A stretch of 64,000 nt of DNA from Hypanus sabinus (taxonomy: Eukaryota). Below are positions 1 through 64,000 of the stretch, piece by piece. A program made the position numbers and the translations under genes. The number at the start of each line of letters is the position of its first letter. The stretch's first letter is position 1. The stretch is from NCBI RefSeq assembly GCF_030144855.1, contig NC_082715.1, positions 115,072,001 to 115,136,000 on the forward strand, given 5' to 3'. The notes under the pieces are model-generated. The model saw only the letters and a list, made by a program, of their open reading frames with translations, ran no database searches and had not been told where the DNA came from.

Positions 1-234
1 ACCATCCTTCACCCCCAGATTCCACACTCTACCCCCCACCCTAACCTCCCTTCCCCTGAAAGAATAAAATAAGCAGCCACCGACTACTACCAGACAGGAA
101 GATTATACCAATTTAAGTTACACTTTCAAGATATTTTGGGGTGGTTGAAAGTTATAATTGTTTTAAACCAGGGAAAGTTAAATGGCAGCTCTCTCCTCAT
201 TCACTTCCCCCCCACCCCAACAACAAACAGGCGT

Positions 235-363
<129 letters not shown>

Positions 364-1657
364 CTAGAAGGGAAGAAGGAATCGTTTAGTACATATTCAT
401 CGAAACCACTAAATAGTCTTGTAATTGTCGGAAGCAGGAGCCAAGAATTTTATCTACCACTGACAAAATACTAATCCGTAACACCTAAATCTCTCAGTGA
501 GTGGGTTCCATTGGCCCACACTGTCTGCCCTTCCAATGAGCAATTAACTCTCCATTTCTCCTTACTTGAGAGCAGTTTTTTCCTTACTGCTATCAGACTC
601 TGAACTGATCACTTCTTTCACACTTCCTTCCTGGTGGTGCCGTCATGTTCTCAAACCCTTAACTCTGTATCTCTCAGTTCTGTTACTTTAGCATTTCTTT
701 TTTTCACTATTAAAGTTACCATTGTTCATGCTCATCATTTGCACATTACCATGTTCATGTGCAAGGAACCGCTACACCCTGCTGTAAAAGAAACTGCTTG
801 ACAAGCAAAGGACAGCTAAACTGGATGAGAGCAGAAACACCACCACCTTATGAAACCAAATGATTCAGGACCTCTAGTGGCCACGGCAATACGGAGAACT
901 CAATGTGGTTTGTCAATGTGATATGTTCTCGGTTATAACCTTGGTCAGAAGATAGCTCTTTTGACGTACAACTTTCCTTCACTACTGCCCTGGAGGAGCC
1001 CTCACATCTGATACACTGCCTCTGGCATTCTAAGGAAGGACAACCCAGACTTGCATGTCTGGACTGAGGCTTGAACTCACAACCTCGGTGTCAAACAAGA
1101 GGGCCCTTACTGGCCTTTGGATGGGAATAGTGTCAGACATACCATGTTTAAATACAAACCATCTTGACATACTTGCCTTTCTTAACCATGACCGTAAAAC
1201 CTTAAGATAAAGGAGCAGATTAAGGCCAATCATGACTAAAATTTTATATCCCACAACCCCATTTTCCCACTTTCTCCCTATAACCTTTAATTCCCTTACC
1301 AAACAAGGTCTAGCAATCTCTGCCTTAAATACACCTAATGACTTGGCCTCCACATCCCTGTGTTCCATCAAATCCCACAGCTACACCTTCTGTCTGATGA
1401 ATTCCTTCCAATCTCATTTTAAAGGATGTCCCTTTATTCTGAGGCTGTAGGTAGTAACCTTGGCTCACCCATTACCCAAACCATCTTCACTATATTCTCT
1501 CTCTCTCCAGGTAGGTTACTGTGAGATTGCTCCCACCCCCAATGCCCACCCTGAACTCCATTGAGTACAGAGCCAGAGACATCAACCTCCTCTGGACCCT
1601 CTCCAGGGCCAGCACATCCCTCCTTAGATACAAAGCCCAAGATTGCTCGCAATACTA

Positions 1658-1927
<270 letters not shown>

Positions 1928-3231
1928 TCATGCAACTTTTTGGCAAAAACTATTGAAGGAATTCAGTTACGAGCTCAATTATGAATTGATGGTAGATGGG
2001 CATAGTGCAGTGGCACAGCTAGGAAAGTACTACCTCATGGCTCCAATAACCCTGTTTCAATCCTGACCTCCAGCGCTGCCTACAGAGCTTGCAAGTTCCG
2101 TCTGACGTCGTGAGTTCTCCCAGTCCCCACACTCCTGTTCAAATTGGTGCACTAGAACATATAAATTTTTTTAAATGTTGAGGGAAAAGATATTTAGACT
2201 GTGGGCTAATACTGGCAAATGGGACTACCTTGGGCCAAAACTTGGTGCAGAATATAGAACAGTACAACATAGGAAAAGACTCTTTTGGCCGACAATGTCT
2301 GTGTCAAACCAAGATACCAAACTAATCTTACCTGCCTGCACCTGATCCATATCCTTAGATTCTCTGCCTGTCCAAATGCCTCTGAAATGTCACTATCCTG
2401 TCTTTTCCCTTGGCAGTATGTTCCAGGTACCTACTACTCTTAAAAATCCTTCCCCTCTCCCCTGAAGTTATGCCCTCTATTATTATTGACAGTTCTGCTT
2501 GGGATGGGAGAGAAAGGCTCTATTCTATCTATTGCCTCTCACTTTTATACATTTCCATTGGTTTGCCCATTTAGCCTCCACTGCTGCAGAGTTTGCCCAA
2601 TCTCTCCTCATAGCTGATAACCCTCTAATCAGGCAGCATTTTGGTGAACCTCTTCTGCACACACCTGGGCTAGTTTCTCTGCTGTGGAACTCTGACTCAA
2701 TACAAATCCTATAATGAAAAAATAGCTGGCACAAAAATATTGGAAATTTTACAGTACTTTCTACCCCCCTGCAGTTTAGATCTTAAAACCCAACCATGCT
2801 CTTCTCAGAACAAGATCCAGCAAGCAATACTATGCTTGTTAATATAAGCTTAATGCAGCTGGGGAAGCTTTCAGTCTCACCTGTCCCCATCTACTTCAGG
2901 TAGTTCAGCAACTCAAAGCACATTGCAATGAAGTCTGCTGGAAATGATAGTCGTAGAGTAATATGACTGAGTATCGCTTAAGCAGAAACAGGAGTAGATG
3001 ATCTGACCCTCAAGGATAGAGGTATGGAGACATAGTAAGTGGGACCAACTTAGATGGGGATTTTGTTTGGCATAGACAAGTTGGCCAAAGGGCCTGTTTT
3101 CATGCTATGACTGTGATGTTTCCTCCCTTCTGTCAGATACTTGTTCTTTGCCATTTGTACAATGCCGATGTTATTCTCTAGACACTGGGCAGGAAATGTT
3201 TTGATCACCCACTAAATAGTGAGCTCTCTCA

Positions 3232-3414
<183 letters not shown>

Positions 3415-5577
3415 TCAATCCTAGCAACTGAAGCACAAACAGAAATGAGTGAGACATTAGACAGCAGAGAGCACTGCAGGACTGGCACAAGGCAGCAGTG
3501 ATGTGAGCTCGAGGGCAACAGGGCTGATCCAACGTCTGCACTATCTTGTCCACATAGATCTCTCCCAAAATGTAACATTCCTGACAAGGCTGGACTTGAC
3601 TGCCCTTTCCCCAAACCAGTAGTCACAAATCCAGGCAATTTAAGTACTTGGCACTCAACCATCATCAAGACAAGAAACTTCAGATGCAGGAATAACAGTA
3701 CAGCACAAGAATAGGCCCTTCAATCCACGATCATGTGCCAAACTAATCTAATCCATTCTACCCACATAATGGCCATTCCCTCCTGTCTCTGCATATTCAT
3801 GTGCCTAATTAAAATAAACATCCCTATTGTATTTGCCTCCACCATTGCCCCTGGCAGTACATTCCACCCAACAGCCTCTGTATAACTCTGAATCGAGAGC
3901 AAAAGAGGAGCTACCTGTTTGGTTACGGGGAGCAGCGAGAGAGGGTCTCTCCTGCAGAGAGATGGGGGATCTTCTTCAAAGTGGGCACACATTGAAGGGA
4001 CTTTGCAGTGGAGTAATCAAATTGAGACAACTACTGACACTGGGGTAGGGAGCAACAAAATAGAGCTACTGGAGGGTCAGGCAGCTTGAATTGACAGTAG
4101 TAGGCCTCAACCAAATAAATTCACAGTCCCTATCTCTCCATTAGCACTCTGGTAGCCATCAAACTTTGTCTACAATAGTGTATAATAATTTATGGCAGAA
4201 TATTCACCATTAGCTGACGTAAGCCACAGTTAGATGAAGAAAGATTAGAGTGCCACCAATACTCCAAGCAATTGCCAACTGTTTTACCTGCAAGCTGAGA
4301 TGGGTATTGTTGTTAGCATGGATGAGTTAGGCTAAAATTTCCATGCTGTAGGGATAAGCAGCAACGAAGTACCCAGCCGAGTGGGTGGGTCATTCCCTAC
4401 CGGATCTTCCCCCTAACCAGGACACTTCGCATCAACGTTTTAATCCGTTCCCTTGACAACAGAGCCACAGGTGAAACTGATCTCCACTGATCCTCTTTCC
4501 ACACACGTTGGAGGCAACAATCAGGGAGAAACATACTGCGGAGCTGAGGAATTGGAGGTTTCTTCCAAAGGGCACCAATGGGCTCCAGGCTCTGGAGAGC
4601 TAGAGAGGGTACAGAAAAGATGATCAACTGTTATACACAAAGATTGAATGCGCTGAGAGTGAAGGAGAATGAGAGGTGGCCTTCTGGAGGTTTGTGGAGG
4701 GAGTAGGTTTAAGGCCAGAGAGAGAAGATTTAAAGGGGACGGACCCAGATGGTGTGCCTGTGTAGGATGAGCTGCCAGAGGAAGTGGTAGAGGACACAGT
4801 AACAACATTTTAAAGACACTTGGACAGGTACAATAAATGGAAAAGTTGAAAGGACACTTGAAAGATTTAGGGATACGGGCTAATGTAGCCAAATGGGATT
4901 AGCTCAGATGGGTAAATCCGTCAACATGGACAAGTTGGGCCAAAAGGCCTGCTTCCATGCTGCTTAGCTCATTCATCCACTGATGGGACAAGTTCAGTTC
5001 AAATCCATAAATGACTTCCCCAATTGGTTTTGATCCAAATTACTTGGCCTTCAGCCATCAAACACTGATCATGTGGTATGCTCAGAGCTAGTATGGCGGA
5101 TTGGTAGGTTTCCTGGGTTACTAGATGCTAATCCTTAATAACACATGCTTTTAATTCATTTTTAAAAATGTTACACAATAATACAGTATCCAGATCAGTG
5201 AACCTACGAATAGGAGAACCCAGCAAGTTTACAAAGCGTCCTCTTGCATGCCAAAGCTTCAGGATACCCAATCAGAGAGCGGGTTATCTGAGTTTTACTA
5301 CAGCTCGACTCAGTAATTGATTACCTCTCTCTCCACCATGACAGAAGTGAAGCTACTTGCATCTTTACAGCCATTACACAAACAGGCTGCTGTGATGAAG
5401 ACGGGGTGGGGGGGGGGGGTAGAATTCCTCAACTAGGAGCATCCATCTATTTCTTGCTGCTCCCCACACTGCGTTGGAAGTAGTACAAGCACAGGAACAG
5501 TCCACCACATCTACCGAATTAAACTAATCCCTTCCACTTACACAATGTCCCTATCTTTATATTTCCAGCAGATTCAC

Positions 5578-5965
5578 AGAAGCATAGAAAACATATAGCA
5601 CAATACAGGCCCTTCAGCCCACAAAGTTGTGCTAAACATGTCCCTAACTTAGATATTACGAGGCTTACCTATAGCCCTCTATTTTTCTAAGCTCCACGTA
5701 CGTATCCAAGTCTCTTAAAAGACCCTATCGTATCCGCCTCTACCATTGCCAGCAGCCCATTCCACAAACTCACCACTCTCTGAGTAAAAAACTTACCCCT
5801 GACACCTCCTCTGTACCCAGTCCCCAGCACCTTAAACTTGTGTCCTCTTGTAGCAGCCATTTCAGCCCCGGGAAAAAGCCTCTCATCATCTTGTACACCT
5901 CTCTCATCCTCCATTGCTCCAAGGAGAAAAGGCCAAGTTCATTCAACCTGTTCTCATAAGGCATT
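5578..5965 (-). mobile_element. CR1 LINE 3' fragment
   Basis: ORFs 5687 and 5770 contain TRGHKFKV...FFTQRVV and RLNELGLFSLE. Confidence 0.8.
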
Positions 5966-6489
5966 CATGTCCCTATTGGATTTGCCTTCACTACCACTCC
6001 TGGAAGCACATTCCAGGCACCCACCGTGTAAAAAAAAACTAACCTTGCTCTGCACATCTCCACTGAACTTACCCACCTCACAACTTAAATACATGTTCTC
6101 TACTCTTAAGACATTTCAACCCTAGCAACGCAGGGAAGCAAGAGTTTGCTGAGGGACAGAGGGGCACTGGGTGACGCAGTTTACAGAGATGATGAAAGAC
6201 TGTTGGGTGATGGGGGTGACCATCACAGAGTGTTCCTGAGTGACAGGTGACACACAGGCTACAGGGACATGATGGACGGTGTTGGGTGACAGAAGTGACA
6301 CTGATAGGAAGGGAGGGAAGGAACTGAAAAATGAAAGTACTTTAAAATGAGGATGTAAACCAGGAGACAAGACCTGCGAGCCTGGATCTCTCCCTCCTGA
6401 CCAAAAGCACTCTGTACAACTATTCCACTGTGATCTGCACCAGGGTTCATTACTGGGTTACCAGCTGTCCTTTTCAGCTGGTACAGCCA

Positions 6490-6740
6490 TCGTCTCATAG
6501 CACCGGAGACATGTTCAATTCTGACCTTGGGTGCAGGTCCCCGTGACCGTGTGGGTTTCTCACGAGTGCCCAGTTTCCCTCCCACATCTCAATCAGCAGG
6601 TAGGTTAACTGACTGTCATAATTGTTTGTGTGCAGACAAGTGGTTTCTTGCGAGGGGTGGGGAGAGAGCTGATGGGAATGTGGAAAGAATAGGATTGTTC
6701 TGAGCTAGCATTGACTTGATGGGGCCAATCCCCTCCTCCT
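6490..6740 (+). mobile_element. tRNA-derived V-SINE (HE1-like) fragment; others at ~2005-2130, ~12900-13030 (-) and ~30340-30660
   Basis: V-domain-like core ccccgtgaccgtgtgggtttctc...gtgcccagtttccctcccacatc. Confidence 0.6.
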
Positions 6741-7421
6741 ATATCATCAGAAAGCATTTCCTCTCATTTCTCAGCATTCGATTTCATCTCATCTATCTAC
6801 CACCTTTAACGTTTTCAAACATTCACCCAAGAGCTGTCTGAACAACTCAGCTCCCCAATTAATGGAAAAGGTGACCAAAGGCACAAGCTGTCAGGGACGT
6901 CCAGGTCTTGCGGTCTATCACCTGATGCCTGACATATAAATACAGAATCCAAGTGGCAACAGGAACAAATCAGTCCCAGTGCAAACTTAGTCACTGACCA
7001 AGAAGTAGAGTAGAGTTTCCCTGGCACAGTGTCAACATCATCTCCCTCAATGTCAGCAAAACAAAGGGACTGATTCTGACTTCAGGAAGAAGGGCAGAGT
7101 ACGTGCCTCCGGATGTATCCGTGGTGCTGAGGTACAGAGCTTCATGTTCCTAGGTGCAAACATCAGCAGCAGCCTGTCCTCACCCAACCACATTGACGCC
7201 AGGGCCAAAGAAGTGCATCAGTGCCTCTACTTCCTCAGAAGACAGGAAATTTGCACGTCTCTGTTGACTCTCATGAGGCCCTCTGTTGGTCAGGGCTGAA
7301 CAGTGACACTGCTTCCGATGTGATGCACAAGCCAGGGTAGTACCATCTGGAGAACAAGCTGTTAGCTATGCAGCAGGCTCCCCTCTCCACACACATCATC
7401 AATCCAAAGAATAGAGAGGCC

Positions 7422-8608
7422 GATTTGTGTGTGGAAGGTCATGTTTGACAAATCTTATTGAATTTTTTTGAAGAGGTTACTAGGAAAGTTGATGAGGGTA
7501 AAGCAGTGGATGTTATCTATATGGACTTCAGTAAAGCCTTTGACAAGGTTCCGCATGGAAGGTTAGTTAGGAAGGTTCAATCATTAGGTATTAATACTGA
7601 AGTAGTAAAATGGATTCAACAGTGGCTGGATGGGAGATGCCAGACAGTAGTGGTGGATGACTGTTTGTCAGGTTGGAGGCCGGTGACTAGTGGTGTGCCT
7701 CAGGGATCTGTACTAGTCCAATGTTGTTTGTCATATACATTAATGATCTAGAGGATGGGGTGGTAAATTGGATTAGTAAGTATGCAGATGATACTAAGAT
7801 AGGTGGCATTGTGGATAATGAAGTAGGTTTTCAAAGCTTGCCGAGAGATTTAGGACAGAAGAGTGGGCTGAAAGATGGCAGATGGAGTTTAATGCTGATA
7901 AGTGTGAGGTGTGACATTTTGGTAGGACTAATCAAAACAGGACACACATCGTAAATGGTAGGGCATTGAGGAATGCAGTAGACCAGAGTGATCTAGGAAT
8001 AATGGTGCATAGTTCCCTGAAGGTGGAATCTCATGTGGATAGGGTGGTGAAGAAAGGTGAGGCCAAATTTGTATTGTGTACAGTTCTGGTCACCAAATTA
8101 TAGGAAAGATGTCAACAAAATAGAGAGAGTACAGAGGAGATTTTCTAGAATGTTACCTGGGTTTCTGCACCTGCTACAGAGAAAAGTTGAACAAGTCAGG
8201 TTTTTATTCTCTGGAGCATAGAAGGTTGAGGGGGTACTTGATAGAGGTACTTAAAATTATGAGGGGCATAGATAGAGTTGACATGGATAGGCTTTTTCCA
8301 TTGAGAGTAGGGGAGACTCAAGCAAGAGGGCATGAGTTGAGAGTTAAGGGGCAAAAGTTTAAGGGTAACATGGGGGGAATTTCTTTACTCAGAAAGTGGT
8401 AGCTGTGTGGAACGAGCTTCTGGTAGAAGTGGTAGAGGCAGGTTTGGTATTGTCATTTAAAGTAAAATTGGATAGGTACATGGACAGGAAAGGAATGGAG
8501 GGTTGTGGGCTGAGTGCAGGTTGGTGCGACTAGGTGAGAGTAAGCGTTCGACATGGACTAGAAGGGCCGAGATGGCCTGTTTCTATGCTGTAATTGTTAT
8601 ATGGTTAT
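7422..8608 (+). mobile_element. CR1-clade LINE 3' fragment, same family as 24826-27574
   Basis: ORFs 7458, 7721 and 8187 (YMDFSKAFDKVPH, GVPQGSVL, YADD); nearly colinear with the longer copy. Confidence 0.92.
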
Positions 8609-11600
8609 GTGATACAGGGACATCGCAAGAGCTGCCAGTCAACGCAGGGCTGCTTTGGGACTCCAGCTCCTGAATTTTTGGGGGTTTACTCCCATGACTG
8701 GGTATATCTGCAAGGTAGCGTAGGTATGAGATCAGAGTTCTCCTTCTCCTGGGTGAGCTGCCGACCGTGGCTGACGTCCCAACTGCCCAAAGCAACTGAT
8801 TTTACAGTGCCAGTAACCTGCCATTGCCCCTTCTGTCAGTAGAAACAATTCTGCCAGGCTTAGTACTAAGCTACATGTGAAGGGCAAGAGCTGGACTTGG
8901 TTGTCAGAGGCCACTGGAGACGCACACCATTGGGAGCATTTAATAGGTGGTGGGAGTTTACTCCCGTTACCCCGGGAATGACAACCTTAAGGAACCCTCA
9001 CCGATTACCGTAGATGCACCACAGAAAGCATCCTAACGAGACATATCACGGCCTGGTATGGCAACCGGTCTGCCGAGAACAGAAGAAACTGCACATCACA
9101 GAAACCAGCCTCCCCTCCGTGGTCCCTGTCTTTCACTCCCTGCTGCCTCGGTAAAGCAACCAGCAGAATCAAAGACCCCTCCCACCACGGGCAGTCTTTC
9201 TTCTCCCCTCTCTGAATGGGCAGAAGATACAAAAATCCTGAAAGGACAGCTTTTATTCCACTGTTATAACTACCGAACAGTCCACCAGTATGATAAAATG
9301 AACTCCACCTACAATCTGGCATCGCACCTCGTTGTCTACCTGTAGCACACTTTCTCCGAATCTGTAATAATTCAGCATTGTTATTGCTTTTCTGAAAGGA
9401 TAGCATGCAAAACAAAGTTTTTCACTGTACCTGAGACATTAATAAGCCAATAATTAGGAGGGACTCAGTCGTGCTAACCAGATTAGCCATCTAAGCCAGC
9501 CCCATTTGCTTGTAACTTATTCTTTGTATGAGTTTCCCAATGCACTTTCAATTAGATCTTTTTGATGTCAGATAAATCTCCCAATAATTTTGACAAGTTA
9601 CAGCTGGAACTGGGACTGTGAGTTGCAGTGGAGAGTGTGAAGTATTAACCCTGAACGACTGGAGAGCACCAATTAGCAACAGCAACAAAAACTGCAGGCG
9701 GGAGGGGAGAGCATGAAAATAATGGATAAACTACAATGCTCAATTCACAAGCCTACACAGTTTAGCTTGGTCACACCACATGCAGAACGCTGCTGGAACT
9801 GGCCTCTTGCCAATCCCTCCTGATACAATTACATTTTGTATTGGTTTCATCATCCTCCAGTGTACCAAGATTAAGTGAAAAGCCTTTGTTTGCATGATCA
9901 ATCCAGACACATGTACACTGAAGTAGAGAAAAAGAAACAAAGTAATCCAGTTACAGAGAAAGTGCAGTGGAGGTAAGCGAAGTTCAAGGGTGCTGACTAG
10001 ACAGAATGAACAATCAAGACTGTACGAGAAGTCCATGTCAGAGTCCCAGGACAGACGCTGTCCTTGTTCCTGGTGGTAAGAACTCTCAGAGCTTTTGTCT
10101 TCGCTCGACAGGAGGAAGAAGCATGACCAGGGTGGGACAACAGAACATCATCTGTCCTTTGTCTTCCACAGATGTTCCTCCAACCAGCATATGCAGTCTC
10201 TGATATCAACAAAGGTTGACTCCTCCTGCCTCCTCCCCTGAATGAGATGCCATCCACGGCCAAATAGGCAATGGTAATGGTAAGTGTGTAAGTTGGCAGG
10301 TGTTGTCTCTAGGTATGTGGGCCAGGCCATTTCAAGAGGCCAGTCTGGCATATAGGGCATCACCCTCAGCTCAATACAAAGTTACCCAAGGGTGGTCTTC
10401 TCCCCCCCCCACCCATCCCTCCAGTGGTGACCACCACAGAATCTCGACAATCTTCACTTGACAGAATCTTCCCCTCCCCCTCCACTCAACAGTTGACACG
10501 TCAGCAAATTCACCATTGACAACAGGAAGGCAAGTAGTCAACACTACCAGCACAATGTATGAGATCCGATGTTATGGCAGAATTCCAATAATCCACTATT
10601 GGACAATCCAGAATTCCTGGTGGTTTACAATCAGGGAACATGTGCCATCGTCTCCCCAGGCTCAGCTCATGCACCCAGCACCCTTTAAACTTGTGTGGTT
10701 CACTGGGCAGTTATACCGCAGTGTAATCTTAACCTGCACAGTAGGTTGTGGATAAACATCCAATAATCTGAGAGATCTTCCAGTCTCAAAATCCCACGTG
10801 TGCTGGATTACCGGAGTTTTACTGCTGGGAGCATGTTGAAGAGGTCACAGTTTTAGAACTGAATCAGGTGACAACAGGTTAATGCAGAAATTAAGGTTCA
10901 AATATAAACTCTACCTGAGTGAGAAATTCTCTGATATTTTGAGAAAGTTTTCCCAATTTCTGTTTATTGGGTGAAAGACATCTCCATTAAGCCAAGAAGG
11001 CATTGAACCAACATAGTACATTTTGGGGAACGGCGCTGAACCAACTAAAATTTCGCCTCCCTGTTTAGAACTATTTACTATTTTTGTCCTTGAAACTTTT
11101 GGCAATTTTTCCAGTCCAACTCCCACGCAATCCGTTGCTGTTATTTGCAAATGAAAACACGGGCTAACACTGTCGGTTATCGATAGGTGCAGGAAGTGGA
11201 GGGGGCTGCCTGCATCGAATGTGAACTGCATTTTTTTTTTACCAATCATTGAAATAAATACGAAAAGAAACAACACCAAGTACAAGTAAATGTAACATTT
11301 TCTCGGCCTGGTGTGGAGATGAGTGCTCTGGGGAGCGAATAGCTTGTTTAAGCCGACACAGGCAGCCCAGTTTGAAACAGAAACTGATCCAACTCCCGCC
11401 TTATAATTTACATTCTTCAATAGTCTGGCAGATTGTTATAAAATGTAAAACGGATTAATTTAAACATTTTGTTCACTCATCCACCAAAAACAAACTTAAA
11501 AAGAACACCGTTGTGTTGAACGAGAACGCTGAGCTCCTGTTTAGCATAGAGGACACCCGTGGTTAAAATGGGCGATGCAACAAAGGAGAGAGAGAGCAAG

Positions 11601-12106
11601 CAAAGATGGTGAAGGTGACGAGGAAAACAAAGCGAAATTAAATATTCCTCTTTCGCCTCTCTGCTTTGCAACTAATTCTAAAAGTAAGCCGATATACCCT
11701 CAAGCAACACGTTTTCAACACCAATTACGGAAGTCCTTGTAAATTGACGAAACGAAATCGAAACACTTTTTGGGGTTGGAGTTGTAAACAATAATAAAAG
11801 AAAAGAGAAATAAACTAACAATAACATTAAGGGCGATTTAAATAGGGCGCAGAGCACAGAGAGGGGCTGCTACGTAGAGAGAAAGAAGGGAGAAGTGAGA
11901 AGAGACTGGAACGTTGAGCGAGGAACGCGCGGATTTTGTTACAATGTTGCTGGCACAAAATGGATACCTTAAAGTTTGTTAAAGCAGCGTTAGTCCTCAC
12001 AAAGAGCTGGTACAACGTAAATACGAGGAAACTGAGGAGTAAGACCGCACTGACATGCCTGTGAAAGTTGTCGTCTGACGAATTAATACAACACACTGAT
12101 ACTCAC

Positions 12107-12223
12107 CTAGTCTTCTTGCAGCCGCTCTTGGTTCCCCTCCGTCCGAAGCTCTTTTCGAGCAGGAATTCCTCTTTAGAGCAGATATTCCTCTGGCTGGAAA
12201 CACAATTGAAGAAAATGGCTGAC
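12107..12223 (-). other. H3F3A: H3.3 non-coding first exon (5' UTR)
   Basis: The - strand begins GTCAGCCATTTTCTTCAATTGTGTTTCCAGCC, closely resembling the human H3F3A mRNA 5' end as I recall it (GTCAGCCATCTTTCAATTGTGTTCGCAGCC). Ends in a strong donor CTAG|GTGAGT at 12107/12106 and sits in a CpG-rich island. Confidence 0.8.
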
Positions 12224-12440
12224 GAGGGCTTCCCAGAAGCTCCTGCGCCCGACCCTGCCTCCTCTCTCTGTGCACACACCCACCGATCGCGGTCCGAGCC
12301 CCGTGTGCCAGGGGACCGGGCCGGGCCGCCCCCTTCTCCCGCCGGGCCGTTCTGGCATTTCGCTGTTGATGGCTTCTGAAAAAGCTCCGTTTCATTTCAC
12401 CTCTCCCCGCCATCGCCGAGGACTGTTCCGTGTTTTAACG
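12210..12440 (-). promoter_or_regulatory. H3.3 CpG-island promoter with a YY1-type motif at the start site
   Basis: GC- and CpG-rich, with GC boxes (ccgccc) and AAAATGGC (YY1 consensus) at 12212-12219. Confidence 0.6.
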
Positions 12441-14924
12441 GGCACAGGAAGCTCGTTAAACGACTCTGAAAGGGCTTCTGTACTGTCTGTCACAACTGAG
12501 GAGTCCTCCTGAGAGATCCCATAGCACTATTTCACGACGCCGTCCCCTCTCTGCGGTCCTGAGGTCAACATCTATCTCTAATACTGGAAATAAAAGAGAT
12601 TATGGATAATTATTAGAATGTTTGTGTTATGTTTCCATGTGTAGATCGGCTGCCACATTTCCTGCATTCGTTTAAGATAGGACTCCAATGGTGCAGCACA
12701 GAAACGGGCCATTCGGCCCGTCTTATCAGTGCTGCTTGCTTGCCAATCTGCACTCATCCCTAATCTTCTTTGTTTAGTACAGAGCCGTGGACAGCAGCTC
12801 ACCAAGTCTTCCTCCAGGTTATCACAGGGCATAACCCACCCCATCTTCTCCCTCTCCCAGGGAATGAGGTCTTCGGAGGTAACTTACAGCAGCCAGTTCA
12901 ACACCACTCTAGCTGGGATGTGGGAGGAAGCTAGAGCACTCAGCGAGAACGTGCAGACTCCACACAGACAGCACCGAAAGTCAGGGTTGATTCTGGGTCG
13001 CCAGAGCCATGAGACAGCAGTTTCATCAGCCCCACCGCTGTTTAGTTCTGGACTTTCGTTAAATCTAATCGGAAAGTTCTCTCATGACTCCCCCCTCCCG
13101 TCTGCACAACCTCACTCCCTGGAAACGGAGCGCTAGGCTGTCCCCTCTCTGTTTGAGCTGCACGCTGTTACATTTACTCTTCAGGGTGGGGATGTTCAAA
13201 GCCCATTCCTGACTGCCCTCACAGCCGGGTGATTTCTTAAAAACCCGTCATCTCATCTTTTTCTTCGTTGCCGACCCTTTGCTCACCCCCACCCCTGACT
13301 TCTTGTTCTATCTCTTCCCACAAGAGGAAACATCCCCCGGTCAAGTATTCCCTCACAACTAGGAAAGCATTCTGCCCATTGATCCGATGCTAGTTCTCTT
13401 AATTAAGCTTCCTTGGGAATTTATAACTTTCCTTTACTGGGCCTAAGAGACAGGCTGGAGCACAGCGACGGGAACTAAAGGAGGAAATGAATAAGGAGGG
13501 ACTTGGAATAAGATATAAAAGTTTTAAATTTAATATTTAGGAAGACCAAAGTTGAACTACCTGACAGCTGGTGGTTAGGAAGGTTTGTTCATTTATGCAC
13601 AAGATTCTCATTTGGAAAAGACATTAAGGCTTAGGTCAATGCAATATATGCCATAAAGATCTTATAGAAAGGAAATTATTATTAGCAAGAAGCTACAGAG
13701 AGTTCTGGACACCACTCAGCATTTCGTGAAAACCAGCCTCCTCTCCACGGACTATGTCTACAATGTTCATTGCTTCTGTAAAGCAGCCAGAATAATCAAG
13801 GACCCCTCCCAGCCCAGTTATTCACTCATCTCCCTCCCCCCCATTGGGCAGAAATAACAAAACCTGGTTACACATACCACCAGGCACTGGGACAGCTTCT
13901 ACCCCGCTGTGCTAAGACTCTCATGGGGTTAGGATGAACTCTCAGTCACTCTCTCAATCTGGTCGTTGCCCTTGCACTTTATTTGCCAGCCTGCACTGCC
14001 CTTTCCCCTTCCCCTGTGACTGCATCACTACCTCGATACACTGATTGGGGAGGACGGAATGCAAACCCTATCTCGGTAGGTTTCACTGCTGACGTTCCAC
14101 AATAATAAACCAACTTCTCGTTAGTCATTGTACTGAAGGCAGTTGTTCAGCCCAATGTGTCTACACTGTCCCAAAATGCCACCCAGTTCTCAGTCTACAA
14201 CCCATATCATCACGATTCATCTGAGGAAATTCCTAGAAAACAATTCTCCAGAAAGCAAATCTACACTGTCAAAATACGCTTTACATTTGCTTACATTTTA
14301 CCCCATGTAAATTCAGTAAGAGTGAATTTTATTCTGTATTTCAAATTATTAGGTAGTGATTTGTGAATTCCGTAAGGGCAAATTTTCATAATGAACAGCC
14401 ATACCCCACCTTACTCAGCTTTCTATTCTGAGTCATAATGCTGGTGCATCTGGTAGAGTCTGGCTCACAGCACCAGACACCTGGGTCTAATCTTTTGTTC
14501 CATCCAGGCATCCTGCCTCTTTCTCTGAAGCTTAAAGTCTCTTTTTTAGTTCTGACAAGTTATCTTTCTCTCTCCATGTATGTTGCCTTGCATAAACTAT
14601 GTATTTATCTTCAACCTCTGCTGGTTGTAGAACATTAACCCTCGTCACAGATGCTGGCTAAGATCATTTTCCAATTCCTTTTTATTACATTCATCTTTAC
14701 AGCATTGAAAGATGTTGGTGTATTTAGTATGAATATAAAACAAACCATATTTACTAGCTTTGCTTCATACAGTCTCAGACTAGCAAGATGTATAGAATGC
14801 AAAAAGCATCTACTGCTTGACTTACAACATTTCCTTGCTTTTATTTCAATTTTCTAGTACTAGCTTTGTGCTGTAAGTTTGGAACAAGTTCCCAGTCCCT
14901 TTCTAACAAATCAAGCTCATCTCC

Positions 14925-15176
14925 CTGCCGCGCGGGAAATAAAGCCTTTCCCGCGCAATGTCACCCGTGTCACGTGACGTGTTGTTCCGCGAAGTCATGT
15001 GAACGACGTCGGCAGTACGCGTCAATGTCAGATCAGACACTGCACTGTTTCACGCCCGTTGCCATTATTTACACATGGGCATTCGCCTTGCGCTGTCGGC
15101 TCTGCGCGGGTGCGCCTGCGCTGTAACGTCTCTGCCGTCATTGTGCGGCTGCGCCTGCGCGTCGATCGGGCCTGTC
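14925..15176 (+). promoter_or_regulatory. SDE2 CpG-island promoter: inverted E2F pair, GTCACGTGAC E-box, two NRF1-like sites
   Basis: GCGCGGGAAA 14930-14939 and TTTCCCGCGC 14947-14956; GTCACGTGAC 14969-14978; TGCGCCTGCGC at 15111-15121 and 15150-15160; immediately upstream of the SDE2 ATG. Confidence 0.65.
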
Positions 15177-15275
15177 ATGGAGGTGTGGGTGCGCGGTTGG
15201 GGAACCGGCCTAGTGGCTCTAACGCTGCCGCCTGGCTCTTCCAGCCGGGAGCTGAAGCTGCGCCTCAACCAACAA
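15177..15275 (+). CDS. SDE2: SDE2 exon 1 (MEVWVRGWGTGLVALTLPPGSSSRELKLRLNQQ), start of the ubiquitin-like domain
   Basis: ATG in good context (gtcATGG) within the CpG island; donor CAA|gtgagt, phase 0, matching exon 2. Confidence 0.85.
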
Positions 15276-17617
15276 GTGAGTGAGCAGCGTGGGATGGGGC
15301 CTAGGATTCGAGCTTGAGGTGTTTAGGGTGTCAGCGGCCGGGAACGAGGAGGGGCAGCGGGTGTTGGGGTGAATTTTGGTTCGGGGACAACCAGGGAGCC
15401 CCAGCAGCATCTAGCTGCACAAGGTGGTGGTTGGTTATAGGCCGTGAATCAGAGTATTAGTATGATACAGAGAATATAAAATCTTTCTTCACCGGTCGGG
15501 GTATCAGAAGCAAGAGGACACTGGCTTAGGGTGAGATGAAGGAGTTTAAAAAAATTTTGAGAAGCAAGTTTTTTCCTCAAAAACAGAGAGAGGTTATTAT
15601 CTAGAATTCGTTGCTAGAGGAGATGGTGAGATCAGGTACAATCACTATGATTAAAAGCCATTTAGGTACCTAACTGTACAAGCTGTAGACAGAAGTGCCT
15701 CACAAGTGTTTGTTTCTGCAGCAGTAGGTGCCCGAAATGGGTCATTGTGGGTAGTAGTGGAAGCAGGCAGTTTGGAGTTTGAGGCTTTTAGATGGACACC
15801 TGGAGGGATGTGACTGATGCACTGGAAGAGGGCATTTATTGTAAATTAAGATCAGTACAGCATTGTGGGCTGAGTGGTCTTTGGGACTGTACAGTTCCAT
15901 TGTGGGAAAATGAGAGTGGGTTTAGGTGGGGAAAAAGGGAGGACATGGATGTGGCCTACTTCTGTGTGGTTCTATGCCGTAATACCGAGGAAAGAAAAGT
16001 CAAGTTTGACCGATCTCTTGGAGTTTGAAGCAACAAACCACTCTGCTGGAGGAACTCAGCAGGTTGAGCAACTCCTGTGGGAGAAAATTAATTAACATTT
16101 CAGGTCGAACACCTCGCACCAAGGGCAAATCTACGTTCCTCCCATTTGGCTGCATTTGATCCTTCAAAAATCTTTCCCACACATCCATGAACCTGCTCAA
16201 AATTCTTTCAAATATTGTATTTCTGCCCACCTCCATTACTTCCTCTGGTTGCTCAGTCATACACCTACCATCTTACTGATGCCCTTCTGATATGTAAACC
16301 CCTGAAAGGTCGCCCTTCAGCCTCCTGTGCTCCTGTCAAAGCTGTTGCAGCCTGCCACTTTTTCCTCAACTGAAGACTCCAGTCCCAGCAACATCACTGT
16401 ACGTGAGGATTGACTGGTTTCCCCAGAAGGGGATTGCTGTCATGAATACACTGAGAAAGTGACGGAGGCAGGCATTCTCACAATATTTAACAAGTATTTG
16501 GCTGAGCATTTGCATCGCCAAGGGACCTGGCAGGCTGCATTTTAAATGCTAGTAAATGGGATTACTACAGTTAAGTGGAAAATGGTCAGCATAAACATAG
16601 TGGGCCGAAGGGACTATTTTGCTGGTGAATGATTGTATGACTCATTGATGTGTAAAATATTCGTGGGTAGTTTAACCTGTATACAAGGCGATTGGAGGAG
16701 TTCTCCAAATATGGGATAGGCTGTTCACGATACATTTAATCTTCAAATTCTCTGTCACAGATCATTCAAATATATCAACAGAGTTTTGAATACCAGGGAA
16801 TTAATGATGCAAGAATATGGCACTAATGTTGGGTGATGAAACAGTTTCAAAGGACTCCAGCTCCCTGCTTCTAATGTTCCGGGTTAGCAGTGAAGGGAGG
16901 AGAGCCAACCCCTGTGTTTATTGGCTCTCGGGCCGTGTGAACATGGTGTCTAGGAACAGGTCTGTGACCTGTGGGAAGGGAGAGCATCAAAGCTCTGAGA
17001 GACACAGAGACCAAAGGAGAGGTGAGCAGAGTGCTGGAGAGATTGGAGGTGTCAAAAGACTTGTTTGTAAAGAATCTTCCCTCTGACTGTCCCACAACTT
17101 TACAGCCAATGAACTATTTTAACTCCTGTGTTTCAAGCGGTTGTACAATATGTATTTATTTATGTACAGCAAGTTTCTGTAAACAGCAAAATACTCAATA
17201 GGTCAGACAGCATCTGTGGAGCAAGAAGCAGTGCTATTTCAGATTGATGCTCTCCATTTGCAAGCTCGGTGTGTTCATAGCCAGGCCTGTTACTTGTCTC
17301 AGCACGCAGTTGTGCGTATAGATGTTTCTTAAATGCTTCAGGTAGCATTAGAGGTTCAGTTTAATATCTCATCCAACCCATAGTAATGGAATAGTGGCCC
17401 ACAATTTTAATGTCCAAAATATCTGCTGTGCGATGCAATATGTCCCTTTCCTTTTATAGCAAAGGTTTTATCAATTAAAACAACTTGAGTATGCGAGCCT
17501 TATGTATACTATCTTGTGGGAAATGAATTTTCCCAGTGAAGTGTAGCCCTGACATGGGATGTCTCAAGGATATGCAGCCTAATAGTAATTGTAAGTTTTG
17601 GGTCCAAATCCTACTGC

Positions 17618-18224
17618 TGTAAACTTCTTTCGATCTACCTGATGCAAAGACACCACATACTACGGTGAATGGAACTTTAACTCTTTATTAGCAAGTTACC
17701 CAAGAGAAGCCTCCTTAAGCACTCTCTGGGAGGCTGCTCCGGAGGTCTCCCGCCTCTGAAGCAAATACAGTTCTTTTTATACCATGCAGTCACGTACACA
17801 GATACATGTGGGTTCATCCCCTTAGTTTCTGTACAGATGAGAATTGTTAACTTTATCAATCATAAATTTTTCGTGTAACAGTTTTAAATGCCACTCTGCC
17901 TGGATACAGACAGGCACAGGCTTACCATTCAAAGCCTCCTGCCCTTGAAATAGCCACTCCTTTTTATGCTTATCTTGCAGCTGCCAGAGTGAGTACAAAG
18001 CAGAGTATGTCTCTCACAGCGATTAGTCGAGCAATGGTACAAGTTACTCTAAGCAAGAACTGAAGTTAAACACAGGCCACATACCAAAGATGATGTCACC
18101 CGCTCAGCTTATCTTATAAGAAAACATTTGTGCTTCTGTGCTTTTTTTTCAAAGTCTTAGCTGCTATGAGCCTTACAAAATAGCCAGGGTCACAAGAGGC
18201 CTACGAGATGCTAACTTCTTAACA
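17618..18224 (-). mobile_element. Candidate solo LTR in SDE2 intron 1
   Basis: TGTAAA...TTAACA termini; flanking tactgc/cactgc; - strand TATAAAAA (17781-17774) then AATAAA (17689-17684), in LTR order. Confidence 0.5.
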
Positions 18225-18618
18225 CACTGCAACAGGATCTTGGAGTCCTGTGTGGGGTTTCAACCGAAACTTTGACAATTCCTTTCCTCCTATAGATCCT
18301 GTTTGACCTGCTGAATTCCTTCTGCAGATTGTTTGTTATTAACCAAGGAGTTCTCATTCAAATATTTTAACAGCATCCTCACAGTTTTACATCCTACCTG
18401 ACCCTCGATTTTTCTTTTGTTTAATCTTGTGCCCTCATTCTGTCTCCCCTCCCAGTGTCTCTGATCCATGTTCTGTGCACCCGCCCCCTCCCCTGCACCT
18501 CCCCATCCTATTGGTTTTGTGTCCTCTGCAATAAATGTGTGTATGTTATCAGCAAAGTGAAGAGTATGTATGGACTCAGCCAAATGTGATTTATTCCACC
18601 TATACTCTCTGAATATAG

Positions 18619-18736
18619 GGCTTCCCTGCTGCCGATATTTACCTAAAATGTAATGGAAAGCTGGTTACTGAAGATGGACACCTTCATGATGGAGCGGTTT
18701 ACAGTGTGGAACCGAGACTGGTCGGAGGAAAAGGAG
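18619..18736 (+). CDS. SDE2: SDE2 exon 2 (GFPAADIYLKCNGKLVTEDGHLHDGAVYSVEPRLVGGKG), UBL ending in the diGly cleavage site
   Basis: Manual translation; EPRLxGG|KGG is the hallmark of SDE2; tag| acceptor and G|gtaaa donor; 118 nt. Confidence 0.93.
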
Positions 18737-20622
18737 GTAAAATAGGAGGGTCTGCTGTTTGCATTAGTGCCACTGTTCTTGTGAGTGGTGAGGTCTTGTG
18801 ACTCCATAGAAATAATTGCATTAAAGTGATGGGGTGGGGGAGAATGCAATGATAATATCCTCTCCTGTCTAAACTTGATACTCATCCTTTGGAATTTCAT
18901 CTGATTTAATCTCTGAACTGCGCGAGTATTTGGTCTGGCTATGCCAGATATGAAGCACTAGCTGCTCTTAAGAGACTACAAGTATCTTGTGTGATATGTA
19001 AGGTCATTGTATTATTTCTTGTATAACTGCACCCAATTCTATTGCCTTATTGCTTAAAAAGAGCAATGGCAAAAACAGAGGAGGCCCTGACCACCATTTT
19101 CTAAATGCTTTTGCTGTAGATTTTGGCAGAGCACACACACTGCTGAGGGGGAGCAGTTATGTAAGAAGTGGGGGGAGCAATAGATTGAGTAAATCTCATC
19201 ATATCTTCAGCATATTGTCTTCTAGTTGCAGGACTCAAAGCCCTGAGTAAAAGTGCAATATTGAGCAGGCTGGGGTTTAATTCCTTGGAGCGTAGGGGAT
19301 TAAGTGGTGTCCTTGTAGAGGTGTATAAAATCATGAGAGGTAAAGATAGAATGAATGCAGGCAGACTTTCTGCCGGGGGAAGGGAACCCAAACCTTGAGG
19401 GAATATGTTTAAAGTGGCACAGGAAAGATTTAAAAAGGCCAGCATTTTCCCACAAAGGGTTGTGTGTGGGTGAATGGAGTGAGCTGCCAGTGGGTGTGGC
19501 TGAGGCAGGTACGATAATGACATTTGGAAAGGAAAGATTTAGAGGCACATGGGCCACACAAATGTAGGCAAATGGAACTAGTTTGGTTGGCATAGATGAG
19601 TTGGGCTGAAGGGCCTGTTTTGCTCTGGTATGACTGTTGTTCACATTGTGGGCATGAATGTCTTCTAGTTAAAGCATAAATCACCATTTAATGAACTGAT
19701 GTTGATAAAGAGCAGTTAGCCAAGGGACCGTCATAGCTTGACAATACCTTATTTTAAAGGTAATAAGGATACACATTTTGGTGAGTACACTTTAGTTTTT
19801 TTCAAGGTTTTGCATATCATATTGTAAAGACCCAATGGGTAAGACCCATTTGGGTTAAAAAAAATTGTGTCAGTGACAGAAAGCAGAGCAGTAAAGTGGA
19901 TCGACCACCAGTCAAAGAAACACTTTTATCATGGTCAGCACAGAAGGCTTGATCCTGTGCTGTCCTATGTTCTACTATGTTCCACATTACGAGTTAGACT
20001 TAGCTGTGGGAGCAATGAGAAAGGAGTTTATAGATGGTCCCAAAATTGGGTATATGGTTAATAATTAAAAGGAACGTGGACATTGTAGGATGATGTCAGT
20101 AGATAGGTAGACAAGTGGCAACTGGAGTTCAGTGTAAATGTATTTATCGGATGCAAGCAAAGCCAGAGAATACACAGGCAGAGTTCTGGAGTTCATTTGT
20201 CCCTGGTGATAATACAAAAGGTAAATGGGGTCATTAAAGTAAGAGGTGTTTCTCTTTCTAGCCATGGCAAAGAATACAAGAACAGTGAGATCATGCTGGA
20301 TTTTCTGAACCACTGGAAACATGAGAGACGGTACAGAGGGAGTTATAGGAATGTTCCCAGGAGCTGAGGAGCTTTAGTTATGAACAGAAAGACATATTCC
20401 TCACATTTCCCTTGATGTCGCAGTCAATTAACAAGTCCAGATTTAAAGTAATTGAAAGACATAATGAGGAATGTTAATGGAAATGATTTCACAAGAAGGT
20501 GGTGATCTAAAACTCTCTGCTTGAAAGCTAGGTGGAGGCAGAAATGCACATCTGGAAGAGGAGTGAAACTATTGGGTTACCAACTCAGTTCGGAAATGGG
20601 ATTGGGCTGAATAACACACAAG

Positions 20623-20783
20623 TTATGCTGGAGGAACTCAGCAGCCAGGCAGCACCTATGGAAAAGGGTAAGCAATTGACGTTTTGGGCCAAGCCCCTTC
20701 ATCAATGAAGGGTCTCAGTCCAAAACATCGACTATACTCTTTTCCATGGATGCTGCCTGGTCTGCTGAGTTCCTCCAGCATAA
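20623..20783. mobile_element. Fold-back (palindromic) element derived from Penelope-type termini; relatives at ~37580-37760 and ~51920-52050
   Basis: The arms ttatgctggaggaactcagcag and ctgctgagttcctccagcataa are reverse complements around a central ccccttcatcaatgaagggt. Confidence 0.75.
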
Positions 20784-20967
20784 TGAGTGTGTTGTTCGGA
20801 TTTCCAGCTTCTGCAGATTTTCTCTTGTTTATGAGTAGTTCTTTTTTGGCTATAATGGGCCGGCTCATCTCCAGCAGTGATGTAAATCTTTAACTGATTG
20901 AATTGCAATGTGAGTAACAGTAGGACCTTTAGCTTTTATAACATTTTCGGTCTTTGCCACTCTGCAG

Positions 20968-21079
20968 GTTTCGGGTCAATGCTTCGTGCACTCGGAGCGC
21001 AGATTGAGAAAACTACAAATCGAGAGGCATGCCGAGATTTGAGTGGAAGAAGGCTGCGGGATGTAAACCATGAAAAAGC
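20968..21079 (+). CDS. SDE2: SDE2 exon 3 ([38 protein letters not shown])
   Basis: Highly conserved Sde2 domain; cag| acceptor and |gtaag donor; 112 nt. Confidence 0.96.
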
Positions 21080-22044
21080 GTAAGGTTTTCTGTTGAGAGT
21101 TTGCTCTCATTGTTAGTCTAAGATGCAGATTAGTTCGTTGTCATTTATACGCACAGTGTGATGAATTTGCTTGCTTATATGTTCAGAGACTAAATGTTAT
21201 AAATGATAACAAATATGACAATGAATGCAAAATGACAGGGATTGTAGTACATAAAGAAATGCTGAAGTGACAATAGATTAGCTGAGAGAGAGGGAAGCCA
21301 GAGAGTGGTAGCACCACCAGGAAAGGGGTGTGAAAGAGATGATTGGTTCGGGAGTCTGCAGTGGGAAAGAAGCTGTTCTTGAATCTGGTAGCCCAGATTT
21401 CCTCTGTGACAGTTCTGCCAGACATGAAAGAGCCATCTTAGACAAGGGGAGGACTCCATTGATGATACCGTGACAGGAGGGTAAGATAAGCTTGCCATTT
21501 CCTGTCCATTCATGTGAACTGACTGGCCTTGAAGTGGCACCCTGCTGGTTGATTTTACATGCATTGACAGGAAGTTCTCACAGCTGAAGATACTTGGGTG
21601 GAGGAGAAAGCAGATAACTTAGCTTATTGCGATGACATCTTGTGTCACTGAGCAGTGAACAGCTGTTGAAAAGGTTTGGGAAGGAGTACAAGTGGAGTTC
21701 ATCTAGTGAACTGATTAACTGCTTTTTGTCAACTAATCAAGATGAATATCCATGAATTGAACTGCTGATGTACTTGCCTGGAAGTACAAAAATTCTGGAA
21801 GTAGTCTGCATTTGTAGAATAAGAAACTGATACTTCAGATGGAAGACTTTTCATCAGAATTGATTTCCAACATTTATGGTTCTTTGGGCAACACTGACTG
21901 ATATGAGTTGACTAAACTCAGTCATTGTTGTCCTCTAGTAGCACTCTTCTGAGGCAGAATCGCAAGAGATTCTGCAGATGCTGGCAATCCAGAACAACAT
22001 ACACAAAATGAAAGGTCTTGACCTGAAACATCAATAGTTTATTC

Positions 22045-22903
22045 CAGTGGTCCTCAACCACCGGGCCGCGAGGAAACGATGTGAGTCAGCTGCACCTTTC
22101 CTCATTCCCTGTCACGCCCACTGTTGAGCTTGAACGCATGCAAGGTAATCAGTCGCCTAAACGCAGTGATACCCTCTCGCCAGGGATCACTGGTTGGCCT
22201 CAGGTAACCGGCCGCCTCGCGTGGCCAGTGAGAAGTGCCATTATTACTGGCCCGGAGCGCGGACAGATGGGCGCTGCCTCTAAACCTGTTCACCACACCG
22301 AGTGTTCGTAGGGAACTCAGTGCTAAAATGTTCGCAGACGACCTAATTTGAGCTCAGGATTTTGTAAGTAGCAGAGCAGCTACCTCACTGCGATCTACTG
22401 AAAGTCATCCCTCGAGCCAAAATTTTGCTGGCCAATAGATCCTACTTACCTACAAGGGGGGGGGGGGGGGCACACGCCCTGTTGCATTCCTCGCTTGGTC
22501 AGTCGGTCGCTGTCTCCGGACTGTGACAGCCGTGGCCCCGGTATGAGGACCTCACCCCACCCACAACCAACCACATCTGGCCAAGGCGGCAGGCAGGCGG
22601 GAGGCTGTCTAATGAGGCAATGAAGCCCTCGAAACTGCTTCAGTACCTTGTGCGCAAGCACCCTGCACTTGAAGACAAGCCATTTGAGTTTTTTGAGTAA
22701 AAAAAATGTGAGCAAGCGGGACAGAAGCAAGTGGTGAGAGCCACGAAAACTAAATTGCGGAATAGTCTGGGCATAAGGAACCTCCTTCGAGTATTGCTGT
22801 ATTCCGGTCGTGATTAACACCGCCCCCCCCCCCCAAGCCGGTCCGCAAGAATGTTGTCAAAATTAAACTGGTCTGCGGTGCAAAAAAAGGTTGGTGACCT
22901 CTA
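22045..22903 (+). mobile_element. Non-autonomous hAT (Charlie-type) element
   Basis: TIRs CAGTGGTCCTCAACC / GGTTGGTGACCTCTA; perfect 8-bp TSD gtttattc (22037-22044 and 22904-22911); internal relic NEAMKPSKLLQYLVRKHPALEDKPFEFFE from 22611, similar to the Charlie/ZBED5 transposase N-terminus. Confidence 0.88.
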
Positions 22904-22964
22904 GTTTATTCCCTTCCAGAGATGCTATGTTAAATTCCTCCAGCATCTTGAGTTGAAGTCAGAA

Positions 22965-23240
22965 CCTCACACTCTGCAATTGACATATCTCAGGGTACGA
23001 GCCAGTACAACACTGTGGAATGACAGTGTTTAATAGGTCATTAAACCAATGCCTTTCTTCTGTGAAGATCCCTTGGTCACATGGACATCAGCATAAATGT
23101 TATTTAGTCATTACTGCACTGCTGTTTGTAGGAGCTTGCTGCATGGTAATTAGTTTCATGTTTGCTGTGGTGAAGAAATAAATGAGTTAACACTTCAGGT
23201 TGCTATGAATTGCTCTTGGTTATCCAAGTAATGAGAAACA
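22965..23240 (+). mobile_element. Deu-SINE-like relic; related pieces at ~860-1090 (-) and ~61955-62180
   Basis: Deu-domain-like cactgctgtttgtaggagcttgctgcatggtaattag, with upstream taaacc...gtgaagatccc. Confidence 0.45.
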
Positions 23241-23618
23241 TAGGCTTTTCTCCGAAGTTTACAGTGTTTATTGCTCGTTGTTAAGCAGCTTTGCTACATT
23301 ACTGTCTACCTGACTGAGGAAAAAGCAGAAGAGGAGAGTGAGACAGGAAATCTGCTATAACTCTGTTGAAGTGATAGTTGATAACTTGAAGTTGACAGTT
23401 GATAAGTTGATAATTGTGTACAGCTTGTCCTTGGGTTATGAAAGCTGCTCACAGATATGGTAGATATGAACGCATTCACATAATATTGTTAAATTCAAAA
23501 GTCCAACCAAGTTGAGTGATACTTGTGTATATTTTCAACTTATGGGCAAAAGGAACTTGACCATCTATAAAGATGGAAGCTGAACAGCCTGTTATTGACT
23601 GCTTCTGCTTCTGTGCAG

Positions 23619-23788
23619 AATGGCTGAATGGATAAAGAAGCAGGCAGAGCGGGAGACAGAGAAAGAGCAGAGGCGACTGGAACGATTGCAGCGCAGGCTC
23701 GCTGAGCCCAAGCACTACTTCACTGACCCACAGTATGAGCAGCAGCTGGACGAAATGTCGGAGCGACTGGAGGACTCTGTGCTTAAAG
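23619..23788 (+). CDS. SDE2: SDE2 exon 4 ([56 protein letters not shown]), coiled coil
   Basis: Lies within ORF 23620..23937; cag| acceptor and G|gtatag donor; 170 nt; phases fit. Confidence 0.95.
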
Positions 23789-23915
23789 GTATAGTTACCT
23801 TTGCCTACTCTTGCTCTGGAATATTTCTGTTTGCAAATTGGCTGCACTATTTTCCATGTCTTGGACTGGCACTGGCATTGTGTGAGGTATCTTTAAATTT
23901 TGTATTTCTCTTGAG

Positions 23916-24024
23916 GTTTACAAGCATCGTCAAGTGATGTGGTGGCAGTGGAGAGTGGAAGTCAAAAACGTGCACATCCAGACGTGCACAAGGTGGCCAC
24001 AGAAGGGAAGAAAAGATGTCTCTG
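23916..24024 (+). CDS. SDE2: SDE2 exon 5 ([37 protein letters not shown])
   Basis: Resembles vertebrate SDE2 GMQA...KRCFW; 109 nt with phase 1/2 fitting the neighbours; acceptor is ttgAG and donor TG|gtaagg. Confidence 0.85.
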
Positions 24025-24825
24025 GTAAGGAAAGACTTATTCTCAGCTTGGTTTTGTCATTTTGTGTGCAATACTTGTTGTTTGCTGATACTATTTGACA
24101 ATTTTCTCCTTGATATCAATGGCGCTGTGAATGTCCTCAACTTTGTTGCATCCAGCTTTTCTCCAGTTTTGGAGAGAGGGGGGCATGGCGATCCCAGCCC
24201 TCGAGTTGTGTCATATGTACAGAGATTTATTTGCCACACACCTCTGTGCTGTTTAGCATAGTAAGCTGAAGCAGCAGGGTGCTGCTATGATATTTTACAG
24301 GGTCGTGGAGAGTCATAGAGAAGAAGCAGGTCATTCATCTCAACTAATCTATGCCATTCATGTACTCTTCCTTAACTAGTCCTACTTGCTGTGTTTGACT
24401 CATATCCCTCGTTTTGATCTGGCTACCTGTGTAAATGTCCTTTGAACTTTGTACTTGTGCCCATAGCTACCATTTTCTCTAGCAGCTTAGTGAATCTTGT
24501 AGCAACAAAGACTGCGATTCATTCTATTGTATTTGTGGAGTCGTTTTGAGAGATTTGTCGTATTTATTCTGAAATCCACTTTTTACCCCATAAGACTATA
24601 AGTTAATCTTTAATTTATAGTTGTCTTTTGGATATCCTATTGGAACTAATTCTTCCTCAATCTCGATATTGTAATCCAGATCTAAATTCTCATCCTTTTT
24701 AAACAAATTTCTCCTTATTTCCCTCTAGTTTTTGTAACTATCTTAAACCTGTGCTTACAAGTCCACTGTCCTTGTTTTCTCTAACAAAGGCATCATAATT
24801 TGGAAAAACTTTTTGAAAAAAAAAT

Positions 24826-27574
24826 CATGGATTGATACCTGGAAATATGATGTTGTAGTTATTAGTGAAACATAGTTTCAGGAGGGGTGTGATTGGCAAC
24901 TAAATATTCTTGGATTTCGTTGCCTCAGGTGTGGTAGAATCGGAGGGACAAGAGGGGGAGGTGTTGCGTTGCTTATCAGAGAAAATATTACAGCGGTGCT
25001 CTGGCAGGATAGATTAGAAGGCTCGTCTAGGGAGACTATTTGGGTGGAATTGAGGAATGGGAAAGGTGTACTGATACTTACAGGGGTGTATTATAGACCA
25101 CCTAATGGGGAGCAAGAATTGGAGTAGCAAATTTGCAAGGAGATAGCTGATATTGTAGTAAGCACAGGGTTGTGATTGTGGGAGATTTCAATTTTCCACA
25201 CATAGACTGGGAAGCCCATTCTGTAAAAGGGATGGATGGTTTGTAAAATGTGTGCAGGATAGTTTTTTGCAGCAATACATAGAGGTACCAACTAGAGAAG
25301 GGGCAGTGTTGGATCTCCTGTTAGGGAATGAAATAGGTCAGGTGACGGAGGTATGTGTTGGGGAGCACTTTGGGTCCAGTTATCAGAATACCATTAGTTT
25401 CAATATAATTATGGAGAAGGATAGGACTGGAGCCAGGGTTGAGATTTTTGATTGGAGAAATACTAACTTTGAGGAGATGCAAAAGGATATAGGAGTGGAT
25501 TGGGATAATTATGGGAAGGATGTAATAGAGAAATGGAGGTAATTTAAAGGTGAAATTTTGAGGGTACAGAATCTTTATGTTCCTGTTAGGTTGAAAGGAA
25601 AGGTTAAAAGTTTGAGCGAGCTATGGTTTTCAAGGGATATTGGAAACATGGTTAGGAAAAAGAGAGATATCTACAATAAATATAGGCAGCATAGAGTAAA
25701 TGAGGTGCTCAAGGAATATAAAGAATGTAAGAAGAACCTTAAGAAAGAAATTAGAAAAGCTAAAAGAAGATACGAGGTTGCTTTGGCAAGTAAGGTGAAA
25801 ATAAATCCGAAGTGTTTCTGCGGTTATATTAATAGCAAAAGGATAGTGAGGGATAAAATTGGTCCCTTAGAAAATCAGAGTGAACAGCTATGTGTGGAGC
25901 CGAAAGAGATGGGGAAGATTTTGAACAATTTCTTTTCTTTGGTATTCGCTAAGGAGAAGGATGTTGAATTGTGTAAGGTAAGGGAAACAAGTAGGGAAGT
26001 TATGGAAACTATGACAATTAAAGAGGAGGAAGTACTGGCGCTTTTAAGGAATATAAAAGTGGGTAAGTCTCTGGATCCTGTCAGGATATTCCCTAGGACC
26101 TTGAGGGAAGTTGGTGTAGAATTAGCAGGGGCTCTGAAAGAAATATTTCAAATGTCATTAGAAACGGGGATGGTGCCAGAGGATTGGCATATTGCTCATG
26201 TGGTTCCATTGTTTAAAAAGGGTTCTAAGAGTAAACCTAACAATTATAGGCCTGTCAGTTTGACGACAGTGATGGGTAAATTTAATGAAACGTATTCTTA
26301 GAGATGATATATATAATTGTCTGGATAGACAGGGTCTGATTAGGAACAGTCAGCATGGATTTGTGCGTGGAAGGTCATGTTTGACAAATCTTATTGAATT
26401 TTTTGAAGAGGTTACGAGGAAAGTTGACAAGGTTCCGCATGGAAGGTTAATTAGGAAGGTTCAATCATTAGGTATTAATATTGAAGTAGTAAATGGATCA
26501 ACAGTGGCTGGATGGGAGATGCCAGAGAGTAGTGGTGAATAACTGTTTGTCAGGTTAGAGGCCGGTGACTTGTGGTGTGCCTTGGGTCTGTATTGGGTCC
26601 AATGTTGTTTTTCATATACATTAATAATCTGGATGATAGGGTGGTAAATTGGATTAGTAAGTATGCAGATGATACTAAGGTAGGTGGCTTTGTGGATAAT
26701 GAAGTAGGTTTTCAAAGCTTGCCAAGAGATTTAGGCCAGTTAGAAGAGTGGGCTGAACGATGGCAGATGGAGTTTAATGCTGATAAGTGTGAGGTGCTAC
26801 ATTTTGGTAGGAATAATCCAAATAGGACATACATAGTAAATGGTAGGGCATTGAAGAATGCAGTAGAACAGAGTGATCTAGGAATAATGGTGCATAGTTC
26901 CTTGAAGGTGGAATCTCATGTGGATAGGGTGGTGAAGAAAGCTTTTGGTATGCTAGCCTTTATAAATCAGAGCATTGAGTATAGGAGTTGGGATGTAATG
27001 TTAAAATTGTACAAGGCATTGGTAAGGCCGAATTTGGAATATTGTGTACAGTTCTGGTCACCGAATTATAGGAAAGATATCAACAAAATAGAGAGAGTAC
27101 AGAGAAGATTTACTAGAATGTTACCTGGGTTTCAGCACCTAAGTTACAGGGAAAGATTGAACAAGTCAGTTCTTGATTCTTTGGAGCGTAGAAGGTTGAG
27201 GGGGGACTTGATAGAGGTATTTAAAATAATGAGGGGGATAGATCGAGTTGACATGGATAGGCTTTTTCCATTGAGAATAGGGGAGATTCAAACAAGAGGA
27301 CATGAGTTGACAGTTAAGGGGCAAAAGTTTAGGGGTAACACGAGGGGGAACTTTTTTACTCAGAGTGGTAGCTGTGTGGAATGAACTTCCAATAGAAGTG
27401 GTAGAGGCAGGTTTGGTATTGTCATTTAAAGTAAAATTGGATAGGTATATGGACAGGAAAGGAATGGAGGGTTTTGGGCTGAGTGCAGGCCAGTGGGACT
27501 AGGTGAGAGTAAGTGTTTGACGTGGACTATAAGGGCCGAGATGTCCTGTTTCTGTATTGTAAATGTTATATGGT
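24826..27574 (+). mobile_element. CR1-clade LINE, 5'-truncated and decayed ORF2 (endonuclease remnant + RT) in SDE2 intron 5
   Basis: ORFs 25252, 25558, 26285 and 26572 contain NYRPVSLT, SQHGFVRGRSCLTNL, YADD, LVRPNLEYCVQFWSP and RRLRGDLIEVFKI; frameshifts and stops; short-repeat 3' tail. Confidence 0.93.
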
Positions 27575-28189
27575 AAACTCTGTAAATCTCTTCTTAACCT
27601 TCCACTGTTGAAGGGAAGTTCCAGCTGCTTTGTTCTTTCCGCTTAATCACCAGGCCCTCATGCTTGGTATTGTTCTGGTAAACTCACCCTAGGACAATGT
27701 CGTTCTCCCTGCAAAACCATGGCGGAAGAGTTCTGTTACACCATATTGAAAGGGGTAACTGTGAGACTACATTTGAGAAAATCCTTTCATGTTCTCTGCT
27801 TCTCTTGGTTCTGATTTAGTATTTGTTTATCATTCAAGCCCCACAATTGGCAGAAAACAAACTTTGGCAGATTCTTGCTCCTTTGGCACTGCCCTGTTGA
27901 GGATGCAGTCACCTTGGGCAAAGATGCTTTGTGGTCCTATTTTAGAATGAATGAACCCAGGTAGGAACAATGCATGGGAAGATACTGGTATCCATAAACC
28001 ACACTGAACAAGGCTAGAAAATCAGGAAGGTTAAAACTGAACCTAATTTATATTGATTGTTTCTAAAATTGTGTCAGTAAACAAGCAGTGACTAACATTC
28101 AAATAATGAATGCATAGTTCAAACAGCGCACAAAAAATCAGGGAAGTGGTTCAACAATAGCTAATAGAAGTTACAGGGATGTACTAGAT

Positions 28190-28268
28190 CAGGGGTTCCC
28201 AACCTTACTTTATGCCATGATCTGTACCGTTAAGAAAGGGGTCCATGGACCACAGGTTGGAGCCCCTG
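28190..28268. mobile_element. ~79-bp hAT-type MITE (CAGGGGTTCCCAACC termini)
   Basis: Terminal inverted repeats; a related copy lies at 60978-61056; no clear TSD. Confidence 0.65.
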
Positions 28269-30891
28269 AAGGAAACTTGTTTTGCCTGAGTATCCGAAAT
28301 GATTCTGATTACGGCCAAAGCAGTCAGAAGTTTCAAAGGTACGTGTAATGTCAGAGAACTGTATACAATATACATCCTGAAATACTTTCTCTTAGTCCCA
28401 AGACATTTCATAAGAGGAAGTAAATTATGAACTTTAATGTAGTGAGAAACTTAAAAATAGATTGAAAGAATCAAGAATGGGAAGGTTAGAAAAAGTCTTG
28501 TGTTGCTATCATTTCCCAGACATCTGCAATCAGCCCATTTTCCTGCCACCATAACAGGGATAGAGTTCCCCTTGTTCTTACCTACCAGCCCATGAGTCTT
28601 GTCATTCAGCACATGATTCTCTGAAACATCCACCATCTTCAATGGGATCCTGACATCAAACACATCTTTACCTCCACCCCACAGTCCATTTTCCGCAGGG
28701 ATCGCTCTGTCCATTTGTCCCTCCCCACTGATTTTTCTCCTGGCACTTAACCCTACCAGTGTAACAATTGCTACAGTTGCCCATACACTTACTGTCTCAC
28801 CACCATTCAGGGCCTCAAACAGACCTTCCAGCTGCAAGTTTGTCATGATTATCTACTGTATTCAGTGCTTCTGTTGTGACCTCCTCAACTCAGGAGAGAC
28901 CTGAAGTAGATTGGGGGGCTGTTTTGTCAAGCACTTTCACTCCTACCATCATAACAGGTGAGATTTCTCTGTGGCCACTTATTTTAATTCTGCTTCTCAT
29001 GCTGACATGTCGACCCATGGCCTCCTCTACTGCCAAGATGAGGCCACTTGAGGGTTGGAGGAGCAACAACTCCTATTTCATCTGGGTAGCCTGATGACAT
29101 GTACATTGAATTCTCTAACTTGCAGTAATTTCTTTTTCCAAACCCAATTTATATAAATTCTCTGAAAACTCCCTCAGAATGGAAGATAAAAAATTGTAAT
29201 GCCAGTATTTGCAAAGAAGAGGTGGTGATAAAATGGAGATCTACACATCAGTTAGATATCAGTAGTTGAGAAAATGCAGTTAAATGACCTGTTTCATTTC
29301 CACAGCGATTGGCATAATAATTGTGGACCAAGCCATACCATTGTGTGTTGTCAGGAACACAAAAACACACAAATATTGGAGCAAGCGCAGGCTGTTTGGC
29401 CCCTCAAGCTTGCCCTGCCATTCAATATGATCATGGCTGATTTATGCTAGTCCTTTCTGTGCCGGTTTCCCATATCCCTTAATTCTGAGATTTGACGAAT
29501 ATTTCTCTATCTCAACCTTATATATATCCAATGATACAGCATCCACCACTTCAGGAGAGAGCTCTAGAGATTTGCCTACTCCTTATTTTATAACTATGCC
29601 CCTTGTTCATGATTCTCCTATGAGTGGAGTACTGTGTCTATCTTGTCAAGTCCCATTAGGTCTTCTGTGTTTGAATGAGGTCACCTCATAGTCTCTTGAC
29701 ATGTTGCTTCCAATTAAATTCAAGAATCTGCAAATAGACATTTATTTTTCTGCTTATTGCTGTATCAGATCTTGCATTGCATTGAAATTATGGAGAACAG
29801 CCTTGTTGCCCAGAAAGTGCATCAGTGCCTCTATTTCCTCAGGAGCTAAAGAAATTTGACCTTTTTATCGATACACCATAAAAAGCATTTCATCTGAATG
29901 CATCACAACTTGGTATGGCAACTGCTCTATGCCAGTGACTGCAAGAAACATAATCAAAGACCTCATTTACCCCAGACATTTCTCTTCTCTCCAAACCACC
30001 CCACAATCTGGCATTTATAAGACTTGAACAGTTCCCCTGTACAATAAGATGAACTTGTGACCTCACATTCTACCATGTTATGGCTTTGCACCTTGTTGTC
30101 TACCTGCACTGCAGTGTCCCTGTAACTCTAGTACTTCATTCTGCTTTCTGTTAATTGCTTTTCCCTTGTACTACCTCAGCATACTAATGTGATGAACTGA
30201 CCTGTATTGGTGGTTTTTCCACTGTATCTGTGACAGTCATGTACCAAGGTACATGGCGAGTTGGTTTATGACAAGAATAAATCAATTTTTGCATGTGTGC
30301 CTCCTATCTTACTGCATCTCATTCTGTGGAAAGAGTTTTTGAGATCGAGTGGTGCAACCTCACAGAGCCAGATTGCTGTGTTCAGTCCTTGCGACTGGTG
30401 AGCTCTCCATGGAGTTTGCACTGTGACCACTCGGGTTTCCCCAGGTACTCTGGTCTCCTCCCACATCCGAACCACGTGCAGGCTGGCCCATGAAATTGGC
30501 TGTTTTAAATTTCCCTTCATCTATTTGTGATTGGTTGAACTCGGAGAGGAGTGAGGAAATGGGGAAATTAATTAAAAAAGACTAATTGTAAGATTATTGT
30601 AAATAGGTGATTGATGGTTGGCACTGACTCGGTGGGTTGAAGGACCTGTTTCCAGGTTGAAACCCTCTATTTCATTTTCTTTACCTTTCATACCTAATGT
30701 GTGTGTCTCTTAATGTATGATCTTTTTCTGAACTATTGTCAGTCTCAATCACATTCTGACCCCATTGAATTGTATCTGTTGAAATTATGGTGACCGTCTT
30801 GTGTTTAGAGCCTCTATTATTGGTTAAGCTTCACAGAACAGTACAACTTGAAGCAGTTGACTTAAAGTTCATGGTTCTTGTTTCCTTGCAG

Positions 30892-31258
30892 GATGGGAGT
30901 GGAGGATTTGGAAGGATCTGGGAGTTCTGATGAGGAGTGTGTGGCAGAGTGCAGCTCCTCCAAGTCTTTGTCTTGCCCTGAGAGTTCTGTGGGGCAGGTG
31001 AACATTGAAAGCAGCACTGTTGATGGTGTGAGAGACTGTGCTCCTGGGCCCAGTATTGAACCTTGTGTGCCTGCGCCAATCTCCAAACCTCAGAATGAAC
31101 CCGGAAAAGTGGATCCAGAGCCCAGTAATGAAGTGGAAGCAGAGAATTTGGTCTCAGAAGGAAGTGAACAACTTGAAACAGAAGAGGTCACTGAAAATAG
31201 CCCCAAAGAAATGGAGAAGCTGGCAGATAAAGGAAACGATGTGAACCAACCAGCAACA
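30892..31258 (+). CDS. SDE2: SDE2 exon 6, acidic low-complexity linker (MGVEDLEGSGSSDEE...VNQPAT)
   Basis: Lies within ORF 30878..31342; ttgcag| acceptor and ACA|gtaagt donor; 367 nt. Confidence 0.9.
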
Positions 31259-32224
31259 GTAAGTACTGATCACATAGATCCATTGAGTACAGAACTCAGG
31301 CCCTTTGCCTCATTAGGCCATGCCAAGCAATATGCCCATTGAGCTAAACCCATTTGCTCGTATCCCTCTAAACCTTTCCTATCCATGTTCCTGTGGCAAT
31401 CGTTTCCTCCAGCAACCCATTCCACATACTGACAATGACCACCTTTGAATGAAACGATTGCTCATCAGGTTCCAATTAAATCTCTCCCCCTCATCTTGAA
31501 TCCTTGCCTTCTAGTTCCCCAATCCTGGGAACCATTTATGCCGATCACATTCTCCCCACATTCCCATCAGCTCTCCCCGTCCCAGATTTCCACTGCTCAC
31601 CTAGACAGAGAGCACCTGACATCAGAACTGAACTCCGGCAACTGGAGTTGTGATGCATCTGCACCACCAGCTGTGTCACAGAAGCACCTCTCAAGATATT
31701 GCACGTTTCATCAACCCGTATATCAAAAAAGTGATTATCAACCCCAGAGGAACGTCAGAACTTTAGTCTTCAGCAAGTTCCACTTTCAACAAGCTCCTTA
31801 TTAATCACCCACCTCTTACATGATTTTCTTGCCCTATTTCTGTGTTGCCTGGTTCCTCAAATATCCTTGCTTTGAATGAACCTGCTGTCAACTCTCTGGA
31901 ATGGAAAACATGAATGGTTTATTACTTCTAAGTGAAGAAAATTCTTAATTCAGTGCTAAATGGCTTACTCCTGACTCTAAGATTGTGTATGACAAACAGT
32001 TAGAAGTACCACTAGGCTACTGGCCCCTTCAAACCTGTGCTGTCATTAGTATGATCATGGCTGATCTAACTTAGCCCTCAGATGTCCCTAATCTTTCAAA
32101 AATTTATCTATCTCTACTTTAGATACATCTGACAATGTAATTTCCCAAGTTACAGCACATTGGATCAGAAAATTCCTTCTCTTAGGAGATTTGGGAAGAC
32201 AAATCAAGACAGTAGGTCTGGTTC

Positions 32225-32800
32225 CTAGGAATACAAGTACATGGTTACACAAAAGTGGCATTGCAGCTAGAAAGGGTGGTAAAGAAGGCTTTTAGCATGT
32301 TACCCTTCATGAGTCAAGGCATTCACTATAGAAGTTGGAATATTATGTTGCAGTTATACAAGACATTGATGAGGCTGTACCTGGAATATCGTGTTCAGTT
32401 TTGGCCATTCTACTAGAGAAAAGATGCCATTAAGTTAGAAAGAGTGCAGAAAATATTTACAAGGATATTACTGAGGACTCAGAGGATTGAGTTATGGACA
32501 ACAGTCGACAAGCTGGGATTTCATTTATCGGGGGTGATTTTTATGGAGGTGCATAAATTCATAGGGGTCTAGGAAGGTTGAATACATGTAGTTTTCTTTT
32601 TTTCCAGTGTTGTAGAATTCAGGTCGAGAAGTCATAAGTTTGAAGTGAGAGGGGAGGGATCTAATAGGGTGGTTTGCATACAGAGTGAGCTGCTTGAGGC
32701 AGGTGCATTAACAACATTTAGAAGGGTCGTGTGAAGGCAAATGGGCATCTTGGTCAGCATAGACCGTGGGGCTATAGGACCTGCTTCCATACTGTAATAC
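32225..32800 (+). mobile_element. Old degenerate CR1 3' fragment (a similar relic lies at ~19257-19640)
   Basis: Nucleotide similarity to the 3' part of the 24826-27574 copy (gtggtaaagaaggctttt...ctggaatatcgtgttcagttttgg). Confidence 0.7.
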
Positions 32801-34461
32801 TATGAGAAATTTCTAGATAGATTGGTTTTAAATGATTGGCCCTGATCTTGAAACTTGTTTGATTTCAGATTCTTCCACTCGTGGAAATATTCAACCTCGA
32901 CACTGTCATGCTCCCTTAAGATTTTGTATATTTCATTAGGTTTGTTTTCTAAACAGTGACCTCTAGTTTTCAGATATGGAAAACAGCCTTACTGTATATT
33001 ATAGTTTGTGTATTTTCACAAAATGTCCTCCCCATCTCTGAAACTTTAAAGAATAGAGATCTAATCTACTCAGTCTCTCATGACACGAAAGACCCAGCAT
33101 CCCAGGAATTTGTTTGATAAATCTTTCTGTCACTCCCTTGGCTAGTACAAATGCAGTGGGCTGGTTAAAGTCTAGACTCCTCCTCTGATGATACCACCTC
33201 TGTCCAAGTTTGGGAGCCTGTGGTGTATTGTTGCAGGTGAACCAGACGTGTACACCATTGCAGCAATTCCTTGACACTCCCATAGAATGCTACTCTAACC
33301 TGTTTCCTAGGAATTTGGACTGTGGATGACGGGATGGGTCAGTTATGATCCTTAAGGTTATGTTACACCATTGTGGGAACCTTCAGGAGAGGGAAAGGCA
33401 CCACTGAATCTGAGGTAACTGTCTTTTTATTATGATTTCTGTTTCAGTTACAGCTAGGAGCTCAGACCGAGATAAAACTATCAATTTGAGATGGAGCAGG
33501 GACTTGTATTATCCTGATGGTGTTCAGAAAACACTTTCAAAGAAGGAAACCTGTTTAGTGATAGTTTATTGACATCTAGCAGGTATGGTCACATCCCACC
33601 TGAGTCTAGATCTCTGACCCTTGCCTGATAGGTCTGACTAGTACCTGGGTACCACTAAAACTGTAAGCCCTTGGGCTAGGACTAGCTGTGGCCTGATTTC
33701 TGTTTTGTTTTGAGCAGATCTTCAGCCCTGGTCCATGTGGTTTATCCCACGTGCTTTGAAGAACAAACCTGGAGCCCTGGTGATGCAGAAGCTGACCTCA
33801 CCCTGTCTAGTTAAGTGGTAGTAATGTAGAAGTTGTGTCTGTTACTGCTCTCCTCCAGCTTAGAACGTGAGAACAGCACAGAAACAGGCCCTTCAGCCCA
33901 CAATCAGTGTCAGACGTGATGCCAAATTAAACGCAATCTCTTTTGCCTGTTAGTGATCCATATCCCTCTATGTTCATGTGCTTATCCAAAAGCCTCTTAA
34001 ATGCCACTGTCATATCTGCCTCCACCACTACCGCTGGTAGCTCATACCAGACACCTACTACTTTCTGAAGTTAAAAAAAATATTGCCTCGCCCATCTCCC
34101 TTGGACTCTCCCTCTCACCTTGTATGCATGCCCTCCAGTTCATCCCCTCACCCAAAATTCTCCACACACTATACTTCCTCATTTTGTCTATCTGTCAACT
34201 CTCGTCATTGTTGTCATGTTAATACAAGTTCTGCCTATTTGCAGTCAGACTGATTCTCTAGCCCCTCTCTCAATTGCTGATTCCATTGTATATGTAAGAA
34301 TGTACTCTGGACAATAGCATGAGAATACTACTTAAAAGTTTTACCTGTCTCACCCGTCCTTACATAACTTCGTAAGGAATTGACTCCAGCCAATAGATGC
34401 CATTGATAGTAATTTTTTTTACAGAAAGAAAATAGTAAAAATATACATTTTCAAATCCCAC

Positions 34462-34483
34462 TATTTACATAAAGTGCTTTCTG
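34462..34483 (-). promoter_or_regulatory. Lefty 3' UTR miR-427/430/302-family site adjoining a Pumilio element
   Basis: mRNA sense reads CAGAAAGCACTTTA (34483-34470) followed directly by TGTAAATA (34469-34462). Confidence 0.6.
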
Positions 34484-34557
34484 AATTTCATTTCTGCTTT
34501 CATAGGAGATTTAAGAGAAATAGGTTTCAGGTGTTGTATAGTTCTTTGACGTTGCTG

Positions 34558-34879
34558 CTATATGACCGAGACATTGTTGGTGGTGCAGCCACACTTCTCG
34601 GTGATCATGTTGGGGAACTCAGCCACCTCGATCTCCGTGTAGTTGCCCATCTTCATCAGGTACATCACAGGCAGCGAAGTGCTCTTCACCCCCACACAGC
34701 TCCTCTCTCCATAATCAAAAGGCCACCGTGGCTGCTTGCAACCCCCAAGGCAGCGAAAGGCCTGGTAACCAGGGGGCTCGATGATCCAGTACTGGGTCCA
34801 CGGCAGGTCCCGGAAGCTGATGAAGTGCTCCTGCCTGCAGCATGTCCTGCCTTTCTCTGCACCACAGTCACCAGTGCTC
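34558..34879 (-). CDS. LEFTY: Lefty exon 4, TGF-beta cystine-knot domain (GDC...CCRQEHFISFRDLPWTQYWIIEPPGYQAFRCLGGC...SC...FPNMITEKCGCTTNNVSVI*)
   Basis: Lies within ORF 34558..34899. Lacks the dimerisation cysteine and extends beyond CxC, both Lefty hallmarks. Total CDS 1089 nt = 362 aa. Confidence 0.96.
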
Positions 34880-35937
34880 CTGGATGTGATAGAACACAAA
34901 TACTGGTTACCGAGTAAAAGCTAAGTGGGGAAAATTGTTTCGATGCAACAAATTAGTTTGGCTAGTTAACTGAATCAAAAGCAGCTTTTCATACTCTTTT
35001 CTGACGTGAAGAAATGTCCTTTTAATACCAATATGCAGATGTCATAGGATCGTGTAAATGACCTGAGAGAGAGGCTCTCACAAATGGCAGGAGAGCAGAT
35101 TAAGCAACTTTCCAGTCAGCAGTTAGCTGTCTACTGATGATCTGAAAAGAGTGCAGTCTAAATTTTCTGTAGGGTGTCAGCAGGAAGGCCAAGTTTTTAT
35201 TCATGAAACTTGATTGAACTAGTCTGGAAAAAAAGGTGTCAAGAATTGTATACTATTGTGGTTCCATGCAGTTAACTGAAATTGTGACCAATATAAATAT
35301 TCCTGATCTCTTAAACTCAGTTTCACTGTTGAGTTTCAAAAGATAAATGTCAATCAATTGATTGTGTTATCAGTCAACTGATAGAGGGAAACTCCACGCA
35401 TTCTTATAAGAACTGCAAGACTTTTAATTCATCTTGTAGCTGAGATGAGGTAACACTGTACTTCCAAATATAACTTTCAGCCCTGTGTTCCAGTGTGTAG
35501 ACCCCTGGTTAAATGGGAAGTTGGCATAATTCCTGTCTCAATAATTAACTTTGAAGTGACTTGGCAGAAGTAGAGCTTATTGTGAGTTTGTAGTAATTGC
35601 TTTTGTCTTGCTCTCTACTGGCTGCCTGAAACAAATTTCAGGATGTATGTCAGTGATAATAAAACTGATTCTATTTTGATTGTGGTAACAAACAAGAGTT
35701 TCTACCATGTTGAAAATAAAATGTGGCAGCTTTGTTAATACTGTGCGCCCTATCTATTAGATTTTAATTATTTTGTGGCAATGACTATATAGCTTAACAT
35801 AGGATGTAAAGTTAGACTATGCCTGTTTAATTTCAGTGCAGTAAAGTTAATGATTAATTTTGATTATCAGAATAAGCTGTGTGGGGAGAGAGACAAAATT
35901 GGCTATTGCCCGAAAAAGTTCCATAACAAAGACATAC

Positions 35938-36174
35938 CCATATTCTTCAAGGTTGAGAGTATAGAGGACTAATTCTGGTTTGCTCAGTACTTGGTCAGCA
36001 GTGCTTTGAGTGGTGAAGTGCACCAGTTTGGCCAATTCAGCTGCGTAGCTGCCCATGCGCTCTGCCTCAATCCAGATTTCCAGGTGCATGGGCGTGTCTG
36101 CATTCTTCATCCAGTAGTACACGGCCTGTGTGACGTCCAAGCTTTCCCACCCAGAGTCGAGGATAGGAACCAAC
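35938..36174 (-). CDS. LEFTY: Lefty exon 3 (LVPILDSGWESLDVTQAVYYW...KPELVLYTLNLEEYG)
   Basis: Lies within ORF 35847..36173; gccag| acceptor and GG|gtatgt donor; 237 nt. Confidence 0.95.
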
Positions 36175-37802
36175 CTGGCAAATGATGCAAGGCAGAAAGT
36201 TCATTAGTCGATTAATTTGCCTCTTCCTTTTGCACAGTTAAAGTTATTGTGCTGAACCAGTGCTAATTGGAATGGTTACTACGAACAATGTTTGATGTAC
36301 ATTATTATATAAAGTTGAGTAGTCACAGAGTTATGCATCATAGAAACAGTCCCTTTGACCATGTCTTTCCAGGTGCCTTCCTGAGTCAGCTCCATTTGCC
36401 TTAAGAACCTGAGAAACAAAGGATACAATGTCTGATTTACTGTTGCTTCACCGCCCCCCCCAACTGTAATAGTCAATTATTTCTCTCAATTTTTCTTGGA
36501 AAATTGTTAAGGATGTTGCAAATGGATAATTAAACTTAAGCAATAGGATAAGAAGCTGGGTGGTTTGCTCTTCAAAATGTGAAACAACCGTTCAGTCTAA
36601 GCCATCTTTTCACTGCAGGCTTGCAACTTTCTTCCTTGTGTGTGTCCAAGAGCTCTTATTTTAGCTGGTCCCACTATTCATTTGGGATTGGATTCCATGT
36701 CATAAGTTTGCCAAATGAATAAGGTTCTCCCATGTTCTCATGTTTTCTTCAAAGGATGTCTTTCTCGAGTTTATTTTAAAATAGTGTCCCCTGAACCTGC
36801 TGTGTGCAAATTGTGTTTAAGTGCCATCAAGGTTCAGTTTTAATACTGATTTGACTTAAAAGTCATGGTAATTGATCCTGGGTGCCACTGTAAGTATCCT
36901 TCACTGATTCCATTGTGGGTGGAAGCGAATAAACTACTTGGGTTTACTGCTGCTGATTGCAATCCTATTCTATTAAACTTGAGGGCAGGGTTGGTTCCAG
37001 CTGCTGTGCTCTGCAACTCATAGATCTTTGCTTGTAAGGCAGCTGTGAAGAATATGCATTGTGTGGAGCTGCTGTTTCAAAAGCAGATTGAAAACATAAT
37101 TTTAAAAGTCAGTTTCTACATGAAATTTTACTTTTGAATATTTTGTTCTATTTTATTAACATTTATACATTTCCAGGCATGTATGTGCAGATGGGTACAA
37201 TTGACAGGATGTTATTATGTGCATCCTACGACATGCAATAGAAGTAGGGAAGTGGGTGGGTGGTGGGTTGCGGAGAACAGCAGAAATTAGAGGGAAACAT
37301 CTGGACTCCACAACACCAGATTGTTGTTTTGCTGTGGTGTATAGCCTCCCCCATGAGGAGAGTACATGTGGTGAGGCCTGTGTGGTTTGGAACTGAAACA
37401 AGAAGTGATCTCATTAAAATATATAAAATGTTGTGATGAGATCTCATCTGGGAGACCGGGAATAACCATCACAGTGATAAACTGCCCTTTGGAAGAGGGA
37501 CTAAAGCTGGAAGTTTCATCTAAAGTAAATTTAGTGTAGTGGTGTTACAGTAGGTTGTGTTGTCCAGAGTGACTGAAGCAACACAAAAAGTGGTGGAAGA
37601 ACTCAGCAGGTCAGGCAGCATCTGTGCATGGAAGTGGGCAATCAACGTTTCAGCTCCAGATCCTCCCAGAAAGTTAATGTTTTGGGTCATCTCTACCCCA
37701 AATGTCAACTGTCCATTTTCCTCCATTAATGCTGCCTGACCCACTGAGCTCCTCCAGCTCTTCTATTAGAGATAAAATCCCACCCTGAGTTATTTTAGAA
37801 TT

Positions 37803-38235
37803 CAACATAAGAATGTAAGAAATAGAAGCAGGAGTAGGCCATTCGGCCCATCGAGCCTGCCCCGCCATTCAATAAGATCATGACTGATCTGTCAGTAAAC
37901 TCAGCTCCATCTGCTTGCCTTTTTCCCACAACCTTTAATTCCCCTACTATGTAAAAACCTATCTAACTGTATCTTAAATATATTTAGTGAAGAAGCCTCA
38001 ACTGCTTCCCTGGGCAAATAATTCCACAGATTCACCACTCTTTGGGAAAAACAGTTTTTCCTCATCTCCAACCTAAATCTTCTCCCCTGAATCTTGAGGC
38101 AATGTCCCCTAGTTCTAGTCTCACCTACCAATGGAAACAACTTTCCTACTTCTATCTGATCTATCCCTTTCAAAATTTTGTATGTTTTAATAAGATCCCC
38201 TCTCAATCTTCTGAATTCCAGAGAGTATAGTCCCA
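37803..38235 (-). mobile_element. CR1 LINE 3' fragment in Lefty intron 2
   Basis: ORF 37901..38329 contains YSLEFRRLRGDLIKTYKILKG...TRGH...FSQRVVNLWN. Confidence 0.85.
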
Positions 38236-38579
38236 TATTTTTTTTAAAATTTAGTTTTATTTGGAATGGGAATCTCTTTTCATCGTGATTGCCCATAGAA
38301 GTTGAAGATTGTTGTAAAAACATTATCAATTAGGACCTGACTCATATAGAGACAAAGTCTTCAGCCCACCATGTCCACGCCTACCTCTACAATCATATTT
38401 GTGTTAATCCCATGACCCTTTGACCTGCTTATTCAAGTGCTCATCTAGGTACATGTTGAATGTTGTTACTGTCCTTACTTCCACCGCCACCTCTGGCAGC
38501 TTACGCCCTCTTTTAACTAATGTCTACCAGAGATAAAACCCAAGGAGTTTGTCCTACACTGACATGTTTCCTTCCTATA

Positions 38580-40540
38580 CACACAAAATGCTGGTGGAAC
38601 TCAGCAAGTCAGTCAATGTCTATGGATGGGGAGTAAACAGCTGACACTTTGCCTTGGAAAGGAAGGGGCCAGAAGCCAGAATAAGGTAAGAAGATGGGGG
38701 AAGTAATTCAAGCTGGCAGGTGATAGGTGAGATCAGGTTAGGGGGAAGGAGGGTAAGTAGGGAAGGGGTGAAGTAAGAAGATGGAAGATAAATAGGAGAG
38801 GTAAAGGCTGATGAAAGGAGGAATCTGATAGGAGAGGAGAGTGGACTATGGAAGAATGAGGAGGAGGATAGGAACCAGAGTGGGATTGGCAGGTGAGAAG
38901 AGAAGGGGCGAGAGGGTAACCAGAATGAGGACGGGTAAAGGAGAGGGGAGAAACTGCTGGGAGTTGGAGAAACAATGTTCATGCCATCAGATTGGAGGCT
39001 ACCAGATAGAATGTGAAGTGCTGCTCTCCAACCCATTTAGCCTCATCATGGTAGTCGAGGAGGCCATGGATAGACATTTCAGAATGGGAAGTCAAACTCA
39101 AAATGTGTTGCCAATGGAAAATGGTGGAAGTTACTGAGAATGATGTGCTGGATATGGATGCTTGTGGGATGGTAGGTAAGGACAAGGGAAACCCTATTCC
39201 TGTTATGACGGGAAGATGGCTGAAGGTAGATATGCAGGAAATCGGAGGAAATGCAGGCAAGGGCAGCATCACTCATAGTGGAAGGGAAACTCCATTCTTT
39301 GGGAGGAGAAAAGGACATCGCAGATGTTCTAGAATGAAAAGCCTCCTGAGAAAAGATACGATAGAGACTGAGGAACTGAGAATGGAAATAGCATTTTTAC
39401 AAGTCACAGGGTAGGAAGGGGTAGTCAAGATAACTGAGTAAGTAGGTTTGTAAAAGATGTCAGTAGATGATCTGTCGCCAGAGATAGCAGAAAGGGAGAG
39501 AAGTGTCAAGAGATGGGCAGCTAAATTTGAAGGCAGGGTAGAAGTTGGGGGCAAAGTTGAGCTCAGCATGGACCCAGGAAGCAGCACTAATGCAGTCATC
39601 AATGTAACAGAGAAAAAATTGGAGGGCATGGACTGTTCCACGTGATGAAAAGGAGGGTAAAGCAGGGGCCAATGCGATTGCCCATGGCTATACCATTGGT
39701 TTGGAGAAAGTGGGAGGAGTTGGAAGAGTTAAGCCAGGTGGAGGGAACTGGTTAGGTCTTCTTGTTGTGACAGAAGCAGAGTGCTTTGAGGCCTTTCTGA
39801 TAGGGACTAAAGTGAAAATGAGGTGATCCAGGCCGGGGAACTGAAACTGACTGAAGTGATGAAGTGACATGGATATAGGTGGGAAAGGACTGAGCCAAGA
39901 GGGTTAAAATGGAGTTGAGGTATACTGATACAAGCTCAGTGGAGCAAGAACAGGTTGAAACAATAGCCTTACTGGACAATCAGGTTTGTGGATCTTGGGT
40001 AGGAGGCAAAAGTAAGGGAACTGTGAGCTCAGTGGCAGTTGATGGGAGATCTTCAGAGTTGATGAGGCAGAGACGGTGTGGGAAACAATGACCTGATACT
40101 CCTTAGTCGGGTTTAGTGCAAGGAGTAAATAAGAGGAGATGTATGAGAGCTGCTGTCCGGCCTCAGCAAGATAGAGATCACTGTTCAGATTAAAACAACC
40201 ACCCCCCCTTCCTGTCAGCAAGTTTGAGTGAAGTTGGTATGGTGAGAGTGAGAGTGGAGGACAAGTGTGCTCAGAGAGGGTTAGGTTAGCTCTTTTCTTC
40301 ATTCTCCCCTCCCCCCATCCATCCAGCCACCTTCCCCTCACTTTCTCACCTATCACCTGCCTGCCTGTACTCCTTCCCCACCCTGCATCATCTTATTCTC
40401 GCTTCTGCCTCTTTCCTTTACAATCCTGCTGTAGGGTCTCAAACTGTTTATTCTGCTGCCTGCCTAGCTGAGTTCCTGCAGGATTGTGTGTTATGTGTGT
40501 GCAGTACTCTGGATTTCCAGTATCTGCAGAATCTCCAGTT
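38580..40540 (-). mobile_element. Penelope-like retroelement, decayed, in Lefty intron 2
   Basis: - strand relics LLPKIHKPDCPVR, YIDD, STDIFYKPT, NRVSLVLTYHP and a GIY-YIG-region HCHDEA-like motif; flanked by inverted terminal repeat copies. Confidence 0.78.
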
Positions 40541-40639
40541 TCCCTCCAGACATCAGTCCATAAGGCGTCTTCTGCTGTAGCCGATCTTTGTCAGCAACAG
40601 ATGGCAGTGCTTACAGGTGAAAGCAGCTATATTTTTAAA

Positions 40640-41800
40640 AGTAAACTCGAGATTCTGCAGATGCTGGACAAGAGCAACAATTAAATAGTCAACATTTTGG
40701 GCTGAAAACCTTCATCAGGACTGGAAAGGAAGGGGGGAGAAGCTGGAATAAGGTGGTGAGAGGAGGGGAATGAATACAAGCTGGAAGGTGATAGGTGAAA
40801 CCAGGTGGGTGGGGGAGACAGCATGAAGTAAGAAGCTGGGAGGCGAAAAAGTTAAAGGGTTGGGAAAGAAGGAATCTGATAGGAGAGGGGTGTGGACCAT
40901 TGGAGAAAGGGAAGTGAAGGAGCACCAGGGGAAAATGATAGGCAGGTGAGGAGAAGTAACGGGACCAGAGTTGGAACTTGGAAAAGAGGGAAGGGGGAGG
41001 GGCAAATTACCAGAAGTTGGAGAGATTGATGTTCATGCCATCATTTTGGAGGCTACCCAGACAGAATACTGTATAAGGTGTTGCTGCTCAAACCTGATAG
41101 TAGCCTCATTGTGGCAATGGAGGAGGCCTTGGGCAGACGTGTTGGAATGGGAATAGGGATAGGAATTAAAATGGTTGGTCACTGTGAAATCTAGCTCTTT
41201 GTAACTGGAGCAAAGATGTTTGACAAAGCAATTCCCCATTGTACATTAGGTCCCACCTCTACAAAGGAGGCTGCATTGGGAGCATTGGATATAGTAGATA
41301 ATCCCAAAAGATTCACAGGTGAAGTGTTGCCTCGCTGTTTGGGGCCCTGAATGGAGGTGAATGAGCTTATGTAGCTCTTGTACTGGCAGAGTTAAATACC
41401 AGGAGGGAGCTTAGTGGGTAGGGATGAACAGACAAGGGAATCAGGAAGGGAGTGGTCTTTCCATAAAGCAGAAACTGAGGGGGAGGTAAAGATGCGTTTG
41501 GTGGTCAGGTCCTGTTGAAGATGTTGGAAGTTGCAGGGAACGATGTGCTGGATGCAGAGGCTCACGGGGTGGTAGGTGAGGACAAGAGGAACTCTATCCC
41601 TGTTAAGGTAGGGTGAGGACGGATGTTCAGGAAAAGGAGGAGATGCAGGTGATTGCAGTGTAAATGGTGAGGAAAGGAAAACCCCATTCTTTGAAGGAGG
41701 AGGACATATCTGATGTCCTGGAAAGGAAATCCTCATCCTGGGGACAGATGTGGCAGAATCGAAGGAACTGAGAAAAGGGAATGGCCTTTTCACAAGCTGG
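40640..41800 (-). mobile_element. Second Penelope-like 3' fragment; other fragments at ~28515-29130 (+) and ~59180-59580 (+)
   Basis: DRVPLVLTYHP (ORF 41392) and NHFNS...GLLHCHNEATIRFEQQHLI (ORF 41033). Confidence 0.78.
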
Positions 41801-42126
41801 GTGTAAAGATGATCATGGGAGTCAGTATGTTTATACCAGATATCAGTAAAACAATATGTTTTACAATAACCTTAATGGTGATTGTAGCTTTGCACTTTAT
41901 TTGTCTACCTGCACAGCTAGCTTTGTAAGTGAAGCTCATTGCCTTGAGAACAAACTTGTATTTGTCAGTTTAAATAATGTGGTGATTATTTATTGAATGT
42001 TTGTTATTGATTAATGATTGGGGAGGGAAAAGCTTATGGGAAAGATCAATGTTAACATTTTTTAAATTGTCTTGACTCAGCTGTGCAAATCCCTGGATTA
42101 TATTCCAACATTAGACTTGCCCTTAC

Positions 42127-42370
42127 CTGGAGTCTATGAGTGAGGTGCTGTTGGTGCCGTCGGCCAGGGTCTTGACCCAGTACACACTGACCCTGGCGTT
42201 GTTGACTGGCGGGCTGTGTTTCCTGGGTGGGAGCTCCCCCTTGTGGACGCCCTTCTTGAAGAGCTTGAGCTCTGCCATGGTCACCTCGCTGTTGTCCGGG
42301 ATCAGCCCCTTCATGTCGAAAACCAGCCTCTGCCGGGTGGGGCCCGAGTACAGCACGTCTTCGGTTGTGC
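42127..42370 (-). CDS. LEFTY: Lefty exon 2 (GTTEDVLYSGPTRQRLVFDMKGLIPDNSEVTMAELKLFKK...VNNARVSVYWV...TSLIDSR)
   Basis: Lies within ORF 42123..42431; cccag| acceptor and AG|gtaagg donor; 244 nt. Confidence 0.95.
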
Positions 42371-43270
42371 CTGGGGACAAAGAACTGGTTAGTTGGAAGG
42401 TTTTAAACTTCCCTATCCATCTTGAGTACATTGGTTACTTGTATCAGAGGAAAAAATACTAAATTATCTGTACTTCGCACAGTGTGAAACTACGGCCTTT
42501 GTCATCTTTGAATTCCCCCAATCGTTAAAGAAGCTGGGGAGTTCTTGAGTTGATCAGTTGCCAGCAATAAATGTACAGGTTACAGAAACTGGAAGTGCAC
42601 TTTGTTAAGTGCATATCGATTAACTGTTGGGATTGTACTTCAGCTTTGCACTTCACTTGTCCACCTGCACTGACTGTACCACTGTAATATGTATTCTCTT
42701 TTGTATTACATAATTGCCTGGGTGGTGGGTAAATAATCGGTCATTGGTCTATTATTATCACATGTATAGAGACACAGTGAAAGGCCGCTTTGTGCATCAG
42801 AATATAGAGATAGTACAATGGGAAAAAGATAGAATATGATAAACCGAATACCACCACAGTAAACCTCAGAACTCACATGTGACGATGGTTCGAGAACTCT
42901 GGCTGCATGCTTTCCACGTAGGAATTCCCCAACCCTGGTGTGTAAAACCACGTGGGGCATTTTCACCCTATCAATGCTCCTCATGATTTTATACACCTAC
43001 AAGGTCCTCCCCTCAGTCTCCAACACTCCAGGGGAAAAAATCCCTGCCTGTCCATGTAACTCAAAACTACATTTAGTCTGTGGGGCACGGGTGACAATAG
43101 GGAGAAGTGAGCATCTCCCTTCATTACCTATACTGCAACATTCCAGCACAGTGCAACGTTTGGAGAGATTGAGGCAAGGGGCAGCAGAGAGAGATTACAA
43201 GTTAGCACTAGGAAGGGACATAATTGCATTTCTAGTTTCAAAGTCAAAAGCAAATTAAAAACTGCATTAC

Positions 43271-43556
43271 CTGTAATTTCTCGCAAGATGCCGGCCAGGC
43301 TGGGCAGGGCTCTCCGCTTCCTCTCCTTCTCCTTGTGCCGTTTTAGCATGGACATGTACTTGTTCCGGAGATGTGTCGGCACCACCACCTTCTCAAGGTC
43401 CCTCTTCTCCATTTGTGGCACTTCACTTAGGCCAAGCTTGTGAAGCATAGCGTTCTTAATGCTGTCGTGGGAGACTCCACTCACTGGGGCTGTCTGCAGC
43501 ACCAACAGAACAAAGACAGGCAGCATAGTGGTCAGGCTGGTGTTGATTCTGATCAT
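43271..43556 (-). CDS. LEFTY: Lefty exon 1: signal peptide and prodomain with RKRR convertase site (MIRINTSLTTMLPVFVLLVLQTAPVSG...RKRRALPSLAGILREIT)
   Basis: Lies within ORF 43128..43616. RRALPSLAGILR is characteristic of non-mammalian Lefty/antivin. Donor ACA G|gtaatg. An alternative ATG lies at 43526. Confidence 0.92.
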
Positions 43557-43699
43557 CTCCTTGAAGCAACCCCCTGGTGGTTGAGGAATTTTACCCCTTG
43601 TTATTGGTAAAATCACTTTTTTCTTTCTTTATGTTTCCTTTCAATCTTCTGTGCTCTTTCTCTCCTCTGTGCTCTCTCTATATATGATTGCTGTTGATC

Positions 43700-43855
43700 T
43701 TTTATAGTAGCAGCTGCCATCCAGACTAAGCAGATTATATAAAGACTGCAGACATCAAACACCACTGGCTCAATCACACCATTCAGTTTGATTGACACCT
43801 TCCAGGTTATGTGCAAATTGCAAACTAACCAGGGGGATGGGCTAATTTGCAAAAA
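43700..43855 (-). promoter_or_regulatory. Lefty proximal promoter: TATAAAA plus SMAD, T-box and octamer-like motifs
   Basis: TATAAAA on the - strand at 43706-43700, ~145 nt upstream of the ATG; CAGAC/AGAC at 43722, 43743, 43749; TCACACC 43774-43780; TGACACCT 43793-43800; GTGCAAAT 43811 and ATTTGCAA 43845. Confidence 0.6.
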
Positions 43856-46800
43856 ATATAACATATTTCCAACCTCCAAACTCGTCTTTGTGCAATTTAT
43901 TACAACCACAAATTATGTGCACTTGTTTCTTTTATTTTGGCCATCTCTCATCTTTGCCCTGACTGATTATTTGCTTTTAGACTGGTGACCAATGCTCTTT
44001 AAGAGGTGCAGTGCTGCAGGACAACTCTTATAGGGCATACGTAACTGTCCCAGATGCTTTGAGTGTTGCCAAAATGGGTAAAGTACAAGGCAAAGAAAAC
44101 TGTGGGCACTCAGAACAAATCAGTTTTCCCCATTTTGACAATGCAGGATTGTGCAGTGGAGATTTGTGCAAGTTTCTGAGCATTTTCTCAGCAGAGAGTT
44201 TGCTTTAGTCTAATTCAGTTGCAGGTGCCATAGAATAAAATATGGTGTGAGGTGCATCCTGTGGACTGAAGAATTGCAAACACATCCACCTCAGTATCTG
44301 TGAAATGAGCACTAGGAGCTGCTGTAAAATCCAAGCTGCTCAGGCTGCTCCTCGGAGTTGATGATACTTTCCATGCAGTTGTAGCTGTCCCTGTGTGACC
44401 CACGAGTAGTTAAGTCAGGGCATTTAACTTGACTATTCAGATTTCTCTGCAAGATGCTACAATATTGTTGCTAGTCAAGTTCCCACTTGGTAGAAGGTGG
44501 CAGCAGCACATCCATCCCACCGGTCTCCCAAACGGTTGTCTGTGTGTACCAGATGTCCGTAATTCAGGCATTTGTAACCTGGGGAGGATCTGTACAGATA
44601 AACATAAATGCTCTTGCCCATAGCTCCCTTAAACTCCTTGCCCTCAACAGTCCGTTTTAGTCCCAAGCTGGAGCAGCCTGACAGGCCCCTCATTATTCTG
44701 GTGAATATAGCAGCAGCACGTCTTTCTGGTGTTTTACAGCAACAGCTCTCCTCAATGGGAATAGCAGTCACAATTGGCATTAGGAGGGCTTTATGACAGC
44801 AATCTGCATCAAGATCAAGAGCAGTACATAAGTTTCTGACATTGTTATTGTAGCAAGAACTTGTGGAGCATTAGAACATTCTCATTGATAAAATCATCAG
44901 ATATCAACTGTTTTGTGCATTGTAAACCTGTCACTGAAAGTACATTTCCAGGATAACTGGCTTTGGTGGTTGACCAATTATTCTTGCATGTACTGAGATG
45001 CAGTGAAAATCTTATAGTGTGCCATCCAGAAAGATCCTTGTGTGCATAAGTACATTGAAGTAGAACTAAAGGAAACACAATAGCATGGAGATGGTGTTAC
45101 ATCACAGAGAAAGTGTAGGGCCATGACATGATAAAATGAAAGATCAAGAATTTGTTCTGTATGAGGATCTTAATACAGTAGGAGAGAAGCTGTTCATGAG
45201 CCTGGTGGAAGGCGTTGTGTTCTTAAATTTTGTATCTTCTGCCTGACTTAGGGGAGGGGATTTGGCAATGGGCATTTAACAGGGGAGGGAGTGACCATGA
45301 TGGCAGGTTCCTCGATTATGTTGGCTGCTTTTCTGATACAGCCGGAAATATTGGCACAGTCTGCGGAGGTAAGGCTGGTTTTCATATAGACTGGACTGGT
45401 ATATTTGCATTGTCAGGTTCTTGTGGTCTAAACAGTGGAGAACCCTTTATTCTGCAGGACTGGGGAGAAAGGTAAAGGAACCAGAATGAGGAATTACAGG
45501 TTAGTGTGCATTAAGTCTAGAATTGCGAGGCAGACCATTGGGTCCATCTGCTCTGACTGAGAGTGCCATACTCTTTAATCTAAACATTCAATGTACTCCA
45601 TTCATACTTCAGCTGAAATCCATGTGTCAGTCACCTCTTCTACCCCCTGTGTTAAACAATTCAAATGCTTCAAATGGTTTCGGTGTGTGTCTGTCCCAGG
45701 AGAGAGTGGAATATACAGTTACAAACTCATTCCATTCCTCAGCCGAATGTGGTGCTAATGTTGTCAGACTTAATTCTTCATTAAAGTAATTAAGTGCAGA
45801 GAAATAGATGGCTGGCAGCAAGTTAGGAAGTTGCAAATCAATGTACTGAATGAAAATTGCTGCTTTAGTATTGCTCAAATATACAGTGTTCCAAGGACTA
45901 GACCATCTAATGACAGTCAGTTTCAAATCAAGTTTTTAAAACTGTGGGTAATAAAGATCTGCTTAATGCTTTGCCAATGGCATACGTGAATGTATTCAAT
46001 GAACGTTTGCACTGTACAAAGCCACAGAGTGGTGGAATTAATGGTTGTCGACTGGGACACCAACCGTTGTCCATTCCCCCGTTGGCCCATGGACTCCATC
46101 AATGAGAGAATCCATCTTTGTGAGGCACATTTCTTATTACTTTCCATCTTCCATTTAAAATCCTTTCCTGACCTTTCTCTTTCATCTCCATGGACTCTCT
46201 CTATCCTATATCCTTGGAGATACCTGCAGTCCAAGTTTAACTGCTACGTCATTGATGGGACTGCCCTCATACTCCCAAGGGGCAAAGCTTTCAAACTCAG
46301 TTAAACTGTTAACGCTTATTTCCTTAATCAGAGTTTCTGCCCCTGTAAGGCCCAGTGGTGGTCTTTGTTTGATAATGGCTCTATGAACTATTTCTGGGTG
46401 TTCTGCTCTGTTACAGGTACTACATTAGTGTGCATTGTTAATGACCCAAAGTGATCATATGGTGGTTCTCTTCAAAATTCCGGAAAAGTTTTATTGAGTG
46501 GTTCAATCATCACAAACTGCATTTCCTTTTTTGAGTGGGGGATGGGGGATTAGAAAATGGGCAGTGAAAAATAACCAGGTACCTCCTGTGAGGTATCTGT
46601 GGACTTATGTCTCTGCCAGGGGTCTTAATACGGAGAGGAGAGCACAGGGAAAAAAACTTGAGTTTCAAAATCATTGTAAACTTGGAAGGGGGGGACTGGT
46701 TGGGAATTGTTCAGCAGCTTTGGGCTTGTCACTGAGTTGCTCATCAGTGTTAAGTGACAAACTACATGCTGATTGATTAATTTTCCTCAGTATCAGAGGA

Positions 46801-47054
46801 AGATACACACAGTGAAATGGTGATGCACAGCTATTACCTCCCAACTGCAGAGATGCTGGTTCTTTGTGTGGAGTTTACACCTTCTACCTGTGCTTACATG
46901 GGATTAACCTGGATGAGATATGTGCAATATCTGTTTCCCCTGGCTGGGATACACACAGTATGGTTCCACCCGGTTGAGATACCCGAACATAAAGTCATAC
47001 AAAAAGGGGGGAAATCTGCACGTGCTGGAAACCAGACGTAGAATATAGAGCAAT

Positions 47055-48730
47055 ACATCACCCATGGTGTACATCACGGGAGCAGGTCTATCAGTCCATG
47101 GTGTACATGACGGGAGTAGGTCCATCAGTCCATGGTGTACATCACGGGAGTAGGTCCATCAGTCCATGGTGTACATCACGGGAGTAGGTCCATCAGTCCA
47201 TGGTGTACATCACGGGAGTAGATCCATCAGTCCATGGTGTACATCACGGGAGTAGGTCCATCAGTCCATGGTGTACATCACGGGAGTAGGTCTATCAGTC
47301 CATGGTGTACATCACGGGAGTAGGTCTATCAGTCCATGGTGTATATCACGGGAGTAGGTCCATCAGTCCATGGTGTATATCACGGGAGTAGGTCCATTAG
47401 TCCATGGTGTATATCACGGGAGTAGGTCCATCAGTCCATGGTGTACATCACAGGAGTAGGTCCATCAGTCCATGGTGTATATCACGGGAGTAGGTCTATC
47501 AGTCCATGGTGTACATCACGGGAGTAGGTCCATCAGTCCATGGTGTACATCACAGGATTAGGTCCTTCAGTCCATGGTGTACATCACGGGAGTAGGTCCA
47601 TCAGTCCATGGTGTACATCACGGGAGTAGGTCTATCAGTCCATGGTGTATATCACGGGAGTAGGTCCATCAGTCCATGGTGTACATCACGGGAGTAGGTC
47701 CATCAGTCCATGGTGTACATCACGGGAGTAGGTCCATCAGTCCATGGTGTATATCACGGGAGTAGGTCCATCAGTCCATGGTGTACATCACGGGAGTAGG
47801 TCCATCAGTCCATGGTGTACATCACGGGAGTAGATCCATCAGTCCATGGTGTACATCACGGGAGTAGGTCCATCAGTCCATGGTGTACATCACGGGAGTA
47901 GGTCCATCAGTCCATGGTGTATATCACGGGAGTAGGTCTATCAGTCCATGGTGTATATCACGGGAGTAGGTCTATCAGTCCATGGTGTACATCACGGGAG
48001 TAGGTCTATCAGTCCATGGTGTATATCACGGGAGTAGGTCCATCAGTCCATGGTGTACATCACGGTAGCAGGTCCATCAGTCCATGGTGTACATCACAGG
48101 AGTAGGTCCATCAGTCCATGGTGTACATCACAGGAGTAGGTCCATCAGTCCATGGTGTACATCACGGGAGTAGGTCCATTAGTCCATGGTGTATATCACG
48201 GGAGTAGGTCCATCAGTCCATGGTGTACATCACGGGAGCAGGTCCATCAGTCCATGGTGAACATCACGGGAGTAGGTCCATCAGTCCATGGTGTATATCA
48301 CGGGAGTAGGTCTATCAGTCCATGGTGTATATCACGGGAGTAGGTCTATCAGTCCATGGTGTACATCACGGGAGTAGGTCTATCAGTCCATGGTGTATAT
48401 CACGGGAGTAGGTCCATCAGTCCATGGTGTATATCACGGTAGCAGGTCCATCAGTCCATGGTGTACATCACAGGAGTAGGTCCATCAGTCCATGGTGTAC
48501 ATCACAGGAGTAGGTCCATCAGTCCATGGTGTACATCACGGGAGTAGGTCCATTAGTCCATGGTGTATATCACGGGAGTAGGTCCATCAGTCCATGGTGT
48601 ACATCACGGGAGCAGGTCCATCAGTCCATGGTGAACATCACAGGAGTAGGTCCATCAGTCCATGGTGTATATCACGGGAGTAGGTCCATCAGTCCATGGT
48701 GTACATCACGGGAGTAGGTCTATCACCCAT
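47055..48730. repeat. 34-bp minisatellite, ~49 copies (CATCAGTCCATGGTGTACATCACGGGAGTAGGTC)
   Basis: Head-to-tail units with point variants only and no unique spacers. Confidence 0.97.
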
Positions 48731-49189
48731 GATATCTGTGTCATCATCATGTGAAATCAGTCACTGCCTGAATATTCATATACTTATGTAACAGCCCTTT
48801 AGACTCTGCTATTGTGTCTGCTTCCACCACCACCCATGGTGGCCCTTCCCACGAGAGCATTCGTTTTATCGAAAGTCCTGGAGTAAGGATCAACAAACTC
48901 ATTCCTACCCAGACAGCAGGGGAATCAATTTTAAAATTTAAACCTCTTGAACCTAGTACTTGCAATCTCTTAAGCCACACAATTCAGAAACATTAAATGT
49001 TGGCCTTGTAACTTTTAATTAAAAGGTTGTTTTAAATGCATCTTGCCCAGCCACTTTGTTTGTCAGAGAGAAGCATCTGTGAGGAGAAAACACTGCCCTT
49101 AAGTGTAATGTTTTCACAGAGCTTGTTTGTATCCAGTGTTGTTTTTCACTCTGCATCCCAAAGTCAAGTCAGAATCAGTTGCCATCCAA

Positions 49190-49310
49190 ATGTCAGACTG
49201 GGTGCTAATGTCTCGCAGCCTCTCATCAAACACAGGAGTGATGTTGTGTATTCTAGGAACTCCAGGTTTAGAAGGTGATAATTCCCGAGTAGCGGGATAT
49301 GTGGATTGCA
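49190..49310. promoter_or_regulatory. Candidate Nodal-responsive (ASE-like) Lefty enhancer with two FoxH1 sites
   Basis: TGTGTATT 49245-49252 and TGTGGATT 49300-49307, same orientation and 55 bp apart, with CAGAC (~49194) and GTCT (~49210) SMAD elements, in sequence I do not recognise as repeat. Confidence 0.55.
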
Positions 49311-52300
49311 AGCTTTCTCAGGGCAATGCTTATCCTTTTGGATCGCAGAATTTGCCAGCAGCCTTTGTAATGCAAACGTCGGAGTCAGCAATTGTAACTG
49401 TAGAAACTGCAGTGAGTCCATGTGTGCAACCAAGGAAAGATGTGTGGAGTCTCAGCTCCAGCTGTTTAACAGATAAATATTTAGTATACAAATTGTGCAA
49501 TCCTAGGCAGGACCTCTGCAGCCACCATACTCCCACAGCACTGTTCCATGGTTCAAGTTGAGGTTTTCGATGTTGCTGCAGATAAAATTCATTTAAAAAA
49601 ATGTAAGAGGGAAGAAATATTTACACCCCAAAATGGAACCTTGACCTATTGTCTGCCTTCAATGCATTTTCTCTGTATGCTCTGTTCTGCGATTATTTTC
49701 CCCTTGTACTGCCTTGGTGTTTAATGTGATGAAATGATCTGTTTGGATGGTAAATTGGTCTATTATTGCCATTTGTTCCAAAGTTCAGTGGAAAAATTTG
49801 TCTTCCTTACTGCACATACAATTATCGTATATCTTATTGTACTGGGTGATTGTTTACTAGTCTTCTAATAGAGGGACCGAAGCATGCAAGTAATTTTTTC
49901 ACTATACCTCGGTGCAAGTGACAATAATAAGCCAGTGTATTAGTTTAATTTATGATTGGTGTAAGTGGATGATTAATGTTTGGCATGGAGTAAATGGACC
50001 GAAAGGCTCATTTCTGTGCTTTGTGACTCTAATGACTCACAACCCAGCACTCTAACGTGACCAATTAAAGTTAATGTTGCAGTATTTAACAATAGTGCAG
50101 TCAGTTTAGCATTTACATTTGTTAGGAGGCGTAGCTTGTAGGAAATGCAGAGATTAGAGTTTTATTGTAAAGGAAGTTGCTGATAACTGTTCTCATCAGA
50201 TCTAAGTCTATAGGCAATTTGTCATACCTATTTACTTGTTATCTTTCCACAGTTGGCTGAGTAGTAATGGATTACACTTTATAACCCTTAATTTGTATTT
50301 TGTTTCTGCACATTATTTCATGAATACACTGAACCTCTGTCTTGTCTATCATTAAACATCCATGCTAGCAATCTGGAGTAATAAACTGAGATTGTCTTCA
50401 TTGTTCATGCATCAAAGTTGGAAATAGTTTGAATGTATACCTCTGGTCTGAAAATAGATATGCATTTTGTGAGGTGGAGAGGGAAGTTCTATTTAAACAA
50501 ATATTAATTAAGCCTAAATGTGCTACATTAAATTTGTTTATTATTGCCATATGTAGTAAGGTGCAATGTAAAACATTGTTTCCCTTGGCATCCATACAGA
50601 TCATTTCATCACATCAGTACGATGAGGTAGTGCAAGGGAAAGGCAATAAATGATTCAGAATATAGTGTTACTGTAAGTGCAGAGCCTTGACGAGGTTGAT
50701 TATGAGTCAAGAGTCCATCTTAATGTTTAATAGTCTGACAACAGCAGGAAGAAAGTTATCCATGAGCCTCATATGGTACATGATTTATACCTTCTAAAAG
50801 CTTGAGTGTGTTGGGGGGGAGGGGGGGTTGATGCAGAAGAAAGTATCTAGGGTGGGTAGGATCATTGATAATGTTGACTGCTTTACTGAGGTAGCAAAAA
50901 GTGTTAAAATGCCACGGAGGAGAGGCTGGTTTCAGTGATGTGCTGAGCTGCATCCACAACTTCCTGCAGTTTCTTGCTGTCTCGGACAAAGTAGTTACCA
51001 TATCAAGCCATGAGGCATCCGGACAGAATGCTTTCTGTGGTGCCTCTGTAAGCTTTGTCTCCTGATGAAGTAGAGGAGCTGGTGCACTTTGAAGTGGCTG
51101 GTTTTGGTACCAGGTCGCTCAGCTGACAATGAATTACACTCTGTTTCTCTTGGCCCTTATTATATGATCCAGTGATGTTGAGTCAAGTTCAGTGAAATCA
51201 CAGTCAGTTGACCTTGGCTGTAACACCAGGCTGCTGCAAACATGCAGTTGAGTTGGTCATATGGATAAGTAATGTACAGGTGCAAAGAAAAGCTTACTTG
51301 CATCAGCATCACAGGTACATTGCAACTTTCTCAAAGAAAACACAAATTATATAGAGATTTTACAGGAGAATGCAAAGCAAAAGCAAAAGTACATTTTAGT
51401 CCAAGTGGTTGAAGGGATGTTGCTGTTCTTGGACCTGGTGGTGTGGGACTTCAGCCTTCTGTCCTTCCTGCCCAGTGATAGCTGCAAGAAGATGGAATGG
51501 CGATGTTTGGATGTTGCTGCCTTAAGACAGTGCCTCCTGTAGATATGGAGGAATGTGCCCAAGGTGTATTAGGCTAAGTCTGCTCCTCAGTTCGTGTGCA
51601 TTTAAATTGCTGTACTTGGACATGATACAACTTGTAAGGATACTTACAATAGTACATCTGTAGAAGTTTTTATAGAGTATTTGGTGACAAGCTGAACCTC
51701 CGTTTTTATGTCAAAGGAAAAAGTTGGTCATTTCCATCTGCCCTGTCTATTTTTTTTAAATCACGGTGAACACTATCACCTAGTATTTGATATCCATCTA
51801 ATTTTTCCAGATCTTTTATGTGCTCACATCAAGGCAGAATCTTTGTCTGCATTATTCCCTTTGATGTACTGTGCAGTGGAAGAGTTGGGATGTTGTTGCT
51901 ACATGTGTTCTGTAGGCAGGAGACTGCAGATGCTGGAATCTGAAGGAACTCAGCAGGTCGATGCAGAGTTTTGACCCAAAATGTTGACAATTCGTTTCCC
52001 TCCACAGATGCTGCAAACATGCTGCTCAACCTGCTGGGTTCCTCTGGCAGATTTTTTTCTCGCTTGAAGTATTGTACAAAGTTCTGATCCCCTCGCTGCA
52101 AGAAGGGTGTCATTAAGTTGGAATGTGTTCAGAAAAGATTCACTAGGGTGTTACTAGGTCTGGGGAGTCTTGAGTTTTAAGGAAAGACTGGATAGATTGG
52201 ATTTTTTATGCCCTGGAGTGTATGAGGCAAGTGCAATTAAAACATTCAAAAAGTATTTGGGCAGTTACATATATAGCAGATGTTTAGGGAGCTTTTGGGT

Positions 52301-52512
52301 TGAATGCATGGGTGAGTCCAGCTGAAGGGCCTGTTTATATGCTCTGTAACTCTGAGTGTATTATATGAATCCCGATGCTGTGCAAGAGATCTAATTGCAA
52401 GTTGCCATGAGTGGGAGCATCCTCTTGTGCTCCAGCCAGAATAAAATTCACCCTGATGGAATTGATAAGGGATCTAGAAAAATAAGTAAGTAGAGATGCA
52501 TGCATGCATACA

Positions 52513-52515
<3 letters not shown>

Positions 52516-52590
<75 letters not shown>
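52516..52590. repeat. (CA)n microsatellite, ~37 units
   Basis: Directly visible in the sequence. Confidence 0.98.
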
Positions 52591-52595
<5 letters not shown>

Positions 52596-52620
52596 TTCCA
52601 TTTAGTAGGTGAGTCTAGAA

Positions 52621-53649
52621 CAGGCATGGGCAAACTACGGCCCGGGGGCCATATGCGGCCTGTTAAGCTTTTTAATCCGGCCCGCAAAACTTGATGAAAT
52701 TATACTAATAAACCTTGTTAACGTTTTTTCCCCGCAATTCTGGCGTTTTCCCAATAGATGACACACTCTATATACATTGACCTTTGTTGAGGTGCGCTTT
52801 ACTCTTTGTTCGGCTCGACCTATTTGTGTGAACAGGCGTTCAGCGTCATGAACATCAACAAAGCCAGCCACAGATCCAAGTTAGCTGACCAACACCTCAG
52901 ATCCATCCTGAGAATCGCCACAACAAAACTAAATCCAGACTTTGATGCGCTGGCTAAAAAGGGGGACCAACAACACTGTTCCCACTGAAATTAAAAATAA
53001 GTTTCTTCGTTGTGTTATGTAAAAAATGCATTTGAAAATATTTTTTTCAATAAGCCTTACATGTTACATGTCATGTCTGTTAAGTGATGGACATGAGTAG
53101 TGCGCAGGTGCATGTACGTTCTCAAGATAAAAAATGCGCTCCAGATCAAATAACGCGCTCCGCATACTGGCGCGCTGTCACTGTTCTGTCCTTGTGCTGG
53201 TCGTTGTTGAGTTTTGGCACAGGGGACAATTGAATAAGAAGGAGCAGAACAAGTAGACCTGCATCTCCTACCGTTTTTGAAATAAAGACAGTCAGGAGGA
53301 GAGTGATGATGATAATATCTTGAAGGATAACAGAATTTTCAGTGCTTTAAAATAATAACTGTTACTATTAAAAAAAGCTGTATTTATTCATTTAATTTTC
53401 AGTGTTTTAAAAGTCATTTCAATAAATAGCTAAATACCATGGGACTTCAAAGACAGATATTTTGTTGTAATGCATTTGTTCATTTTCAATTGAAATTAAA
53501 GCACATGTTTTCTACATATCCCATGATATTTTATTTTCTCTTATGAGGTGTATTACCAAAACACTCCGTCCATCTGCTCCTGGTCCGGCCCCCCCGTCAA
53601 ATTTTAGAACCCTTTGTGGCCCACAAGTCAAAAAGTTTGCCCACCCCTG
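52621..53649 (+). mobile_element. Non-autonomous hAT (Buster/Charlie-type) DNA transposon retaining the transposase C-terminus
   Basis: TIRs CAGGCATGGGCAAACT / AGTTTGCCCACCCCTG; 8-bp TSD gtctagaa/gtctagga with central TA; ORF 52806..52988 FGSTYLCEQAFSVMNINK... resembles the hAT dimerisation domain; inserted into a CR1 fragment. Confidence 0.9.
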
Positions 53650-53881
53650 GTCTAGGATCAGAGGGCACAGCCTTGAAATAAAGAGACATCCCTTTAGAAC
53701 TGAGATGAAGGGGAATTTCTTCAGCCAGTGGTTGGAGAATCTGGAATTCATTGCCACAAAGGAAACTGGAGGTCAAGAAGTAGTGAGTGTATTTAGGATG
53801 GAGAACAACTGAGGTCAGTAGGTTCTTGATTGGTAAGAGGGTTAGGATTATGGGAAGAATAGGGTTGAAACACATAATCAC

Positions 53882-54620
53882 TTGTGCGAACCTTCTGCTT
53901 TTAACAGTCTGTAGAATCCCTTAGGATTCTCCTTCACCTCGTCTGCTAAGGCAACTTCATGCCTTCTTTTAGCCTCCTAATTTTCTTAAATGTTCTCTTG
54001 CCTTTCTCATACTCTATAAGCACCTCATTTGTTCCTACCTGCCTATACCTGCTATGCACCTCCTTTTTTTTCTCCCTTAACCAAGGCCTCAATAATCTCT
54101 TGAAAACCAAGATTCCCCAAACCTATTCTTACCTTTTATGCTGACAGGCACATACAAGCTTTGTACTCTCAGAATTTTTCTTTTGAAGGCTTTTCCACTT
54201 ACCAAGTAGATCGTTGCCTGAAAACAGCCTGTCCCAATCCACAGTTTCTGGTATCTTTCAGATACCATCAAAAATGGCCTTTCTCCAATTTAGGATTTCG
54301 GTCCGCAGACCAGACTTATCTTTTTTCCCCACAGTTACTTTGCATCTAGTGATTATTATGCCATTAGTTTCAAAACCTCCATCGCCTACCCTGTGTCATT
54401 TCCTAATAGGACATTAAGTATTGAACATTCTCTCATTGGGACTTCTATGTACCAATTAAGGAAACTTTCCTGAATTCATTTGGCAAACTGCTTCCCATCT
54501 AGTTCTATTACAGATGGAAGTCCTAGTCAATATGTGAAAAGTTTTAAATCACCAACTATAACAACCTTGTGTTTCTTGCAACAGTCTGCAATCTTTCTAA
54601 CAATTTCGTTCCTTTAAATT
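53882..54620 (-). mobile_element. CR1 LINE internal fragment in antisense
   Basis: The reverse complement resembles ~25150-25800 (ILRVQSLYVPV...WFSRD). Confidence 0.75.
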
Positions 54621-55529
54621 CCATTTAACTCTATCTCTATATATCCTATCTATCATCCCCTCAGACTCTTGAATGATCTGGAGTTCAGTGAGCCTCACCT
54701 AACTGAGGCTTCAAAATCCCCACTGTAACACTGCCCACTCCAGCAATGGCCACTGAGCTTGCCCCTCCCTTATTTTAATTTGTTCTTGCCAATCAATCCC
54801 AATCTCTGATTGGCCACTACACAAAACACCAAACTGCTGCAAAGCAATGCCTATGTACTCAATTGGCAAACCTGAATGAGCTACATCTTCTCACGATTGG
54901 CTGCTGTTCAAAGCACAGTAAAGTTTTAATGAAGTACCAGTCTTCAAGGATTAATTGTCCATTCAGAAATCTGACGATGGAGTGGAAGAAGCTGTTTCTG
55001 AATTGAGTGAGTGTGGGTCTTCTGGCTCCTGTATCTCCTCCTGGATGGTAGTAAACAGAGGGTATATCCCAGATGATGAGGGTCCTTAATGATGGATGCA
55101 GCTTCCTTGACGCTCTGCCTGTTGAAGACATCCCCTGGTGAGGAGGGTTGTGCCTGTGATGGAGCTGGCTGTTCACAAAGTTCTGTAGCCTCTTGCGGTA
55201 CTGTATATTGGATGCTCTGTAACAAGCTGTGGTGCAGAGTGTCAGAATTCTTTTTGCTGTACATCTATACAAACTTGCAAGAGTCTTTGGTGACATAGCT
55301 TATCTCCTAATGAAGTAAAGCGATTGGCATGCTGCCTTCATGACTGCATAAATGTGTTGGACCCAGGACAAATCCTCAGGAACTTGAAGATGCTCACCCT
55401 TTCCAAAACAGATCCCTAATGAAGATTGGTGCATTTTCTCCTGGTTTTCACCCTTCTTGAAGTCCACATCGATTCCTTTGGTCTTGTTGATAATGAGTTT
55501 GAGGTTGTTATTGCAGTGTGCCACTTGTT

Positions 55530-57220
55530 ACTGACTTCATTAAAACCTGTGTGGATGAGTGTGCGCCTACAAAAACTTGCTGTATATTCCCAAACAAAAG
55601 CCATGGATGAACCAGAAGGTTCGTAGTCTGCTAAGGTGTTTATGTCTGCTGACTCAGGTGTTTATAAGAAAACCAGCTACGACTTGCAAAAGGCTATTTC
55701 AAGAGCCAAGAAACAATTATGAGAGAGGTTAGAGGCAAAATCGGTTGCACGGCAACTTGCAGCATTTGCAGGCCATTACTTCCCAAAAAGCAAAACCCAA
55801 CATCATCTTGAATGGCAGCGACAATTCACTATCAGACAAATTCAACACCTTTTATGCTCGCTTTGAAAGGGTGAATAAAACCATCTATGAGAATCTCAGC
55901 AGCATCCAATGACCTCTGTCTCAGAGACAACATTATGCTGTTGTTCACGGTGCTGAACCCTCGCAAGGCACCAGGGCCTGATAAGAGTACAAAGCTTTGA
56001 AAGCGTTTGCCAGCCAACTAGTGGGGGTATTCAAAGACATTTTCAATCTCTCACTGCTATAAACAAAGTTCCCTCCTGCTTCAAAGGGGGAACAATTATA
56101 TCAGTGCCCAAGAAGAGCGGTGTGAGCTGCCATAACAACTATTGTCCAGTAGTGCACACATCTATGGTCTTGAACTGCTTTGAGAGGTTGGTTGTGGCTA
56201 AAATCAACACCTTTCTCAGGAAGGACCTGGATCTCAATAGGTGAGGGGCTCTCCACACAGCCGTGGATCACCTGGACAATGCAAACACCCATATCAGGAT
56301 GCTGTTTATTGGATTCTCAGCATTTGACACCATCATTCCTCCAGTCCTGATCAAAAAGCTATAGAACCTAGGACTCTCTACCTTCCACTGCAACTGGATT
56401 CTCGACTTCCTAACCAGAAGACCACAGTCTGTGCAGATTGAACGTACCATTTCTACCTTGCTGACAATCAAAACTGGCACACCACAGGGATGTGTGCTTA
56501 GCCAATGCTCTACTCTCTACACCCATGACTGTGTGGCTAGGCATTGATCAAACAGTGTCTATAAATTTGCTGATGATACAACCGTTGTGGGCAGAATTTC
56601 AGATGGTGACGAGAGGGTGTAGAGGAGTGAGATATATACCAGCCAGTTGGGTGGTGTTGCGGCATGACCTTATTCTCAATGTGAGCAAGACCAAAGAACT
56701 GTTTGTGGACTTCAGATGGTAAGACAAGGGAACACAAACCAATCCTTATGGAGGGATGAGAAGTGGAGAGAGTGAGAAATTTTGAATTCCTCAGTGTCAA
56801 TATCACTGGGGACCTAACCTGGATGAAACATATTAATGCAGCTATAATGAAGGCAAGAAAGCGGCTATATTTCATTAGGAGTTTGAGATTTGGTTTGTCA
56901 ACTCAAATACTCAAACTTCTACAAATGTACTGTGGAGAGCATTCTGACTGGCTGCATCACCGTCTGGTATTGGGGGAGGTGCTACTGCACGAGATCGAAG
57001 AAAGTTGCAGAAACTTGTTAAATTACACAGCTCCATCATGGATGCCAACCTCTGTATCCAAGACATCTTCAAAGGGCATCCATCGTTAAGGATCCCCACC
57101 ATCAACGAATATATATACTTAATGTAACTCAGTTTTTTTCCCTCTGTATTTCATGGTACTGCTGTCATAAGGTTAACAAATTTCACGACATAGTCATGTG
57201 ATATTAAACCTGATTATGAT
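55530..57220 (+). mobile_element. Rex1/Babar-like non-LTR retrotransposon RT fragment; related pieces in both orientations at ~7030-7275, 9013-9450, 13690-14110, 54940-55520, 57225-57790, 58155-59180 and 60380-61500
   Basis: Decayed motifs readable on the + strand: [47 protein letters not shown] and LNVSKTKEL. Confidence 0.78.
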
Positions 57221-60200
57221 TCTAATCATCAACCAGCTAGTGCGTCTTATTCCTGTATGCCTCCTTATCACCATCTGAGATTCTGCCAACAATAGCAGTT
57301 TCATTTCCAAATTTATAGATGATATTTGAGCTATGCCAAGCCACACAGACAGAGTGGTGGGCTAAGCACACATCTGTGAGGTGCACCTGTGTTCATTATC
57401 AGTGAGGAGGAGATGTTGTCATTGATCTATATTGACTGTGGTCTCCCACTAAGAAAGTCGAGGATCCTGTTGCAGCAGGAGGTACAGAGGTTTAGGGTTT
57501 GAAGCTTCTAGACTAGTTCCAATAGGATGATGGTATTGACTGCTGAACTATATTTGAAAAGCAGCAGGTTCAAGTCTTTGCTCAGGCAGGAGTAATTCTA
57601 ACAATAACCATGGTAGTACTCCATGGTAGATTTGTGTGCTACTGGTTGGTAGTTGTTAAGATGGCTCACCCTGCCTCTGGCACTAGTATGATTGCTGTCC
57701 TTTCAAAGTCGGCTCAGACCGCAGCAGTGAGAGGTTGAAGGTTTTCTTGAGCTTTCCAGCTAGCTGGTCAGCATAGGATTTCAGTACACCGTAGTGGCCT
57801 GACATCTTGTGCCTTGGTCAGGAGGAATGCCACTAGGTTCAAGAACAGCTACTTCAGCTGTTTGGTTGTTGAAATGCCTGCACAACCCCAATAGCTACCT
57901 CAGTACAGCAACACTGTGACATTGTTTTATGTTGTTCTGATTGTGTTCTTTCTTGTATAATTTAATTTAATTTGTTTTTCAGTATGTTTAATACTCTGTG
58001 CCTGTGATGCTGCTGTAAGTTTCATTGCACCTCTAAAGACATGTACATGTGAGGAATCTGACTTTGACAGGGTATAAATGCTATGGAAAATTAGCAGTGA
58101 GACGTAGAGTCATATAGCATGGAAACAGGTCCTTTGGCCCAACTCGTCCATTCAAGGTTCAAAGTAAATTTATTATCAAAGTACATCATTGTCACCACTT
58201 ACAACCCTGAGGTTCACTTTCTAACCAGCATACTCAGTAAATCCATAGAATAATTACCGGAACAGAATCAATGAAAGATAGCACCAACTTGGGCTTTCAA
58301 CCAGTGTGCAAAAGACAACAAACCACAAATACAAAAGGAAAGAAATAACAATAATAAATAAATAAACAATAAGTATCGAAAACAAGATATGAAGAGACCT
58401 TGAAAGTGAGTTCATAGGTTGTGGGGACTTTTCAATGATGGGGCAAGTGCAGTTGAGGAAAGTTATCTCCTTTTGTTCAAGAGTCTGTTGGTTGAGGGGT
58501 AATAACTGTTCTTGAACCTGGCGGTGTGAGTCCTGAGGCTACTATATACACTTTTCTGATGACTGCAGTGAGAAGAGAGCATGTCCTGGGTAGGGGGTTC
58601 CTTGATGTTGGATGCTTCTTTCCTGTGATGGTGTTTCAGGTAGATGTGCTCAGTGGCGCGGAGGACTTTACCCATGATGGACTGGGCTATATCCACTACT
58701 TTTTATAGGACTTGCTGTTCCATACCAGGCTGTGATGCAGCCAGTCAATATACTCTGCACTGCACACCTATAATGTTTGTCAAAGTTTTAGATGTTATAT
58801 CAAATCTTCACAAACGCTGAAGGAATTAGAACCACTGACATGATTTCTTAGTAATTGCTCATATGCTGTGCCCAGGACACAGGACAGATCCTCCAAAATA
58901 ATAACAACTAGAAATTTAAAGTTGTTGACCTTCTCCTCTGGTACTTTGATGAGGACTGGGTTGTGGACCTCAGGTGTCCTGCTCCTGAAGTCAATAATCT
59001 GCTCCTTGGTCTTACTGACATTGAAAGGTTGTTTATGGCACCACTCACTCAATCTCCCTTGCATATGCTGATTCATCACTGTCTTTGGTTCGGCCTACAA
59101 CAGTGGCATCTTCAGTAAACTTGAATACGCTTCAAGTTTGGCCACAGAGGCATAATAGAGCAGGGGGCTAAGCACCCAGCCTTGTATTTCATCTGGGTAG
59201 CCTCCTACCTGATGGCATGAACATTGATTTCTTGAACCTCCAGTAATGCCCCCCCCTTCATTATTCCCCATTCCCCTTTCCCTCTATCACCTTATCTCTT
59301 TGCCTGCCCATTGCCTCCCCCTCTTTTTCTTTCTTCGATGACCTTCTGTCCTCTCCTATCAGACTCCCCCTTCTTTAGCCCTGTATCTCTTTCACCAATC
59401 AACTTCCCAGCTCTTCACTTCACCCCTCCCCCTGATGGTTTCACCTATCACCTTGTATTTGTTCTTCCCTCCCCCCCCCCCCTTAACTCTATTCATCTTT
59501 TTTTCAGTCCTAGATGCTGCCTGTCCTACTGAGTTCCTCCAGCATTTTGGATGTTCAGCACCTGCAGACTTTCTCTTTCTTGTTATAAAATAGATGTCCA
59601 CTTTTCTGAATAAGCCTCTGTAAAGCATTTTGTAGCATACATTAGCTACCATGTTGTAGAAGTTTGTAATGAGAAAGCTGTTGTCAGTAGCGTAAGCACA
59701 CCCAAGGGCCAGGGGCTGTATAGTGAAACAAGCTGCAGGAGGGATCGTCCACCAGGTGGCAGTCACACCGCGCAGGGGAGCAGACTCACTGACTCCCTGA
59801 GTCAGTGCTTGCAGCAACTATTTCACAAAGCGGCCTGTGCAGGAATGCGTTCTAGACTTGGCCAGTCAGGAGAGGAAAGAAGTAGAAGCAGAGGAGGTCA
59901 ATTGGCCTCTTATGCCTGCTCTATCTTAAATCCCCTTTTTAAAAAAATCACTGGTGGTAACTGCACAGATTCTTTTGGAACACTTGGCTTTATAAAGCTT
60001 TTAAGAGTATGGTTTAAGGTGAGGGGGAAATTTTTAGAGATGTGGGGTATTTTTTTTAACACTAATAATTTGTTAGGAGTGGTGGACATTAAATAGCTTT
60101 TCAATAGGCATGTGAGTGTCCCGAGGATGGAGGGAAATGGGTCAATGTGCAGCGAGGTAGGTTTAGTTTAGTCAGCGCAAACGTTGTAGACAGAACGACC

Positions 60201-60977
60201 TGTTCAGTCATTACATTGGGAGCAGTTAGAGATGTTGGAATCTTTGCAGTAACTGCCAAGTTGGGGGGTAATAAGGAGTGGGATTCCGCTGACTGTCCTT
60301 TCTCCTGTCTGGATCCCAGCACAATTGTAGTCTCACCCTCCCCATCCATTTGACCATAGTAAGCTTGGGTGGCTTAATCTGATTTATTATCACTTATATA
60401 TGATGTAAAGTATTTATAAATACTGCAAAAAAAGACCCGAGGCACGGTTCATGGATGGTTAAGAAATCTGTTGGCAGAAGGAATAAAGCTGTTCCTAGGT
60501 TGTTGAGTGTGCGTCTTCAGGCTCCTGTACCGCAGCCTTGATGGTAATAATGGGAAGAGAATACGTCTCAGATGCTGCAACTTTAAGGCACCACCTCTTG
60601 AAGATGGCCTTGATAGTGAGGAAAGTTGTGCCTGGGATAGAGCTTATCCTGGGTCCAACGTATCAATGCAGTTATAAAGTAAGCATGATAGCAGCTATAT
60701 TTCATTAGGAGTTTGAGGAGATTTGGTATGTCACCAAAGACACTCGCAAATTTCTGTACATGTACCATAGAGAGCATTCTAGCTGGCTGCATCACTGTGA
60801 TATGGAGGAGGGGGCACTGCACAGGATTGGAGTAAGCTGCAGAAACTTGTAAGTAAGTCAGCTACATCACTAGCCTCCTTAGCATCCAAGACTTCTCCAA
60901 GGAGCATTGCCTCAGGAAGGTAGCATCCATTATTAAGAACCCCCATCACCCAGGACATGCCCTCTTCTCATCAGGGA

Positions 60978-61056
60978 CAGGGGTTCCCAACCTTTTTTAT
61001 GCCATGGGCCAATACCATTAGGCAGGGAGTCCGTGAACCCCAGGTTGGGAACCCTG
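60978..61056. mobile_element. ~79-bp hAT-type MITE, second copy, inside a LINE fragment
   Basis: CAGGGGTTCCCAACC...GGTTGGGAACCCTG termini; similar to 28190-28268. Confidence 0.7.
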
Positions 61057-63173
61057 GATATAGGGAGGAGGTACCCATGAACACTACCTCACTACTTTTT
61101 TTTGCACTACTTACTTAATTTAACATTTTAAATATATATATAAACTTACTGTAATTTCAGTTTTTCCGATATATTGCAATGTTCTGCTGCCACATAACAA
61201 ATTTTATGACATATGCCAGTGATTTAAACCTGATTCTATACAAATTTGTATCAGTCTATGGTGACATACCAAATCTCCTCAAATTTCTAGTAACTTGGAG
61301 CCACGAGCATGCCTTCTTCATGATTGCATGGGATTACTTGGGATAGGTCCTCCAAGATGTTGATGCCTAGGAACATGAAGCAGTCCATCCCTTCCACTGC
61401 TGACCCTGGAATGAGAACCGGCGTTCTCTCCCTTCTAGCTCCACGGTCACTTCATTAGTCTTGCTGACAATGACACCGTTTAAGCGGATCTCAGTAGTGT
61501 GCGCCTCCTCATCACTATCTGAAATTCTTCAGTGGTGTGGTCGGTGAACTTGTAGATGGCACCACGGTTTATGGATTGAGCTTGGAGCCTGCTGGCTCAG
61601 TGCACTCATCTATTTGCTGAATCCATTCACAGCTGCACCAGGGAAGCTGCTGCCTGTTGGAATGCTATGGGTACAGATGTCCTTCAGTGTCAACAGGTCA
61701 CCTAGGTTCCTCTTAGTTCTCGGGAGAAATATATAGAGAACAGTCTGAAAAAGTTAGTGTTGTACAGAAAGGACACATCCTTTGGTCTGTTTCATCCACG
61801 ATGACCAAGATGGCTATCTAAGCTAGTCCATTTTGCCCATGTACCTGTCGGAATGTCTTTTAACTCTTGTTATTTTAGTGGTGGATGATTGGTTTGGTGG
61901 CTGGATACAGCCAAGTCACAGTGGTTCTCAGGGTTGGGCCCTGCAGTCTCGTCTGTAACTCAGTGAGTAGCACTCCCTTTTAGATCAGAATTGCCGTCGG
62001 TTAAGTCCAGAGGTTTGAACAATAATTGTAATCTACAGTACCTGTGGGCAAGCTGCATTCTTGGGCATGCCATCTGTCTCAGGACATGTTAAACTGAGGC
62101 CCCACTGCTGTTCCTGGGTGAACTTAGAAGATCCTATGGAATTCATATTGCCCTTGGCAAATGCTTGCCAGTATCATTGAAGTAAGAGGATGTAAAAACT
62201 GATTCTGGTTGTAGAGACTGGTCACTGATTCAGGAGAGACTCTGAATTGAAAATGAAAGTTAGAAACTGTTGGAAACATTCAGCAGGTCAAGCAGTATCT
62301 GTACTAGAAGAAACATTGAATGATTTGGATCAAAGGCCATTCACCAGCTTCAGACATGTGAAATATGAGGAGTGATCTTGCAGAAGTATCCTTGGGTGGT
62401 GTGACAAGGGAAATGTTGACAAGAGACTGCAGACACTGGAAATCCAGAGCAGTACACAGATGTTGGATGGGTCAGGTAGTATCTCTGGATGAAATGGACA
62501 GTCAGTGTTTCGAGTTGAGACCCTTCACCTAGATTAGGCTCTATTGGTGGAAGAATCTCAAATGAGGATCATAGTTATAAGACTGGGAGGGAGGGCAGTC
62601 TTTTGAAATTGGGAGTGTTTAAAGGGAAGGGAATGATTTTTAAGCATTGGAGAATTGGATCATTATTATTGTCACATGTACTGAAAAGCTTTTGTTTGCA
62701 TGCTATCCAGACAAATCGCTCCGTACATTAGTAGAAAGAAAACGTAATGTAGAATAATGTGTGGTTACAGAGAAGGTTCACTGCAGGCAAAGTGTAAGGG
62801 CTCTGCAGAAGTAGATTGGGAGATGTTCTGTAGCACATGAGCAATTCATTCAAGAGTCTTATAGCAGCAGGATCGAAGCTGTCCTTGAGCCTGCTGGCAC
62901 ATGCTTTAATTTTTTTTTAAACCTTCTGCCTTATGGGAGAGGAGAGAAGAGAATGGTCAGGGCAAGATTGAGGAACCAAGGGACCCACTCCTGGTACATT
63001 AAATGTAAAGCTAAAAATGTCCAAGTAACACTACTTCAATGCAAGTGATTCCCTCCCAACCCCGAAACAAGTGAGTCTGGTTATAATATAACGCTGGCGA
63101 CTCTGACTCCTCGGCTCCTTTCCATTGCCTCTGTTGAATGACTGTGACTTTCCCTCTCCCTACCCCTCCACAG

Positions 63174-63389
63174 GAACCGCGACTGGAGGATTGGAGAACA
63201 TTTAACTCTGCAGAGGAGCTTGAATGCTTGGGACTGGACAGGCTGAAAAGTGAACTGATGGAGATGGGGTTAAAATGTGGCGGGACCCTACAGGAGCGGG
63301 CTGCCAGACTTTTTTCTGTGAAGGGCCTGTCCAGGGAGCAGATTGACCCTACACTCTTTTCCAAGCCAGCTAAAGGAAAGAAGAAATGA
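63174..63389 (+). CDS. SDE2: SDE2 exon 7, C-terminal SAP-type domain ([71 protein letters not shown])
   Basis: [16 protein letters not shown] signature; pyrimidine tract plus cag| acceptor, phase 0, matching exon 6; total CDS 1191 nt = 396 aa. Confidence 0.95.
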
Positions 63390-63711
63390 ACAACCGTTTA
63401 ATTCTTCACCATCTTCTGAAGATGGGCAGGTGAAGAAACAGACATGTTTACACTCTGGGATTCTTTCCAGAGTCTCCAGAATTGCTTACCCACACTTTGT
63501 GATGTGTGGTGGGGAATATGGTTTTCAGTTTGAACATGCGTGCGTGGGCACTGGCTACTCGAGCCACTCTTCTGTACATTGCTTAGACATTTGACTCACT
63601 CTTGGATTCTGTGCTTCATGCTGGCTGTTAGCAGGGCTTCAGAGCAAAGCCAGGCTCTCTGAACAGAGACTGAGTTGTTCATCTCTTCAGTTTTTAAAAA
63701 TTGGTGAAAAA

Positions 63712-63717
63712 AATAAA
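63712..63717 (+). terminator. Candidate SDE2 polyadenylation signal AATAAA
   Basis: About 320 nt after the stop codon, followed by a T-rich downstream stretch. Confidence 0.55.
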
Positions 63718-64000
63718 TATAGACTAGCTTTTAATTTTATGTTCTCAGCTTTTTTTTCTGCTGTGGTGCATCATTTGGGTGCCAGTCACCGACTGCTGAT
63801 GAGCATGTCCTTTTGGGTGTCGGTCACTGTTGATTCCCAGTGGATCCTGTGGGTGACAGTCACTGTTGACTTCGGTGACAGTGGGGGGGGGGGGGGGGGT
63901 ACTGAGGAGATCCTGGTTGGCTAATGCTACTCTCTGAGCAATGGACTTAAAACAAAGGAAAGAAGCTTGTTCCTGACTGGCATTGGACTTGGACTTGAAC

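Follow-up and report, generated by a model that had tools for sequence, protein, structure and literature searches.

A Lefty gene nested antisense in the last intron of SDE2 in the stingray Hypanus sabinus

Classic cases of genes nested antisense within introns are OMG, EVI2A and EVI2B in an intron of NF1 and F8A in intron 22 of F8. SDE2, a broadly expressed splicing and replication-stress factor, hosts a guest of the same kind in cartilaginous fishes: in each case a larger gene with broad expression harbours, antisense within a single intron, an entire second gene driven by its own promoter. The NF1 and F8 nests differ from this one, in which the guest encodes a developmental signal under tight regulation, conserved enhancers also lie in the host intron, and the pair has persisted since the divergence of chimaeras from sharks and rays. 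That divergence is dated to about 400 million years ago by an estimate cited in PMC12344233.

This nest is already known. PMC12344233 (Dev Dyn 2024;254:887) reports in section 3.5 that every chondrichthyan genome scanned has LeftyB wholly within the final Sde2 intron, in antiparallel orientation; a local duplication followed by insertion is the origin proposed there (sections 3.5 and 3.7), and figure 6 deals with zebra shark. The initial annotation of the stingray locus had asked whether the arrangement was already reported, which is thus answered by that paper. We confirm the same feature in stingray, skate, zebra shark and chimaera. Because the feature is published and also annotated in RefSeq, our result adds little. 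Small additions are the intron number, the inversion of a FoxH1 element in stingray, and truncated SDE2 isoforms predicted in three other species. In the published account the nest falls between the ‘third and fourth (last)’ exons, whereas stingray SDE2 has seven coding exons with the nest in intron 6. Its text makes no mention of Hypanus or stingray, and conserved non-coding elements (CNEs), selection on exon 7 and truncated isoforms are not described there.

In tetrapods the same genes are neighbours, in the mammalian order Lefty1-Pycr2-Lefty2-Sde2 and the tetrapod order Tmem63a-Lefty-Sde2 (PMC12344233, with the human order also given in the initial annotation). The likeness extends to H3F3A, divergent from SDE2, and to Lefty, adjoining the SDE2 3′ end. 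However, tetrapod Lefty is downstream of a complete SDE2 rather than within it as in stingray, and in mammals Pycr2 separates the two duplicated Lefty copies.

The SDE2 host gene and its H3.3 neighbour

The window is the whole 64,000-nucleotide stretch of Hypanus sabinus DNA that was analysed. On its plus strand, SDE2 coding exons 1–6 were located by splice sites and homology at 15075-15275, 18619-18736, 20968-21079, 23619-23788, 23916-24024 and 30892-31258, and the terminal coding exon 7, which encodes the SDE2_2C or SAP-like C-terminus, was located with Pfam PF13297 at 63174-63389. Exon 1 has a further in-frame ATG at 15177. All junctions are GT-AG, and the seven exons spliced from the window yield a 430-aa product that is identical at 430/430 residues to the NCBI protein ‘splicing regulator SDE2 [Hypanus sabinus]’ (P0152). 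This identity confirms the exon 6 end and the exon 7 position given in the initial annotation. The exon 6 donor is CAG/GTAAGT, in phase 0, and the exon 7 acceptor consists of a long pyrimidine tract with CAG/GAA. Exon 7 closes with a TGA stop, beyond which an AATAAA poly(A) signal occurs at 63712.

In tblastn, 15 vertebrate SDE2 proteins match the same blocks as these exons. The spliced product carries an N-terminal ubiquitin-like domain ending in a GG-K processing site, and P0152 carries PF22781 (Sde2_N_Ubi_vert). The exon 4 piece matches the central domain PF22782 (E 2.2e-6, 28.9 bits with a cut-off of 26.4), with which the full protein is also listed. Exon 7 matches SDE2_2C with E 9.2e-29, and tblastn found no second SDE2_2C copy in the window (next best match E 0.69). 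The single SAP-domain exon on the host strand, as first noticed, is thereby borne out by both Pfam and tblastn. Strong purifying selection is indicated for exon 7 by its sequence (dN/dS 0.05-0.10 among four chondrichthyans), and its frame and splice acceptor are kept in 4/4 of them. Among the homologues listed, the SDE2_2C match lies at or near the C-terminus in 150/150. The seven-exon structure is common to species down to amphioxus.

Divergent from SDE2, the coding exons of an H3.3 histone gene (H3F3A-like) occupy 235-3402 on the minus strand. An ORF at 1658-1924 matches Pfam Histone (E 2.7e-18), and three H3.3 blocks align collinearly with the histone gene annotated in the Callorhinchus locus (L002). 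A conserved block at 11907-12154 is probably a 5′ exon or promoter of H3.3.

The Lefty guest gene and its non-coding elements

Intron 6, the last intron of SDE2, spans 31,915 bp (31259-63173, plus strand) and holds the entire Lefty gene with 19.6 kb of its upstream region. Lefty (LeftyB in the 2024 nomenclature) has four coding exons on the minus strand at 43556-43271, 42370-42127, 36174-35938 and 34879-34558, so that its whole coding sequence (34558-43556) forms an antisense nest within one SDE2 intron. The public gene table (GCA_030144855.1) lists SDE2 with a coding span of 48,315 bp and, nested within it on the minus strand, a TGF-beta gene of 368 aa, and after a 5,074-bp offset the ends of this gene coincide to the base with window positions 34558 and 43556. 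Together with Pfam matches on all four pieces, these ends substantiate the complete four-exon gene that had been read on the opposite strand. In ten further ORFs of the intron, no Pfam match was found.

The homology-guided model, with exon edges set by conservation limits against loci L001, L002 and L003, encodes 362 aa. Its start and stop are identical to those of the public model, and because the lengths differ (362 versus 368 aa), one internal splice site is provisional. Many splice combinations fit an exact 368-aa model, and the conservation-supported 362-aa model was retained. Exons 1–3 match PF00688 (TGFb_propeptide) and exon 4 matches PF00019 (TGF_beta), and all four exons have conserved counterparts in skate, shark and chimaera.

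Lefty proteins are recognised by two established traits: they lack the interchain cysteine and extend beyond the CxC motif. The translation reads GERSCVGVKS, with a single Cys at the site of the CC pair of other TGF-beta ligands, and continues after CGC in an extension with which the protein ends, KCGCTTNNVSVI. A homologue search with exon 4, an exon-sized query, returned unnamed fragments of 59-68% identity, and an Atlas look-up returned TGF_beta clusters, the structural neighbour of the top match being ‘left-right determination factor 1-like’. The name Lefty derives chiefly from genomic position and from PMC12344233. LeftyA, presumably the copy from which it stems, is not part of the window and would be expected tens of kb past the 3′ end of the window, head-to-head with LeftyB.

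Three CNEs and the TATA box of Lefty are all inside SDE2 intron 6. CNE1, the proximal promoter block (43654-43848, minus strand), is collinearly conserved in skate, zebra shark and chimaera and carries TATAAAAG at 43706-43699. CNE2 (45688-45868), 2.1 kb upstream of the Lefty ATG, is collinear with 79% identity to skate and 75% to zebra shark. CNE3 (49109-49390), 5.6 kb upstream, is conserved with skate, zebra shark and chimaera; it contains two invariant FoxH1-type motifs (49245-49252 and 49300-49307), and its orientation in stingray is reversed relative to these three species. LeftyB would have a TATA promoter of its own and no fewer than three conserved non-coding elements upstream. The position of these elements within the host intron fits, but does not show, a regulatory-block view.

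Conservation and origin of the nest

A nested minus-strand TGF-beta gene is annotated in SDE2 of Leucoraja erinacea (little skate), Callorhinchus milii (elephant shark, the chimaera of the comparison) and Stegostoma tigrinum (zebra shark), and in Scyliorhinus torazame (cloudy catshark) a 30.8-kb gene is annotated from exon 6 to exon 7. When the window was compared by blastn with three fetched loci (skate, zebra shark and chimaera), collinearity was found exon by exon. The homologous last intron measures about 36 kb in skate, about 34 kb in zebra shark and about 18 kb in chimaera. The comparison of order and strand in skate, sharks and Callorhinchus thus extends the nest, with the Lefty upstream region included, to four further chondrichthyan assemblies. 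A weak minus-strand match (E 0.003) in skate Lefty intron 3, considered as a relic SDE2_2C exon, is absent in the other species and was put down to chance.

A misjoined or misoriented contig could in principle place Lefty between SDE2 exons 6 and 7, and the intron is indeed repeat-rich. Yet the window is without N runs, the four independent assemblies (skate, zebra shark, cloudy catshark and chimaera) have identical order and strands, and across species the exons and CNEs align in collinear order, base for base. With the nest both annotated and collinear in other chondrichthyans, such an artefact has next to no probability. As to whether SDE2 reaches across the guest, most stingray SDE2 transcripts could end before Lefty, either at another terminal exon or by intronic polyadenylation downstream of exon 6, in which case exon 7 would be rarely used or belong to another transcript, and the two genes would seldom overlap. 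Isoforms X2, which stop after exon 6 with short unique tails and without SDE2_2C, are predicted by NCBI in Pristis pectinata, Narcine bancroftii and Pristiophorus japonicus; in the window, read-through of the exon 6 donor meets a stop after 27 codons, and ATTAAA signals occur at 31475 and 33926. On the other hand, no alternative exon resembling the X2 tails was found in 31259-34558, the listed stingray SDE2 model contains exon 7, full-length homologues listed have SDE2_2C at or near the C-terminus, and the selection on exon 7 and its kept frame and acceptor speak for its use. That most transcripts end early is therefore highly improbable, although some may not cross the nest, as the predicted isoforms stop after exon 6. 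From the annotation, the matching frame, the canonical splice sites and the selection on exon 7, we infer that exon 6 is spliced to exon 7 across Lefty.

The direction of change was judged from amphioxus, bowfin, ostrich and an amphibian. In amphioxus, bowfin and ostrich the homologous last intron holds no gene and measures only 0.6-3.1 kb; the ostrich gene, 9 kb in extent, has a last intron of 3.1 kb and no Lefty within 10 kb, and in the one amphibian examined SDE2 is compact with no gene nested. The initial annotation had argued that a single inversion cannot give this layout, which we judge sound, and had proposed either a gain of Lefty into the intron or an older gnathostome state. The gain is favoured by these sequence comparisons and placed in the cartilaginous-fish lineage, while the older state is disfavoured by the empty introns. 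An ancestral nest of jawed vertebrates or vertebrates, from which bony vertebrates would have un-nested Lefty secondarily, would agree with the tetrapod linkage of Lefty and SDE2 (PMC12344233), and the 20 representative clusters examined for SDE2 of cyclostomes, the closest outgroup, were teleosts or invertebrates. However, such un-nesting would demand an exact excision giving back the same strand orientation, the four outgroups have a compact SDE2, and PMC12344233 takes the nest to have been gained in the chondrichthyan lineage. An older nest is accordingly quite unlikely.

As the best explanation of the whole, SDE2 and Lefty are very probably a real, ancient nested gene pair of the Atlantic stingray, Hypanus sabinus, that arose on the chondrichthyan side. 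The nest would have a single origin that predates the separation of chimaeras from sharks and rays; most likely, Lefty was duplicated locally and the copy was inserted, in inverted orientation, into the SDE2 intron, which would have grown to 31.9 kb in stingray. Transcription of SDE2 would have to run across the entire antisense Lefty unit before the last two exons are joined. The nest was probably retained because any rearrangement freeing Lefty would detach the essential C-terminal exon from SDE2, or the enhancers from Lefty.

Possible coupling and significance

Transcriptional interference and a regulatory lock between SDE2 and Lefty, as raised in the initial annotation, would be possible consequences of the layout. 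A more specific proposal is that SDE2 read-through across antisense LeftyB tunes or gates LeftyB expression, and conversely that the long, gene-bearing intron promotes premature SDE2 termination and so gives the SDE2_2C-less isoforms predicted in sawfish, electric ray and sawshark. This proposal is speculative and we regard it as unlikely, but if it were true, SDE2/LeftyB would be a co-regulated unit and not a frozen accident. A related and likewise unlikely reading is that the nesting predates jawed vertebrates.

The new points could feed follow-up work on Lefty regulation in cartilaginous fishes. The locus lends itself to studies of how nested genes stay stable, of transcriptional interference and of how Lefty duplicates arose independently, as it offers a clean case of a developmental signalling gene locked with its enhancers in a housekeeping host across the whole cartilaginous-fish lineage.

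SDE2 and the Lefty gene in its last intron

The SDE2 reading frame of 1,293 nt is composed of seven plus-strand blocks (15075-15275, 18619-18736, 20968-21079, 23619-23788, 23916-24024, 30892-31258 and 63174-63389), with canonical GT-AG at every border. Exon 6 ends in phase 0 and is followed by GTAAGT; exon 7, the last, is preceded by a long pyrimidine tract with CAG and ends in a TGA stop at 63389. The spliced 430-aa product equals 'splicing regulator SDE2 [Hypanus sabinus]' (NCBI, P0152) at every residue, which identifies the window as Atlantic stingray DNA. Exon 7 matches Pfam SDE2_2C with E 9.2e-29 and is the sole such sequence in the 64 kb (tblastn runner-up E 0.69), as the initial annotation had said of its SAP-domain exon. 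The window has zero N runs. The annotated start ATG (15075) adds 34 residues 5′ of the conserved MEVWVRG start (15177). Because SDE2 proteins of most other species align only from this second ATG, 15177 may be the true start rather than 15075.

Lefty lies within 34558-43556 as four minus-strand exons (43556-43271, 42370-42127, 36174-35938 and 34879-34558, limits set by conservation against three other species), with Pfam matches to the TGF-beta propeptide and TGF_beta domains. This model encodes 362 aa. The public annotation agrees on start and stop but has 368 aa, which leaves one splice site inside the model provisional. A single cysteine replacing the CC pair and an extension after CGC are recognised Lefty traits; here the mature domain has one cysteine at the position of the CC pair in other TGF-beta ligands, and 8 residues follow CGC. 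A TATAAAAG box (TATA box) is found at 43706-43699, ~145 nt 5′ of the Lefty ATG.

In the gene table of GCA_030144855.1, SDE2 coding sequence extends over 48,315 bp and encloses a minus-strand 368-aa TGFb_propeptide/TGF_beta gene. After a 5,074-bp offset, the two annotated ranges are exactly 15075-63389 and 34558-43556. The initial annotation, placing Lefty antisense within the last SDE2 intron, was right in structure and exact to the base. The nesting is not new, being already in annotation and literature. In the literature searched it is treated by PMC12344233 only, whose text has no mention of Hypanus or stingray. LeftyB is described there as an antiparallel gene within the last Sde2 intron of every chondrichthyan genome scanned. 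That paper places LeftyB, the copy in the window, between the 'third and fourth (last)' Sde2 exons (section 3.5), whereas here the host is intron 6, as seven coding exons are present in stingray, skate, chimaera, zebra shark, bowfin and amphioxus.

H3.3 histone exons occupy 235-3402 on the minus strand, divergent from SDE2, an arrangement that the initial annotation gave for human H3F3A. Decayed reverse-transcriptase ORFs (RVT_1, retrotransposons) are found at 7458-8402 (+) in the H3F3A region and 25252-27384 (+) in SDE2 intron 5, and a repeat at ~37818-38229 has many further copies in the skate locus. A Pfam scan of the remaining ORFs in intron 6 gave zero matches beyond Lefty.

Nesting in other cartilaginous fishes and use of exon 7

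Three further assemblies have this nesting in their annotation, namely those of little skate, elephant shark (with a minus-strand histone gene upstream as well) and zebra shark. By blastn against these loci, the order and orientation of every SDE2 and Lefty exon are identical to those in the window. A cloudy catshark fragment carries a 30.8-kb gene composed of exons 6 and 7. An assembly misjoin could also put Lefty between exons 6 and 7, but it is contradicted by independent assemblies from four other species, all agreeing; by this cross-species check, which the initial annotation had proposed, a misjoin is very unlikely.

LeftyA and LeftyB are separated by ~60 kb between translation starts, with head-to-head 60-kb spacing in zebra shark (PMC12344233). 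In elephant shark, a Kindlin/FERM gene (42798-47520 of its locus) lies 5 kb downstream of SDE2 with no second Lefty there, and the LeftyA position may differ from that of zebra shark.

Comparative sequence supports a splice that joins exons 6 and 7 over the Lefty gene. The frame, acceptor and stop of exon 7 are retained in stingray, skate, zebra shark and chimaera (4/4), dN/dS among them is 0.05-0.10 (synonymous sites being almost saturated), and SDE2_2C is at or near the C-terminus in 150/150 homologues listed. As a caveat, NCBI-predicted isoforms X2 of Pristis pectinata (sawfish, P0160), Narcine bancroftii (electric ray, P0194) and Pristiophorus japonicus (sawshark, P0205) lack SDE2_2C, each having only a short unique tail beyond exon 6. 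Such transcripts may end in alternative terminal exons, or through polyadenylation within the intron that contains Lefty.

Conserved blocks upstream of Lefty

Upstream of Lefty, the SDE2 intron contains three conserved non-coding blocks: a proximal promoter block with the TATA box (43654-43848, conserved to chimaera), a second (45688-45868, in skate and shark), and a third of ~280 bp, 5.6 kb upstream of Lefty (49109-49390, in skate and shark and partly chimaera). Counterparts of the third are at 48261-48543 (skate), 43335-43591 (zebra shark) and 30880-30967 (chimaera) of the respective loci, and it contains two invariant FoxH1-type motifs spaced 55 bp apart. Its stingray orientation is opposite to that in the three other species (3/3), while all other blocks are collinear, suggesting that this candidate Lefty enhancer underwent a micro-inversion specific to the stingray lineage.

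Age and origin of the nest

The seven-block SDE2 structure is the same from amphioxus to birds (tblastn), so the host is an old homologous intron 6. Its length is 31.9 kb in stingray, about 36 kb in skate, about 34 kb in zebra shark and about 18 kb in chimaera, and 3.1 kb in ostrich, 0.7 kb in bowfin and 0.6 kb in amphioxus. No Lefty-like sequence was found inside or ≤10 kb from SDE2 in bowfin, ostrich or amphioxus, and no nested gene in SDE2 of one amphibian. On these sequences, the simplest reading is a single gain before the chimaera versus shark/ray split. An origin older than cartilaginous fishes is unlikely, though a search of cluster representatives for a cyclostome SDE2, which would root the change, found none.

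One inversion alone cannot give the layout, since the strand of exon 7 is unchanged, a point of the initial annotation that holds. The most economical route would be that Lefty was duplicated locally and the copy inserted, inverted, into the SDE2 intron; local duplication followed by insertion in this lineage has been proposed (PMC12344233). Duplication plus inversion might have left behind an inverted remnant of exon 7, but a tblastn search for one gave nothing consistent. A weak SAP-exon-like match in skate Lefty intron 3 (30167-30259 (-) of the skate locus, E 0.003) has no counterpart at the equivalent site of the other species and is probably chance.

Transcriptional interference and regulatory locking by the nesting are hypotheses. 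To this known feature, the exon numbering, the stingray-inverted FoxH1 element and the isoforms X2 without SDE2_2C are minor additions.

Follow-up and report, generated by a model that had tools for sequence, protein, structure and literature searches.

A Conserved Element with Paired FoxH1 Sites, a Candidate Nodal-responsive Enhancer, Upstream of Lefty in Hypanus sabinus and Other Jawed Vertebrates

The question raised by this locus is whether a pair of FoxH1 sites upstream of a Lefty gene in the stingray Hypanus sabinus belongs to a Nodal-responsive enhancer, and how far back among the jawed vertebrates such an element can be followed. Through feedback between Nodal and Lefty the embryo establishes its left-right axis and keeps mesendoderm induction in check, and the enhancer logic behind this feedback has been dissected in mouse. 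Enhancers of the ASE type consist of two to three FoxH1 sites (TGTKKATT / AATMMACA) within 30-200 bp and pass Nodal-Smad2 signals on to the genes Nodal, Lefty2 and Pitx2 (PMC2627943, PMC2885315). The upstream regions of mouse Lefty2 and of Lefty in turtle, gecko and chicken have been described as containing ASE-like clusters of FoxH1 sites (PMC9634164), the turtles in that study being Pelodiscus and Trachemys and not Mauremys, which was used here. Mouse Lefty1 has a proximal and a distal element, PE at -1.5 kb and DE at -10 kb, both with paired FoxH1 sites and both Nodal-dependent (PMC5686177). FoxH1-dependent Lefty enhancers are already well known. Outside mouse, the literature found goes no further than describing clusters of motifs in the region upstream of Lefty, for reptiles and chicken, and no report of a cartilaginous-fish Lefty enhancer, or of conservation at the level of alignment from shark to reptile, was found in the open-access papers and preprints searched.

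The window, i.e. the whole stretch of 64,000 nucleotides analysed (64 kb), contains a Lefty gene with 99.7-100% identity to the Hypanus sabinus protein P0282. There are two Lefty paralogues in cartilaginous fishes, and the gene in the window falls into the group here termed B. Lefty and the gene that hosts it were located as follows:

34558-43556, minus strand: Lefty gene, chondrichthyan B paralogue, with four coding exons, identified by tblastn with Lefty proteins
43263-43556, 42126-42368, 35937-36179 and 34561-34878, minus strand: Lefty coding exons (tblastn)
23620-23790, plus strand: SDE2 domain (Pfam)
63138-63389, plus strand: last SDE2 exon, SDE2_2C (Pfam domain 63138-63386, E 7e-29)

Since SDE2 domains on the plus strand are found on both sides, the FoxH1 pair as well as Lefty must lie inside an SDE2 intron, in agreement with the preliminary description of this DNA. 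The host intron is bounded by SDE2 exons at about 30.9-31.3 kb and at 63138-63389, and Lefty-B is nested antisense within it (window 31259-63173). The same nesting is indicated in eight other assemblies (Cetorhinus, Heptranchias, Heterodontus, Callorhinchus, Narcine, Mobula, Chiloscyllium and Hemitrygon), where SDE2 gene calls span Lefty-B. No overlapping gene call was present at the gar and turtle Lefty loci. Long plus-strand open reading frames at 25252-27384, reverse-transcriptase-like and with a YADDT motif, were recognized as a LINE fragment in an SDE2 intron.

A motif scan of the region upstream of Lefty gave the following sites:

49245-49252, plus strand: FoxH1 consensus site 1, TGTGTATT, invariant in six of six aligned sequences
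49300-49307, plus strand: FoxH1 consensus site 2, TGTGGATT, likewise invariant, as are the A before it and the G after it
49194-49198 (CAGAC) and 49210-49213 (GTCT), no strand assigned: SMAD-type motifs just before site 1

Both 8-mers were found where they had been described, co-oriented on the plus strand and 55 bp apart from start to start, approximately 5.7 kb upstream of the Lefty ATG. With sites at 49245 and 49300, the spacing lies within the 30-200 bp given for the two to three FoxH1 sites of an ASE. The SMAD-type CAGAC and GTCT noted earlier near the pair were also present, at 49194-49213. Inside the Lefty gene itself, consensus FoxH1 sites were confined to exon 1 and intron 2, and the consensus scan of the gene thereby bore out the earlier observation that intron 1 has none.

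The significance of the pair as such was evaluated by random placement of the observed number of sites in the 64-kb window. The strict motif TGTG[GT]ATT occurred five times in 64 kb, against 6.9 expected from shuffled sequence; this corresponds to one per 12.8 kb and lies within the earlier rough estimate of one such 8-mer per 10-16 kb. For five random sites, the probability of a pair within 55 bp anywhere in the 64 kb was 0.017, or 0.009 for a co-oriented pair, and 0.003 such pairs (55 bp or less) were expected within the 10 kb upstream of Lefty. The claim that a close pair is unlikely to have arisen by chance thus held for the strict motif (p about 0.01-0.02 per window), but not for the full published consensus TGTKKATT, of which the window contains 16 sites and for which a pair within 200 bp had p = 0.54. 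When 39 target-gene loci were screened in mouse together with flanks of 10 kb, 19 of them contained pairs of this kind (PMC2627943), and ASE-like pairs among the Ablim1 candidates were reported to be inactive (PMC2885315), which shows that pairs fitting the definition can lack activity. Because such pairs are common, in the window as in mouse loci, and can be inactive, the pair alone proves little. By itself it is weak to modest evidence, and the comparative data are decisive.

For the comparison, the 10 kb upstream of Lefty were searched by blastn at Heptranchias Lefty-B and Lefty-A, Callorhinchus, spotted gar, the turtle Mauremys, mouse Lefty1 and Narcine Lefty-B. A conserved element surrounding the pair, and its homologues, were found at the following positions:

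Hypanus window, 49111-49457, no strand assigned: conserved non-coding element, candidate Nodal-responsive Lefty enhancer (blastn against Heptranchias Lefty-B covers 49111-49393; the profile of the six-sequence alignment, A3, matches 49184-49457)
Heptranchias Lefty-B (L001), 3819-4106, about 6 kb upstream of Lefty: E 7e-60 against the window, 78% over 291 bp
Callorhinchus lefty1 (L002), 6189-6276, about 3.8 kb upstream: E 5e-10 against the window
Heptranchias Lefty-A (L005), 2299-2520, about 7.6 kb upstream: E 6e-18 against the Heptranchias B copy
Spotted gar lefty1 (L004), 8561-8777, about 1.4 kb upstream: E 8e-9 against Heptranchias B
Turtle Mauremys Lefty (L007), 6982-7203 (6950-7257), about 2.9 kb upstream, with the cluster at 2.8-3.0 kb: E 6e-21 against Heptranchias B, 2e-23 against gar and 2e-7 against the window

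Homologues were thus present 1.4-7.6 kb upstream of Lefty at five other loci. The A3 profile detected exactly one copy at each of the six loci and nothing else in these loci or in the rest of the window. For mouse Lefty1, neither a homologue nor a TGTKKATT pair was found by blastn and A3 profile in the gene and 10 kb on each side. Narcine Lefty-B (L003) gave no homologue by blastn and profile, either within the gene or in the 10 kb on each side of it; in this species the element may be located further away or may have been lost. In Callorhinchus, about 9.9 kb upstream of lefty1 (L002:58-112), the minus strand has a second TGTGGATT/TGTGTATT pair with a spacing of 47 bp, at the edge of the compared locus. 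It was considered as a copy of the element and treated as unrelated: the flanks are unlike, and the profile gives no match. The alignment across chondrichthyans and bony vertebrates, which had been proposed as a check, accordingly found the sites conserved in related as well as very distant species. The homologues upstream of turtle Lefty and gar lefty1 support an origin at or before the gnathostome ancestor, and the element, as judged from sequence, would have been located upstream of Lefty before the jawed-vertebrate lineages separated.

The distribution of invariant bases within the element was analyzed in A3, i.e. in six sequences from five species. All 16 of the 16 motif columns were invariant, compared to 43 of the 270 other columns (Fisher p = 2e-12), and the base on either side of the second FoxH1 site was invariant in the same alignment. 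The remaining invariant positions included three blocks, GCTTTCACAGG, a TTATC core and CTTTGTAATGCAAAC, and these suggest further regulatory inputs. The SMAD-type motifs were only partly conserved and were common to some homologues only. GTCT at 49210-49213 is common to Heptranchias B and gar and is absent in Callorhinchus B, Heptranchias A and turtle. The order of the sites and the position of the last block are given below:

Site order and flanks of the conserved element: ATGTGGATTG
49363-49377, plus strand: CTTTGTAATGCAAAC block, columns TTTG..T.CAAA invariant in A3; by its resemblance, a putative Sox-Oct composite site

On these data, the element at 49111-49457 can with good confidence be regarded as a FoxH1/Smad2-dependent, Nodal-responsive cis-regulatory enhancer of the adjacent Lefty gene, its presumed target. 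The sequence definition of an ASE, the homology to the turtle cluster and the fact that constraint is strongest on the FoxH1 bases all argue for this assignment. It is very probably the cartilaginous-fish counterpart of the upstream, Nodal-responsive Lefty enhancer of amniotes, as had been suggested, given its homology to the cluster of FoxH1 sites upstream of turtle Lefty. From the sequence we infer FoxH1/Smad binding, Nodal responsiveness and left-sided activity of the element. FoxH1 would bind the two invariant sites and recruit activated Smad2/3-Smad4, and Lefty would be turned on at every site of Nodal activity, in mesendoderm and at a later stage in the left lateral plate. Activation of Lefty by Nodal through the element would in turn establish the negative feedback between the two.

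A different explanation of the same conservation could be that the element does regulate Lefty, but that its 8-mers serve another forkhead or an unrelated factor, or an expression domain independent of Nodal (midline, pluripotency-type). The additional invariant blocks, GCTTTCACAGG, TTATC and the Sox-Oct-like CTTTGTAATGCAAAC, would fit such a function, as would the partial conservation of the SMAD motifs, and midline expression of mouse Lefty1 is independent of its FoxH1 sites (cited in PMC3183088). However, both 8-mers fit the specific FoxH1 consensus TGTKKATT and not the general forkhead core, two to three copies recur at ASE-like spacing in every homologue, and Lefty is a known direct target of FoxH1 and Nodal (PMC5686177, PMC9634164). 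This explanation is therefore considered unlikely.

It is more improbable still that the conservation is unrelated to Lefty and reflects an intronic splicing or regulatory element of SDE2, an unannotated exon or a non-coding RNA. The block does lie inside the SDE2 intron in chondrichthyans, and an open reading frame of 144 codons overlaps it at 49127-49561. On the other hand, the homologues in gar, turtle and Heptranchias Lefty-A are without an SDE2 call and are still located upstream of Lefty, and species differ in how the element is oriented with respect to SDE2. The element is free of any other gene call at these three loci, from which it follows that the element travels with Lefty and not with SDE2. 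A coding exon was rejected, as the 144-codon frame has no Pfam match and no reading frame survives the alignment gaps of 1, 2 and 5 nt. A structured RNA was rejected as well; no Rfam match was obtained, and the consensus fold was weak, at -9 kcal/mol with a covariation term of 0.04.

The copy number of the element was studied using sequence data from related organisms. Part or all of a 283-bp core was present in 20 of 24 listed public sequencing runs, representing nine organisms, and none of the runs containing the stretch among these 24 is on record as RNA. Neither a chromatin accessibility (ATAC-type) run nor a ChIP run was identified among them. Contigs of four of these organisms, 93-99% identical to the window, were aligned to 48800-50000. 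In each of the four, the element was covered by one contig at a depth of 5-9x, while the depth reached hundreds to thousands over the flanks at 48800-48840, 49620-49780 and 49866-49950. The stretch 48850-49620 was unique within the window. The sequence, described earlier as apparently unique, was accordingly found to be so in the window and to have single-copy depth in all four organisms. Being single-copy and tracking Lefty, the segment is not a transposon, and the check for a mobile origin was passed with one copy per locus. Among the best-supported 40 of 117 differences, at least ten were located within 49111-49393 and none in either 8-mer; a change inside a site may exist in a single species, the view being that of the best-supported 40 of the 117. 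In two organisms the three bases directly before site 1 were altered, with site 1 itself kept. The high-copy flank at 49620-49950 contains a small element with inverted ends of 48 nt (49751-49798 and 49892-49939), and many of the relatives' contigs skip about 144 bp within this flank. The small element looks like a MITE family common to several related species.

A chance pair in neutral or transposon-derived DNA, which could be argued from the frequency of full-consensus pairs in the window (p 0.54) and in the mouse target-gene loci (19 of 39; PMC2627943) and from the high-copy repeats adjoining the block at 48800-48840 and 49620-49950, is refuted by syntenic homologues with both sites invariant at six loci across jawed vertebrates and by the single-copy status of the element (depth in four related organisms, unique in the window, once per locus), and its probability is considered negligible.

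The arrangement of the sites was also compared between the homologues. Gar, turtle and Heptranchias Lefty-A have three sites in the order TGTGTATT, TGTGGATT, TGTGTATT, the first spacer being about 88-95 bp and the second about 119-122 bp. In the Lefty-B copies of Hypanus, Heptranchias and Callorhinchus the first spacer measures only 52-55 bp, and the third site has decayed. This third site is still recognizable as TGTGTATA in Heptranchias, with one mismatch, is degenerate in Callorhinchus and is gone in Hypanus, where the corresponding position is:

49412-49429, plus strand: remnant of a third FoxH1 site, aligning with ATGTGTATTG of Heptranchias A, gar and turtle, with no consensus left

The ancestral design, as far as the sequences indicate, was probably three-site and the B copy a reduced form. 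The preliminary description had dated an upstream two-site ASE design to the gnathostome ancestor; the ancient origin is supported, but the ancestor looks three-site.

The orientation of the element was found to vary. Four copies (Hypanus B, Heptranchias A, gar and turtle) run antisense to Lefty, and the other two, Heptranchias B and Callorhinchus B, run in its sense direction; at least two flips are therefore needed. Variable orientation relative to the gene is as expected of an orientation-independent enhancer. The orientation in Hypanus may result from a local inversion in the assembly, as the contigs of relatives confirm colinearity over 1.2-1.7 kb only. Inverted repeats that could explain a flip were searched for, and none convincing was found. 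In Heptranchias, Lefty-A and Lefty-B are placed head to head approximately 41 kb apart on one chromosome (CM068641.1, 127.58-127.65 Mb). The element accompanies both paralogues, and its two copies share one genomic strand.

In the proposed history, the element would have been duplicated along with Lefty in cartilaginous fishes, the stingray element would be the Lefty-B copy, and the ancestral element would probably have carried three FoxH1 sites. We give about even chances to a more detailed version, in which the jawed-vertebrate ancestor had TGTGTATT, about 88 bp, TGTGGATT, about 120 bp and TGTGTATT, antisense to Lefty and near-unchanged in gar, turtle and Lefty-A, and in which the B copy, after an inverted duplication, underwent shortening of the first spacer, stepwise decay of the third site and at least two changes of orientation. 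If this is true, the history of Lefty-B would amount to an experiment of nature on enhancer grammar, and the paralogues would perhaps have split Nodal-dependent expression domains between them.

Two further conserved blocks were identified between Lefty and the element:

43709-43919, minus strand: block close to the promoter and conserved at the Lefty-B loci of chondrichthyans (blastn matches in L001, L002 and L003)
45686-45999, minus strand: second upstream block, about 2.1-2.4 kb from the ATG (blastn, Heptranchias E 8e-48, Narcine E 5e-39)

The second block had no match in Callorhinchus, gar, turtle or Lefty-A and contained no FoxH1 consensus site. Found in elasmobranch Lefty-B only, it may be a lineage-specific regulatory element. 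The Narcine Lefty-B gene, which is 19 kb, has retained the promoter block and a block matching window 45686-45999. A 34-bp minisatellite of about 50 copies with 94-98% identity occupies 46926-48750, between the Lefty promoter and the element.

By these results a Lefty enhancer candidate becomes traceable by alignment, and not by motif counts alone, through cartilaginous fishes, a ray-finned fish and a reptile. A fragment of about 300 bp is defined for reporter use. The homologues also provide a natural series of variants, with two or three sites, spacers of 53 or 88 bp and both orientations, which bears on the requirements of FoxH1 enhancers.

Among the closest known systems are the ASE-like clusters upstream of Lefty in turtle, gecko and chicken. 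The stingray element aligns with the three-site cluster of Mauremys and has sites of the same identity and in the same order. It differs from the three turtle sites, with spacers of 88 and 120 bp, in having two sites 55 bp apart in the B copy, the third being lost. With the mouse Lefty2 ASE (Saijoh et al. 1999, 2000, cited through PMC2627943 and PMC2885315) it shares an upstream position, paired FoxH1 (FAST) sites within 30-200 bp and, by analogy, a presumed role in relaying Nodal-Smad2 signals; homology between the two is, however, indirect only, through the turtle cluster. The mouse Lefty1 elements PE and DE also contain two FoxH1 sites each and are likewise located upstream of a Lefty gene, and the Nodal dependence established for them is presumed for the stingray by analogy, whereas the 10 kb upstream of mouse Lefty1 is without a sequence homologue or a TGTKKATT pair. 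The intronic ASE of Nodal and the ASE of Pitx2 belong to the same class, with two to three FoxH1 sites, and act in the same signalling cascade, but they serve other genes from intronic positions, and their likeness to the stingray element is one of enhancer class.
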